This document shows, piece after piece, positions 1 through 64,000 of a stretch of 64,000 nucleotides of DNA; positions within the stretch are counted from its first letter, which is position 1; the number at the start of each line of letters is the position of its first letter. Below the pieces are notes generated by a model. It was given only the letters and a program-made list of their open reading frames with translations. It was not told the origin of the DNA and did no database searches. The position numbers and the translations under genes are program-made. The DNA is taken from positions 62,001-126,000 of the forward strand of contig NIVC01001780.1 in NCBI GenBank assembly GCA_002269645.1, written 5' to 3'. The DNA comes from Macrostomum lignano. Its lineage: Eukaryota.

Positions 1-98
1 TGTGTGGCGACCCCCCCCTTCTCTAGTCCTTGGACTGAATAGTCGTACGCAGCCTTCAGATGCGCCGCGCGATAGCTGCGGCTGAGCTGTTGGTTGCA
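1..98 (+). mobile_element. 3' part of a tRNA-derived SINE (same family as the 62549-62804 copy), cut by the window edge, inside CFAP221 intron 2
   Basis: Bases 1-98 match the reverse complement of about 62551-62632 (tgtgtggcgacccc...agtccttggactgaa...cgtacgcagccttcagatgcg...gctgagctgt.ggttgca), apart from a ~16-bp insertion. Confidence 0.8.
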
Positions 99-163
99 CG
101 TATTCCAGAACTGAGTCAAATAATGTATTTAATTCAATTACGAGACGCAACTCTCTTACTCAC

Positions 164-447
164 CTTGCTGTGAATCCGCAGCGCGTCGTAGTAGTACCGC
201 ACCTCGGTGGGCTTAAACTCTAGCACGCACTGGACAGCAAAGCCGGGCACCAACCGATCCCGCTTCTCATAGCTCAGCTTGAAAAACGGCGTCTCAGGAG
301 GTAGGATGTGAAATCTGGTCACCTCGGTGCTGACATTGGCGAATTTCACTTTGCGCACGTGGACTTGATTCGGCGTGAAGCCGGCAAAGTGCACGACGGC
401 TGGGTGCGCTTCTACGATGGCGTTGCGGCCCATCTTGTTGAAGATCT
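164..447 (-). CDS. CFAP221: CFAP221 (PCDP1) coding exon 2; gene continues beyond the left edge
   Basis: Encodes IFNKMGRNAIVEAHPAVVHFAGF...TRFHILPPETPFF...LVPG...EVRYYYDALRIHSK, matching the recalled CFAP221 N-terminal domain (vertebrate ...HILPPQTKYF...LVPGL...EWRYYYDCIRVHCK). Acceptor ctcAG at 449-448 is phase 1 and joins exon 1 to give LDTQIFNK; donor AAG|GTGAGT at 163. Confidence 0.85.
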
Positions 448-612
448 CTGAGCGAATGCGGGGCGTGCAAGAGGCTCGATGAGCTATAGCAAAGACTCGG
501 GCGTGAGAAAACTCCCTCGTCTGTACAGAGTTAACTTGCACAGTGTGTCTTGTACAGACTTTAAGCTCTCAATACAATAGCTCGTACAGAACTCATCCAC
601 AGCTATCACAAG

Positions 613-902
613 ACACACAGACAAACACTAAGACACTAAAACAGACGGACACTAAGGCACTAAGACACTAAGACAGAGGGACACAAAGACACTAAGACAG
701 ACGGACACTAAGGCACTAAGACACTAAGACAGAGGGACACAAAGACACTAAGACAGACGGACACTAAGGCACTAAGACACTAAGACAGAGGGACACAAAG
801 ACACTAAGACAGACGGACACTAAGGCACTAAGACACTAAGACAGAGGGACACAAAGACACTAAGACAGACGGACACAAAGACACTAAGACAGACGGACAC
901 TA

Positions 903-903
<1 letters not shown>
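613..903. repeat. 56-bp tandem repeat (about 4-5 units) grading into GACA microsatellite, in CFAP221 intron 1
   Basis: agacagagggacacaaagacactaagacagacggacactaaggcactaagacacta recurs at 671, 727, 783 and, partly, 839. Confidence 0.9.
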
Positions 904-1729
<826 letters not shown>

Positions 1730-1763
1730 GAGAAAGTTAAGAGGTGAAAATGTTAGGCCTTAC

Positions 1764-1974
1764 GCGTATCAAGGAAGTAGTTGGGCACAGGGCGCCTGCC
1801 AGTCTCCGGCTCCGCAAACAGGTCGTCTCTGTCGACGAGCAGCTGCCGCGGCTCCTGACCCTGCTGCTCCTCCTGCTGATCCTCCTGCAGCAGCTCGCTG
1901 TTGGCATCCTTGAGCCCGCCAGAGCTGGCAACGGACAGTGCGGGAGCCAAGGCCAAGCCTCCAGACTCCGACAT
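1764..1974 (-). CDS. CFAP221: CFAP221 coding exon 1
   Basis: ATG at 1974; MSESGG...GRRPVPNYFLDT resembles vertebrate KKRKEVPNHLLES; donor C|GTAAGG at 1763, phase 1, compatible with the acceptor at 448. Confidence 0.75.
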
Positions 1975-2040
1975 ATTTTGTTTTGATCAGTAATTGTTCT
2001 ATGCTAAATTGTTATTTGAAAGTTAAACAATTCAACGTTG

Positions 2041-2048
2041 TGACGTCA
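2041..2048. promoter_or_regulatory. Perfect CRE palindrome TGACGTCA about 67 bp upstream of the CFAP221 ATG
   Basis: Exact consensus match; position only, function unproven. Confidence 0.3.
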
Positions 2049-2209
2049 TCAGAGTCCAGCTGGCTGAAATGTTGGTTGTATAAGACATTTTAGCAATGGT
2101 TTATAATTTCAAAAGCTCGAAATCTCACATCGTAAAAATCGTTTAAATTGTGAGCTTGCACAAAAGCGCAGTACAAGACTACCGGGTACTTACCCTCCGG
2201 CAACGGAGG

Positions 2210-3408
2210 GGAAACACCTGAGGGGATATACCGAAGGAAATATACCTGAAGGGATGTACCGGAGGAAATATACCGGAGGAAATATACTTAAGGGGATATA
2301 CCTGAGGAGATATACCGGAGGAAATATACCGGAGGGGATATATCGGAGGGGATATACCGGAGGGGATATATCGGAGGGGATATACCGGAGGGGATATACC
2401 AAAGAAAATATACTTGAGGGGATGTACGGGAGGAAATATAACGGAGGAAATATACGGGAGGGGATATACCAGATGAGATATACAGAAGGAAATATACCGG
2501 AGGAAATATACGGGAGGGGATATACCGGAGGAGATATACCGGAAGAAATATACGGGAGGGGATATACCGGAGGAGATATACCAAAGGAGATATACCGGAG
2601 GAGATATACCGGAGGAGATATACCGGAGGGGATATACCGGGGGAGATATACCCGAGGGGATATACCGGAGTGGATATACCGGAGGGGAAATACCGGAGGG
2701 AAATGCCGGAGGAGATATACCCGAGGGGATATACCGGAGGGGAAATACCGGAGGGGATATACCGGAGGGGATATACCGGGAGGAGATATACCGGAGGAAA
2801 TATACGGGAGGGGATATACCGGAGGAGATATACCAGAGGAAATATACGGGAGGGGATATACCGGAGGAGATATACCAAAGGAGATATACCGGAGGAAATA
2901 TACTTAAGGGGATATACCGGAGGAGATATACCGGAGGAGATATACCGGAGGAAATATACCGGAGGGGCTATATCGGAGGGGATATACCGGAGGGGATATA
3001 CCAAAGAAAATATACTTGAGGGGATGTACGGGAGGAAATATAACGGAGGAAATATACGGGAGGGGATATACCAGATGAGATATACAGAAGGAAATATATC
3101 GGAGGAAATATACGGGAGGGGATATACCGGAGGAAATATACCGGAGGAAATATACGGGAGGGGATATACCGGAGGAGATATACCGAAAGAGATATACCGG
3201 AGGAGATATACCGGAGGAGATATACCGGAGGAGATATACCGGAGGAGATATACCGGAGGAGATATACCGGAGGGAGGTATATCGGAGGGGAAACGCCAGA
3301 GTGGATATACCGGAGTGGATATACCGGAGGGGATATACCGGAGTGGATATACCGGAGGAGATATACCGGAGGGGATATATCGGAGGGAAACGCCGGAGGA
3401 GAAATAAC
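2210..3408. repeat. About 14-16-bp minisatellite (gatataccggagg/gga) with higher-order duplications, between divergent CFAP221 and GPCR starts
   Basis: Dozens of gatataccgga(g) units; longer blocks such as ccaaagaaaatatacttgaggggatgtacgggagg recur at about 2399 and 3001. Confidence 0.95.
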
Positions 3409-5081
3409 CGAAAGCCCCAGCAAAAACTATAAGTCACGTGAGTTAGTTAATCGATACTAAGTTTATTGCATGCCTCGAACTTTGAGTGTTGATTACGACT
3501 CCATAGATCACCCAAGCGGAGCAGCTGAGCTTATCGCTGATATTAAATTTTTGCCCTCAATTGTAACGTCCTACACTGGGCCATAACGCTGTGTAGGCGT
3601 TGAGAGTTCGTTGAGAGTTGAGTGTGACCGCGGTTTATTTATTAATCACGGTAACCCCACCTCGTCTCGTTTCTGTTTATCGTTAGATGTAGCAGGCATT
3701 TTTGGGTTTATGACCTCTGTGTCCCAAAAAAATAACTCACCACTTAGGAATATTAGATGCAGATTCATTTATGAGGAATTACAAATGTAATATTTTTAGA
3801 CACAGAATATTAAATGGCTGCTGTAATTTTGACCATATATCTAACTTGAAGCCTTATAGACTTATTCCAATTTCACATTCAAAGATGAATTAATTTTTAA
3901 ATCGAGCAAAAAACTCTTTAGACCTTGAAATAACAAACTTCAAAAGTTCGACTTGAATTGATCTACAAAAACCCACGGAAAAGTTTACACAGTCGGCTTC
4001 AACCTCGAAACTGGACAAGCCTGCACCTCGGAAAAAACATTTTAGCATCTGCGAGGCTACAACCGCCACCGCTGCCGGTTTTCAAATATACAGTCTGACG
4101 GCTTTCTATCTATCCGGCAGCATTGAACACGGCCCTAGGGATGGAATAGTCTAGATTGTACATGCATGGCTGCAGTTCCAGCTGGGAGAGGATAGCCATA
4201 TGCATGTGGAAGCAAGGGGGAGACAGATTGGTATGCAACCGTTCCGGCTGAAACATGTTTTCTCCATTCGCGCAGATCTCGCCTGCCTCCCTCCCTCCTA
4301 TCCTCGGCTGCCCGAACGTTATACTGGATATTCGAGACTTGGTCACGGAGGAGGGGTGGACTGCATGGGCCCAGTGAAATATGCGGATGGATCATCTGCA
4401 GGGCTCTACCAGCGGGGGATTTTTTGTTCAGGGAGCTGGGGGGAGGCGACAAAAGTTCTGGGTTAGCCATAGCCAATGAACGAGGCTTGAGGCTAACACC
4501 GGGGGAGTGGGGAGAGGATTATCGAAGGGCCGATCATCGATGGTTCGTGCTGCAAAAACGGATGGAGAGGGGAAGGGAGGGGAGAACTGAATGGTCGGCA
4601 ATTAGGGCAGCCATAACAGTCGCTAGCGTTGCTATACACGGCTAGCTGTATCCAACAGTTCGCGTGCGTGCCGCTGCTGCTTGCATAATAATAACCCCTA
4701 TGACAACCCCTTCCTTACTCCCCCTGAGACTTGCTTCGGATTTCTAAAGCCTACAACAAGAAGGCCCCTTCCTACAGCCGAACGCTCACTGCGTAGAGCG
4801 CAGTTGTTCTCTTCCGTTCCAAAAAAGTCTTGCAAGCAATAACCGGTGCTGAGTGCTACTGGAGGAAGCTTTCCAATTTCACTATAAGAAAGCGCCAAGC
4901 ACTACTGCTCCGAAAGAAGAATCGGTCTCTGTCTGCTTGCTAATAGTCAGTCATGGGCGTAGGATGCATTGGAAAGTAAGTAGCTCAAGTATGGACTTTG
5001 ATTTTTTTAATAATTTTTTTAAGTTCGTTGAATATAAGTTGCCTTCCACGACACCCCGTCAATAATTTTAGAGTTCCGATA

Positions 5082-5157
5082 ATGTACATCGCCAACAAGG
5101 CGGTTCTGTGGGGCTGTTACGCCCTCATAATGTCGTTAATTCTGTTTGGACTTATTG
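5082..5157 (+). CDS. Class A GPCR exon 1 (TM1); true N-terminus may lie further upstream
   Basis: MYIANKAVLWGCYALIMSLILFGLI-G ends at donor G|GTAAGA (5158); phase 1 joins the acceptor at 5284 to restore the TM1 GLIGN motif. Confidence 0.7.
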
Positions 5158-5284
5158 GTAAGATCAAGCTACATTAAGATGAACTGCTTTTTCTCCATAT
5201 TATCAAGGCTTAGCATATTGAGCATAGTCTCACATCGATCATCGAGGTCAAACTAGAAATAGTAAAATCGTCCGTCATTTCCAG

Positions 5285-6999
5285 GAAACATCCTGTCCTT
5301 CCGCATTCTGGGCTACAACAAGTCGCGCAGAAATCAGTCCAGCACTTTCTATTTACGAGCTTTGGCCGTGGCGGACTCAGGCGCTCTGATCTTGAACTCG
5401 CTGCTGATGGCGCAGATGATGATGCTACGACCAGCGATACACCTGCACCCATTAAGCTTATTGTCCATCATGCTGAACTCGTACCCGATGTGCAATGTGA
5501 GGATGTACTTGTCGCGTTCGACCACACTGATAGCGGTATACATTATCGTGCTGTTTAGCATCGAACGAGCTCTGGTAGTGATCAATCCGTTTCGCTGGAT
5601 GAGATTCTTCACTTTGCGCAAAGCAAAATTAGCGGTGATTGGTTTGACGCTCATCAGCTACAGCATCTGCATTCCTGCAATGTTCAGCTTCAACAAGGAG
5701 AGCTTCAACTACCCGAAGCGTCTGTACAATGTGACCACGAATAAGACCATTGTGGCTCCGACACTCCTGGCTATGGCGGACTGCTCGCGTCTTAGACGAG
5801 AGGGCGTCAACGGAACTGGCAGCCTGGTGATGGAGGAGCCCATGCCGATGCTGGGCATTCTCGCTCAGCTGGCGTTGAACAAGGAGAGCATCCGGATAGA
5901 GGGCAATCTTTCCACTGTGCACCGGATGCTGCTCAACCAGAGCAAACAGGAACGCGGTCTGATGAGACACATCGGACTGGAATGCCAGAGCATTGCCGAG
6001 TGTCGCATCAATTTTCCAATTTTCAAGCCTTTCATCATGTTTTACAATATTTCCATATCCCTGATCCCATTTATCATCACTGGAGTTTGCAACTTGATCA
6101 TTCTAGTGTCTCTTCGTAACGTTGAGACAAAAAACCTGCGCAAGTCAAAGGCCAATGAAGAGGCTCAGGATCGGCAGGTGACAAAAAAGTTAATCATCGT
6201 CTCGACGGCTTTCGTGGTGCTGAGCTTTCCGTTGGCTCTGTTTCACTTAATTACCGGGATAATGCGAGGCAGTTACTGCAGCACCTTTTGGTCGAACTAC
6301 CTGACTATTGGTCTGACCCTGAGCTCCTCCAACCACGCCGTCAATTTCATCATCTACTGCATCAGCGAGGAGCAATTTAGACGGCTGGTTGTGTCCGTCC
6401 TGCTGTGCAAGCGGCACCGCCTCACCAGGCTGCTCAGCTACATCAACGAGCCGAGGAATCGAGGCGCCTGTGGCGGCGGCAGGGCCGGAGGCTACGGCTC
6501 GAAAGGGCGCAGCAGACGAGGCAACGTTGGCACCACCAACACTGGCCCGGCGACTGCAACCGCCGGAACTGGCTGCCGGAAGATGTCCACCCCGTACACA
6601 AACATCACTAACTACAGCACAAGCCAGAGTCAGAGTCAGTGTCCGGACCAGTCGGAGATGTCAGTAACGGATGTCTTGGTGCACCAGCCGGTCGAGAGAA
6701 CACCAACGCCACCGCCGCCGCCGCCGTCAACGCCACCGCAAGAGCCTCCGCCTCAGGAGACGTCAAAGACGAAAGAATCGCCCAAGCAACGTCAAAAGAC
6801 GCTCTCATTTGCGAAGCGACTCAAAGCCAGACGGCGTAACGATGAAATTGTAGCAGACGATGCTGTTGAAATCCCGCACGACTTCAAGAACTGCAGCCTG
6901 GTGCGGGACGACTGGGCAAGCGAGCTGTTTGCCGACGATGTTGAAGACAGTCAGTTGAGGGCCATAATGGCACGCTGGAGTGAAATCACACCAGAGTGA
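5285..6999 (+). CDS. Rhodopsin-class peptide-type orphan GPCR, exon 2 (FMRFamide/myosuppressin/sex-peptide-receptor-like group); 596 aa if started at 5082
   Basis: Acceptor tttccAG at 5284; GN (TM1), STFYLRALAVAD (TM2), TM3 Cys and SIERALVVINPF (E/DRY variant), IPF in TM5, LSFP in TM6, NHAVNFIIY (NPxxY variant); TGA at 6997-6999. Confidence 0.92.
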
Positions 7000-8255
7000 C
7001 TGGACTACTAGCTTTCTTAGCCATGTTTCCTGTAGTCAGAGTCCATGTTCAATAGTCACTTAGCAGAAACCTTTCGATGCACAATTCAATTTTCACCAAA
7101 AGTCATCTTTTTTTATTCTGCAATATCTATAAAACTCTATAGCCGTTGTAAGTTGCATGTGTTAAAAAACATTTATGACACTGGAAATTACAGTTCAGTC
7201 AAGACCATTTTTTGAAGGCCCAATCTCTCACTAAAAAATGCTTTTCCGATATTAAGACAGTCATATAAAGCCAGAATGAGTTGGTTTTGAAGTGGATTCA
7301 TTGACAAATCGACTTACTTTCATGAAAAGTTGCCTCTTGAGACTGACAAAATGTCCCCAAACAATTGTATTCCCTGAATGTAATATTTTCCCTGGACATA
7401 TTTTTCTATTTGGGTTTGTTTGTATTCTCCTAAAATTGTCTATGAAAAATCCATATTTAATGTTATGCATTTTGCAAAAAAAGTCTGTTTAGAGAATGCA
7501 CAGTACATTCACTTTTACTTTTTCCCATTTTCAGTACAGATTAAATGAATTTTTTCAAAAAAAAACTTTAGCAAGTTAAAATTGAGATACTAACAATCCA
7601 ATAATATGCTAAAAAAACCTTGTTGGTATGAAACAGAGGAGTTCCTATCTCACAAATATATTTTAGTGAGATAAAGCCTTCAAATGAATTGTCTGTAGAG
7701 TGTCAGTATGTTAAGTCCTGATGCAACTATATAGTGATTATTGAGTATTTTAAGAATTTCGCCAGGTTAAAATTGACTCCTAATCTAATTTAATTGACAG
7801 AATTCAGTTTCTTGTTTAAATTTTCTGAGCATAGAGCTCTGCCATTTCACATTATATTGCATTGAATGTATAAATGATCTGCAATATTATTTTTGTTGCA
7901 ATAAACTTTTATAAACGTTCATAAATTCACTCTTTGTTTGATAAAAATCATTCATAGGCAATTTTAACTGTTAATATTAATCAGTTCATAGCTCATTGAT
8001 AAAGTCCCTGTGAGTTTACTGGAACAAACTTTTTGTAGAAAATTATAATGCTCATAATTAGACTAGTAATCCTGCAACACAGAACATTTTCCAACTTTGC
8101 TAACATGGTTAAACTATACTACTGAATCAGAATATTTAAGTAGTGTTTTATGTATTAAACTATGAGTCCGTTTGTTAAAGTTTCTTAAATAAACTTTTGA
8201 ATTAGCTTCAAAAATGCAGTTATTAGCAAACTAACACTTAAATGAATCAAGTAAG

Positions 8256-8893
8256 ACAAAATTCAAGAAAATGGGCCAATTTTTTTGTTGTGCACCTTCT
8301 CAAACAAGAATCAAGTCGCTAGCCCTTTGGACAGTTGAGATATTTGACTATTCTGCTAGTCAGTTGAATTTTTTCCATAAGTGCTAGTGTATTCAGAATA
8401 CGCCTGTTCGCCAATCAGCATTGCACCTCAGTGCAGCCTTGCCAAGCCTCCAAATTTCATCAGCACATCGACCACATGTGTCTGCATCAGTTCTGACTTT
8501 GTTGGTCACTGGCCTTCACTCAGGTAGAAATTCTGGACCTTCAACATGTGGCACAAGGTGACTATAACCACCATGATGCAAATTTTGCAATCAGCAAAGT
8601 TTTGCTGATTAGACCTCAGCAGTGGGCAAAGCTTAACTGTTAGACATCCTTAACTAGTCTCTCAAGCATTCAGTTATCACCCAGACGCCGTTGGCACCTT
8701 CAACAGGTGGCACCATTCGATTCGACTATGGATATCCTGTTGCAACAGTGTCAGATTTTTATAATCAAGCTTATATAATGGGCAAACCGTCTGGCAGAAT
8801 CATTGAATATCTCAATGGTCTGCAGGGCTGGTGACTTGACTCTAGTTTGAGAAGGTGCGCAGCAAAAAGTTGGCCCATGTTCTTGAATTTTGT
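8256..8893. mobile_element. MITE-like element bounded by ~62-bp imperfect inverted repeats
   Basis: 8256-8317 is the near reverse complement of 8833-8893 (acaaaattcaagaa.atgggccaa.tttt.g.tg.gcaccttctcaaac.aga.tcaagtc); no ORF or TSD recognised. Confidence 0.55.
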
Positions 8894-10559
8894 GCACTTG
8901 CATTGCACCATTCTGGCGCAGCAAAAAAATTGTCTGGGGGAAGAAGTCCCCCTTCTTGATAGTTCTACGGGTGGAGAAATGGCTTGGTATTCCTACTGTT
9001 AACTTTCTATTGGACTATAATTGAAAATGGATCATTTAAATGCAAATAGTTTTCTATCAATACAATATATTTTGATCACAGCACAGCAGTAAAACAAAAT
9101 GTTCATTTGCTAGTAAACAAAAGAAAGTGACTATAAATATTAAAGACAGAAAAATCAAGCAGCATTTTTTCAACTGAAACAACTCAATAGGTTTTAGGCT
9201 AAATATGCTTAGGCCTAGTTTACATTAAAATTTCTAAATTTTGAAAAAGTTAATTCCAGAAGGAGTATTAATTTGACTTTATCATTTAATTGGTAAGTTT
9301 CATAATGATCACATCCAATTTTTGAGCAATAAAATCCATGGGGGATGTTTTATTCATTTCACAATATGGAGTGTGTATTTTTATTGATGTTCTCATGTTA
9401 GAAAAAAATTTATGAAGTTTTTTTAAACTATTATATAATATGCTTGTACAAGGCAAAATTTTAAATAAATAAAATATAATACCTTTTGCTAAATTAGATT
9501 TTCATTTTGAATCATAGACTGTACCATTTTGTTACATTATTTATAACTTTTGCTTGTTTGTATGTATCAATAATGTTAACATTTTTACAGAATGAGAAAT
9601 GTGATGGAAAATAATAGTACTTTTAGGGCAGCCCTCAAAAGTCATACAAAGAGGGTGCATGGGTTAGTGTGTTGAGAATAAAGAAACAGCTATAACAAGA
9701 GCAGCTAAAATTTTATGATAATAATTAAGTTCAGATTATTTCTTTAAAAATTATTATGCTTAAAAATTGTTTTTATCTAATTTAAAAAGATATGAAAGAG
9801 CATAAAAATAATTGCTTGTCCAAGCTGAGCAAGAAGCTGGGCGAATGCCAAATGGGCTGGACCGGCTGGTTCGGTTGTTTGGTTAGGACGTCAGCACTCA
9901 TGAGGATGAGGAGCCCTAATTCTTTATCTGAAGCGTAGAATTTTTATTAAATCATTTAGTAATTGCCCCATAGCGTTTTTTGCTCCTAAAGGGCCCATCC
10001 TTCGAAAATATTTGTTGTACAGTGTACACCAGTGTTAAAATACTTGAAAAACATTTCACTTAAATCCTTTACTGTAAAAATCCATCAAGACTTAAATTCA
10101 ATTAAGCACTATACTGTAAGTTGCTAAAATTAAGCTACACAGATAATACAAAAATTTAAATCAAGACGATACCTGAACAGCCGTTGAGGCGTTGTTCTTT
10201 TTTTAGCAGCACAACTGTCGAAAACCTGTAAAGATTTAATCAGCCAAAAGACTTGCTTAGTTGAATTTCATCCCCGTTAAAAATGTGTTAGTAACAACTT
10301 GATAAAATGTACTGTATTATATTTACAACCAAAAAAGTTTTTTTAAAAGTTTTTAAAAAGTTTTATTGGTCTTTAAAAACAGTTTTGCCTATAAATTTGC
10401 AAATATTTACATTTCTGTAGTTAAAGTAAGCGCATTACTTAAAAAAATTATTTCCAAGAACCTTTGTCAAAATGCTTTTTAACGTTATTGTATATTCACC
10501 GAAGACAATTCGAAGTATTGACATTTTTTTGTTCTTTTCTTCTATATCTAATTTTCAAA

Positions 10560-10625
10560 ATGGGACGCTTAAACGTAGATATTTTGCGCTATTTGTCCAC
10601 AGAAGAAATGCGAGTCCTAACAGCT
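10560..10625 (+). CDS. RIOK2: RIO kinase 2, exon 1 of 5
   Basis: MGRLNVDILRYLSTEEMRVLTA aligns with the RIO2 N-terminus (human [22 protein letters not shown]); donor GCT|GTAAGT, phase 0. Confidence 0.9.
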
Positions 10626-12844
10626 GTAAGTTTGCTGTTTGTTCCTAACTTCCTACTCTACTTTTCAACTAAATATATAGTAATAAGATTTAGATAAATT
10701 TCAAGCCTTCCTGTATCCTAAAATCCGTATCTAATAATATGTTTTAAAATACATTTCCAACTTGTATTTACAGCTATTTTACAGACAGTTGAAATGTTAT
10801 TTGGGTCTATGAGAATTTCCAGTAGAAGAGGTTTGGCTAGGCCTATGCAAGCTTTTCCCGCAGCAAGGTTTTCCCACTCCCCATACTCAAAGACTTCAAT
10901 GTTTTTTAAAACTTCCTAGCATGCAAATATACAATGATTTGTTTTGGCACATTAGAATTTATTTGTCATTTTTCAATAAGAATAAGTATGAATTATTGTC
11001 TTTACAAGACCATGTCTTTTCACAAACTTTTGTCTCAACAAAACATGCCTCTCTATCATGCCAGGCCACATTCTACATCAGCTATTCCATGCCATAGCAT
11101 GCCAACATGCCGCTTTTGGCATGCAATAGCCACAATTTTTAGGCCAAACCAAATGCATGCAATGTATGCCTTCTGGAGTATTGTATATATCAATTTTCTA
11201 CTATAGATAGTATCACCAAAATAGCTTAAAAATCAACTAAATTAATTGCTTATTACACAATTTAAAAAAAGGTCATTTATTGTCACAATGTAAAAAAGGT
11301 TGTTGTTGCAACACTGGCATAATTTTTAGAATAGGTGTGTACACTAAATTTTTTTTCGTATGCATTTGTAATTATTCAATTTTTGTTTGAGCATGCACTT
11401 AGCATGATCCAGACTATGGCTCATTCCTGCATGCCATAGTTAGGAAAGTGTCCAGTGTACACAGGAACTAATTCTGGGCAAAATTAAGCCTGTATGCCAA
11501 TGTACGCCAATTTTTTTAGCTTCATTTCAAACATTACGCTGTATGCTAAAGTCCTTTATTTTACAAATTTTACAGATTTTATGAAAGAATGGACTACTTT
11601 ATTGCACGCAACAATTTGAAAAAAAAATAGAAACAAATAAAACAATTCTTTTTTCACAAAAGTGCAAAATAACAATCTTTAGAAATAGTTTTCTATTATC
11701 TGCTTACTTTTTATTATTCTTTAATTTTTTCAATGGCCATAAATCAGCAAAGACATATGATACAATGCAAATGAGATTGAATATGATTTGTAAAAAAGGT
11801 CACAATGCTTGCTTACATACGCGGACAGTGGTTATGATGCCGCCAGTCTGTTGTGTGTGTACACAGATACGCAGATATGCCAGTTTTCTGAAGATCTGTA
11901 TGCCAAAACTGATTCTAACGGCCAAGTGTACGCGGGAATATTCCTGTGTATAGACACCTTCCTGACTACCCGAGAAAAAAAAACAAACCAAACTTGCTAA
12001 GTACTTGGTAAGTCAACAATGCAACCTCGTGGCAAGTACCGCCTAAGTACTTTCTGGCTCATTCCATATAAGCATGGTCGTAACATGACAGGCTATTTTT
12101 ACTTATAAAATGAAATATAATAATAGAATATACTAAACCAATATTTTAAATGAAAGATAATTTTGTCAAAAATATTTTTATAGAGTTTCATGTAGATATC
12201 ATCATTAGTATAGATGCTATTAAACCTTGAATGGCACTTATGGTTGTAACAACAGGATTTTTGACATATAGAAACTAAAAGGTAAAAGTCTTATAACATT
12301 TTTATTTTTGATATTTTGCAATACATTTTTTAAAATTTGACTAAGAACATCTTTAGTAATCATACTCTTTTTGTAGAATATATAAACTCAAAAAGGCAAC
12401 AAAGATACAAAAGAAAAGGCAGCCTTATGGTCGTAACATTATGGTCGTAACATATTTTTTTCTGTCAATTCAGTAACTTTGAGGTACCAATATATTAAAA
12501 ATATAATAGATTATTTGGTCACCAATACTTTTATCTGATGATGCAAGTACTATACTTTTATCTATAGTTTGTTTCAACCTTCCAAAGCTTTCTATTTGTT
12601 TTTAAAAGGTACACAAACCTAATGATGTCTTTTGCTTAGAAAAATGTCTAAATTTTTACAAAAATGACTTTTTGCCACTTGATAGCATACTAATCTAACA
12701 TTTTATCATTCATTTATTCTTAGATTGTAGACATTACACATAAAAACATTTGGTAAAAAAATTGGCTGATAAGGCAATGGCAAGCAAAAATATTGACTTT
12801 TTTCTATTTTCCAAAAATGTCCATCTTATATGGAATGAGCCTTC

Positions 12845-13565
12845 TAAGTTTTCCAAGTACACTCAATAAGTACTTTCCAAGTATGCAATGTTTTCTCCAG
12901 TCACTTCTCAAGTACTTCCCAAGTATGCAATGTTTTCTCCAGTCACTTCTTAAGTACTTTCCAAGTATGCAATGTTTTCTCCAGTCACTTCTCAAGTACT
13001 TTCCAAGTATGTAATGTTTTCTCCAGTCACTTCTCAAGTACTTTCCAAGTATGTAATGTTTTCTCCAGTCACTTCTCAAGTACTTTCCAAGTATGCAATG
13101 TTTTCTCCAGTCACTTCTCAAGTACTTTCCAAGTATGCAATGTTTTCTCCAGTCACTTCTCAAGTACTTTCCAAGTATGCAATGTTTTCTCCAGTCACTT
13201 CTCAAGTACTTTCCAAGTATGCAATGTTTTCTCCAGTCACTTCTCAAGTACTTTCCAAGTATGCAATGTTTTCTCCAGTCACTTCTCAAGTACTTTCCAA
13301 GTATGCAATGTTTTCTCCAGTCACTTCTCAAGTACTTTCCAAGTATGCAATGTTTTCTCCAGTCACTTCTCAAGTACTTTCCAAGTATGCAATGTTTTCT
13401 CCAGTCACTTCTCAAGTACTTTCCAAGTATGCAATGTTTTCTCCAGTCACTTCTCAAGTACTTTCCAAGTATGCAATGTTTTCTCAAGTCACTTCTCAAG
13501 TACTTTCCAAGTTTGCAATGTTTTCTTAAATCACTTTTCAGGTACCTTCCAAGTATGCAATGTTC
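12845..13565. repeat. 42-bp tandem array (about 17 units), RIOK2 intron 1
   Basis: Unit ttccaagtatgcaatgttttctccagtcacttctcaagtact; period 42 (12901 to 12943). Confidence 0.97.
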
Positions 13566-15747
13566 ACAAGAGCTATAAATACTTATCACATTTCAAAGTG
13601 ATTTTGGTGACTTATTTACAAGAAAGTATATGGTTCCAAGTGTGAACCTATTAAATATATAATTTATCTATAGAGCACTTGGCAAAATGTTGATACTCAT
13701 ACCATGGACTTGCAAAAGTTACAAAGAACAAAAAATAATTCCATCATACAGAATTTCACTTGTTAAAGAAAAAATTCAACAAGCAATAGGGAGCTTCAAA
13801 ATAATTGTAAAGTGTACTGTTATATTGTATTCAAAGTATTGATGCACATAAAAGTTGCAACTTAACAAATTATTCAGATGATCACAGGCAGAAAAAATGC
13901 AAGACAAAGAAAAAGCAGCATAAAAAATGGACAATTATATAGCTAACAAATCTTCATTCGAATCATTGTTTTCAGCAGGTTTTTTAAATGTAGATGATGA
14001 CATTTGTAGATGGTAGCTGAAATGGAAATTTAAGTGAATATGAATAATTATATTTCACAAAAAATTAAACCATGTAAATTTTACCCAGGTAATAGTTCTT
14101 AATCTAAAGAAATGCTAAGTAAATGCACTTTATAATATAATTACTATTTTGAAACTAATAGCAGTCTTTTTTGAATGTAATAAATAAGTCTTTAAATATT
14201 TTTATAGAGATATTATAAAATATAGAAAGTATTAAAATCTAAATATATTCCAAACAAAAATATTACTTTGCTTTTAAATAAAAATTTAATTTAGGCCTTG
14301 TCCTTAATAGACCAATAATATAACATAGTTTATAAATATACTTAAATATTTTTTTATTATAAATTGCTTAATTTTCTGATCTTAAAATCTAAATCATCAA
14401 ATATACCAAAAATAAAAATATTCTATAAACTAAAAATAAAATTTTAAGTCTAAATACTTCTAGGCTTATAATTAAAAACTAACTAGGCTTATATTATATT
14501 TCTAATAAGCTAAAGACAATTTATTAGAATGATTAATTATAATTGGGCCTAATCAACAGATATCCTAAGACTTAATAAAACAATATTATTACTACTAATC
14601 TATTATCAATAATAAAAGTCAAAAATTTGCAATCAAAATTAATAACATAGCCTAGATAGGCCTAATTCTAGTCCAGCTGTCTAAAAGTAAAAAAAACAAA
14701 GTATTTTTACTCTGAAGCATTTCTTGCACTTTTTACAATGACATTAAATCTGAAACTGAAGATTAAAAACAGAAGCTAAAAGGCAAAACTGTAAACAAGG
14801 TCAAGGTTAGATAAGGGAGGCCAGATGATTTTTCCTATATACTCTGGTATATACTAACCATTATGCAGATCAAGACAATAATTTTTAAGTCACAACTCAC
14901 AAGTCAGTTTTAAAATTTTATCTATATTTATATTCTGAGTCAGTATCAGTATTATACTAAGCCCATATGACTATAATATTAGCCTTCAAAAAAACTTCTA
15001 GATCTAGTTAAAGAAGCCAAGAAGGCAGGCCTATGCCTATAGGGCATAGTGGGTAGGCTGGCCTACTGGGCCATATAAAATGTCAATTACAATAACTATA
15101 GTCAGCCAATTGTTGAGCGACAATGTATATCAACTACTATATGAAAGAAAATCAGCAACAAATAATTGCTAAAAGGCCTATCTAACTAAAGCCTAAGTTT
15201 GAAAAGAAAGATAAAAGGACAATTTTACACAAACTGACAAACCTATGCGAAAGTGAAAATTAGAATTTTCGTTTCGAATTTTGACAGTTTAAACAAATTA
15301 GATAATAATCATTTGCCCCAAACAATATAAGATGTAATATTTATTTCATTTGTTAATGAAACAAATACTCAAGAATCAGTAAATACTGATATTTTAGCAA
15401 AACTTCCTAAAATTTTTATCATAATAGATTAGTAAAAGAATTAAAGTCTTGCAATGTGCAATTGTGTAAATGTATTTATAGTCTTTTCATGTAAATTATG
15501 CAATCCAATAGAATGTTTGCCTTTTACGGAAAACTAGCTTTGATGATGCAGCTAGCCAAGCTCATAAATCTTCCCAAAGAAAAATACAGACACCTATAGC
15601 TTCGGGATGTATTGCTGTAGCTGTATTCAGCTGTATTCAGGAATACAAAAACTCCAAGGAATAGCCAAATAATCATTTTTTGTGAGCGGGAGCGATGTCA
15701 GCTAAATAAAAGCTGTTATCCTGCTGGTAAAAAATGTGTATGTACAG

Positions 15748-16450
15748 ATTTTGCAAACTTGGAAAGTCAACCGAGTAGGCTCTACTTTGGATACTTTCTA
15801 AGTACTTGGATGTAGACATCGGAAGTGTACTTTGCAAACTTGGAAAGTCGAACCAAGTAGGCTCTACTTTGGATACTTTCTAAGTACTTGGATGTAGACA
15901 TCGGAAGTGTACTTTGCAAACTTGGAAAGTCGAACCAAGTAGGCTCTACTTTGGATACTTTCTAAGTACTTGGATGTAGACATCGGAAGTGTACTTTGCA
16001 AACTTGGAAAGTCGAACCAAGTAGGCTCTACTTTGGATACTTTCTAAGTACTTGGATGTAGACATCGGAAGTGTACTTTGCAAACTTGGAAAGTCGAACC
16101 AAGTAGGCTCTACTTTGGATACTTTCTAAGTACTTGGATGTAGACATCGGAAGTGTACTTTGCAAACTTGGAAAGTCGAACCAAGTAGGCTCTACTTTGG
16201 ATACTTTCTAAGTACTTGGATGTAGACATCGGAAGTGTACTTTGCAAACTTGGAAAGTCGAACCAAGTAGGCTCTACTTTGGATACTTTCTAAGTACTTG
16301 GATATAGACATCGGAAGTGTACTTTGCAAACTTGGAAAGTCGATTGAAGTTGGGTAAAAACATTGCATACTTTTTAAGTACATGACAATGATACTTTGCA
16401 AACTTGGTAAGTCAACAATGTCATCCAAGTACATGGTTGACTTGGAAAGT
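15748..16450. repeat. 82-bp tandem array (about 7.5 units plus degenerate tail), RIOK2 intron 1
   Basis: Unit tttgcaaacttggaaagtcgaaccaagtaggctctactttggatactttctaagtacttggatgtagacatcggaagtgtac; period 82 (15841 to 15923). Confidence 0.97.
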
Positions 16451-17794
16451 TTAGCATGTTTTTTTTTCCCGGGTATGGCCTGCATGAGCTTTTTCCATTG
16501 GAGGTTTTCTAGCTGAACCTTTGCTGCCAAGATTTTCTTATAGCAAGGTTTTCTGCAAGAGTTTTCATTGCCAAGATTTACCTATAGGCCTAGGCTATAG
16601 TTTTGATCATATATTATTATATGCCAGCTTTGGTAAGGGAAAAAGTATAGGACCATGTTGTACTAAAACAAGTTTTCAAGTATGGCTATGTACACTTTAT
16701 TCATGCACAACCTCCAAATTTTGGTTGGCCATACAACTTAGTTTTAACAAAAATGCAACATCATTTTTGGCCAAAAATCCAACTTACATGTAAAAAACCT
16801 TTCAACTTCAATTTGGTATGGTAATCAATGACTTTGCTGATGTAGCTGCTGATTTGCAGCTTGGCCTTGAGTATCAAAAAAGAAGGGGTCCCAATGCTGC
16901 CAAACTCCATGCTCTTAGTCACTATTGTAATTGACAAATTGAGGCAAGTGGCATCATTTGATAGGCTCTCTATCTGTCATGTTCTAATCAATGGAAGCAT
17001 CCACTTTAACTTTGCTCATAGCTCAAACATTTAGTTTGATTGGCTGCTGTTGCAATTGCATAGTGAAGTAAAAGGTTTCCACTATAGCCTTTGTGAATTA
17101 AAATATTACCATTAGGTACCAATAAGTTTCCTTTGTACAAAACACATTCAAAGCTTAATGCACTGTCTTAAAGCCAACAGTAGTACTAAATAAGCTAATT
17201 TAATGTAATAAAGCAGAAAAATAAATTAAAAAACATATATTATATTGTATTTTATTGAATAAAACCATACTAGTTTTACTGCCATTTAGGGCAAAGTCTA
17301 GAAGCCAACAGGCCAATTGTCCTGCAACTTAAAATAGTGTGGATCCCAATACATGGACTGATAAACTGCCTATTCTTGCAGACCTATTCATAGCCAATTG
17401 CCAGAAGCCATAATGACTTCAAATTCTAGACCTAAGTAACCTTGGAACATCTCACTGCATATCTTAACTTCATCAATGGGCTCCTTGACTTCTGGCAAAC
17501 GTCAGTTCTCGCAACCAACAACCTTTTTGAAGGCACTATGCAAACAAACATTCAGCTGCAGGTGTGCATGGCACTGTGCTTGCTTCACAATGCGCTTAGC
17601 TGCTAGCAACTCTGTATATCTCTACATTGACCTCAATGTTATTGGAGCTAAACAATGATAGGATGGCAGCCACATCCATGACAGAAATATCAGAAATCAC
17701 AGTGATCCCAAGTGTGCCAGTCAAGGTCTATAGACTCGCCAGTCACAAGCACTCCCTTAAAAATATCACCGGGAACAATTGAATTGTAGCACTC

Positions 17795-18015
17795 CTACAG
17801 TTGAAAGTAATCTTCAAGATGGAAGCCATTTGATTTGGCCAGGAGATGCTCTACACTAGGAATAGGGTAATTCTCAAACTTTTTTACATTCATATGTACG
17901 CTATAATCAGCACACATTCTGAGTATCCATTCTTCACCCATACAACCAGAGAGAAGTTGCTTACTAGGCCATCTGTAGGCTCAATCACACCCAGTTGTTG
18001 AAGTCTCTTTAGCTT
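17795..18015 (-). mobile_element. Degenerate Ty3/gypsy reverse-transcriptase fragment in RIOK2 intron 1
   Basis: Minus-strand translation LKRLQQLGVIEPTD...VVWVKNG, then after a 1-nt frameshift RMCADYSVHMN...NYPIPSVEHLLAKSNG...DYFQL*, matching the gypsy RT N-terminal motifs GVIEP...RxCxDY...YPLP. Confidence 0.75.
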
Positions 18016-18943
18016 AGTGTTCACCATAGACTAAGTCAAAGGTAGGCCTATTTAACAAGGAGTGATAAAACAATGATCAAGTGTTAGTAGCTAATATTTA
18101 TCCTAAAAAAAACAAATAAAACTTGTAAATAATAGACACTCAATGCTTCATACTATATATCAGTACAGTATATTAGTATAAGTGCCAGACATGGTATAAT
18201 ATTTATAGTATATAAGATGAGCCCTATATTTAATATTTTAGGCTTTTAATATTCTTGTTTGAATATTTAACTCATTGTGATCATAGAATAGTATTTAGCA
18301 TATTTCATTTTTTGCCTATGCTATATTGGTATGATAGTGCAGAAAATTCTAGTTGTTAGACTCTGTCCTAGTTAATCTATTTGATCTTCTTATTTATGAT
18401 CCTTGTTGATAAGGCCCTAGTACCTTAAAGTGTCCCTTAGCATATTTTTGTTATACCCTTGATATATCTCTACAATTTTATTTGTCCCAATATAATAAGC
18501 AATAAGTTAAGAGAACTAACTTAATTATCCCATTGTATATTTAAAAACCAAAAGTAGTCTAGATGAAAGTCTAGTGGTTGCCTTCAAAGAATAAACCAAA
18601 ACATTTTGATTGCTAGGACTAGTATTCTATTAGCACATTTTTCATTACAAACAAATGTCTTCTACATAGTCTCAACTAGTTTGATATTGAATTTAAGCCA
18701 TATCTTCAAAAAGTAAAAAGTTAAAGTAACAAATCTGTAATATTCAATTAATGCTAATAACTTTGTTATAAAAAGTGAATACCAATGAACTTTAATTTAA
18801 TAATGGACTTTATTTATCAAAATTTAACTGATGCCCTATGATGCTGATAAATGAACTTGATTTTTTATATTTAAACTGTCCTTCATTCCTGACTTGAATT
18901 GCAAAGCCCTAACTCATTGACGCATGGCTTCTCAACAATGCAG

Positions 18944-19157
18944 GTTGAGATGGGCATGAAAAATCATGAGTTTGTACCAGACAAATTGGCCAAAGCCATC
19001 TCAGGCCTGAGATGCTCAGATAGTGGCGTGCTCAAAATCTGTCGCGATCTTTGTCAAAGACGACTGCTCAGTCATGTTGATGCTGGCTACAGATTGACGG
19101 TTGCTGGATATGACTGTCTGGCACTGAAGGCGCTGGTTAACTCTGGAAAGCTGACAG
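18944..19157 (+). CDS. RIOK2: RIO kinase 2, exon 2 (winged-helix domain)
   Basis: Acceptor atgcAG; VEMGMKNHEFVP...GYRLTVAGYDCLALKAL matches RIO2; donor AG|GTATGT, phase 1. Confidence 0.95.
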
Positions 19158-19175
19158 GTATGTTTTGGAATCTAG

Positions 19176-21710
19176 AGGGTAAGAATCGTGAGGTTCCGGG
19201 GGTAAGAATCGTGAGGTTGTGGGGGTAAGAATCGTTAGAAGATTCTGGTGGTAAGAATCGTGAGGTTGTGGGGGTAAGAATCGTTAGAAGATTCTGGGGG
19301 TAAGAATCGTGAGATTTTGGGGGTAAGAATCGTGAGGTTCTGGGGGTAAGAATCGTGAGGTTCTGGGGGTAAGAGTCGTGAGGTTCTGGGGGTAAGAGTC
19401 GTGAGGTTCTGGTGGTAAGAATCGTGAGGTTCTGGGGGTAAGAATCGTGAGGTTCTGGGGGTAAGAGTCGTGAGGTTCTGGTGGTAAGAATCGTGAGGTT
19501 CTGGGGGGTAAGAATCGTTAGAAGATTCTGGGGGTAAGAATCGTTAGAAGATTCTGGGGGTAAGAATCGTGAGGTTCTGGGGGTAAAAATCGTTAGAAGA
19601 TTCTGGGGGTAAGAATCGTGAGGTTCTGGGGGTAAGAATCGTGAGGTTCTGGGGGTAAGAATCGTGAGGTTCTGGTGGTAAGAATCGTGAGGTTGTGGGG
19701 GTAAGAATCGTTAGAAGATTCTGGGGGTAAGAATCGTGAGATTTTGGGGGTAAGAATCGTGAGGTTCTGGGGGTAAGAATCGTGAGGTTCTGGGGGTAAG
19801 AGTCGTGAGGTTCTGGTGGTAAGAATCGTGAGGTTCTGGGGGGTAAGAATCGTTAGAAGATTCTGGGGGTAAGAATCGTTAGAAGATTCTGGGGGTAAGA
19901 ATCGTTAGAAGATTCTGGGGGTAAGAATCGTGAGGTTCTGGGGGGTAAAAATCGTTAGAAGATTCTGGGGGTAAGAATCGTGAGGTTCTGGGGGTAAGAA
20001 TCGTGAGGTTCTGGGGGTAAGAGTCGTGAGGTTCTGGGGGTAAGAGTCATGAGGTTCCGGGGGAAAGAATCGTTAGAAGATTCTGGGGGTAAGAATCGTG
20101 AGGTTCTGGGGTAAGAATCGTGAGGTTCTGGTGGTAAGAGTCGTGAGGTTCTGGGGGTAAGAGTCGTGAGGTTCTGGGGGTAAGAGTCGTGAGGTTCTGG
20201 GGGTAAGAATCGTTAGAAGATTCTGGGGGTAAGAATCGTGAGGTTCTGGGGTAAGAATCGTGAGATTCTGGGGGTAAGAATCGTGAGATTCTGGGGGTAA
20301 GAATCGTGAGGTTCTGGGGTAAGAATCGTGAGGTTCTGGTGGTAAGAGTCGTGAGGTTCTGGGGTAAGAGTCGTGAGGTTCTGGGGTAAGAGTCGTGAGG
20401 TTCTGGGGGTAAGAATCGTTAGAAGATTCTGGGGGTAAGAATCGTGAGGTTCTGGGGGTAAGAGTCGTGAGGTTCTGGGGGTAAGAGTCGTGAGGTTCTG
20501 GTGGTAAGAATCGTGAGGTTCTGGGGGTAAGAATCGTGAGGTTCTGGGGGTAAGAGTCGTGAGATTCTGAGGGGGGTAAGAATCGTAAGATTCTGGGGGG
20601 GGGTAAGAATCGTGAGATTCTGGGGGTAAAAATCGTGAGATTCTGGGGGTAAGAATCGTTAGAAGATTCTGGGGGTAAGAATCGTGAGGTTCTGGGGTAA
20701 GAATCGTGAGATTCTGGGGGTAAGAATCGTGAGATTCTGGGGTAAGAATCGTGAGATTCTGGGGTAAGAATCGTGAGATTCTGGGGTAAGAATCGTGAGA
20801 TTCTGGGGTAAGAATCGTGAGATTCTGGGGGTAAGAATCGTGAGATTCTGGGGGTAAGAATCGTGAGATTCTGGGGGTAAGAATCGAGAGATTCTGGGGG
20901 TAAGAATCGAGAGATTCTGGGGGTAAGAATCGTGAGATTCTGGGGGTAAGAATCGTTAGAAGATTCTGGGGGTAAGAATCGTGAGGTTCTGGGGGTAAGA
21001 ATCGTGAGGTTCTGGGGGTAAGAGTCGTGAGGTTCTGAGGGTAAGAATCGTTAGAAGATTCTGGGGGTAAGAATCGTGAGGTTCTGGGGGTAACAGTCGT
21101 GAGATTCTGAGGGTAAGAGTCGTGAGATTCTGAGGGTAAGAGTCGTGAGATTCTGGGGGTAAGAATCGTGAGATTCTGGGAGTAAGAATCGTGAGGTTCT
21201 GGGGGTAAGAATCGTGAGGTTCTGGGGGTAAGAATCGTGAGATTCTGGGGGTAAGAATCGTGAGGTTCTGGGGGTAAGAATCGTGAGGTTCTGGGGGTAA
21301 GAGTCGTGAGGTTCTGGGGGTAAGAGTCGTGAGGTTCTGGGGGTAAAAATCGTTAGAAGATTCTGGGGGTAAGAATCGTGAGGTTCTGGGGGTAAGAGTC
21401 GTGAGGTTCTGAGGGTAAGAATCGTTAGAAGATTCTGGGGGTAAGAATCGTGAGGTTCTGAGGGTAAGAGTCGTGAGATTCTGAGGGTAAGAGTCGTGAG
21501 ATTCTGAGGGTAAGAGTCGTGAGATTCTGAGGGTAAGAGTCGTGAGATTCTGAGGGTAAAAATCGTGAGATTCTGGGGGTAAGCATCGTGAGATTCTGGA
21601 GGTAAGCATCGTGAGATTCTGGGGGTAAGCATCGTGAGATTCTTGGGGTAAGAATCGTGAGATTCTGGGGGTAAGCATCGTGAGATTCTGGGTGTAAGAC
21701 TCGTGAGATC
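19176..21710 (+). repeat. 23/26-bp minisatellite (about 105-110 units) filling RIOK2 intron 2
   Basis: Unit gggggtaagaatcgtgag(g/a)ttct, with variant ...aatcgttagaagattct; period 23 (20821 to 20844). Confidence 0.98.
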
Positions 21711-21755
21711 CCAAAATGATGATTATTCAGCATCTCCCGCATTCTTCATCAACAG

Positions 21756-22211
21756 GTATCGGCAGTCAGATTGGTGTTGGCAAAGAAAGCGATGTCTACT
21801 TGGCCTGCGATGCGGATGGCGGCGAAGTGTGCGTGAAGCTGCATCGACTTGGTCGAACGTCTTTCCGTCAGTTGAAGAACAAGCGCGACTATATTGGTGC
21901 CCGACGGCACTTCAACTGGCTCTACGTGAGCAGACTATCAGCTGAGAGAGAGTTCGCCTTCCTGCAGGCTCTGCACTCCGAAGGCCTGCCAGTGCCGAAG
22001 CCGCATGGTCACAATCGACACGCTGTTGTCATGGAATTTGTCACCAATGCCAGTCCGCTGAATAGCGTGTCCAGCGACCATCCTAATGCGGAGTCCCTGT
22101 ACCTGCAGTGCCGGGCTGGACTGGAGCGACTGGCGGAGCTGGGGCTGGTGCATGGCGATTATAATGAGTTCAATCTGCTGGTGCAGGAGCCCAGCGATGA
22201 AGGGCCTGATG
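21756..22211 (+). CDS. RIOK2: RIO kinase 2, exon 3 (kinase N-lobe to catalytic loop)
   Basis: GSQIGVGKESDVY, VKLHRLGRTSFRQLKNKRDY, WLYVSRLSAEREF, PVPKP...NRHAVVME, LVHGDYNEFNLL; acceptor caacAG 21755, donor G|GTTGGT 22212. Confidence 0.97.
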
Positions 22212-22229
22212 GTTGGTGTCTCTGAGTTT

Positions 22230-22800
22230 AGGGATTTTGGAGCTTTTGGGTTTGTTTTAGGATCAGTTGCGATTGCTTTGGGATCGCTTAGAATGTTTTG
22301 GGATCCATTAGGAATTTTGGGATCTTTTAGAAAAGTTTTAGGATCTTAATGATTTTTTCGAGATCTTAGGGATTTCTTCGGGATCTTAGGGATTTGTTTG
22401 GGATGTTAGGGATTTGTTTTTGGGATCTTAGGGATTTGTTTGGTATCTTAGAGATTTGTTTGGGATCTTAGGGATTAGTTTTGGGATCTTAGGGATTTGT
22501 TTGGGATCTTAGGGATTTGTTTGGGATCTTTGGGATTTGTTTGGGATCTTAGGGATTTCTTCGGGATCTTAGAGATTTCTTCGGGATCTTGGGGATTTGT
22601 TCGGGATCTTAAGAATTTGTTTGGGATCTTTGGGATTTGTTTGGAATCTTTGGGATTTGTTTGGGATCTTTGGGATTTGTTTGGGATCTTTGGGATTTGT
22701 TTGGGATCTTTGGGATTTGTTTGGGATCTTGGGGATTAGTTTGGGATCTTTGGGATTTGTTTGGAATCTTTGGGATTTGTTTGGGATCTTAGGGACTGCT
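22230..22800. repeat. About 20-bp minisatellite (tttgggatctt(a/t)gggatttg) in RIOK2 intron 3
   Basis: Direct reading, degenerate at both ends. Confidence 0.93.
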
Positions 22801-22954
22801 TTACGATTCCGGGAAATTTTTTGGAGCTTTTTGGGGATCCAAGGGGTTTTTTGGTATGTTTAAACTTATTTTGGCTTTAGGTTTTTCCTGTATCTCACAT
22901 CTTTTCGGGAATGTTTTGCATTGTTTCATCACCCTTGGCAACAATTTTTCGCAG

Positions 22955-23193
22955 GCAAACCGCTCGTGCGCATCATCGACCTGCCGCAGTGCATCTCGCG
23001 GCGGCACCCACAGGCTGTTGAGCAGTACAACAGGGACGCCGGCTGTCTGGTGACCTTCTTCCTGCGCAAGTTCGAACAGCTGCGTCACGGCTGGCTGCAG
23101 GAGCGCGAGCCAACTCGCCTGTCAGACATCGCCCGAGATGCCCAGGGGGTCCGGCTGGACGAGAAACTGAAAGCATCCGGTTACAGAGCTGGG
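22955..23193 (+). CDS. RIOK2: RIO kinase 2, exon 4
   Basis: Acceptor tttcgcAG; IIDLPQCIS..HP.A...YNRD..C...FF..KF...LD..LKASGY matches RIO2 IDFPQMVS..HPNA..YFDRDV.CI..FF..RF...ASGY; donor GGG|GTGAGC. Confidence 0.93.
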
Positions 23194-23206
23194 GTGAGCT
23201 CAAGAC

Positions 23207-24900
23207 AGAATCCCCATCATGATCCCCAGTATAGAATCCCCATGATGATCCCAAATATAGAATCCCCATCATGATCCCAAATATAAAATCCCCATCATGA
23301 TCCCAAATATAGAATCCCCCTCATGATCCCAAATATAGAATCCCCATCATGATCCCAAATATAGAATCCCCATCATGATCCCAAATATAGGATCCCCATC
23401 ATGATCCCCAGTCTAGAATCCCCATGATGATCCCAATATAGAATCCCCATCATGATCCCAAATATAGAATCCCCATCATGATCCCCAGTATAGAATCCCC
23501 ATGATGATCCCAAATATAGAATCCCCATCATGATCCCAAATATAAAATCCCCATCATGATCCCAAATATAGAATCCCCATCATGATCCCAAATATAGAAT
23601 CCCCATCATGATCCCAAATATAGAATCCCCATCATGATCCCAAATATAGAATCCCCATCATGATCCCAAATATAGAATCCCCATCATGATCCCAAATATA
23701 GAATCCCCATCATGATCCCCAGTCTAGAATCCCCATCATGATCCCAATCTAGAATCCCCATCATGATCCCCAAGTCTAGAATCCCCATCATGATCCCCAG
23801 TCTAGAATCCCCATGATGATCCCAAATATAGAATCCCCATCATGATCCCAAATATAGAATATCCCCATCATGATCCCAATCTTGAATCCCCATCATGATC
23901 CCCAATCTAGAATCCCCATCATGATCCCCAATATAGAATCCCCATCATGATCCCAAATATAGGATCCCCATCATGATCCCCAATATAGAATCCCCATCAT
24001 GATCCCCAGTCTAGAATCCCCATCATGATCCCAAATATAGAATCCCCATCATGATCCCAAATATAGGATCCCCATCATGATCCCCAGTCTAGAATACCCA
24101 TCATGATCTACAATCTACTCGTAGAATCCCCATCATGATCCCCAAGTCTAGAATCCCCATCATGATCCCCAGTCTAGAATCCCCATGATGATCCCAAATA
24201 TAGAATCCCCATCATGATCCCAAATATAGAATATCCCCATCATGATCCCAATCTTGAATCCCCATCATGATCCCCAATCTAGAATCCCCATCATGATCCC
24301 CAATATAGAATCCCCATCATGATCCCAAATATAGGATCCCCATCATGATCCCCAATATAGAATCCCCATCATGATCCCCAGTCTAGAATCCCCATCATGA
24401 TCCCAAATATAGAATCCCCATCATGATCCCAAATATAGGATCCCCATCATGATCCCCAGTCTAGAATACCCATCATGATCTGCAATCTACTCGTAGAATC
24501 CCCATCATGATCCCCAAGTCTAGAATCCCCATCATGATCCCCAGTCTAGAATCCCCATCATGATCCCAAATCTAGAATCCCCATGATGATCCCAAATATA
24601 GAACCCCCATCATGATCCCAAATATAGAATCCCCATCATGATCCCAAATATAGAATCCCCATGATGATCCCAAATATAGAATCCCCATCATGATCCCAAA
24701 TCTAGAATCCCCATGATGATCCCAAATATAGAACCCCCATCATGATCCCAAATATAGAACCCCCATCATGATCCCAAATATAGAATCCCCATCATGATCC
24801 CAAATCTAGAATCCCCATCATGATCCCCAATCCAGAATCCCCATCATTATGATCCCCAATCCAGAATCCCCATCGTGATCCCAATGATAGATCCCATCAC
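23207..24900. repeat. 26-bp minisatellite (about 65 units) filling RIOK2 intron 4
   Basis: Unit atgatcccaaatatagaatccccatc; period 26 (23641 to 23667). Confidence 0.98.
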
Positions 24901-24912
24901 CATCCTTTTAAG

Positions 24913-25353
24913 GACGTGGTTGCTGAGGAAGAGGAGGATTCAAACGAAGACTCAGACTCGACAGCTAATGAGGATTGCGATGAAGCCGCTAAGGCTAAGG
25001 AAGCTGGAGCAACAGCAAATTCTGATGCAGACAAACCCGGCGAAGAAGGAGAAGATAAAGATGAAGACGTCTCAGACTCCGATGCAGACTCGAACAGCGA
25101 GGAGTCAGGCGAGTCGGCAGAAGACTCAGAAGCTGCAGGTGCTGTTGGAGCAACAGGTGCCAAGTCAACTGGGAAAAGTTCTAGTCGATCCAAACCTCCC
25201 GACGACCCATCGACCGCCAGGCGCCGGGTGCGCGCTGAGCGCCAGCGCGAGATGCGCCGGGCCGGTCTGCGCGCTGGCAGACGCGCAGCTAAGCGCGAAC
25301 GAACGGCGCGCGATCGGCGAGACATGCACGAAGAGCTGACGACCTGGGGCTGA
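24913..25353 (+). CDS. RIOK2: RIO kinase 2, exon 5 (acidic linker and basic C-terminal helix, stop)
   Basis: Acceptor ccttttaAG at 24912, phase 0; acidic tract then RRRVRAERQRE...ELTTWG* resembles the RIO2 C-terminus. Exons sum to 1416 nt = 471 aa plus stop. Confidence 0.88.
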   Translation, partial: DVVAEEEEDSNEDSDSTANEDCDEAAKAKEAGATANSDADKPGEEGEDKDEDVSDSDADSNSEESGESAEDSEAAGAVGATGAKSTGKSSSRSKPPDDPSTARRRVRAERQREMRRAGLRAGRRAAKRERTARDRRDMHEELTTWG

Positions 25354-25407
25354 TTTAAAGTTTTCTCCTGGTTGAAGGTTGAACCGCATTTGTCCTTCTG
25401 TCGTTGA

Positions 25408-25467
25408 AATAAAATGGGAAGAAATATATCAGCAAAAAAATTAAAAATGGACTTGATCGGCAATAAA
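25408..25467 (+). promoter_or_regulatory. Two AATAAA polyadenylation signals of RIOK2
   Basis: AATAAA at 25408 and 25462, followed by a T-rich stretch. Confidence 0.55.
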
Positions 25468-25577
25468 ATAACTTGATATTATTGATTGCCTTCTGTTGAA
25501 ATTTTTTTTGTCTTTAAAGTTGACGCTTGATTTTCTTATATTTCTACTTTAAGTAGCTTAAATAGCTAAGTAGCTTA

Positions 25578-25937
25578 GGGGGGCCGTAGCCCAGCGGTCT
25601 AGCGCAGGCTCTGGTGTGCCAGCGACCCAGGCTCGATTCCAAGTGCAGCCACATTAATTTGGGGCTGAATTGGAATCTCGGCTTGGCTCTGCTCGTGCAA
25701 TTAACGGCCTTGAGAGCCAACCCCCCAAGGCGCAGTGAAGTATACATGCCTAACAATTAATAAAGTTAGGGCCGCTGTACACTCCTGTGTGAGTGTGTGC
25801 CTGCGTACGTTTCCGCGCGCTTGTATGCCTGCTCAGGGGAGTCGGCGGAATGGGCAGTAATGCCTCTCGCCGGTTGTGTGCCTATGTCGCTTAAAGTGCG
25901 CCAGGGTGCACACAACCCCCTGCCTATAATAAAAAAA
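25578..25937 (+). mobile_element. tRNA-derived SINE (His-like head), about 360 bp, with A-tail and 50-bp direct flanking repeat
   Basis: A box tagcccagcgg, B-box-like ggctcgattcc, 3' end ataataaaaaaa; 25516-25565 is identical to 25935-25984. Confidence 0.88.
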
Positions 25938-26783
25938 GTTGACGCTTGATTTTCTTATATTTCTACTTTAAGTAGCTTAAATAGTGAGAATTCTATTTTT
26001 TATTTAAACTAGGATAAAGAGAAGAGAGAAGTCTGATCGAAGAGACAAAAACCTTGGGTTGCTTTTGTGAAGTTCAAAAGACCCGATGGCCGGATAGAGA
26101 GGCTTTGCGGGCCGGAGTTTTCCCGAAACCCTGGTTTTAATCTTTGTCTCAAAAAAGTCTCGATATGTTATCACGGATTTCTAAATTACAAATTATGCTT
26201 AATTGAAATTCAGAACTTTACGTTGGAAGTGTAACCCCCGGTAATCAGTCAACATTATCTGCGGTTAAATTAACTGCATATTTTATAGTTACGTCATCGT
26301 GAATAGAATTTCAACAATAACGGATTTCGGTGTGCCTCGCTTTTAGTGTCAGTTTTACGACATCAAGCGCTTAACGCCATTTACTTAATTGTAAATTCTT
26401 GGCCTGCCTTTTGTGCTGAAGATCTGGTAATTTCCTGAAGCAACTGACTTGATGAAGTTCCAGCCTAAGCTATGCTGGGAGCTCCCCGCTACTTAACAGC
26501 AGATGATGAAGAAGTGAGAAATCTGAGTTGGTTGGAGGCTTTATAAAAGCCCTAATCTTGCGCCGGTTTTAATTCTGGCTAGGCAACGCTTCTAATATCC
26601 ATTTTAACTACGAGGTCAAATTTAATGTGTGTCCTGAGCTCTTACGAGTATGTCAAATCTCTTGAACTGATTTTGAGGCTTTGAATTCTTCAAGTCGGAG
26701 AAATATTCCGCTTCGAATTTCATGGGGTCACTACCGACTGCTCATCCAGGTGCTCAGCTCGCTGTCATGTCACTGACGACAAC

Positions 26784-27480
26784 CAAGAGACGGGGGGGGG
26801 GCGCCCACTAAGAGACAGGGCTCTCACCAAGAGACAGGGGCGCCCATTAAGAGACAGGGACACCCACCAAGAGACAGGGGCGCCCACCAAAAGACAGGGG
26901 CGGCCACCAAAAGACAGGCGCCTACCAAGAGACAGGGGCGCCCACCTAGAGACAGGGGCGCCCACCAAAAGACAGGCGCCCACAAAAAGACAGGCGCCTT
27001 GCAAGAGACAGGGGCGCCCACCAAGAGTCAGGGGCGCCCACCAAGAGACAGGGACGCCCACCAAGAGACAGGGGCGCCCACCAAGAGACAGGGGCGCCCA
27101 CCAAAAGACAGGGGCACCCACCAAGAGACAGGGGCATCCACCAAGAGTCAGGGGCACCCACCAAGAGACAGGGGTGCCCACCAAAAGACAGGGGCACCCA
27201 CCAAGAGACAGGGGCATCCACCAAGAGTCAGGGGCACCCACCAAGAGACAGGGGCGCCCACCAAAAGACAGGGGCACCCACCAAGAGACAGGGGCATCCA
27301 CCAAGAGTCAGGGGCACCCACCAAGAGACAGGGGCATCCACCAAGAGACAGACGCGCGCCTACCAAGAGACAGGGGCGCCCACCAAAAGACAGGCGCCTA
27401 TCAAGAGACAGGGGCGCCCACCAAGACACAGGGGCGCCCACCAAAAGTCAGTGGCGCCCAGCAAGAGCCAGGGACGCCCT
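26784..27480. repeat. 20-bp GGCGCC-core minisatellite (caagagacaggggcgcccac)
   Basis: Direct reading. Confidence 0.96.
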
Positions 27481-28277
27481 CCAAAAGACCCCACCAAGAG
27501 GCACCGGACGCCCTGACATACATAGGCGTCATAATGATTAAAAATATGAACAAAACGATACGATCCCGCCCGAGAAAATGATCGTCAATTATAAAACCAT
27601 GGCTATAAAGCTGAGCCTACAGCAGAAACACAGTTTCACTTGGAAGACAATATCTAAGCTACATGTATATCCTACGATGATTAAGACTTGAGGGGGATCC
27701 CAGCTAAAGCTGCAGTTTGTTTGTCTACTCAGCTTGAAGCCGCTGGGCGCGTCGCTATAGTAGCTTCATCAATCAACAATTACGAAAAAAAGAATCCGAA
27801 CTGGTCGGACAACATGTGACGCTAGTGCAGTCATTTTGTTTCGGGTTTTGGGATCCTTAATGATCCTGCCTTGTAATTATTCATACTTGTGCCCCGCCGT
27901 ATTAAGCGAAGAAAAGAAAGATTCGCTTTTCACTTCCTACCACAACACAACTGGTCGAGTAATTGGGGGTCTGGGGGGTTGGGGTGGGGAAGTAAAAAAA
28001 ACAAGAAAGCCGCCCGAATGAATGACAATGACCCCGGGCCGACTGTCTCTGTGTGCACAGGCGGGATTGGTGCAAATGTTATGGCTGTGGGGCTTCTATG
28101 TATCTATCTCTTGTGCCTTGCGACTCCTGTCGTGTCTGTCTACCAATTTAGTAGTAGGCAGGTTTAACGACTCGTTTTAATTGCTGGGATGCCAATTTTT
28201 TGTTTCCTCAGTTTTGCCTGTTGTCGAGATTTGCTTGGTCTAAAATCTGAATGTTGAACTAGCACCCGGATTTAAAA

Positions 28278-28935
28278 TGTGGCGCCAATAGCACCCAGAT
28301 TGTGGTGCCATTAGAATCCAACTTGTGGCGCCATCAGGATTTTAACTGTGGCGCCATTAGCATCCAAATTGTGGCGCCATTAGCATCTACCTAAGATTGT
28401 GGCGCCATTAGCATCTACCTAAGATTGTGGCGCCATTAGCATATAAAATTGTGGCGCCATTACATCTAAATTGTGGCGCCATTGCATCCAAATTGTGACG
28501 CCATTAGCATCCAAATTGTGACGCCATTAGCATCTACCTAAGATTGTGGCGCCATTAGCATCTACCTAAGATTGTGGCGCCATTAGCATATAAAATTGTG
28601 GCGCCATTACATCTAAATTGTGGCGCCATTGCATCCAAATTGTGACGCCATTAGCATCCAAATTGTGACGCCATTAGCATCCAAATTGTGGCGCCATTAC
28701 CATCCAAATTGTGGCGCCATTAGTCTCCAGATTGTCGCGCCATTAGCACCCAAATTGTCGCGCCAATAATAGACATATTGTGGCGCCATTAACATCCAAA
28801 TAGTGGCGCCATCAGCACCCAAATTGTGGCGCCATTAGCATCCAAATTGTAGCGCCATTTGCATCCAAATTGTGGCGCCATTACCTTCCAAATTGTAGCG
28901 CCATTAGCATGCAAATTGTGGCGCCATTAGCACGT
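28278..28935. repeat. About 23-bp GGCGCC-core minisatellite (ttgtggcgccattagcatccaaa)
   Basis: Direct reading. Confidence 0.96.
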
Positions 28936-29502
28936 GAATCAGGGTCAGTATTTCACACAAAAAACTGCAAGTTAATTCTTGCGTTTCTCCAAACAGCAGG
29001 TGCGCCATTTCTCTGCTCGACAGTGAAACCGTATGAAACAGGATTATGTAATTTTCACTCGCACTTACACTTCGTACTCATTTTTGCTCTGCCCATTGCT
29101 GCTGTTTAAACTTTTTTCTGATCAGCTGCGATATATATATATAGGTGGCCGCCATTCTCAATGCCGCTACAATCGTGACTGGTTTGTTATGAGCGGCTCC
29201 AGACTTGTCAATCACTTTCACTGGCGCTTAAGTTATAAATGTAAAAAAAACTAGAAATTCTAGCAGACGTTTGACCAACTGCTTGCGCTGCGGGGCGGGA
29301 CATGGGATTAGGGTGTTGGGGGGGGATTTCGGAGTTGTTCGCACAGCTGTTCCATTTATACTGTGCGGTGTGACATGAGTAATGATATATAATAAATCCG
29401 CCCTTTGTTTATGCCTAGCCGAAACCCTGATCTCAAGGCCATACTTATAAACTGTTTGAGGAGCGATCCAGGTGAATGACAAACAATGCTATGATGTCAG
29501 AT

Positions 29503-30200
29503 TTGAGGGAGTGTCATTTCACTTGATTGAGTGCCATTTCACTTGAGAGAGTTCCATTTCACTTGAGAGAGTGCCATTTCACTTGAGAGAGTGCCATTTC
29601 ACTTGATTGAGTGCCATTTCACTTGATTGAGTGCCATTTCACTTGATGGAGTGCCATTTCACTTGCTGGAGTTCCATTTTACTCGATGGAGTGCCATTTC
29701 AATTGATGGAGTGCCATTTCAATTGATGGAGTGCCATTTCACTTGATGGAGTGCCATTTCAATTGATGGAGTGCCATTTCACTTGATGGAGTGCCATTTC
29801 ACTTGATGGAGTGCCATTTCACTTGATGGAGTGCCATTTCACTTGATGGAGTGCCATTTTACTTGATGGAGTGCCATTTCACTTGATGGAGTGCCATTTC
29901 ACTTGATGGAGTGCCATTTCACTTGATGGAGTGCCATTTCACTTGATGGAGTGCCATTTCAATTGATGGAGTGCCATTTCACTTGATGGAGTGCCATTTC
30001 ACTTGATGGAGTGCCATTTCACTTGATGGAGTGCCATTTCACTTGATGGAGTGCCATTTCACTTGATGGAGTGCCATTTCACTTGATGGAGTGCCATTTC
30101 AATTGATGGAGTGCCATTTCACTTGATGGAGTGCCATTTCACTTGATGGAGTGCCATTTTACTTGATAGAGTGCCATTTTACTTGATGGAGTGCCATTTC
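29503..30200. repeat. 20-bp minisatellite (ggagtgccatttcacttgat), about 34 units
   Basis: Strict 20-bp register; about 15/20 identical to the 57.7-kb GGCGCC unit. Confidence 0.97.
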
Positions 30201-30644
30201 ATCTCTCATATCGTCAGTAAATTCTGTGACTGGGGAGAGAGAGACCAAACGGGCAGCATCATGAGCTGCATAGAGGCTGAATCTCACCACACAAAGTGTC
30301 ACTCAATGCCCTTAATGCGCAGTTTACCTGTCTTTCAACTACAAAAAACAATAATTGAGTAGGTGAATTGTTGGATCTAGAACTTGGGGGTGGGGGAACA
30401 ATACACTCTCAGCCAGATGGTTGAAGCCCTCTGAAATATTTGCTCGCTAAACCTGGTTAGTTGTAAACAGCAACTCGACATTGTCCATCAATTTTTGCTT
30501 GTAGGGGCCGGCGTTAATTGCTCTAATGCGTCCCCTGTTGCAGATTGGTGTGAAAAAATATTATGTATCATCACCTGAAATATAACTTGTTATCTACTTA
30601 CTTCTGACCATTTTTTATCTGCGCATCTCTACGTGTAGATCTCA

Positions 30645-31200
30645 TCCTACTGCTCATCCATCTACTGTAGATCTCATCCTACTGCTCATCCATCTACTGT
30701 AGATCTCATCCTACTGCTCATCCATCTACTGTAGATCTCATCCTACTGCTCATCCATCTACTGTAGATCTCATCCTACTGCTCATCCATCTACTGTAGAT
30801 CTCATCCTACTGCTCATCCATCTACTGTAGATCTCATCCTACTGCTCATCCATCTACTGTAGATCTCATCCTACTGCTCATCCATCTACTGTAGATCTCA
30901 TCCTACTGCTCATCCATCTACTGTAGATCTCATCCTACTGCTCATCCATCTACTGTAGATCTCATCCTACTGCTCATCCATCTACTGTAGATCTCATCCT
31001 ACTGCTCATCCATCTACTGTAGATCTCAACCTACTTATCTCTCTCTCTTGTAGATCTCACCCAACTTTTATCTCACCCCTAGAGATCTCACCCTACTTCT
31101 TATCTCTTCCCTGTAGATCTAAACCTACTTCTCATCTTTCCCCTGGAGATCTCACCCTTACTTCTCATCTCTCTGTTTTAGATCCCACCCTACTTTTATC
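30645..31200. repeat. 32-bp array (tagatctcatcctactgctcatccatctactg), about 12 perfect units plus degenerate tail
   Basis: Period 32 (30668 to 30700). Confidence 0.97.
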
Positions 31201-31914
31201 CTCCCACCTAAAAAACTAGAATTTCATTATTCACCACAGTAGTGGTTTATAGAATCTCTTGAGTCGGGCGATCCCTTCAGTACGAACTCAGCAAGTCCAT
31301 CTGTACCGGGCGAGTCAGACTTGCAGTTTCCCAATTTCCTGTCGACTTTTCCTGCTTCTTTTTTTGTCGAAATTTTCTTCAAATCTTTCGCGCTGAAGTG
31401 AAACAGACACAGCTGGGAGCAGAGAGGTTGGAGACTGCTCAAAGCTAAACCCGCGCCATCTCAAGGCGCGATGATTCTGCGTTGGCCTTTTAATCAGTCG
31501 CAGAGGATCAGAGCAGCAATCCCCCCCCCCTGCGCGCGCTCCAGATCCCCAGATCTGTCGTCATCCGGTTGATTAGCTTGGCCACGCTGCCGCTACAGAA
31601 TCTCGGGCATCTCAGGATTAACTCGAATGGAATTAGGAGATAATACCCTGTGTGTGTGTAGCTTCGCATGCAGCTATCTATAGGAATTCCGAGAGCTCGG
31701 AGTAGAGGCTCAAACTCTCGCGCGTGTGACCGGGTGTGAAATTCGCCACACTTCCGCTGTACCAGTCCCATCCGTTATGCACACCTATCACTGTAGATAT
31801 CTTGTCGTTATTATAGTATTTAGACTATACTGCTATAGTAATGCATATTATGAGACTAGCTAATGCTCAATATTAATATGCAGTACAGCCTACTGAGGTC
31901 TGTAATGTGGCTCT

Positions 31915-34160
31915 TTCCCTCTGTCCCAGTATCTCACTCCCAGTCTCATTATCTCACTACCAGTCTCATTATCTCATTCCCAGTCTCAGTATCTCACTCC
32001 CAGTCTCGGTATCTCACTCCCAGTCTCAGTATCTCACTCCCAGTCTCAGTATCTCAATCCCAGTCTCAGTTTCTCACTCCCAGTCTCAGTATCTCATTTT
32101 CAGTTCCAGTATCTCAATCCCAGTCTCAGTTTCTCACTCCCAGTCTTAGTATCTCACTCCCAGTCTCATTATCTCACTCCCAGTCTCAGTATCTCACTTT
32201 CAATCTCATTATCTCATTTTCAGTTCCAGTATCTCATTCCCAGTCTCAGTATCTCACTCCCAGTCTCAGTATCTCCCTCTTAGTCTTACTATCTCACTCC
32301 CAGTCTCAGTATCTCACTCCCAGTCTCATTATCTCACTCCCAGTCTCGGTATCTCACTCCCAGTCTCAGTATCTCGCTCCCAGTCTCATTATCTCACTCC
32401 CAGTCTCAGTATCTCACTCCCAGTATCGGTATCTCACTCCCAGTCTCAGTTTCTCACTCCCAGTCTCATTATCTCACTCCCAGTCTCAGTATCTCACTCC
32501 CAGTCTCATTATCTCACTCCCAGTCTCATTATCTCACTCCCAGTCTCAGTATCTCACTTTCAATCTCATTATCTCATTTTCAGTTCCAGTATCTCATTCC
32601 CAGTCTCAGTATCTCACTTTCAATCTCATTATCTCATTTTCAGTTCCAGTATCTCATTCCCAGTCTCAGTATCTCACTCCCAGTCTCAGTATCTCCCTCT
32701 TAGTCTTACTATCTCACTCCCAGTCTCAGTATCTCACTCCCAGTCTCATTATCTCACTCCCAGTCTCAGTATCTCACTCCCAGTCTCATTATCTCACTCC
32801 CAGTCTCAGTATCTCACTTTCAATCTCATTATCTCATTTTCAGTTCCAGTATCTCATTCCCAGTCTCAGTATCTCACTTTCAATCTCATTATCTCATTTT
32901 CAGTTCCAGTATCTCATTCCCAGTCTCAGTATCTCACTCCCAGTCTCAGTATCTCCCTCTTAGTCTTACTATCTCACTCCCAGTCTCAGTATCTCATTTT
33001 CAGTTCCAGTATCTCAATCCCAGTCTCAGTTTCTCACTCCCAGTCTTAGTATCTCACTCCCAGTCTCAGTATCTCACTCCCAGTCTCATTATCTCACTCC
33101 CAGTCTCAGTATCTCACTCCCAGTATCGGTATCTCACTCCCAGTCTCAGTATCTCACTCCCAGTCTCATTATCTCACTCCCAGTCTCAGTATCTCACTCC
33201 CAGTCTCATTATCTCACTCCCAGTCTCATTATCTCACTCCCAGTCTCAGTATCTCACTTTCAATCTCATTATCTCATTTTCAGTTCCAGTATCTCATTCC
33301 CAGTCTCAGTATCTCACTTTCAATCTCATTATCTCATTTTCAGTTCCAGTATCTCATTCCCAGTCTCAGTATCTCACTCCCAGTCTCAGTATCTCCCTCT
33401 TAGTCTTACTATCTCACTCCCAGTCTCAGTATCTCACTCCCAGTCTCATTATCTCATTTTCAGTTCCAGTATCTCATTCCCAGTCTCAGTATCTCAATCC
33501 CAGTCTCAGTTTCTCACTCCCAGTCTCAGTATCTCATTTTCAGTTCCAGTATCTCAATCCCAGTCTCAGTTTCTCACTCCCAGTCTTAGTATCTCACTCC
33601 CAGTCTCATTTTCTCACTCCCAGTCTCATTATCTCACTCCCAGTCTCAGTATCTCACTTTCAATCTCATTATCTCATTTTCAGTTCCAGTATCTCATTCC
33701 CAGTCTCAGTATCTCACTTTCAATCTCATTATCTCATTTTCAGTTCCAGTATCTCATTCCCAGTCTCAGTATCTCACTCCCAGTCTCAGTATCTCCCTCT
33801 TAGTCTTACTATCTCACTCCCAGTCTCAGTATCTCACTTTCAATCTCATTATCTCATTCCCAGTCTTACTATGTCACTCCCAGACTCAATATCTCACTCG
33901 CAGTCTCAGTATCTCATTTTCAGTTGCAGTATCTCACTCGCAGTCTCAGTATCTCATTTTCAGTTGCAGTATCTCACTCGCAGTCTCAGTATCTCATTTT
34001 CAGTTGCAGTATCTCACTCCCAGTCTCAGTATCTCATTTTCAGTTCCAATATCTCAATCCCAGTCTAAGTTTCTCACTCCCAGTCTCAGTATCTCAACTC
34101 TCAGTCTCAGTATCTCACTTCCAGACTCAATATCTAACTCACAGTCCTAGTATCCCACTC
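31915..34160. repeat. 10/20-bp minisatellite (atctcactcccagtctcagt), about 110 units with higher-order blocks
   Basis: Holds a 10-bp register over more than 2 kb. Confidence 0.98.
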
Positions 34161-34819
34161 TCAGCTTCAGTAGTTAGTCCAGTAAATGTTTTCAAAATGA
34201 AAATTAAATAATAAAACTACAGTTTGTATCCATTGTCCAAGTCAGCGCAGCAACAACCCGTGAAGGAGAGAGAGAGAGAAGCACACATGAATTCACATCC
34301 ACAAAGTCACTGAACTGGAAAACGAAGTCGCAACCCGCTAAGCCTATCTTATCTGTAATAATAATAAAAATGTGTCTCAAATGACACCCAGCTCACTTGT
34401 TCAGCACGCCGTCCCAGTTCTCAGTCCATGGCAGGCAACAGGCAAAGGGCGTCAGACTATACAGTTGCTTGGCCATAAAAATCGTAACAGCTTCTTCTTA
34501 GTTTCAGGTAGACTACCTCTCGCTCACACACAACATTTAGCTGTATATGACAAACTTGTTGCTCAAAAATCGCACCTTTCTGTCTGGAGTTGCAGTGCGC
34601 GTTTGACAATTAAATTTTATTACTTTTGTTGTTTAGGCATTTAATTATACTTTGGTCTTGGCTGAGTTGCCGTGGCATGTTTTGTACTCGTTTGTGTTTG
34701 TTGTAAAACTTTTCTTGAAATTTTGCTTTTTCATAAAGTAGCTGTCTATAGTGCATGCACACTGTGGATGGATGCCAGAAAGGTTTCTTTGGATGTCAGA
34801 CGTGCCAGTTTAAATGTTA

Positions 34820-35420
34820 GGGGCGCAAAATCCAAATTACAGTGTCAGTGGCGCCGAATCTAACTTGGTTATCAGGTGGCGCCAAATCCATAGCTGGTTG
34901 TCAGGTGGCGCCAAATCCAAAGCTGGTTGTCAGGTGGCGCCAAATCTAAATTGGGTTGTCAGTGGTGCCAAATCCAAATTGTGATGTCAGTGGCGCCGAA
35001 TTCAAACTGTGCTGTCAGTGGCGCCGAATTCAAACTGTGCTGTCAGTGGCGCCAAATCCAACTTGGAGTGTCAGTGGCGCCGAATCTAACTTGGTTGTCA
35101 GGTGGCGCCAAATCCAAAGCTGGTTGTCAGGTGGCGCCAAATCCAAAGCTGGTTGTCAGGTGGCGCCAAATCCAACTTGTTTGTCAGTGGCACCAAATCC
35201 AAAGCTGGTTGTCAGGTGGCGCCAAATCCAAAGCTGGTTGTCAGGTGGCGCCAAATCCAAATAGTGATGTCAGTGGCGCCGAATTCAAATTGTGATGTCA
35301 GTGGCGCCAAATCCAGATTGAGTTGTCAGTGGCGCCAAATCCAACTGAAATGTCAGTGGCGCCAAATCCAACTTTTTTTTAAGTGACGCCAAATCCAACT
35401 GAGATTTAAGTGGCGCCAAT
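34820..35420. repeat. 22-29-bp GGCGCC-core minisatellite (gtcagtggcgccaaatccaa...)
   Basis: Direct reading. Confidence 0.95.
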
Positions 35421-37354
35421 TCCAATATTTTCGGTGCCCAATAGTTAGGAATTAAAATGAAATTAAAGAAATGGATAATTTTTAGCAATTCTATGAAAGC
35501 AACGGTTTGAAATGATTCGTACGCCGTCAAATGAAAGAAAAGCGACATGCCGTGTCACGGGAACGAAAAATCACAATTGAGTTTTTTATTCGCTCAAAGA
35601 TCAAGCTTAAGATAAGGAGGAGAGTGGGGAGATCATTTTTTGAAGCAAAAAGAAAATCCCAGCCCATATGGCCCCCTGCAGACAGGGAGAGTCAGTTTAA
35701 GCTCAAGAAATTAAAAGCAATGATTTTCTCTTGACCGCTGGCTACCTGCAGGAGTGACGCAATCGCGGGCGCAGTTTCCGTGTTTCGGTTTTTTTCAAAG
35801 TCTTCTTTTTTCTATAAAAAAAGAACCCCGGCTTTTGTTATAATAGACGAAGCAGAGAAATGAAATTTGAGACATTGAGTTCTGTGCGGCGCACGCTACC
35901 GCTTAAAATGTTATTATGTAATCTATATATACTGTATGTATAGCTCAACATATACTCGTATTTTATTTTGCCAATACTGGCATGGCTTGTTGCGCTAAGT
36001 ATTGGTGACTCTCGGACGATATAAGCTCCTCTATTGCTTTTGGCTTACAAGATTTCAGTCCCCTGATTAGCTTTGGTTCTTTGGAAAGGATTTTTTCTCT
36101 AAATGCTGAATTTGGCTGGGGCTTGCGGTCAAGGAGACCCACAGAGATATAGAGAGACTGGACCAGTTCAGGCTGACCTCAAGTTTTCATACACAAAATT
36201 ACGAGTGCCACCTCAAACGTAACACATTTGTGTATGAGTAGTTGGGATGCTTGGGAATTTAGTGCTCAAACCCCCCCCGAACTTCTCAAACTTCAGAATT
36301 GGAGCCAAGCCAAAAAGTTGTCTGCATTTCTGAGGATTTAAGGCAAGAGCTGGCGAACCAAGTTGCTGGCTCTGGGCCTCCTTGGCGGCATGGATGACCC
36401 CACACTGACTCAGGGGGGGGGAAGGGGGCTGAGCAAATTAATAGAAAATCTCTGTAAGCCCCGGCTTTGTTGCCCCCAACAAAACGAAGTCTAAAGAAAT
36501 CCGACAGATCACGGAAAGCGTTGCATTGCGGACAAGAAAATTGTGATTGTCGGATATCCGCTTCGTTTTTCGTGCACGGACCGCTAGAGACTTGGAATAG
36601 AAGCCAACAAATTATCTGTACAAGATTCCCCATTTCAACTGTATCGAGGGCTCAATTTAAGCATTTTGTCTTTGAGAATTTCGGTAACGTTGCGATTTTT
36701 TCAAATTCACTAAGATTTGAATCATTTAGAAAATTTTAATTGATACTTAAATTATTTAGATATTTGAGTAATTTATTCAGAATTTATTCAGCTTTTGAAC
36801 GACTTCTTAGTTTAAAAAATGAGCATACCGTTTTGAAATTATGTTAAACAAAGTGAAGGCACTCTACTCAATTTGACTATCTTCCTGTGCATAAGACTCA
36901 TCCGGACTGATCAGAGATGAGCCCTGTTGATAAATTTGATCAGCTTCCACTTGTTCAACTACAAAATTTAAGATTGACAGTTTGAGATAAGCACCGGAAA
37001 ACACGCTGGATGAAGTTTTTTGGATAAACCTATAGATGGGCATTTATATGGAAGTTTTGCAGGGAAAGTTTAATTAGAGCCAAACCAGCCGCAGAACAAA
37101 GACTCTCTGTGGAGAAGCTTGCTTTTCCTTAGACCGCCACCTGGACCACCTGTTGCTCTTGGCTTTATTCGTAGTCTGCGATATTTTCTACATGCCAAAA
37201 ATGTCGGTTGATGCAAGTCAGCTGCCTTCATTCAAAACTCGTATAGAGGTTGAGGCTGGGAAGATGGAAAGGGATATGACGTAAGAGCCTTTTTGGCACT
37301 AATTAGCACAGCAATTATTCCGTGACTAAATCCCCACGGCTACACTGGGGTGGC

Positions 37355-37985
37355 CTCTTGACTCCCAATCTTGGCGCCCCATAACTTTGAATATGGTGGG
37401 CGCCCCTTGACTCTGAATGTTAGCGCCCCTTGACTCTGGATGTTGGCGCCACTTAACTCTAGATGTTAGCGCCCCTTGACTCTAGATGTTAGCGCCACTT
37501 AACTCTAGATGTTAGCGTCCCTTGACTCTGGATGCTGGCGCCCCTTGTCTTTAGATGTTGGCGCCACTTGACTCTGAATATTGGCGCCACTTGACTCTGA
37601 ATATTGGCGCCACTTGACTCTGAATATTGGCGCCACTTGACTCTGAATATTGGCGCCACTTGACTCTAGATATTGGCGCCACTTGACTCTGAATATTGGC
37701 GCCACTTGACTCTGAATATTGGCGCCACTTGACTCTGAATGTTGGCGCTACTTGGCTCTGAATACTGGCGCTACTTGACTCTGAATAATGGCGCCCCTTG
37801 TCTCTGAATACTGGGTCCGCTTGACTCTGAATACTGGCGCCACTTGACTCTGAATACTGGCGCCACTTGACTCTGAATACTGGCGCCACTTGACTCTGAA
37901 TACTGGCGCCACTTGACTCTGAATACTGGCGCCACTTGACTCTGAATGTTGGCGCCACTTGACTCTGAATATTGACGCCCCGTTG
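37355..37985. repeat. 23-bp GGCGCC-core minisatellite (ttggcgccacttgactctgaata)
   Basis: Period 23 (37561 to 37584). Confidence 0.96.
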
Positions 37986-38471
37986 ACTTCTCGCAGCTAA
38001 AATGAAACCAAAGCAGACAGTCTCGCATCATGGTTAGCTAGCGGCCACTTTCACCGAGGAACAAAGGAAAAGAAAGTTTTTTTATTGCTCGCATTGGTTA
38101 TCAGCATCTAGCCGCTGGTGCAGGGTCCAGTCAGGGGGCAGGGGGTATGGCCAGAGGCTGCAATGCAAAGGAAAAAATGGAAAGAAGGTTGCAGCAAGCA
38201 GCCTTTAATTCCCAATGACCAGCCTCTATTATGGCTTCTACGGTTGCTCCCGCAGGGGGTCACTATATTATTATATATATATATATAATTTCTTCTGTGC
38301 CTCATAATTTGCTTTTTCTGTATCCATGGATAGCAAAATCCGCAGATTTTGGCTGTGTTTATTGTTATATCATATTGTGCCACTGTGATATTATTGCACA
38401 GGTATTGGTACAGTCTGTGCGGATGATATATGCCATGCCTGATCGCTTTGTGCCCCGTTTTTAATCCAGAG

Positions 38472-39016
38472 AAGGCGCCTCTCATACCCAAGAAATGGCG
38501 TCTCTCGTATATGAGAAATGGCGCCTCTCATATCCCAGAAATGGCGCCTCTCATACCTGATAAATAGCGCCTCTAGTACCTTAAAATGGCGCCTCTCATA
38601 CCTGTGAAATAGCGCCTCTCGTATATGAGAAATGGCGCTTCTCATATCCCAGAAATGGCGCCTCTCATAACCTGAGAAATAGCGCCTCTCGTACCTTAAA
38701 ATGGCGCCTCTCATATCTGACAAACGGCACCTCTCATGCCAAAAAATGGCGCCTCTCATACCTGAGAAATAGCTCCTCTCGTACCTGAGAAATGCGCCTC
38801 TCGTACCTGAAAAATGGCGCTTCTCATATCCCAGAAATGGCGTCTCTTATATCCGAAAAATGGCGCCTCTCATAACCTGAGAAATAGCGCCTCTCATAAC
38901 CTGAAAAATGGCGCCTCTCATAACCTGAGAAATAGCGCCTCTCATAACCTGAAAAATGGCGCCTCTCATCCCTGAGAAATGCGCCTCTTATACTTTGAGA
39001 AAATGGCGCCTCTCAA
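38472..39016. repeat. About 23-24-bp GGCGCC-core minisatellite (gaaatggcgcctctcatacct)
   Basis: Direct reading. Confidence 0.95.
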
Positions 39017-39810
39017 AATCCAATAAAGAATCGCAGTACAGACCACCAATAATCAATCTAAGTCGCTCAAGACAAAACTTTATTTTTTGTTTAACTGCGC
39101 ATAAACGAAGAAGATTAGAATCCCCAAAAATTCTGACTAACCAACCGAAGAATGTGATAATGATTTACAATCATAAATATAAATCTACAGGTCAATCCGT
39201 TGCGAAAACAAAGACAGCAGCTCCAGCTCTTACAAGCGGCTTGGAAACTTTCAAAGGCCAATTATAATTTATGGCTACACTCGAAAACAAAGGGACAGTC
39301 GCGAGAAACGAATGCCAAACGGCTTGTTTACGATTGGGGGGTCAGTGTTTATTATTGCTAATTAAATATTACACCTGCTGATTTACATTTTGATGGCGCT
39401 TTGATCTGTTAATTAGTTTCCAAAGCCAAGGCACGTTCGTGGTTACTTGAAGAGGACACGTCTCGAAGACAAGAAGTCGTTTCTTCCTCAACAGGCCGAC
39501 TGCATGTACTTTTCCTTGTCTGACGTGTCAGGCAAAACTTGTCGCGTAAAACCGGAATGGGAATTATGCAAATCAGGCCCGGCTGTGACTGTTGCTGCTG
39601 TGAGATGCTTATCGATGGTACAGCGATCTGGGGAGGCGCTCGCGGAGGTTGGGAGGTCCTGGTTTGTTGGGAGAGAATCTTGGGCACCGATAATTGGGCA
39701 CTTATCCCGCCTTTGCGAGTAAATCCTTCAAGCGTTGGAGGCCTCTGTGGAGAATTAGCTGGGGAACTGCGGGATCTGAGCTGGGAGCAAGGCAATGGGG
39801 AATTCTACCG

Positions 39811-40367
<557 letters not shown>

Positions 40368-41094
40368 CGGTATCGAAGTATATATCTATGTATCTATCAT
40401 CATTAGCATTATTATCCTAAACACCTCAATCACTCTCTACCCAGCACAAGGTGGCCACACCCTGGAGGCGCACTGGCACAAAGGAATTGTTAATCTGCTG
40501 TCTCCAGCCTTTCCCAATCGAATCATGTCCCTGAGAAAGCCGCAGCATTTTATCGCCCTGCAGATTTCACGCTTCACCGCCAAGAAACGCCTTTGACTTT
40601 CTGTTTAGCCAAACTAAACCCGACTGAGGGTCACCGCGCACCGCGACCATCAGATGAGAACATTGAAATCGCAATTTAAATACGCATTAAGCAGAAATTC
40701 AGCATAAACCGGATTTCAACAAAGCCTTCACAGGAAACCCGAAAAGCTTCATCATCAAAGACTCGAACGAAAAAAAAACTTAAGCCGGATCCATTGAAGT
40801 TTGCTTGGTGTTTTGTTCATAAAGCAACAACCGGCTTCGCCTATTTCCAAAATAGAATTTAATAAAAACAGAAATTGTGTCTGTCATTGAAAAAATACCC
40901 GTTTAGGAAGCGTTTGAAGCCATGGCGACCCAGAGCCAGAAGCTGGAGTTGCCAATTCGTCATCTTTCACTCAAATTTTATCATAACTTGGTTTGTCACT
41001 CTGTGAGTTGGCCAGCAGGGGTTGATAAACTGGGGTCCGCGAAGCATCTCTCTTTGAAACTTTACAGTAGCAATCCTGCCTGCTCATGATTTAT

Positions 41095-42518
41095 GTCTCT
41101 TCTCAGCTCTCTGCTCTCTTCTCTCCTCTGCTCGCCTCTCTCTCCTCTTTTCTCCTCTGCTCTCCTCTCTCTCCTCTCTTCTCCTCTCTCTCCTCTCCTC
41201 TGCTCTCCTCTCCTCTGATCTCCTCTCCTCTCCTCTCCTCTGATCTCCTCTCCTCTCCTCTGATCTCCTCTCCTCTCCTCTCCTCTCATCTCCTCCCCTC
41301 TCCTCTCTTCTCCTCTCCTCTCCTCTCCTCTCCTCTCCTCTGATCTCCTCTCCTCTCCTCTCCTCTCCTCTGATCTCCTCTCCTCTCCTCTGATCTCCTC
41401 TCCTCTCCTCTCCTCTCATCTCCTCCCCTCTCCTCTCTTCTCCTCTCCTCTCCTCTCCTCTCCTCTCCTCTCCTCTGATCTCCTCTCCTCTCCTCTGATC
41501 TCCTCTCCTCTCCTCTCCTCTCATCTCCTCCCCTCTCCTCTCTTCTCCTCTCCTCTCCTCTCCTCTCCTCTCCTCTCCTCTCCTCTCCTCTCCTCTCCTC
41601 TCCTCTCCTCTCCTCTCCTCTCCTCTCCTCTCCTCTCCTCTCCTCTCCTCTCCTCTCCTCTCCTCTCATCTCCTCCCCTCTCCTCTCTTCTCCTCTCCTC
41701 TCCTCTCCTCTCCTCTCCTCTGATCTCCTCTCCTCTCCTCTGATCTCCTCTCCTCTCCTCTCCTCTCATCTCCTCCCCTCTCCTCTCTTCTCCTCTCCTC
41801 TCCTCTCCTCTCCTCTCCTCTCCTCTCCTCTCCTCTCCTCTCCTCTCCTCTCCTCTCCTCTCCTCTCCTCTCCTCTCCTCTCATCTCCTCCCCTCTCCTC
41901 TCTTCTCCTCTCCTCTCCTCTCCTCTCCTCTCCTCTCCTCTCCTCTCATCTCCTCCCCTCTCCTCTCTTCTCCTCTCCTCTCCTCTCCTCTTCTCTCCTC
42001 TGATCTCCTCTCCTCTCCTCTGATCTCCTCTCCTCTCCTCTCCTCTCATCTCCTCCCCTCTCCTCTCTTCTCCTCTCCTCTCCTCTCCTCTCCTCTCCTC
42101 TCCTCTCCTCTCCTCTCCTCTCCTCTCCTCTCATCTCCTCCCCTCTCCTCTCTTCTCCTCTCCTCTCCTCTCCTCTCCTCTCCTCTCCTCTCCTCTCATC
42201 TCCTCCCCTCTCCTCTCTTCTCCTCTCCTCTCCTCTCCTCTCCTCTCCTCTGATCTCCTCTCCTCTCCTCTCCTCTCCTCTCCTCTCCTCTCCTCTCATC
42301 TCCTCCCCTCTCCTCTCTTCTCCTCTCCTCTCCTCTCCTCTCCTCTCCTCTCCTCTCTTCTCCTCTCCTCTCCTCTCCTCTCCTCTCCTCTCCTCTCCTC
42401 TCCTCTCCTCTCTTCTCCTCTCCTTTCCTCTCCTCTCCTCTCCTCTCTTCTCCTCTGATCTCCTCTCCTCTCCTCTCATCTCCTCTCCTCTCCTCTCTTC
42501 TCCTCTCTCTCCTCTCAC
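41095..42518. repeat. (CTCCT)n pentamer polypyrimidine tract with recurring variant blocks
   Basis: Direct reading. Confidence 0.97.
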
Positions 42519-43257
42519 ATGGCGTCTTCTCTTTCTATTCTTCTCTCTTTTCTATTCTTTCTCTTTCCTCTTTCACCTGGCTGTTACAGTAAACTTAGGA
42601 TCTGGCTTTCAAATCTCCAGGTGATGAAGCCAGCCGAACAAAAACCTTATCCTCATTTTTTGTCAGTCTCTCAGACAGAAATCGTCGGCGACTTCCCTCA
42701 GCCGGTCAGGGGGCCGGGGGACCCCTGCAGCAAACACTTTTTTTAATCCACCCTCTACTCCCCCCGCCCCGCCCCCCTCCTGCGTGCTTTTATTTCTAGT
42801 GGGTCTGTAAATTCTCTGTCTGGGGCGGGGCTCCCCCCCCCCGGGGTCCCGTCTTGTCTGGTCCTGTCTGCAAAGGTAGAGCTCGCAATTCAAGTTGCCT
42901 GACTAAAGTTGGGATTTGCTTGCTGTATAGTTTATTACTGCTTCTAGGGGCAAGTTTTCTGTTGCAAAATTCTGTGTAGAGCCAAGGGGAAACATAATTT
43001 GTAGAATGAGGGCTCAAGAGCGTGTTTTTTTCTCTTCAACTCCCATTGTCCCTTTTTTCTGAAAAAAAGACAATGCTTCCGCTCGTGTCTATTATTTTGC
43101 CTCCATGCTCTGATCTTTGAGCACTGCACTGAGGCTGACTGACTGGCTCAGGCCTCTGTTTAGAGATTGTCGGTTGAGAGTAAAATAAGGGAAAGTTTGG
43201 TTTAAAAACACTGGGTGATAGAGACAATCCAAACTGGTAGGAATGACTGAGTGGAGT

Positions 43258-44340
43258 GGGAGAGAGTGGAGAGAGGAGGGGTAGACAGGAAATTGAGGTA
43301 GACAGGGGAAGGAGGGAGAGGGAGAGAGGGGAAAGAGAGGGTGAGAGGGGAAAGAGAGGGTGAGAGGAGAAGGAGAGGGAGAGAGGGGAAAGAGAGGGTG
43401 AGAGGGGAAAGAGAGGGTGAGAGGGGGAGGAGAGGGAGAGAGGGGAAAGAGAGGGTGAGAGGGGAAAGAGAGGGTGAGAGGGGGAGGAGAGGGAGAGAGG
43501 GGAAAGAGAGGGTGAGAGGGGAAGGAGAGGGAGAGAGGAGAAGGAGAGGGAGAGAGGGGAAAGAGAGGGTGAGAGGAGAAGGAGAGGGAGAGAGGGGAAA
43601 GAGAGGGTGAGAGGGGAAAGAGAGGGTGAGAGGGGGAGGAGAGGGAGAGAGGGGAAAGAGAGGGAGAGAGGGGAAAGAGAGGGAGAGAGGAGAAGGAGAG
43701 GGAGAGTGGGGAAGGAGGGAGAGAGGGGAAGGAGGGGAGAGAGGGGAAGGAGGGAGAGAGGGGGAGGAGAGGAAGAGAGGAGAGAGGGGGAGGAGAGGAG
43801 AGAGGGGAAGGAGAGGGAGAGAGGGGAAGGAGGGAGAGAGGGGGAGGAGAGGGAGAGAGGGGAAGGAGGGAGAGAGGGGAAGGAGGGAGAGAGGGGGAGT
43901 AGAGGAGAGAGGGGGAGGAGAGGAGAGAGGGGGAGGAGAGGGAGAGAGGGGAAGGAGGGAGAGAGGGGAAGGAGGGGAGAGAGGGGAAGGAGGGAGAGAG
44001 GGGGAGGAGAGGAAGAGAGGAGTGAGGGGGAGGAGAGGAGAGAGGGGAAGGAGAGGGAGAGAGGGGAAGGAGGGAGAGAGGGGGAGGAGAGGGAGAGAGG
44101 GGAAGGAGGGAGAGAGGGGAAGGAGAGGGAGAGAGGGGAAGGAGGGAGAGAGGGGGAGTAGAGGAGAGAGGGGGAGGAGAGGAGAGAGGGGGAGGAGAGG
44201 GAGAGAGGGGAAGGAGAGGAAGAGAGGGGAAGGAGGGAGAGAGGGGGAGTAGAGGAGAGAGGGGGAGGAGAGGAGAGAGTGGAAGGAGAGGGAGAGAGGA
44301 GAAGGAGAGGGAGAGAGGGGGAGGAGAGGAAAGAGGTTAA
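43258..44340. repeat. GA-rich polypurine low-complexity tandem tract
   Basis: Nearly pure G/A with recurring gagggagagagggga(a/g) units. Confidence 0.95.
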
Positions 44341-44916
44341 TGAGAGATAGAGATGAGCGAGAACTAATAGGGAAAGTTTTCCATAGCACAAGATATATGA
44401 ATATGAATGCGCAAAGCTACAATCGGAGGTCAGTGAAGGTGCCACCAGGAATTGCTCTCAGTAATTGCTAACTATTCCGGAAGCGACCAGTCCACATACC
44501 TGGCAACTTTATAAAGCTTTGAACTTTCCTGTAGCTCACATTTATTATTGGCCTTTGCCACAGCAACTGTTCAAAAAATAGTCATTTCTATCTTTATAAT
44601 TTCTTTTTCTTGCAAGGAAGCCCAATTAGTGCGGCAAGGACCAAGGAGTGCGGAGTGTTCCAGGAATGCTGGGCCACCAAAGCTGGCCTTCATTTTTTGC
44701 CCTTCACTTTCACCACCACCCTGTTCAGGAGGGTTGTGGCGAGATCGTTTCCACAACCAGAGTGCTCAAAAAAGTCACCCTGTGCGATCGCGTGTGTATG
44801 AGTGGATTGATAGACGAAAAGCCTTCAAGATTTTAATTGGAGATGCCAAAATCCAGAGGCAGAGCTCTCGTCTTCTTGAGCTGAGCTGATTTGATATCGT
44901 CAGGATCGTGAGGATT

Positions 44917-45530
44917 AGATGTCGTTGAGATGGGTCAACTGACCTATTAGATGTCGTTGAGATGGGTCAACTGACCTATTAGATGTCGTTGAGATGGGTC
45001 AACTGACCTATTAGATGTCGTTGAGATGGGTCAACTGACCTATTAGATGTCGTTGAGATGGGTCAACTGACCTATTAGATGTCGTTGAGATGGGTCAACT
45101 GACCTATTGGATGTCGTTGAGATGGGTCAACTGATCTATTAGATGTCGTTGAGATGGGTGAACTGACCTATTAGGCATTTTTAGAATGGGTCAACTGACC
45201 TATTAGACATTTTTAGGCATGAGTCAACTGACCTATTAGACATTTTTTATAATGAGTCAACTGACCTATTAGACATTCTTAGAATGAGTCAACTGACCTA
45301 TTAGACATTTTTAGGCATGAGTCAACTGACCTATTAGACATTTTTTATAATGAGTCAACTGACCTATTAGACATTCTTAGAATGAGTCAACTGACCTATT
45401 AGACATTTTTAGAATGAGTCAACTGACCTATTAGACATTCTTAGAATGAGTCAACTGACTTATTATACGATTTTAGGATGAGTCAACTGACCTATCAGAC
45501 ATTGGATCAGGATGGGTCAACTGAATCGTG
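44917..45530. repeat. 32-bp minisatellite with GGTCAACTGACC core
   Basis: Unit tagatgtcgttgagatgggtcaactgacctat; period 32 (44941 to 44973). Confidence 0.96.
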
Positions 45531-46396
45531 ACTCACTCACAAGAAAGATTAATTTAATTTCCCTATTGAGTACATTACTAATGTTTTAAACACTGACACA
45601 TGTGTAAAATCGCTTAAAACATTGAGCACATTAATCCTAAACGGCTCCTCATTGTAGCCAAAGTCAGTTAGTTGGCCGACAGACAAAAGAGGATAATTAA
45701 CTAACTGCCCACGCGCCGCCAGGGCCCAAGCATTATTTGGAGCAATTATTTTTTATTTGATTTTTACAGCGCAGCCCGAGCTGATAGGGTCGTAAATTTA
45801 TGGTGTACAACATGAGTGCAACCTTGACCACAGTCAAGCACTGTGACACATGCGTATATTAATGTTACTAAAATGGCCTGATAGCTAGCAGTTTCAAAGC
45901 TGGGCCCCAATTTTTATTAACCTCAATAAACTGACTGTGGCTGACACCGGGGCTTCCTGTCTGCCTCGTCTGCTTCCTCTCCTGGAGGCAGGGAAACCGG
46001 CATCTGCCCTTCCCTCCCCATCTGCCTCTGGAAGAAGAGAGAGTGCCAATTCCCAGCGTTCCCCCCCTCGTTTCCGAAACTGACACCGAATCGGTTAAAA
46101 TCTCGTTTTCTAAGAAACGGATCCTGATTGCATGTCGCCGCCTGAAATGCATTTTTAGATATCTTCGTTGATGTGCCTGCCAATAAGGTGGTTTGTTATC
46201 AAATGATCTTGCAGGCTATTTGGCAGAATACTGTGACTATTAAGTGCTGTAATTGAATTCTTTCTAGCTTTGAATTGTTGCCATCGATTTCTGGTAAACC
46301 GAATTTTGCTGAGCCACTTGACCCTGCTCTTGCTGGCATGCTGAGATACATGCTCTGCTGGCTGAGATGCGGAATGAACTGGGTTTGTGCACCCCA

Positions 46397-47290
46397 TCCA
46401 TCTCCCTCTCCATCTCCATCTCCCTCTCCCTCTCCCTCTCCCTCTCCATCTCCATCTCCATCTCCATTTCCCTCTCCATTTCCCTCTCCATCTCCCTCTC
46501 CCTCTTCCTCTCCATCTCCTTCTCCATCTCCCTCTCCCTCTCCCTCTCCCTCTCCCTCTCCATCTCCATCTCCATCTCCATCTCCATCTCCCTCTCCCTC
46601 TCCTCTACCTCTCCATCTCCCTCTCCCTCTCCCTCTCCTTCTCCTCTCCCTCTCCTTCTCCCTCTCCCTCTCCTTCTCCCTCTCCTCTCCTTCTCCTCTC
46701 CCTCTCCTCTCCCTCTCCCTCTCCCTCTCCCTCCCCTCTCCTTCTCCCTCTCCCCTCTCCCTCTCCCTCTCCCTTTCAACCCCTCTCTCCCTCTCTATCT
46801 CCATCTCCCTCTCCCTCTCCCTCTCCCTCTCCTTCTCCCTCTCCCTCTCCCTCTCCATCTCCCACTCCCTCTCCCTCTCCCTTTCCACTCCTCTCTCCCT
46901 CTCCATCTCCCTTTCCACCCCCTCTCTCCCTCTCTATCTCCATCTCCCTTTCCACCCCCTCTCTCCATCTCCCTCTCCCTCTCCCTCTCCCTCTCCCTCT
47001 CCATCTCCCTCTCCCTCTCCCTCTCCCTCTCCCTCTCCATCTCCTCTCTCCCTCTCCTCTCCCTCTCCTCTCCCTCTCCCTCTCCCTCTCCCTCTCCCTC
47101 TCCTCTCCTCTCCCTCTCCCTCTCCCTCTCCCTCTCCCTCTCCCTCTCCCTCTCCCTCTCCCTCTCCCTCTCCCTCTCCCTCTCCCTCTCCCTCTCCCTC
47201 TCCCTCTCCCTCTCCCTCTCCCTCTCCCTCTCTCCCTCTCCCTCTCCCTTTCCCTCTCCACCCCTCTCTCTACCTCTCCATCACTATTTT
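46397..47290. repeat. (CTCCCT/CTCCAT)n hexamer tract
   Basis: Direct reading. Confidence 0.96.
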
Positions 47291-47929
47291 CCTTTTCATC
47301 CCCTGTCTCTCTTCCTCTCCCTCTCCGCCGTCCCTATCTCTTACATCTAATTCTATTCTTTTCAAAAGGAGAACTTTTCCTTCCCCTCCTCCTAACTTCA
47401 CTGCTCCGCCGTCAAAGTCTTCCCAAGAAACCATTTTCCTCGTGACCTACTCAAATCGCTCGCTCACTCAACCAAAAAACCCCTCATATTTCTCATTTTC
47501 CAAATGTCACAAGCAGAAAAGAATCCTATGAAAGGAATACCAGGATCGCCTCTCTATTGCGTTTGCAAACTTTTATCCTATCGAACTCTGTCTCATCTCA
47601 ATCCCTTCTCATTTCCTATCTACTTCCCAGCTATAGTACTGCCCTCGAACTTAATTTTGACCCTCTATACCTAAGCCAGGGGTTAGGGAGGTCCACCATA
47701 CTTGGAGAAAGAATTTCTCGTTCGAACGGAACTCCTTCGGCTGGCACAAAATCAATTTGGGTTCGAGTTTTTCAGCTCAAGCTCAGATTTAGTCATGGCT
47801 TGCTTTCTTGGAGCCCGAGCTAGACAGCCGCAGAACCCTAATTTAAGCCCATTCAACTGCGTTTCATTCAACTCCTCAGTCAAATCGTAATCTGCACTTT
47901 TGCATTGATCCGCTACCGGTAGACTCTGA

Positions 47930-49145
47930 GAATGGGTCACCTGACCCACTAGATCTTCATCATGGGTCACCTGACCCACTAGATCTTCATCATGGGTCAA
48001 CTGACCCACTAGATCTTCATCATGGGTCAACTGACCCACTAGATCTTCATCATGGGTCAACTGACTCACTAGATTCCAGAATAGGTCAACTGACCCACTA
48101 AATCTTCAGAATGAATCAACTGACCCACTAGATCTTCAGAATGAATCAACTGACCCACTAGATCTTCGGAACGGGTCAACTGACCCACTAGATTCCAGAA
48201 TGGGTCAACTGACCCACTAAATCTTCAGAATAAGTCAACTGACCTACTAAATCTTCAGAATGAATCAACTGACCCACTAGATCTTTAAAATGGGTCACCT
48301 GTCCCACTAAATCTTCATCATGGGTCAACTGACCTACTAGATCCCAGAATGGGTCAACTGACCTACTAGATCTTTTGAATAGGTCAACTTATCCACTATA
48401 TTTTCAGATTGGGTCAACTGACCCACTAACTCTTCATAATGAGTCAACTAACCTACTAGATCCCAGTGTTGTGTCGCAAATGACTAAGAAAAGTTCATTC
48501 TGTGAGTTTTAGAACGAGGCGAGATAAATTCTTTATTTCAAAGAGCGATAGTCAATAGCAAAATATTATATAGCGATCAGGAGAGAGTGGTGGAAGGTGA
48601 CAATATTTGGGGTGGTGGGCAAGGCGCACACAGGTAGACAGAGTGTACTAGAGAAAATGAGTATGTACTTGCAGAGGAATAAAATAAGTAAGAACAGAAA
48701 ATATAATAAACAAGTTGCGATGCAAAATAAGTCAGTCAGCTCAAATCCACATAAGTTCATCGAGTCATTCAAATAAGTTAAAGTCAAACGCCGCCTCACC
48801 CAGAATGGATCAATTAACCCACTAGATCTTTAGAATGAGTCAACTGACCCACTAGATCTTCAGAATGGGTCAATTGACCTAGTAGATCCCATAATGGGTC
48901 AACTGACCCAACAGATCTTCAACTGACCTACTAGATCTTTTGAATGGGTCAACTTACCCCCTAGATCTTCATTATGGGTCAACTGACCCACTAAATCTTT
49001 CGAATGAGTCAACTGACCTACTAAATCTTCAGAGTGGGTCAATTGACTCACTAGATCTTTAGAATGAGTCAACTGACCTACTAAATCTTCAGAGTGGGTC
49101 AATTGACCCACTAGATCTTCAGAATGAGTCAATGACCCAATAAAT
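47930..49145. repeat. 30-bp minisatellite with GGGTCAACTGACCC core, interrupted by a solo LTR
   Basis: Unit atgggtcaactgacccactagatcttcatc on both sides of 48467-48798. Confidence 0.95.
48467..48798 (-). mobile_element. Solo LTR (332 bp) inserted into the minisatellite
   Basis: TG...CA termini; 5-bp TSD CCCAG at 48462-48466 and 48799-48803; the empty-site sequence agatcccagaatgg occurs in another unit (~48340); on the minus strand TATATAA (~48572-48566) lies about 35 bp upstream of AATAAA (~48537-48532). Confidence 0.85.
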
Positions 49146-49511
49146 AGCGAAGGAACCGAGAACAAACTCTGATTTTATGAATTTTACAACCAGACGAATC
49201 GATTATTTTAGACCAACAATACAGTCAGCCATTCTCAAAGTTAAACCAGTCAGTGAAATGAGTCATCCTGTCAATATTCGTGAATTGCGTGCCAATTTTG
49301 CCTTGCTATAACAAAACTTTTTCTTCGCTCGACTTGTCAAGTCAGAAATTAATTGGCCGAAAAATTCTTTTACCAATTAATGTAAATTTGTGGAGGCTTT
49401 GTGTAAAATTTTGAAAATTAAACAGCGGCAAAAAGCAGCTGGTTGTCACGGCTGGTTGGCGAAAATGTTTTTCTAATTTCTACTGGTGAATATAGATTTG
49501 AGACCAAGATT

Positions 49512-49790
49512 AGGCTATGAGAAACGCATGAGAATTTCAGAGCTATGAGAAATGCATGAGAAATACAGAGCCATGAGAAATGCATGAGAAATACAGAGCC
49601 ATGAGAAATGCATGAAAAATACACAGCTATGAGAAATTCATGAGAAATACAGAGCTATGAGAAATGCATGAGAAATACTGAGCTATGAGAAATGCATGAG
49701 AATTTCAGAGCTATGAGAAATGCATGAGAAATACAGAGCTATGAGAAATGCATGATAAATACACAGGCATGAGAAATGCATGAGAATCAA
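49512..49790. repeat. 28-bp array (agctatgagaaatgcatgagaaatacag)
   Basis: Period 28 (49561 to 49589). Confidence 0.95.
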
Positions 49791-49859
49791 ATGATTTTGT
49801 CTCTAATAGATAGAAAGATACTGAGCAAAATATCTCAGATTAGCATCTCGGAACCCGCG

Positions 49860-49873
49860 GTTGCCATGGTGAC
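49860..49873. promoter_or_regulatory. RFX X-box-like site GTTGCCATGGTGAC in a CpG-rich patch
   Basis: The reverse complement GTCACCATGGCAAC fits the X-box consensus RTHNYYWTRRNRAC. Confidence 0.4.
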
Positions 49874-50698
49874 AGAACCCCGCGCATCCACGCCATGCTC
49901 GATAATGAATGCTAGCCGTGCTCATCAGTCTGAGGCTCGGGATTCGAGTCGCTAATCACCTGGGGAGAAAATCAGCAAGGCGGGCGCGCGGACCTCCCCC
50001 TCCGCGTGCTCGCCTCCCGAAATCCCCAGATGAATTTGCCGCTCCGTTTTTTGAAAAATTAATCAACTCTTGGCCTCCGCGGTGGGGAAGAGACTGAAGG
50101 CAGCCGAGGGGATTAAGGAATTAAACTAGCAATTAGTAATTGTGATTTTGTCTACAGATTACACAACTATTCAATTTTTGGTTATTAATTTCAAAGGCCG
50201 CATATCAACTAAACTAAAATTAATATTTCATTATTACAATTACTGGGGTTTTCCCTGGTAAAGGCCAAAAAATTCCTATGGAGTGACAATTCCCCATGGT
50301 CGTATAGCTGAAAGGGGACAGGGGGGGGGGGAGCAGATATTCTGAAACAAGAAAACTTACTTTAAAGGCTACAGGAGGGTCCGGGTCTGGAGGATGCGGC
50401 CTTGGCTCGCTTATTGGCAAAACACTTTCATGCCTTCAGCGCGGGGGACCCGAAATGCCCCCCACCATGACTTGACTTGATGGGAATCTGCGGTGCGCCA
50501 TCCATCTGCTGCTGCCGTCACTGCACTTGTGGCCTTCGGCCGCTCTGTTTAGCCCGCTTTAAGAAGCAGAAAAAAGAGCAAGACTGATGAGGCATAGTGA
50601 AGATTACCTGGGAAGTTAATTAGGAAGCTGAATGCTTTTGTGTCAACTGCCGCGCTGTCGGGAGGGGATTGAGTCTCGACTACTATCCTGAAAAATAA

Positions 50699-50854
<156 letters not shown>

Positions 50855-51564
50855 CTCTGAGGTGGGTCTCCACGAGATTATACATTTAGTCCGCCAAGCT
50901 CCCGCAAATTCCAAATAATGGAATTTCACAGCCCCAAGCAGGAAGAGCCAGGATTGCAAGCAGCAGCCAGAATGCGCATTCGAAGCCCCCTGGGGGCAGG
51001 TGACAGATCAAGATTGGTTGCGAAGTGGCACCCTGGGGTGACGGGCAAACAGCTGCCCCCATTGTGAGGCGGGGAGGCCGCCACACCCACCGCCCTCACT
51101 TGAGCTGCTCAGCTCTCAGGCAGAATTCAATTATGACCACTGCTCACCTTTATCTACTCGGCTCTTCACTTTACAATTTAAGTCCCTAATCACTCTGCAA
51201 CTATTCCCCCCTAAAGGCTTGTTTTATAGTTGCTAAGCTGTTGATAATAATTTTGCCACTTTTAATGTGTTGAGTTCTGACGCATTTTTACACTTTTATT
51301 ATATGGCTTATACTTAGCCGGCAGATGCAAAAGTGATAATGGGCCAGACCTCTGATTTATCTATCTATCTATGTATGTATCTTGTATCTTGTATCTGGTA
51401 TCTTGATGGATGTCAGAGTAGATTTATTTGATAATCATCTGTCTAAAAATGACAACTCTCACTAAGGACTTGGTTATTTTTTAATCTCGAATATAAATTG
51501 TAGTACACATTTAAGGACCTCTTGTGTCTTTGAATTGGGGCCATTTAACCAAAAACAATTTGGT

Positions 51565-51950
51565 CAGATTTAGCGCCACTAGGTCAGGTTTGGCGCCACT
51601 GGGTCAGATTTGGCGCCACTATGTCAGATTTGGTGCCACTGGGTCAGATTTGGCGCCACTATGTCAGATTTGGCGTCACTGGGTCAGATTTTGGCGACAC
51701 TAGGTCAGATTTGGCGCCACTAGGTCAGATTTGGCACTACTCAGAGTCAGATTTGGCGCCACTAGGTCAGATTTAGCGCCACTAGGTCAGATTTGACGTC
51801 ACTAGGTCAGATTTGACGTCACTAGGTCAGATTTGACGTCACTAGGTCAGATTTGACGTCACTAGGTCAGATTTGGCACTACTCAGAGTCAGATTTGGCG
51901 CCACTAGGTCAGATTTGGCACTACTCAGAGTCAGATTCGGCGCCATAAAG
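51565..51950. repeat. 20-bp GGCGCC-core minisatellite (ggtcagatttggcgccacta) including four TGACGTCA variant units
   Basis: Direct reading. Confidence 0.96.
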
Positions 51951-52175
51951 TAAAATTTCGAAGCCATTGAAATAGTTTAGTCGCCGTTAAACCGGCGCCA
52001 CTAAATCAATTTGTATAAGCATTGGATTCGACTCAAATCTGATGCAGCAATCGATAGGAGAGAGATATTAAAACTGCTCACTTTGCGGCCAATACAGCTA
52101 GCCAGTTCATCCAGTTAACTTTCTCTTCATATCTTTGAGTCAGAGAGATTTCCAGTTTAATGCGGCCGCCAGCGC

Positions 52176-52371
52176 TATATAAGGGGGAAGATGGGGTCAT
52201 AAAAATCTGAGCTGTAGCGCTAGAAAAATATCCCTTCGAGGGTGATGGTGAGGTGTGTGGGGATGGTGTGGGGATTCCACAGTTTATGACCCCCATCTCC
52301 AGCGCCACACGCAACGGCCTTTTTCGACCCCCCCCCAAGGCGGCCGGCCAACCCATCCGTCCGTGCAGAGG
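52176..52371 (+). promoter_or_regulatory. Candidate protocadherin TATA promoter and non-coding first exon
   Basis: TATATAAG at 52176-52183; donor GG|GTGAGT at 52372; pyrimidine-rich acceptor ttttttctctttAG at 53766 just before the coding exon. Confidence 0.35.
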
Positions 52372-53811
52372 GTGAGTAAGGAAGGAACTGCAGCCATAAG
52401 ACGGGGGGTCACTTCCCGTTTCCCCTAAAAAGAAGAAAAGCCGGCCGCAGATAAAAGCAGAAAAGAGCTTCCTAGGGATTGTTCAAAATAAGTTTTCTAA
52501 GATTAAAACCAACTTCATTAATATAGGGACAATAATTATGAGAAGCTCTGATGCGTCTACTGAGAAAAAAAATTATTAGGACCATCAGGCGGCCATCTTT
52601 GCGAATGACTAACTGAAAAGAATAATTTTGAGCTCAGTGGTGACTCATCGATGCGATGAAAATATTGGCGATGGGTGAAAAAAAGTGATTATTTTTTTTG
52701 TCGGCCCACCTGTTATAAAAATGTTTGAATTACCTGTAAATTGAATATACATTTTTATTCGATTAATAAATAAATAATACGCGTATTGTCCACCGATCGA
52801 TACATTGTTGCAATTATCATTGTTGCTTTCCAATGATCAGTAGATAATCATTTTAACTGCTGGCCTATGAGCACAGGCAGCACAAGCTGAAACGGCGGCT
52901 GCCACCAGATTAATGTATGAATATTTTATCCTTTCAGGGTCATCACGCTTGTAGCGGCTTGTGTTTGGGAATTGGGGAGTTGAGTTGCGTGATGAGGTGC
53001 AGAGGAATCTGTAAGGGGGGGGCGGCTTCTCAAATCCGCTATAAACCCGCGCGTTCACACACCAAACGTGCACTTGTGAGCTATAGGAACTGCGAACTAA
53101 AGGCTCTGCTTCAGATCTCCCAGATATCACGCCATCCTCTTGTACTTAATCTGTATTGCTTGAGCCTGAGTCAATACTTAACTGCTCACAAATTGTACCA
53201 ACACAAAAATCTTGAGTACAAGTTGTTCCACTACAGAAAGGAGAGAATAGCAGTCGTCTCGAACACTTTATGTTTATCTTGTAGGCCCTGCAATTCTTTC
53301 CTGACTCTTCCAGGGTAACAAAAGTTCATTTTTCCCTGTTCGAGAACTATGGAATGATGAATATTTTAAAAGCATTGTCATGGATACCCCCATCCCTGCC
53401 TCCCCGTCTGACTGTCGCCTGTCTTTAAAAAAAAGAGAAAACTTCTCCAAAAAAAGAAAAAGTCGCCAGAAAAAAACTTGAATGAATGTAGCAGACAGAC
53501 AACAGCAACGCTCTCAAGCGCCGAGAGACAGAGAGATTAAGTCTGACTGCTTCTCCGCCATTGGCTCCAAGGCCTGGTCCAATGAGAGGGTCCTCAAGCA
53601 AAGCTGGCACAAGCAGGGACTAATGGTGGGAGGCCCAACCAACCCGCGAAGGAGGCGAACTGTGGAAATCCTTTCCAGAAGAAATAGCCAAGCGACACAC
53701 AAAAAGCTTCGTTTGTAGTCTGCCGCCCCTTATGAGTGTCCCGACTTTCTGCTTTTTTCTCTTTAGTTAAGATGTTTGAAAATTGCTAGCAGATTTTACT
53801 CCTCACAAAGC

Positions 53812-56559
53812 ATGCGGATTGTACGAATCTTAAGTCTTCTGCAGCTTCTAGCATCTGCCGCCTTCGCCGCCATCGAGATGCCTCTGGGAGCTGACGATGT
53901 CAACTTCAACACCAAGGTGGGAAATCTGGCTCGCCAGGATCCAACGCTGCCAGCGCCTGAGTCCGAGTCCGGTCAGTACGACAGCGTCCGGCTCATCCCG
54001 CTGAACAGCAGGCTGGCCGGCTACTTCACCATCGATCGTCAGACCACCGTGTCGGCGATGCGCGACATCGACCGCGACGAGATTTGCTCTCTGGCCGCCT
54101 GCTGCGAGACCATCGACTGTCGGCTTGACTACACCGTGTCCATCACCGTTCGAGCCGGCTTCCCCGTGACCAGATCCCTCAGCCTGATCCTGGTTGACGA
54201 GAACGATCAGAAACCAATCTTCCCCAATCTGGAGCCAATTGACATCGCAGAGGACGCGCCAGTCGGCCTGACTAATATCCGCCTGGCCTCGGCCACCGAC
54301 AAGGACTCGCCGCCGAACCGGGTAAAAAACTACAGCATGACCGACCCAAGCGGCACGTTCGATGTCTTCATCCGGGACGGAGTGGTGCCGTACCTCAAGC
54401 TGCTGGTACCGCTGGACCGGGAGCGCGTGCCCCAGTACCAAGTGACGCTCCGAGCTACAGACGGTGCGCACGAGAGCTCCGTTGTGGTGACAATCCGCGT
54501 CACGGATGTCAACGACAATTCCCCCGTGTTCGTTAGAGATCTGGTGACAACCAGCTTTTCCGAGAACGAAAAAGTTGGCGCGCAAATCACCCCCCTGTCG
54601 GCGAACGACGTCGATACGGGACCGAACGCCAACCTGACCTACAGTATCGAATCAGTGACGCCCGCAGCTCTCGCCAGCCACTTCAGCGTGGGCATCAAGG
54701 ACGGTCAGTCGAAACTGTTGCTAGCTAAGAGCTTAGATTATGAGCAACCGGAGCAGCGTTCGGCTAAAATCCTGGTTGTCGCCCGGGATCAGGGCACTCC
54801 GCCGAGGTCTTCCACCTTGACAATCCAAGTCAGCGTCACAGACTATAACGACAACGATCCAGTGATCAAGGAGCTCAGCAGCCATGTCCTGGAGGAGCAC
54901 ATGCCGGCGGGCCAGCTGGTGAAAACCCTACTGGTCACCGACGCCGATAAAATTTCCATCGGGCTGGTGATCTGCAAGATCGATTCGTCCAATCCACGCT
55001 TCCGGCTGCAACTCGGCAGCGCCTCCACCACCCTGGACTCGATGGAGCGGCTGATTTACAACATGACAACGGCTTCATCATTCGACTACGAGGTCATGCA
55101 GGTGGAGACCGTCAAGATCAAGTGTGTTGACAACGCCTCGCCGGGTCGACACGCGTCTCGAACCTACGAAATTCCAATCAACGAGACCAACGACTTCGCA
55201 CCGATCTTTGACAAGAGAAACTACCACGCGGCTGTTTACGAAGATCTCGCCGAAGGCCTGTCAGTCCTGCCCATGCCAGTGCTGGCTACCGATAAGGACA
55301 GGGGCACCTACGGCGTGGTGCTCTATGAACTGGATGCCGAAGGGCAGAAGAACTTCAGCATTCGTGAGTCTAGCGGAATTGTTGAAGTTCGCGGCCGACT
55401 GGACAGGGAAACAGCCACGCATCTGAGCTTCAAGGTGATAGCGAAGAACTACGACGGGCCAAAAGGTGTTCTAAGCGACACGGCCAAGGTGGTAATCGAA
55501 CTTCTGGACGTGAACGACAACAAGCCTCAGTACCTAGGACCTCCGGGCTTCTCTGTTGTTGAGAACTCGCCCCCGGGAACCCTGGTGGGCCGCGTACAGT
55601 TCCAAGACGACGACGCTGGAGAGAACGGCACCGTTCGCTTCCAGATCAGCGGATCCGAGAACGACAATGTCGCCAACGAGTACCTGCGGCTTGACGAGGC
55701 CGGCAACATCACCGTGCAGAAGAAGATCGACCGCGAGGTTCACAGCAGATTCTTCCTGTCCATCAGAGCCAACGACCTTGGCCGTCAGGTCACCCAGACC
55801 ACTGTAGTTCAGCTGGATATCGAAGTGCAGGACGTCAACGACTGTCACCCGGTGATCCGCGAGCCCAGGCCGAGCGCCCTGGTCGGCGTAAATCCCGTCG
55901 TTTACACCGATCTGCCGCGCAAATCCATGCTGGTGCTGGTGCTGGCCGAGGACAAGGACCGGGGCGAGAACGGGACCCTGACCTACCGCCTGGGTCCTGG
56001 CAACGCCACCGACCTGCTGGGCATCGACGCCGACAAGGGCGAGCTGCACTCGCTGTGGGACCCTCAGTTGCAGCCGCCGCCACCAGGAATCTACTCCGTC
56101 ACGGTCATCGTGTCTGACCGCGGCACGCCCGAACCGTTGGAGGATCGCGTCGCCTTCTACCTGAAGCTCACCGCGCCTCGCGGGCAACTGTACCGGTTCG
56201 GCTCCGCGGGACTCAGCGGCCTCATTATCCTGGTGGTGATCATTGCCGGCACAGTCATCATCGCTGTTGGATTGATCGCCGCGATCTGCTACGTCCGCGG
56301 ACGCTCTGGACTGTCCGCATTTGGCAACGACCCGGCCGACAGCGAGGCGCGGGTCAAGATGACGGACGAGGACGGCGGTTGCGGCGGCTACCGTGACAGT
56401 CCACGGATCTACGGGAGCCAGCAGCAGCAGCAGCTCCTGCTGCAGCAGCAACAGCAGCATCAGCAGCAGATGCACCAGCAGCATCAGCAGCAGTTTTACA
56501 CCTGGCAGAGATCGGGATCTCCTATGGGCAGCTTGATGAAGGAAGACTGCAACAGCCAG
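53812..56559 (+). CDS. Protocadherin (7 EC repeats, delta1-like), large exon encoding signal peptide, ectodomain, TM and proximal tail; further cytoplasmic exon(s) expected
   Basis: Signal peptide MRIVRILSLLQLLASAAFA; linkers DENDQKP, DVNDNSP, DYNDNDP, ETNDFAP, DVNDNKP, DVNDCHP plus a seventh repeat; LDRE/LDYE and A.D.D motifs; TM LIILVVIIAGTVIIAVGLIAAICYV; donor CAG|GTAAGA at 56560, phase 0. Confidence 0.95.
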
Positions 56560-56629
56560 GTAAGATGAGCTTGCGGTGCTTTTTTAGTATAAATTTTGGT
56601 AGTTCAATGAGTAGATTGATGGATAGCTG

Positions 56630-57275
56630 GAGGCGCCTAGCAGACATCAGGGGCGCCAATCAGACACCAGGGGAGCCAAAAAGACACCAGGGGCGCCAAA
56701 ACAGACACCAAGGGTGCCAAGCAGACACCAGGGGCGCCAATTAGACATCAGGGGCGCCAAGCAGACACCAGGGGAGCCAAAAAGACACCAGGGGCGTCAA
56801 AACAGACACAAGGGGCGCCAAGCAGACACCAGGGGCGCCAATTAGACATCAGGGGCGCCAAGGCCAAGCAGACACCAGGGGCGCCAATCAGACATCAGGG
56901 GCGCCAAGAAGACACCAGGGCGCCAATTAGACATCAGGGGCGCCAACCAGACATCAGGGGCGCCAAGCAGACACCAGGGGCGCCAATTAGACATCAGGGG
57001 CGCCAAGCAGACACCAGAGGAGCCAAAAAGACAGCAGGGGCGGCAAAACAGACATAAACAGACACCAGGGGCACCAAGCAGACACCAGGGGCGCCTAAAC
57101 AGACAGCAGGGGCGGCAAAACAGACATAAACAGACACCAGGGGCGCCAAAAAGACACCAGGGGCGCCAAAAAAGACACCAGGGGCGCCAATCAGACATAA
57201 ACAGACACCAGGGGCGCCAAAAAGACACCAGGGGCGCCAAAAAAGACACCAGGGGCGCCAATCAGACATCCAGAC
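56630..57275. repeat. About 20-bp GGCGCC-core minisatellite (agacaccaggggcgccaa..), starting about 70 bp after the protocadherin donor
   Basis: Direct reading. Confidence 0.95.
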
Positions 57276-57699
57276 ATCAAGACCCTCAAAAACCTCATCA
57301 AGACCTCAACAGGTGCCAACTAGACGATACAATAAATACCAAATTTTGCAACCGCAATGCAACACGTAGTTATGCATTAGGCCACTAAGAACATCTAAAA
57401 TAGTCAGGACTTTATACTGTACTGCATGAAGCATCAAACAGACTTAGCAAATAAAAGGTCTTGAGAAACCATGACAGACACACGAAAATAGGTTAGGCGT
57501 TTGGGTACACATTCGTAGCGGGTCGTTGTGTTTGCTATAACACTTCTCCGCGTTCGCATTGCACTAGCTCTATAGTTTCTTGTTTGAACTATTACATATT
57601 GAATGCTAAACATAAATTCCTGGGAAATTCGTTTTGGTTTAGTTTGCGGGGAAAGTTTTTCTCAGCTTTGGCATGGACAGGGTTGTTTTACATCGGGAA

Positions 57700-58238
57700 G
57701 GCGCTATTTCATCCAAGGGGACGCTATTTCATCTAAGGGGCGCCATTTTATCTAAGGGGCGCCATTTCGTCTAAGGGGCGCCATTTCATCTAAGGGGCGC
57801 CATTTTATCTAAGGGGCGCCATTTCGTCTAAGGGGCGCCATTTCATCTAAGGGGCGCCATTTTATCTAAGGGGGCGCCATTTCATCTATGGGGGCGCCAT
57901 TTCATCTAAGGGGGCGCCATTTCATCTAAGGGGGCGCCATTTCATCTAAGGGGGCGCCATTTCATCTAAGGGGGCGCCATTTCATCTAAGGGGGCGCCAT
58001 TTCATCTAAGGGGGCGCCATTTCATCTAAGGGGGCGCCATTTCATCTAAGGGGGCGCCATTTCATCTAAGGGGGCGCCATTTCATCTAAGGGGACGCCAT
58101 TTCATCTAAGGGGGCGCCATTTTATCTAAGGGGGCGCCATTTTATCTAAGGGCGCCATTTCATCTAAGGGGTGCCATTTTATCTAAGTGGGCGCCATTTC
58201 ATCTAAGGGGCGCCATTTTATCTAAGTGGGCGCCATTT
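57700..58238. repeat. 19-20-bp GGCGCC-core minisatellite (ggggcgccatttcatctaag)
   Basis: Direct reading. Confidence 0.96.
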
Positions 58239-58864
58239 CATTTAAAGTGCCGAAAACCCTAGCTGAGCATAAGTATAAAATTTTTCAACTCAGCCCCAGC
58301 GCCCAAGCGCATCTTCATCTCTGGGGCTCTGCTTGTTTCCTTCATCCTTTTCAGCCTGTCGGAAGCCGCTGCCTCTTCAGGGAAAGTGCAGGAAATTGCT
58401 GTTGTCACGACAGTTTTGTTTTAATACAGCGCCAGTGAAAAGGACCGCCTTTTCTACTAGAGCTATGTCAGGGACCTCTAGGGAGATTTGGACTGGTAGC
58501 TAACGACAGGCAGTCCTACTAATTGAATCCAGAAGTCCATGACAGTAGGCCTGAACAAACTGGAAACTGAAATGTTTGGCTAAAAAAATTTAGGAAAATA
58601 GAATGTGCGAAGGATGATGAGAGAGGAACTTGGAGGCGGGTACGAGACTACAGATTCTGAGTCTGTGTGCTCTATAATAACAAAAAAGTTGCTCAGTCTG
58701 CTTTGGCTGAAGAAAAGTATTCACTAGCAAGCATAACTGCGCTGGGATCGAATTTCAAGCAGACATTCTTTTATTATGCCTTTCACTGTCTTATCGCTAT
58801 TGACTACAGATGTGCCATTGGGTTCGCACTTTGTTGAATTCAAAATGCGGGAAATTGGAGGTGG

Positions 58865-59838
58865 ACAGAAGGAAGCGGAGAAGGTGAAAGAGGGAGAAGG
58901 GGAGAAGAAGAGGGAGAGTGAGAGAGAGGGAGAGGGAGATGGAGAGGGAGATGGAAAGAGAGAGAGGGAGAGAGGGAGAGGGAGAGAGGGAGAGGGAGAG
59001 AGGAAGAGATGGAGAGACGGAGAGGAAGAGGGAGAGGGAGAGGGAGATGGAGAGGGAGAGGGAGAGGGAGAGGGAGAGGGAGATGGAGATGGAGAAGAAG
59101 ATGGAGAAGGAGATGGAGAGGGAGATGGAGAGGGAGATGGAGAAGGAGATGGAGAGGGAGAGGGAGATGGAGATGGAGAGGGAGATGGAGAAGGAGATGG
59201 AGAGGGAGAGGGAGACGGAGATGGAGAGGGAGAGGGAGAGGGAGAGGGAGAGGGAGATGGAGATGGAGAGGAAGATGGAGAAGGAGATGGAGAGGGAGAG
59301 GGAGAGGGAGAGGGAGAGGGAGATGGAGAGGGAGAGGAAGATGGAGATGGAGAGGGAGAGGGAGAGGGAGATGGAGAGGGAGAGGGAGAGGGAGAGGGAG
59401 AGGGAGATGGAGATGGAGAGGGAGATGGAGAAGGAGATGGAGAGGGAGAGGGAGACGGAGATGGAGAGGGAGAGGGAGAGGGAGAGGGAGAGGGAGATGG
59501 AGATGGAGAGGAAGATGGAGAAGGAGATGAAGAGGGAGATGGAGAGGGAGATAGAGAGGGAGATGGAGAAGGAGATGGAGAGGGAGATGGAGAGGGAGAG
59601 GGAGATGGAGAGGGAGAGGGAGAGGGAGAGATGGATAGGGAGAGAGATGGAGAGGGAGATAGCGAGGGAGATTGAGAGGGAGAGGGAGAGGGAGAGGGAG
59701 AGGGAGATGGAGATGGAGAGGGAGAAGGAGATGGAGAGGGAGATGGAGAGGGAGAGGGAGATGGAGAGGGAGAGGGAGAGGGAGAGATGTAAAGGGAGAG
59801 GGAGAGGGAGATAGCGAGGGAGATTGAGAGGGAGAGTG
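58865..59838. repeat. (GAGAGG/GAGATG)n hexamer tract; reverse complement of the 46.4-kb tract family
   Basis: Direct reading. Confidence 0.96.
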
Positions 59839-60384
59839 GGCGGACACTGCCTCTCTGAAGCTGTATTGATTTGAATCGTACGCTTGTAATTTATCTTAAA
59901 TAGTAAAAAAGGTTTTTAAAAACTGAAAAACTTTTAAGCCATCCCGACGGGCTAGGAGCTCTTGAACTCTAAAATCCACCGATATGTAACGAAAACTATT
60001 CTGACTCGAGCCAGTGCGAGACACAAGACCGACCCCTGCCGTAGGTTGTGAAAATCAAGAAGTGAAAAAATCACAGTTGAATTTAATTAATTTCAGCTAT
60101 TTCGAGTTGAAAATCGTGGACTGTCTTAATTATAATTCCATTTCTCAGATTTTTCGAGCTCTCTGATTGCTTATTCACCAACTTTTCAATATGCTGCGAG
60201 TGGTTGATTCGATTTCTGGGAGCAACTTTTTTTGAGCTTCGAATTAGGCGGTAATATAATATTTGCATGGCAACCGAACCCTCGGGGCTTAAATAAGAGT
60301 TGTTTCGAGGCGAAAAGCTACTTATTTAGCATCAGAGTTCTACTACCGTGACCTCAGATCTTTTTGATCCCTGAGTGACCTGAT

Positions 60385-60823
60385 ACTGCTCATAGTACAG
60401 TCATAGTACAGTCACAGATACTGCTCATAGCACAGTCACAGATACTGCTCATCGCACAGTCATAGACACTGCTTATAGCGTAGTCATAAACACTGCTCAT
60501 AGCACAGTCATAGACACTGCTCATAGCACAGTAATAGACACTGCTCATAGCACAGTCATAGACACTGCTCATAGCACAGTCATAGACACTGCTCATAGCA
60601 CAGTAATAGACACTGCTCATAGCACAGTCATAGATACTGCTTATAGCACAATCGTAGATACTGCTCATAGCACAGTCATAGATACTGCTCATAGCACAGT
60701 CACAGATACTGCTCATAGCACAGTCACAGATACTGCTCATAGCACAGTCACAGACACTGCTCATAGCAAAGTCATAGATACTGCTCATAGCACAGTCATA
60801 GATACTGCTCATAGCACAGTCAG
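60385..60823. repeat. 24-bp array (ctgctcatagcacagtcatagata)
   Basis: Direct reading; same family as 63640-64000. Confidence 0.96.
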
Positions 60824-60937
60824 GTCATTCTGAACCAAGAGGAACCTACACCATCAAAAGCTCTATTAGGATCAGAGCTGGGAGTCCTGCATCAAAAGCA
60901 GGCCTCAGCTCAGCAGACATCTCAACGGACTCATTAA
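60824..60937 (+). CDS. Possible terminal protocadherin exon (VILNQEEPTPSKALLGSELGVLHQKQASAQQTSQRTH*)
   Basis: AG at the array edge, phase 0 compatible, 37 open codons of Q/S/P-rich sequence; no pyrimidine tract and no homology recognised. Confidence 0.22.
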   Translation, partial: VILNQEEPTPSKALLGSELGVLHQKQASAQQTSQRTH

Positions 60938-61524
60938 AACTTCAGCCTCTCCTTGGCTTGCCCCGCACCATCATGCAGAATTTCATTAGCCGCATGCTGC
61001 AAGCTGACTGACTAGCTTCATCATTATAATTCTTTCACAGGACGGCTGAGACTTGTTCCTGTGTCAGCTTTTTTTCTACTTCGAGCCTTTTTTATCCAGA
61101 AGATTTTTTATGCTTTCTCCGCCGCGCCATCTTGTCCTGTAATTCGTGCTCATTGATGCAGCCGTGCCTATTAATTTTCTGCGGACCAGGGATATCAATC
61201 CCCCCCCCCCCCCAAATGTTCGGCCTTCTCATCCCCATTCATCTCAACTGCAAGTTGCCGAGGGACTGTCTGTCCTGTGCTCTCGACTCCCCTCTGATCA
61301 CTGGCTGTCTTTTTGTGAGTCAGCCAGAGAGGTAATTGCCGGCTGTTGAGATTGAGAAATCTTTTCGAGAATTGATGACCGAGATTTCGGGACTCGCAAC
61401 TTCAGCGCGGAGTTTATCTTGCACCTCAATCTCCGTTTGTTCTCAGTTCCTTCATTTCCTTCACTCTGCAGCCTCGGGTTTTTGTATCCTGTTGCTTTTC
61501 CCTGATCCCTTATCTCTCAGCTCT

Positions 61525-62362
61525 AATCTCTAGTATCTAAACTCTAAACTGTAATCTCTAGTCTCTAGTCTCTTATCTCTAATCTCTAATCTCTAGTCTC
61601 TAATCGCTAATCTCTGGTCGCTAATTTCCTATCTCTAATTTCTAGTCTCTATAAACTCTTATCTCTAGTCTCTAGTCTCTTATCTCTAATCTCTAATCGC
61701 TAATCTCTAATTTCTAGTCTCCTTAAACTCTTATCTTTAAATTCTAGTCTCTATAAACTCTAAACTATAATCTCTAGTCTCTATAAACTCTTATCTCTAA
61801 TCTCTAGTCTCTAATCTCTTGTCTCTAATCTCTTGTCTCTAATTTCTAGTCTCTATAAACTCTTATCTCTAATCTCTAGTCTCTAATCTCTTGTCTCTAA
61901 TCTCTAATCTCTAGTCTCTAATCTCCTATCTCTAATTTCTAGTCTCTATAAACTCTTATCTCTAGTCTCTAGTCTCTTATCTCTAATCTCTAATCTCTAA
62001 TCTCTAGTCGCTAATCTCTTATCTCTAATTTCTAGTCTCCTTAAACTCTTATCTCTAAATTCTAGTCTCTATAAACTCTAAACTATAATCTCTAGTCTCT
62101 ATAAACTCTTATCTCTAATCTCTAGTCTCTAATCTCTAGTCTCTAATCTCTAGTCTCTAATCTCTAATCTCTAGTCTCTAATCTCTAGTCTCTAATCTCC
62201 TATCTCTAATTTCGAGTCTCTATAAACTCTTATCTCTAATCGATCTATAGTCTCTAATCTCTTATCTCTAATTTACAATTTCTCATATCTAATCTCCCTT
62301 CTTTAATCTCTCTTGTCTAATCTTTAATCTCTAGTATCTAATCTCTGATCTCTGATCTCTGA
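61525..62362. repeat. 7-bp-based repeat (tctctaa/tctctag/tctctta)
   Basis: Direct reading. Confidence 0.95.
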
Positions 62363-62548
62363 CGATTAGAAAGTCAGAGGCCCGCTGTACACTCTGTGTG
62401 AGCGGATTGGGCCGTCAACGATAGGGTTGTGGGACCGATGTCCCCGAAGGCATTGCTTCAGGGTGGCACACACTTCTCAACTCTTTGCACTTTTAATTAT
62501 CTTTATGAATATATTCTTTTCAAGTAAGTATTTTAGACAAATTAAGAT

Positions 62549-62804
62549 ATGCAACCGACAGCTCAGCCGCATCTGAAGGCTGCGTACGGCTGTTCAGTCC
62601 AAGGACTGGGGGGGGGGGTGGGGTCGCCACACAGCCTCAATTACCCCAGCTAATGCTGGCACCATTTTACAGCTGGGTGAACTGAAGCAATGCAGAGTCA
62701 AGTGTCTCTTGCTCAAGGACACAAATTGTTCCCGAGTGGGTCGAGAATCGAACCCCCGACCTTCAAGTCGTGAGTTCGACGCTCAAACTACTAGGCTACA
62801 ACCC
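62549..62804 (-). mobile_element. tRNA-derived SINE (Val-CAC-like head) with CORE-like central domain
   Basis: Minus strand: A box tagcctagtagtt, loop ctcacga, B box ggttcgattc, then gtgtccttgagcaagagacacttgactctgcattgcttcagttcacccagctgtaaaatgg, resembling the recalled MIR/CORE consensus gtgaccttgggcaagttacttaacctctctgtgcctcagtttcctcatctgtaaaatgg; second copy at 1-98. Confidence 0.82.
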
Positions 62805-63364
62805 TTCGAATTGAAGTTTATTATTATTTCATCAGAAAAAAACACAGAAGCATCTTGATCGAATACTCAAAGCAGAGTAATTGCAATCAAATTTTGCAAC
62901 TAAGCAGTTACTCTGATGTTTTAAAATAATCTTGTAGCGTTCCCTAAGCACAGCTGTCATCGTTTAGAACTCAGTCAGTCAGTCACAACGACGTCCCAAA
63001 CTGAACCCTTGAGCTCCCCGAAACGTAAATTCCTCTTCAAGGGAAATCTTGTGACGGAAGTAAATTCTATATTTTGTTCTGTTCCCCAATTTTTCGACTG
63101 ACAGGGAAGAGTGTTGTGACAGTTTTATCGGCAGAACCGCTGCCAGGTCCCTCAGGACAGATTCTCGAGATGATTTCGGCGAAAGAGAGGCTGACATTAG
63201 AGGCAGACAGAAATGATTGAGTGAACAAGAATTTGCTAAAGATTTTCTCCGTTTTTTCCTCTGTCAAGTGCGGACTGAGTTGATTTGCCTGCAAACTGAT
63301 TTGAGCAACTGCTCAGCGAGTGCGCTTGCACCAGGAAAATTAAGGCCGTAAATCTTAGCTTTAC

Positions 63365-63578
63365 TCATGTAGGATTCTGCTCATAAACCTATGGATTCTG
63401 CTCATTAACCTATGGATTCTGCTCATAAACCTATGGATTCCGCTAATAAAAATATGGATTCTGCTCATAAACCTATGGATTCTGCTCATTAACCTATGGA
63501 TTCTGCTCATTAACCTATAGATTCTGATCATAAACCTATGGAATCCGCTAATAAAAATATGGATTCTGCTCATAAAAC
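63365..63578. repeat. 21-bp array (ggattctgctcataaacctat)
   Basis: Direct reading. Confidence 0.94.
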
Positions 63579-63639
63579 ATTACACTTGTAAATTCATGGA
63601 TTTTGTTTAAAATATCAAAGTTTGATTTTTAACAAATTG

Positions 63640-64000
63640 TGCTCATGGCACAATCATAGATAACTGCTCATAGCACAGTCATAGACACTGCTTATAGCAC
63701 AGTCATAGACACTGCTCTTAGCATAGTCATAGACACTGCTCATAGCACAGTCACAGATACTGCTCATGGCACAGTCACAGATACTGCTCATAGCACAGTC
63801 ATAGATACTGCTCATAGCACAGTCATAGACACTGCTCATAGCACAGTCACAGATACTGCTCATAGCAAAGTCATAGATACTGCTCATAGCATAGTCACAG
63901 ATACTGCTCATAGCACAGTCACAGATACTGCTCATAGCAAAGTCATAGATACTGCTCATAGCACAGTCACAGATACTGCTCATAGCACAGTCATAGATAC
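63640..64000. repeat. 24-bp array (ctgctcatagcacagtcacagata), runs off the window edge
   Basis: Direct reading. Confidence 0.96.

What the first reader, a model, noticed from the sequence alone, without database searches (positions are those of the whole stretch)
26784..58238. Eight separately flanked minisatellite arrays share a GGCGCC palindromic core at 20-24-bp spacing around the protocadherin locus
Seen: arrays at 26.8, 28.3, 34.8, 37.4, 38.5, 51.6, 56.6 and 57.7 kb have different unit sequences and no shared flanks, yet all are built on GGCGCC. They form three subgroups: CAGGGGCGCC (26.8, 56.6); (GAT)TTGGCGCCACT (34.8 reversed, 37.4, 51.6; 14 bp identical between 34.8 and 51.6); AATGGCGCC (28.3 reversed, 38.5, 57.7 reversed). 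The 29.5-kb GTGCCATTTCA array looks like a CpG-less ninth relative. None of the arrays in the first 26 kb has this core. Known: TGGCGCCA is the centre of the palindromic E2F-family motif, CGCCATTT is a YY1/Pleiohomeotic site, and both are CpG-sensitive; fly Polycomb response elements combine PHO sites with GAGA tracts, and large GA tracts lie between these arrays. Inference: roughly 200 phased sites may form a minisatellite-built regulatory or chromatin domain (PRE-like, or an E2F/YY1 sink), or GGCGCC may be the seed for a sequence-specific amplification mechanism.
Basis: partly seen in the sequence, partly recalled or inferred. Interest (0 to 1): 0.78.

Follow-up and report, generated by a model that had tools for sequence, protein, structure and literature searches.

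The report
Flatworm minisatellite family sharing GGCGCC core
Eight short tandem-repeat arrays in this Macrostomum flatworm region really do share a GGCGCC core, but they belong to a repeat family scattered across the genome's introns and intergenic DNA, and nothing testable here ties them to control of the protocadherin gene.

Summary
Of 142 exact GGCGCC sites in the window, 138 lie in eight arrays with periods of 20-29 bp; shuffles predict 4.6 sites. The 29.5-kb array is a true relative that has lost the core.

The window is from Macrostomum lignano or a very close relative. About half of its non-coding DNA alternates between minisatellite arrays and unique spacers. Core-bearing arrays also occur at three other M. 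lignano loci, one with an identical 20-bp consensus and unrelated flanks. Across 53 arrays, GGCGCC is the most widely shared 6-mer (12 arrays; shuffles give 0.19).

So this is a genome-wide minisatellite superfamily with three subfamilies and an extended motif WWTGGCGCC-M-C-T. It is locally clustered here.

- It is not transposon-borne: flanks share no sequence or motifs.
- It is not an E2F or YY1 site field: there are no full E2F palindromes, 23 E2F half-sites and 18 strict YY1 sites.
- Within arrays, the core mutates as fast as other G/C positions and shows no CpG decay.
- Between arrays, the core persists while the rest of the unit is almost randomised. This points to a bias when arrays are founded or copied, not to selection on each site.

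Why the core persists is unresolved.

The parts
26777..27513 (+). Array 26.8: 20-bp unit CACCAAGAGACAGGGGCGCC, about 35 copies, 18 exact cores. Subfamily G1.
   Evidence: TRF 26798-27489. Edges extended by alignment to the unit concatemer. Consensus identical to the array at M. lignano L001 6361-6771; the arrays are 83% identical. Plus/plus homology to 56.6.
28274..28932 (+). Array 28.3: 23-bp unit AAATTGTGGCGCCATTAGCATCC, 27.9 copies, 19 exact cores. Subfamily G3; carries the 8-bp palindrome TGGCGCCA.
   Evidence: 69% identical to 57.7.
29503..30201 (+). Array 29.5: 20-bp unit TTGATGGAGTGCCATTTCAC, 35 copies, 95% matches, no GGCGCC. A G3 relative that has lost the core.
   Evidence: blastn to 57.7 gives 68% over 492 bp, E 4e-37.
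34815..35450 (+). Array 34.8: 27-29-bp unit GGCGCCAAATCCAA(AGC)TGGTTGTCAG(G)T, about 21 copies, 18 exact cores. Subfamily G2.
   Evidence: Its inner-edge units match the reverse complement of 37.4 units in 17/19 positions.
37353..37988 (-). Array 37.4: 23-bp unit, read on the minus strand as GGCGCCAATATTCAGAGTCAAGT, 27.5 copies, 19 exact cores. Subfamily G2, inverted relative to 34.8.
38466..39015 (-). Array 38.5: 23-bp unit GGCGCCTCTCATACCTGAGAAAT (minus strand: GGCGCCATTTCTCA...), 23.5 copies, 11 exact cores. Subfamily G3.
   Evidence: Shares the 14 bp GGCGCCATTTCTCA with the 40-bp array at L004 15097-16612.
51562..52013 (-). Array 51.6: 20-bp unit GGTCAGATTTGGCGCCACTA, about 19 copies, 7 exact cores plus one in the decayed tail at 51994. 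Subfamily G2. Lies about 1.8 kb upstream of the protocadherin exon.
   Evidence: Its reverse-complemented unit matches the GGCGCT-core array at L003 2407-3155 in about 15 of 20 positions, by my own alignment of the consensus units.
56632..57273 (+). Array 56.6: 20-bp unit GGCGCCAAGCAGACACCAGG, 33 copies, 22 exact cores. Subfamily G1. Lies 72 bp downstream of the putative splice donor of the protocadherin exon.
57700..58252 (+). Array 57.7: 19-20-bp unit GGCGCCATTTCATCTAAGGG, 27.9 copies, 24 exact cores. Subfamily G3.
53812..56559 (+). Context, not a family member: the large cadherin-repeat exon of a protocadherin gene. It ends at a GT donor, with more exons presumably downstream.
   Evidence: Pfam Cadherin, E 1.2e-73. 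Best relatives are M. lignano P0001 and P0002 at 48% identity. Donor CAG|GTAAGA. Paralog gene models span 20-36 kb with arrays in their introns.

Best explanation
The arrays belong to a genome-wide superfamily of non-coding minisatellites in Macrostomum lignano or a very close relative. They are not a device built for the protocadherin locus.

Shown:
- About half of the non-coding DNA in all five loci examined is minisatellite arrays (most often 0.5-0.7 kb in the window) alternating with unique spacers of mostly 0.4-1 kb.
- The GGCGCC family is the largest sequence-related group among these arrays. It has three subfamilies, and units are homologous end to end within a subfamily.
- Family members sit in introns and intergenic DNA at unrelated loci.

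Inferred: arrays lengthen and homogenise by replication slippage and unequal exchange. They are copied to nearby and distant sites, sometimes with flanking DNA and mostly without detectable flanks. Extrachromosomal-circle or microhomology-mediated insertion, as proposed for insect euchromatic satellites, is a plausible route. Each copy then drifts to a new unit.

The eight-array cluster here reflects local propagation, as seen for other array families in the same window.

The 9-12 bp block WWTGGCGCC-M-C-T is retained between arrays, yet individual copies of it are not protected within arrays. I therefore infer a bias that acts when an array or a new unit type is founded or copied. One candidate is that the all-G/C palindrome serves as the preferred register or microhomology. 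Another is that a protein binds it. I do not infer selection on about 200 individual binding sites.
For: - Species and locus: the GPCR ORF at 5362-6999 is 99% identical to M. lignano P0241. M. lignano contig NIVC01002760.1 is colinear with window 1-21.7 kb at 87-97% identity.
- Core arrays at other loci: L001 6361-6771 has an identical 20-mer consensus with flanks unrelated to the window's. Others are L001 7452-8486 and 54364-55286, L002 35418-36180 and L004 15097-16612.
- Enrichment: 12 of 53 array units carry GGCGCC, against 0.19 in shuffles.
- Extended motif and weak residual similarity beyond the core: 5.45 of 14 flank positions match, against 4.51 +/- 0.17 by chance. In gapped comparisons, 7 of 55 unit pairs reach p <= 0.05. 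Full-unit homology holds within G2.
- Relatives with a decayed core exist: window 29.5 kb, L003 2407-3155 (GGCGCT) and L004 13377-14410.
- Other array families also cluster locally: 44.9/47.9/48.8 kb and 60.4/63.6 kb.
- One pair of same-unit arrays shares 114 bp of flank at 72% identity, so at least some copies moved with flanking DNA.
- Arrays persist across the roughly 10% divergence between the homeologous copies with unchanged consensus units.
- Within arrays, core transitions occur at 5.8-6.9% per position, against 6.3% at non-core G/C positions.
- Analogous spread of short satellite arrays into gene-rich DNA is documented in Drosophila (PMC7403614) and Tribolium (PMC11610590).
Against: - Simple neutral descent cannot explain the core. 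With non-core positions only about 39% identical between unit types, an unconstrained 6-mer should survive in roughly 0.4% of descendants. Here 13 of 16 recognisable relatives keep it. Some sequence-specific process is needed, and I could not identify it.
- Array boundaries do not fall preferentially on the core: 11 of 26 junctions, against 8.3 expected. The integration-by-core-microhomology version therefore has no direct support.
- The density in 26.8-58.2 kb (8 arrays in 31 kb) is about nine times that in the other 173 kb sampled (5 arrays). The local cluster is therefore real. A local function is not excluded.
- The sample outside the window is only 140 kb, and two of the four extra loci were chosen through protocadherin paralogs.
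Confidence: 0.6

Rival explanations
1. Motif-seeded array genesis. A sequence-specific DNA-binding protein, nuclease or recombinase recognises WWTGGCGCC-M-C-T. By stalling forks or making breaks, it provokes tandem duplication of about two helical turns around each site. Arrays are therefore born repeatedly with the same core but different remaining sequence, and each added copy strengthens the effect.
For: - The core is retained between arrays while the rest of the unit is almost randomised between subfamilies.
- Individual units are not constrained within arrays, as expected if only the number of intact sites matters.
- Solitary GGCGCC is no commoner than chance outside arrays: 4 in the window, against 4.6 expected for the whole window.
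- The conserved block is 9-12 bp and asymmetric, a typical protein footprint.
Against: - The core-less 29.5-kb array is the most homogeneous (95%) and is as long as the others.
- Core-less arrays in the same loci have the same 20-23 bp period and the same lengths, so neither property needs the motif.
- Identical units at unrelated loci require dispersal anyway.
- Junctions are not on the core.
- No protein is known.
Confidence: 0.2
2. Regulatory or chromatin domain. The phased sites recruit E2F, YY1/PHO or a related factor. Together with the GA tracts they form a Polycomb-response-like or factor-sink domain that controls the protocadherin.
For: - The local density of core arrays is about nine times that in the other loci sampled.
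- CGCCAT, the PHO/YY1 core, occurs 66 times in the arrays, and TTTSGCGC 23 times.
- Large GA/CT arrays lie between the core arrays.
- L001, a protocadherin paralog locus, has two core arrays 1.5-3.6 kb upstream of the gene.
Against: - No single consensus covers the family: there are no full E2F palindromes, strict YY1 sites occur in only three arrays, and G1 arrays have neither.
- The second protocadherin paralog has no core array upstream or in its first intron, while a GPCR locus has one.
- Sites are not better conserved than neighbouring bases.
- GA/CT arrays and the 20-bp period are ubiquitous in all loci sampled.
- Whether flatworms have PREs at all is unknown to me.
Confidence: 0.08
3. 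The arrays are the internal tandem repeats of a transposon family (Helitron-like, MITE or foldback), scattered by transposition.
For: - Identical units occur at unrelated loci.
- 34.8 and 37.4 form an inverted pair 1.9 kb apart.
- One array pair shares 114 bp of flank.
Against: - No similarity among spacers by blastn (word size 9) or by Smith-Waterman against shuffles.
- No k-mer is shared above chance in the 120-bp flanks of 73 arrays.
- No terminal inverted repeats surround the arrays.
- The flanks of window 26.8 and L001 6361 are unrelated.
- No transposase-like ORFs lie in the spacers from 25.5 to 53.7 kb.
Confidence: 0.05

Closest known systems
Core-sharing hypervariable minisatellite families of vertebrates (Jeffreys' 33.6/33.15 'core' minisatellites; from my own knowledge, not tested here)
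   Same: Many separate loci have different unit sequences and lengths. Their flanks are unrelated. They are united only by a short G/C-rich core of about 10-15 bp.
   Different: Here the core is a CpG-containing palindrome, GGCGCC, in an asymmetric 9-12 bp block. Periods cluster at 20-28 bp. The arrays are extremely dense, about one per 1.3 kb of non-coding DNA. Copy-number hypervariability and any link to recombination hotspots are untested.
Euchromatic dispersed satellite arrays: Drosophila 1.688 and Rsp-like (PMC7403614) and Tribolium Cast1-9 (PMC11610590)
   Same: Short arrays of one repeat family lie scattered in gene-rich DNA and introns. Related arrays cluster locally. New arrays appear at new loci without a transposon. 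The proposed mechanisms are unequal exchange plus insertion of extrachromosomal circles or microhomology-mediated insertion.
   Different: Those satellites have monomers above 100 bp that stay recognisable along their whole length. Here the units are 20-28 bp and only the core block is common to the subfamilies. No eccDNA or junction-microhomology evidence exists for this family.
Satellite-DNA 'library' model (from my own knowledge)
   Same: A set of related repeat variants coexists in one genome and is differentially amplified at different places.
   Different: The library model does not predict one invariant hexamer in otherwise randomised units.
Clustered E2F or YY1/PHO sites and Polycomb response elements
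   Same: Some units contain TTTGGCGC (an E2F half-site) or CGCCAT (the PHO/YY1 core), and GA tracts lie nearby.
   Different: No consensus covers all arrays, and the full E2F palindrome is absent. Sites are not conserved above background. The family is not locus-specific.

Membership tests
Minisatellite | Head-to-tail copies of a 10-100 bp unit, tens of copies, non-coding | tested here: met
   TRF gives periods of 20-28 bp, 19-35 copies and 74-95% matches. There is no coding signal or RNA family.
Core-sharing minisatellite family (Jeffreys type) | Different loci with different units and unrelated flanks share a short core beyond chance | tested here: met
   12 of 53 arrays carry the core, against 0.19 in shuffles. 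Flanks are unrelated.
Core-sharing minisatellite family (Jeffreys type) | Copy number hypervariable between individuals or germlines | not testable with these tools
   There is only indirect evidence: a core-less 14-bp array has 86 copies in the window and 31 in the homeologous contig. The core arrays lie beyond the reachable part of that contig.
Core-sharing minisatellite family (Jeffreys type) | Association with meiotic recombination hotspots or a hotspot-specifying protein | not testable with these tools
   No recombination or binding data are available.
Dispersed euchromatic satellite spread by eccDNA or microhomology | The same monomer at several loci with unrelated flanks, plus local clusters | tested here: met
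   Window 26.8 and L001 6361 have identical consensus units and unrelated flanks. Local clusters are shown.
Dispersed euchromatic satellite spread by eccDNA or microhomology | Junction microhomology, or presence on extrachromosomal circles | tested here: inconclusive
   Junction phases are not concentrated on the core (11 of 26 against 8.3 expected). Array edges are decayed, so junctions are imprecise. eccDNA cannot be tested.
Transposon-internal tandem repeats (Helitron, MITE, foldback) | Conserved element termini, terminal inverted repeats or target-site duplications flanking the array | tested here: not met
E2F site cluster | Units match TTTSGCGC, ideally the palindrome TTTGGCGCCAAA | tested here: not met
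   There are 23 half-site matches confined to three arrays and no full palindromes.
Polycomb response element | Clustered PHO/YY1 sites with GAGA-type tracts | tested here: inconclusive
   CGCCAT occurs 66 times, but almost only in 28.3, 38.5 and 57.7. GA arrays are present, but they are present in every locus sampled.
Polycomb response element | PcG protein binding, H3K27me3 and silencing activity | not testable with these tools
   No chromatin data are available.

The most novel reading that the evidence does not exclude
WWTGGCGCC-M-C-T is the recognition site of a flatworm DNA-binding protein, nuclease or recombinase that nucleates minisatellites. Each bound site provokes local tandem duplication, or serves as the crossover point between arrays and circles. 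The genome would then keep generating new about-20-bp arrays around one protein's motif, making this a protein-driven, self-reinforcing repeat generator. That would explain why the core outlives the rest of the unit without protection of individual copies.
Probability: 0.15. Interest if true: 0.75.

Novelty: new member of a known kind. Interest (0 to 1): 0.4.

Why it matters
M. lignano is a regeneration and stem-cell model whose genome is hard to assemble because of its repeats. Published accounts give only bulk figures: simple and tandem repeats make up 15% of the assembly (PMC5730564). My searches found no description of its minisatellite families or of a GGCGCC core.

A defined superfamily with a 9-12 bp invariant block gives a concrete handle on how short arrays are born and spread in gene-rich DNA. 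The handle can be probed with oligonucleotides, Circle-seq and the genome's own homeologous copies.

For annotation, the practical message is that these CpG-rich phased motifs near genes should not be read as regulatory elements without chromatin evidence.

Tried and rejected
1. Transposon origin. Self-blastn, Smith-Waterman of 15 spacers against shuffles, k-mer sharing in the flanks of 73 arrays and an inverted-repeat search all found nothing.
2. Ancient segmental duplication of the block 26.8-30.2 kb onto 56.6-58.2 kb. The array order and orientation fit (G1 then G3), but the spacers show no similarity. It is left as an untested possibility.
3. tRNA, snRNA or other RNA origin of the units. 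Rfam at gathering and relaxed thresholds and ARAGORN found nothing.
4. A general rule that array units are built on palindromes. The excess (31 of 52 units with a palindrome of 6 bp or more, against 22.2 expected) disappears once the GGCGCC family is removed.
5. Spacers as decayed arrays. No residual periodicity was found.
6. Core as the integration junction. Boundary phases are not enriched on the core.
7. Purifying selection on the core within arrays. The difference is not significant, and transition rates are equal.
8. CpG decay as evidence of methylation. None was seen, although low-level 5mC is reported for the species (PMC11292947).
9. Coding exons in the spacers between 25.5 and 53.7 kb. 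No convincing ORFs were found.
10. Synteny of the core arrays in the homeologous contig. The reachable locus (L003) ends at window position about 21.7 kb. The RIOK2 and protocadherin products are not on record, so the rest of the contig could not be fetched.


Full report
**What is in the sequence**

TRF reports about 33 distinct tandem arrays in the 64-kb window, covering roughly 40-45% of it. The nine arrays named in the finding are all present. GGCGCC occurs 142 times, against 4.64 +/- 2.12 in dinucleotide-preserving shuffles. Of these, 138 lie in the eight arrays, one lies in the decayed tail of the 51.6-kb array, and three are solitary at 1791, 6463 and 25220.

The dominant core-to-core spacings are 20 bp (26.8, 51.6, 56.6, 57.7), 23 bp (28.3, 37.4, 38.5) and 27-29 bp (34.8). 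There are about 215 units, but only 138 carry an intact core. Self-blastn confirms the subgroups: 26.8~56.6 is 67% identical, 28.3~57.7 is 69%, and 29.5~57.7 is 68% over 492 bp (E 4e-37). It finds no similarity among non-array sequences.

**Is it more than chance?**

Sites inside one array are not independent, so I counted arrays instead. Among 53 array consensus units from the window and two other loci, GGCGCC is the most widely shared 6-mer, present in 12 arrays. It ranks ahead of all the low-complexity AG words. Shuffling each unit gives a mean of 0.19 arrays and a maximum of 3 in 5000 trials. Any 6-mer at all reaches 12 arrays in only 0.04% of shuffles. GGCGCCA is in 10 arrays and GGCGCCAA in 7.

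**Where the window comes from**

- The long ORF at 53776-56568 is a cadherin-repeat exon (Pfam E 1.2e-73). Its best relatives are two Macrostomum lignano proteins at 48% identity.
- The GPCR ORF at 5362-6999 is 99% identical to M. lignano P0241.
- M. lignano contig NIVC01002760.1 is colinear with window 1-21.7 kb, at 96.6% identity in the coding stretch and 87-91% elsewhere.

The window is therefore M. lignano or a very close relative, and that contig is a homeologous or divergent copy. M. lignano is described as a hidden tetraploid (PMC5704211), and its assembly as more than half repetitive with 15% simple and tandem repeats (PMC5730564).

**The family is genome-wide**

I fetched four other M. 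lignano loci, 140 kb in total: two protocadherin paralogs (L001, L002), the homeolog (L003) and a GPCR paralog (L004). All have the window's architecture of arrays, mostly a few hundred bp to about 2 kb, alternating with unique spacers.

Core arrays among them:
- L001 6361-6771 has a 20-bp consensus identical to the window's 26.8 array. The arrays are 83% identical and their flanks are unrelated.
- L001 7452-8486 and 54364-55286 have the unit CACTCATTTTGGCGCCGCAGG.
- L002 35418-36180 has the unit GAGGGAGGCAGTGGCGCCAAGAGAA.
- L004 15097-16612 is a 40-mer sharing the 14 bp GGCGCCATTTCTCA with 38.5.

Relatives with a damaged core also exist. L003 2407-3155 (TTGGCGCTACTAG...) matches the 51.6 unit in about 15 of 20 positions. 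L004 13377-14410 has GGCCCC in its consensus and GGCGCC in some units. The window's 29.5 array is the third.

Of the two protocadherin paralogs, one has core arrays upstream and the other has none upstream or in its first intron. The family is therefore not tied to protocadherins. Its density in 26.8-58.2 kb (8 arrays in 31 kb) is nonetheless about nine times that in the rest of the sample (5 arrays in 173 kb).

**Anatomy of the shared block**

Because the core is a palindrome, I oriented each unit so that GGCGCCA reads to the right. The 11 distinct unit types then give A-G-(T/G)-GGCGCC-A-(A/T)-(A/T). Read on the other strand this is WWT-GGCGCC-(A/C)-C-T. G at position -2 occurs in 10 of 11 types and A at +1 in 10 of 11.

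Beyond the core, similarity is weak but above chance. In ungapped comparison, 5.45 of 14 flank positions match, against 4.51 +/- 0.17. In gapped comparison the mean z is 0.76, and 7 of 55 pairs reach p <= 0.05. Within a subfamily the homology spans the whole unit. For example, 34.8, 37.4 and 51.6 differ mainly by a 5-6 bp indel.

By this orientation, the arrays from 26.8 to 34.8 read on the plus strand, 37.4 to 51.6 on the minus strand, and 56.6 and 57.7 on the plus strand. Arrays 34.8 and 37.4 form an inverted pair 1.9 kb apart.

**Tests of the transposon idea**

- Spacers share nothing, by blastn at word size 9 or by Smith-Waterman against shuffles.
- No 8- or 10-mer is shared above chance in the 120-bp flanks of 73 arrays.
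- No terminal inverted repeats bracket the arrays.
- No transposase-like ORFs lie in the spacers.
- No RNA family or tRNA matches the units.
- Only one pair, L001 7452 and 54364, shares flank: 114 bp at 72% identity. That shows some copies were duplicated together with neighbouring DNA.

**Tests of the binding-site idea**

- Strict E2F half-sites (TTTSGCGC) occur 23 times, in three arrays only.
- The palindromic E2F site never occurs.
- Strict YY1 (GCCATNTT) occurs 18 times in arrays.
- CGCCAT occurs 66 times, almost only in 28.3, 38.5 and 57.7.

No known consensus covers the family.

Within arrays the core is not consistently the best-conserved window. It is the best in 5 arrays and the worst in 3. 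Mean conservation is 0.927 for the core against 0.896 for the rest of the unit (Wilcoxon p = 0.22).

Per-unit transition frequencies are 6.9% at the core's CpG, 5.8% at its other G/C positions and 6.3% at non-core G/C positions. Individual sites are therefore not protected. There is also no methylation-type CpG decay, although low-level 5mC is reported for this species (PMC11292947).

The 20-23 bp period and the 0.5-0.7 kb modal length are shared by core-less arrays. A general excess of palindromes in array units vanishes once this family is removed.

**What remains unexplained**

If non-core positions are only about 39% identical between unit types, a neutral 6-mer should survive in about 0.4% of descendants. 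Yet 13 of 16 recognisable relatives keep it. Within arrays, meanwhile, it mutates like everything else.

The block is therefore favoured when an array or a new unit type is founded or copied, not while it is maintained. Candidate causes are:
- a binding protein or nuclease;
- the all-G/C palindrome acting as a preferred register or microhomology for misalignment, circle formation or reintegration;
- crossover at the core between different arrays.

Array junctions are not enriched on the core (11 of 26 against 8.3 expected). The core-less 29.5 array is the most homogeneous of all. Neither the seed model nor the integration model has direct support.

**Comparison with known systems and verdict**

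The closest analogues are the core-sharing hypervariable minisatellites of vertebrates (from my own knowledge) and the dispersed euchromatic satellites of Drosophila and Tribolium. For the insect satellites, unequal exchange plus insertion of extrachromosomal circles or microhomology-mediated insertion has been proposed (PMC7403614, PMC11610590).

I found no description of this family or of Macrostomum minisatellites. I file it as a new member of a known kind: a real, non-random, genome-wide minisatellite superfamily that is locally clustered here. The regulatory-domain reading is unsupported, and the seeding reading is open but weak.

Noticed in passing
window 18893-25350: A RIOK2 gene. Its exons (Rio2_N at about 18.9-19.2 kb; RIO domain at 21716-22225 and about 22966-23079) are separated by introns that consist almost entirely of minisatellite arrays running nearly from splice site to splice site: 19177-21707 (23-mer x 108), 22277-22795 and 23207-24899.
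   Followed up: partly
window 19-64 kb; L001, L002, L004 throughout: Strikingly regular architecture. Arrays (modal length 530-700 bp, period mostly 20-23 bp) alternate with unique, non-periodic spacers. Spacers are mostly 0.4-1.0 kb in the window and 0.4-1.5 kb in the one other locus checked by hand. About half of the non-coding DNA is tandem array. I found no explanation for the regular spacing.
   Followed up: partly
window 11434-16478: An A+T-rich segment of about 5 kb (GC 28-31%) carries the 42-bp and 82-bp arrays, which contain the palindromes AAGTACTT and TTTGCAAA. It is absent from the homeologous M. lignano contig. There, only window 12048-12842 has a counterpart, inverted and about 0.7 kb away. 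This is a candidate insertion or rearrangement.
   Followed up: partly
window 62545-62805 (minus strand) and 25-99; L001 50841-51094 and 51753-51994: A dispersed repeat of about 260 bp (79-95% identical between copies). Its head gives a weak tRNA match (Rfam RF00005, 18.8 bits, below threshold). It is probably a tRNA-derived SINE.
   Followed up: partly
window 44914-45502, 47929-48462, 48801-49139: A second local array family (30-32 bp units) is built on a long palindrome. It reads TGGGTCAATTGACCCA (16 bp) or GGGTCAACTGACCC, which is an inverted pair of GGTCA half-sites like a nuclear-receptor element.
   Followed up: no
window 617-3406 vs L003 7193-8459: Arrays conserved between the two homeologous copies keep the same consensus unit but differ greatly in copy number. 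The 14-mer has 86 copies in the window and 31 in L003. (AGAC)n has 218 copies in the window and 57 in L003.
   Followed up: partly
window 56419-56493: A CAG/CAA run encodes a polyglutamine stretch at the end of the protocadherin exon, just before the putative splice donor at 56559|56560.
   Followed up: no
window 30628-31194, 60390-60822, 63372-64000: Arrays sharing TACTGCTCAT follow the G1-G3 array pairs at both 26.8-30.2 kb and 56.6-58.2 kb. This hints at an ancient duplication of a multi-array block whose spacers have since diverged beyond recognition.
   Followed up: partly
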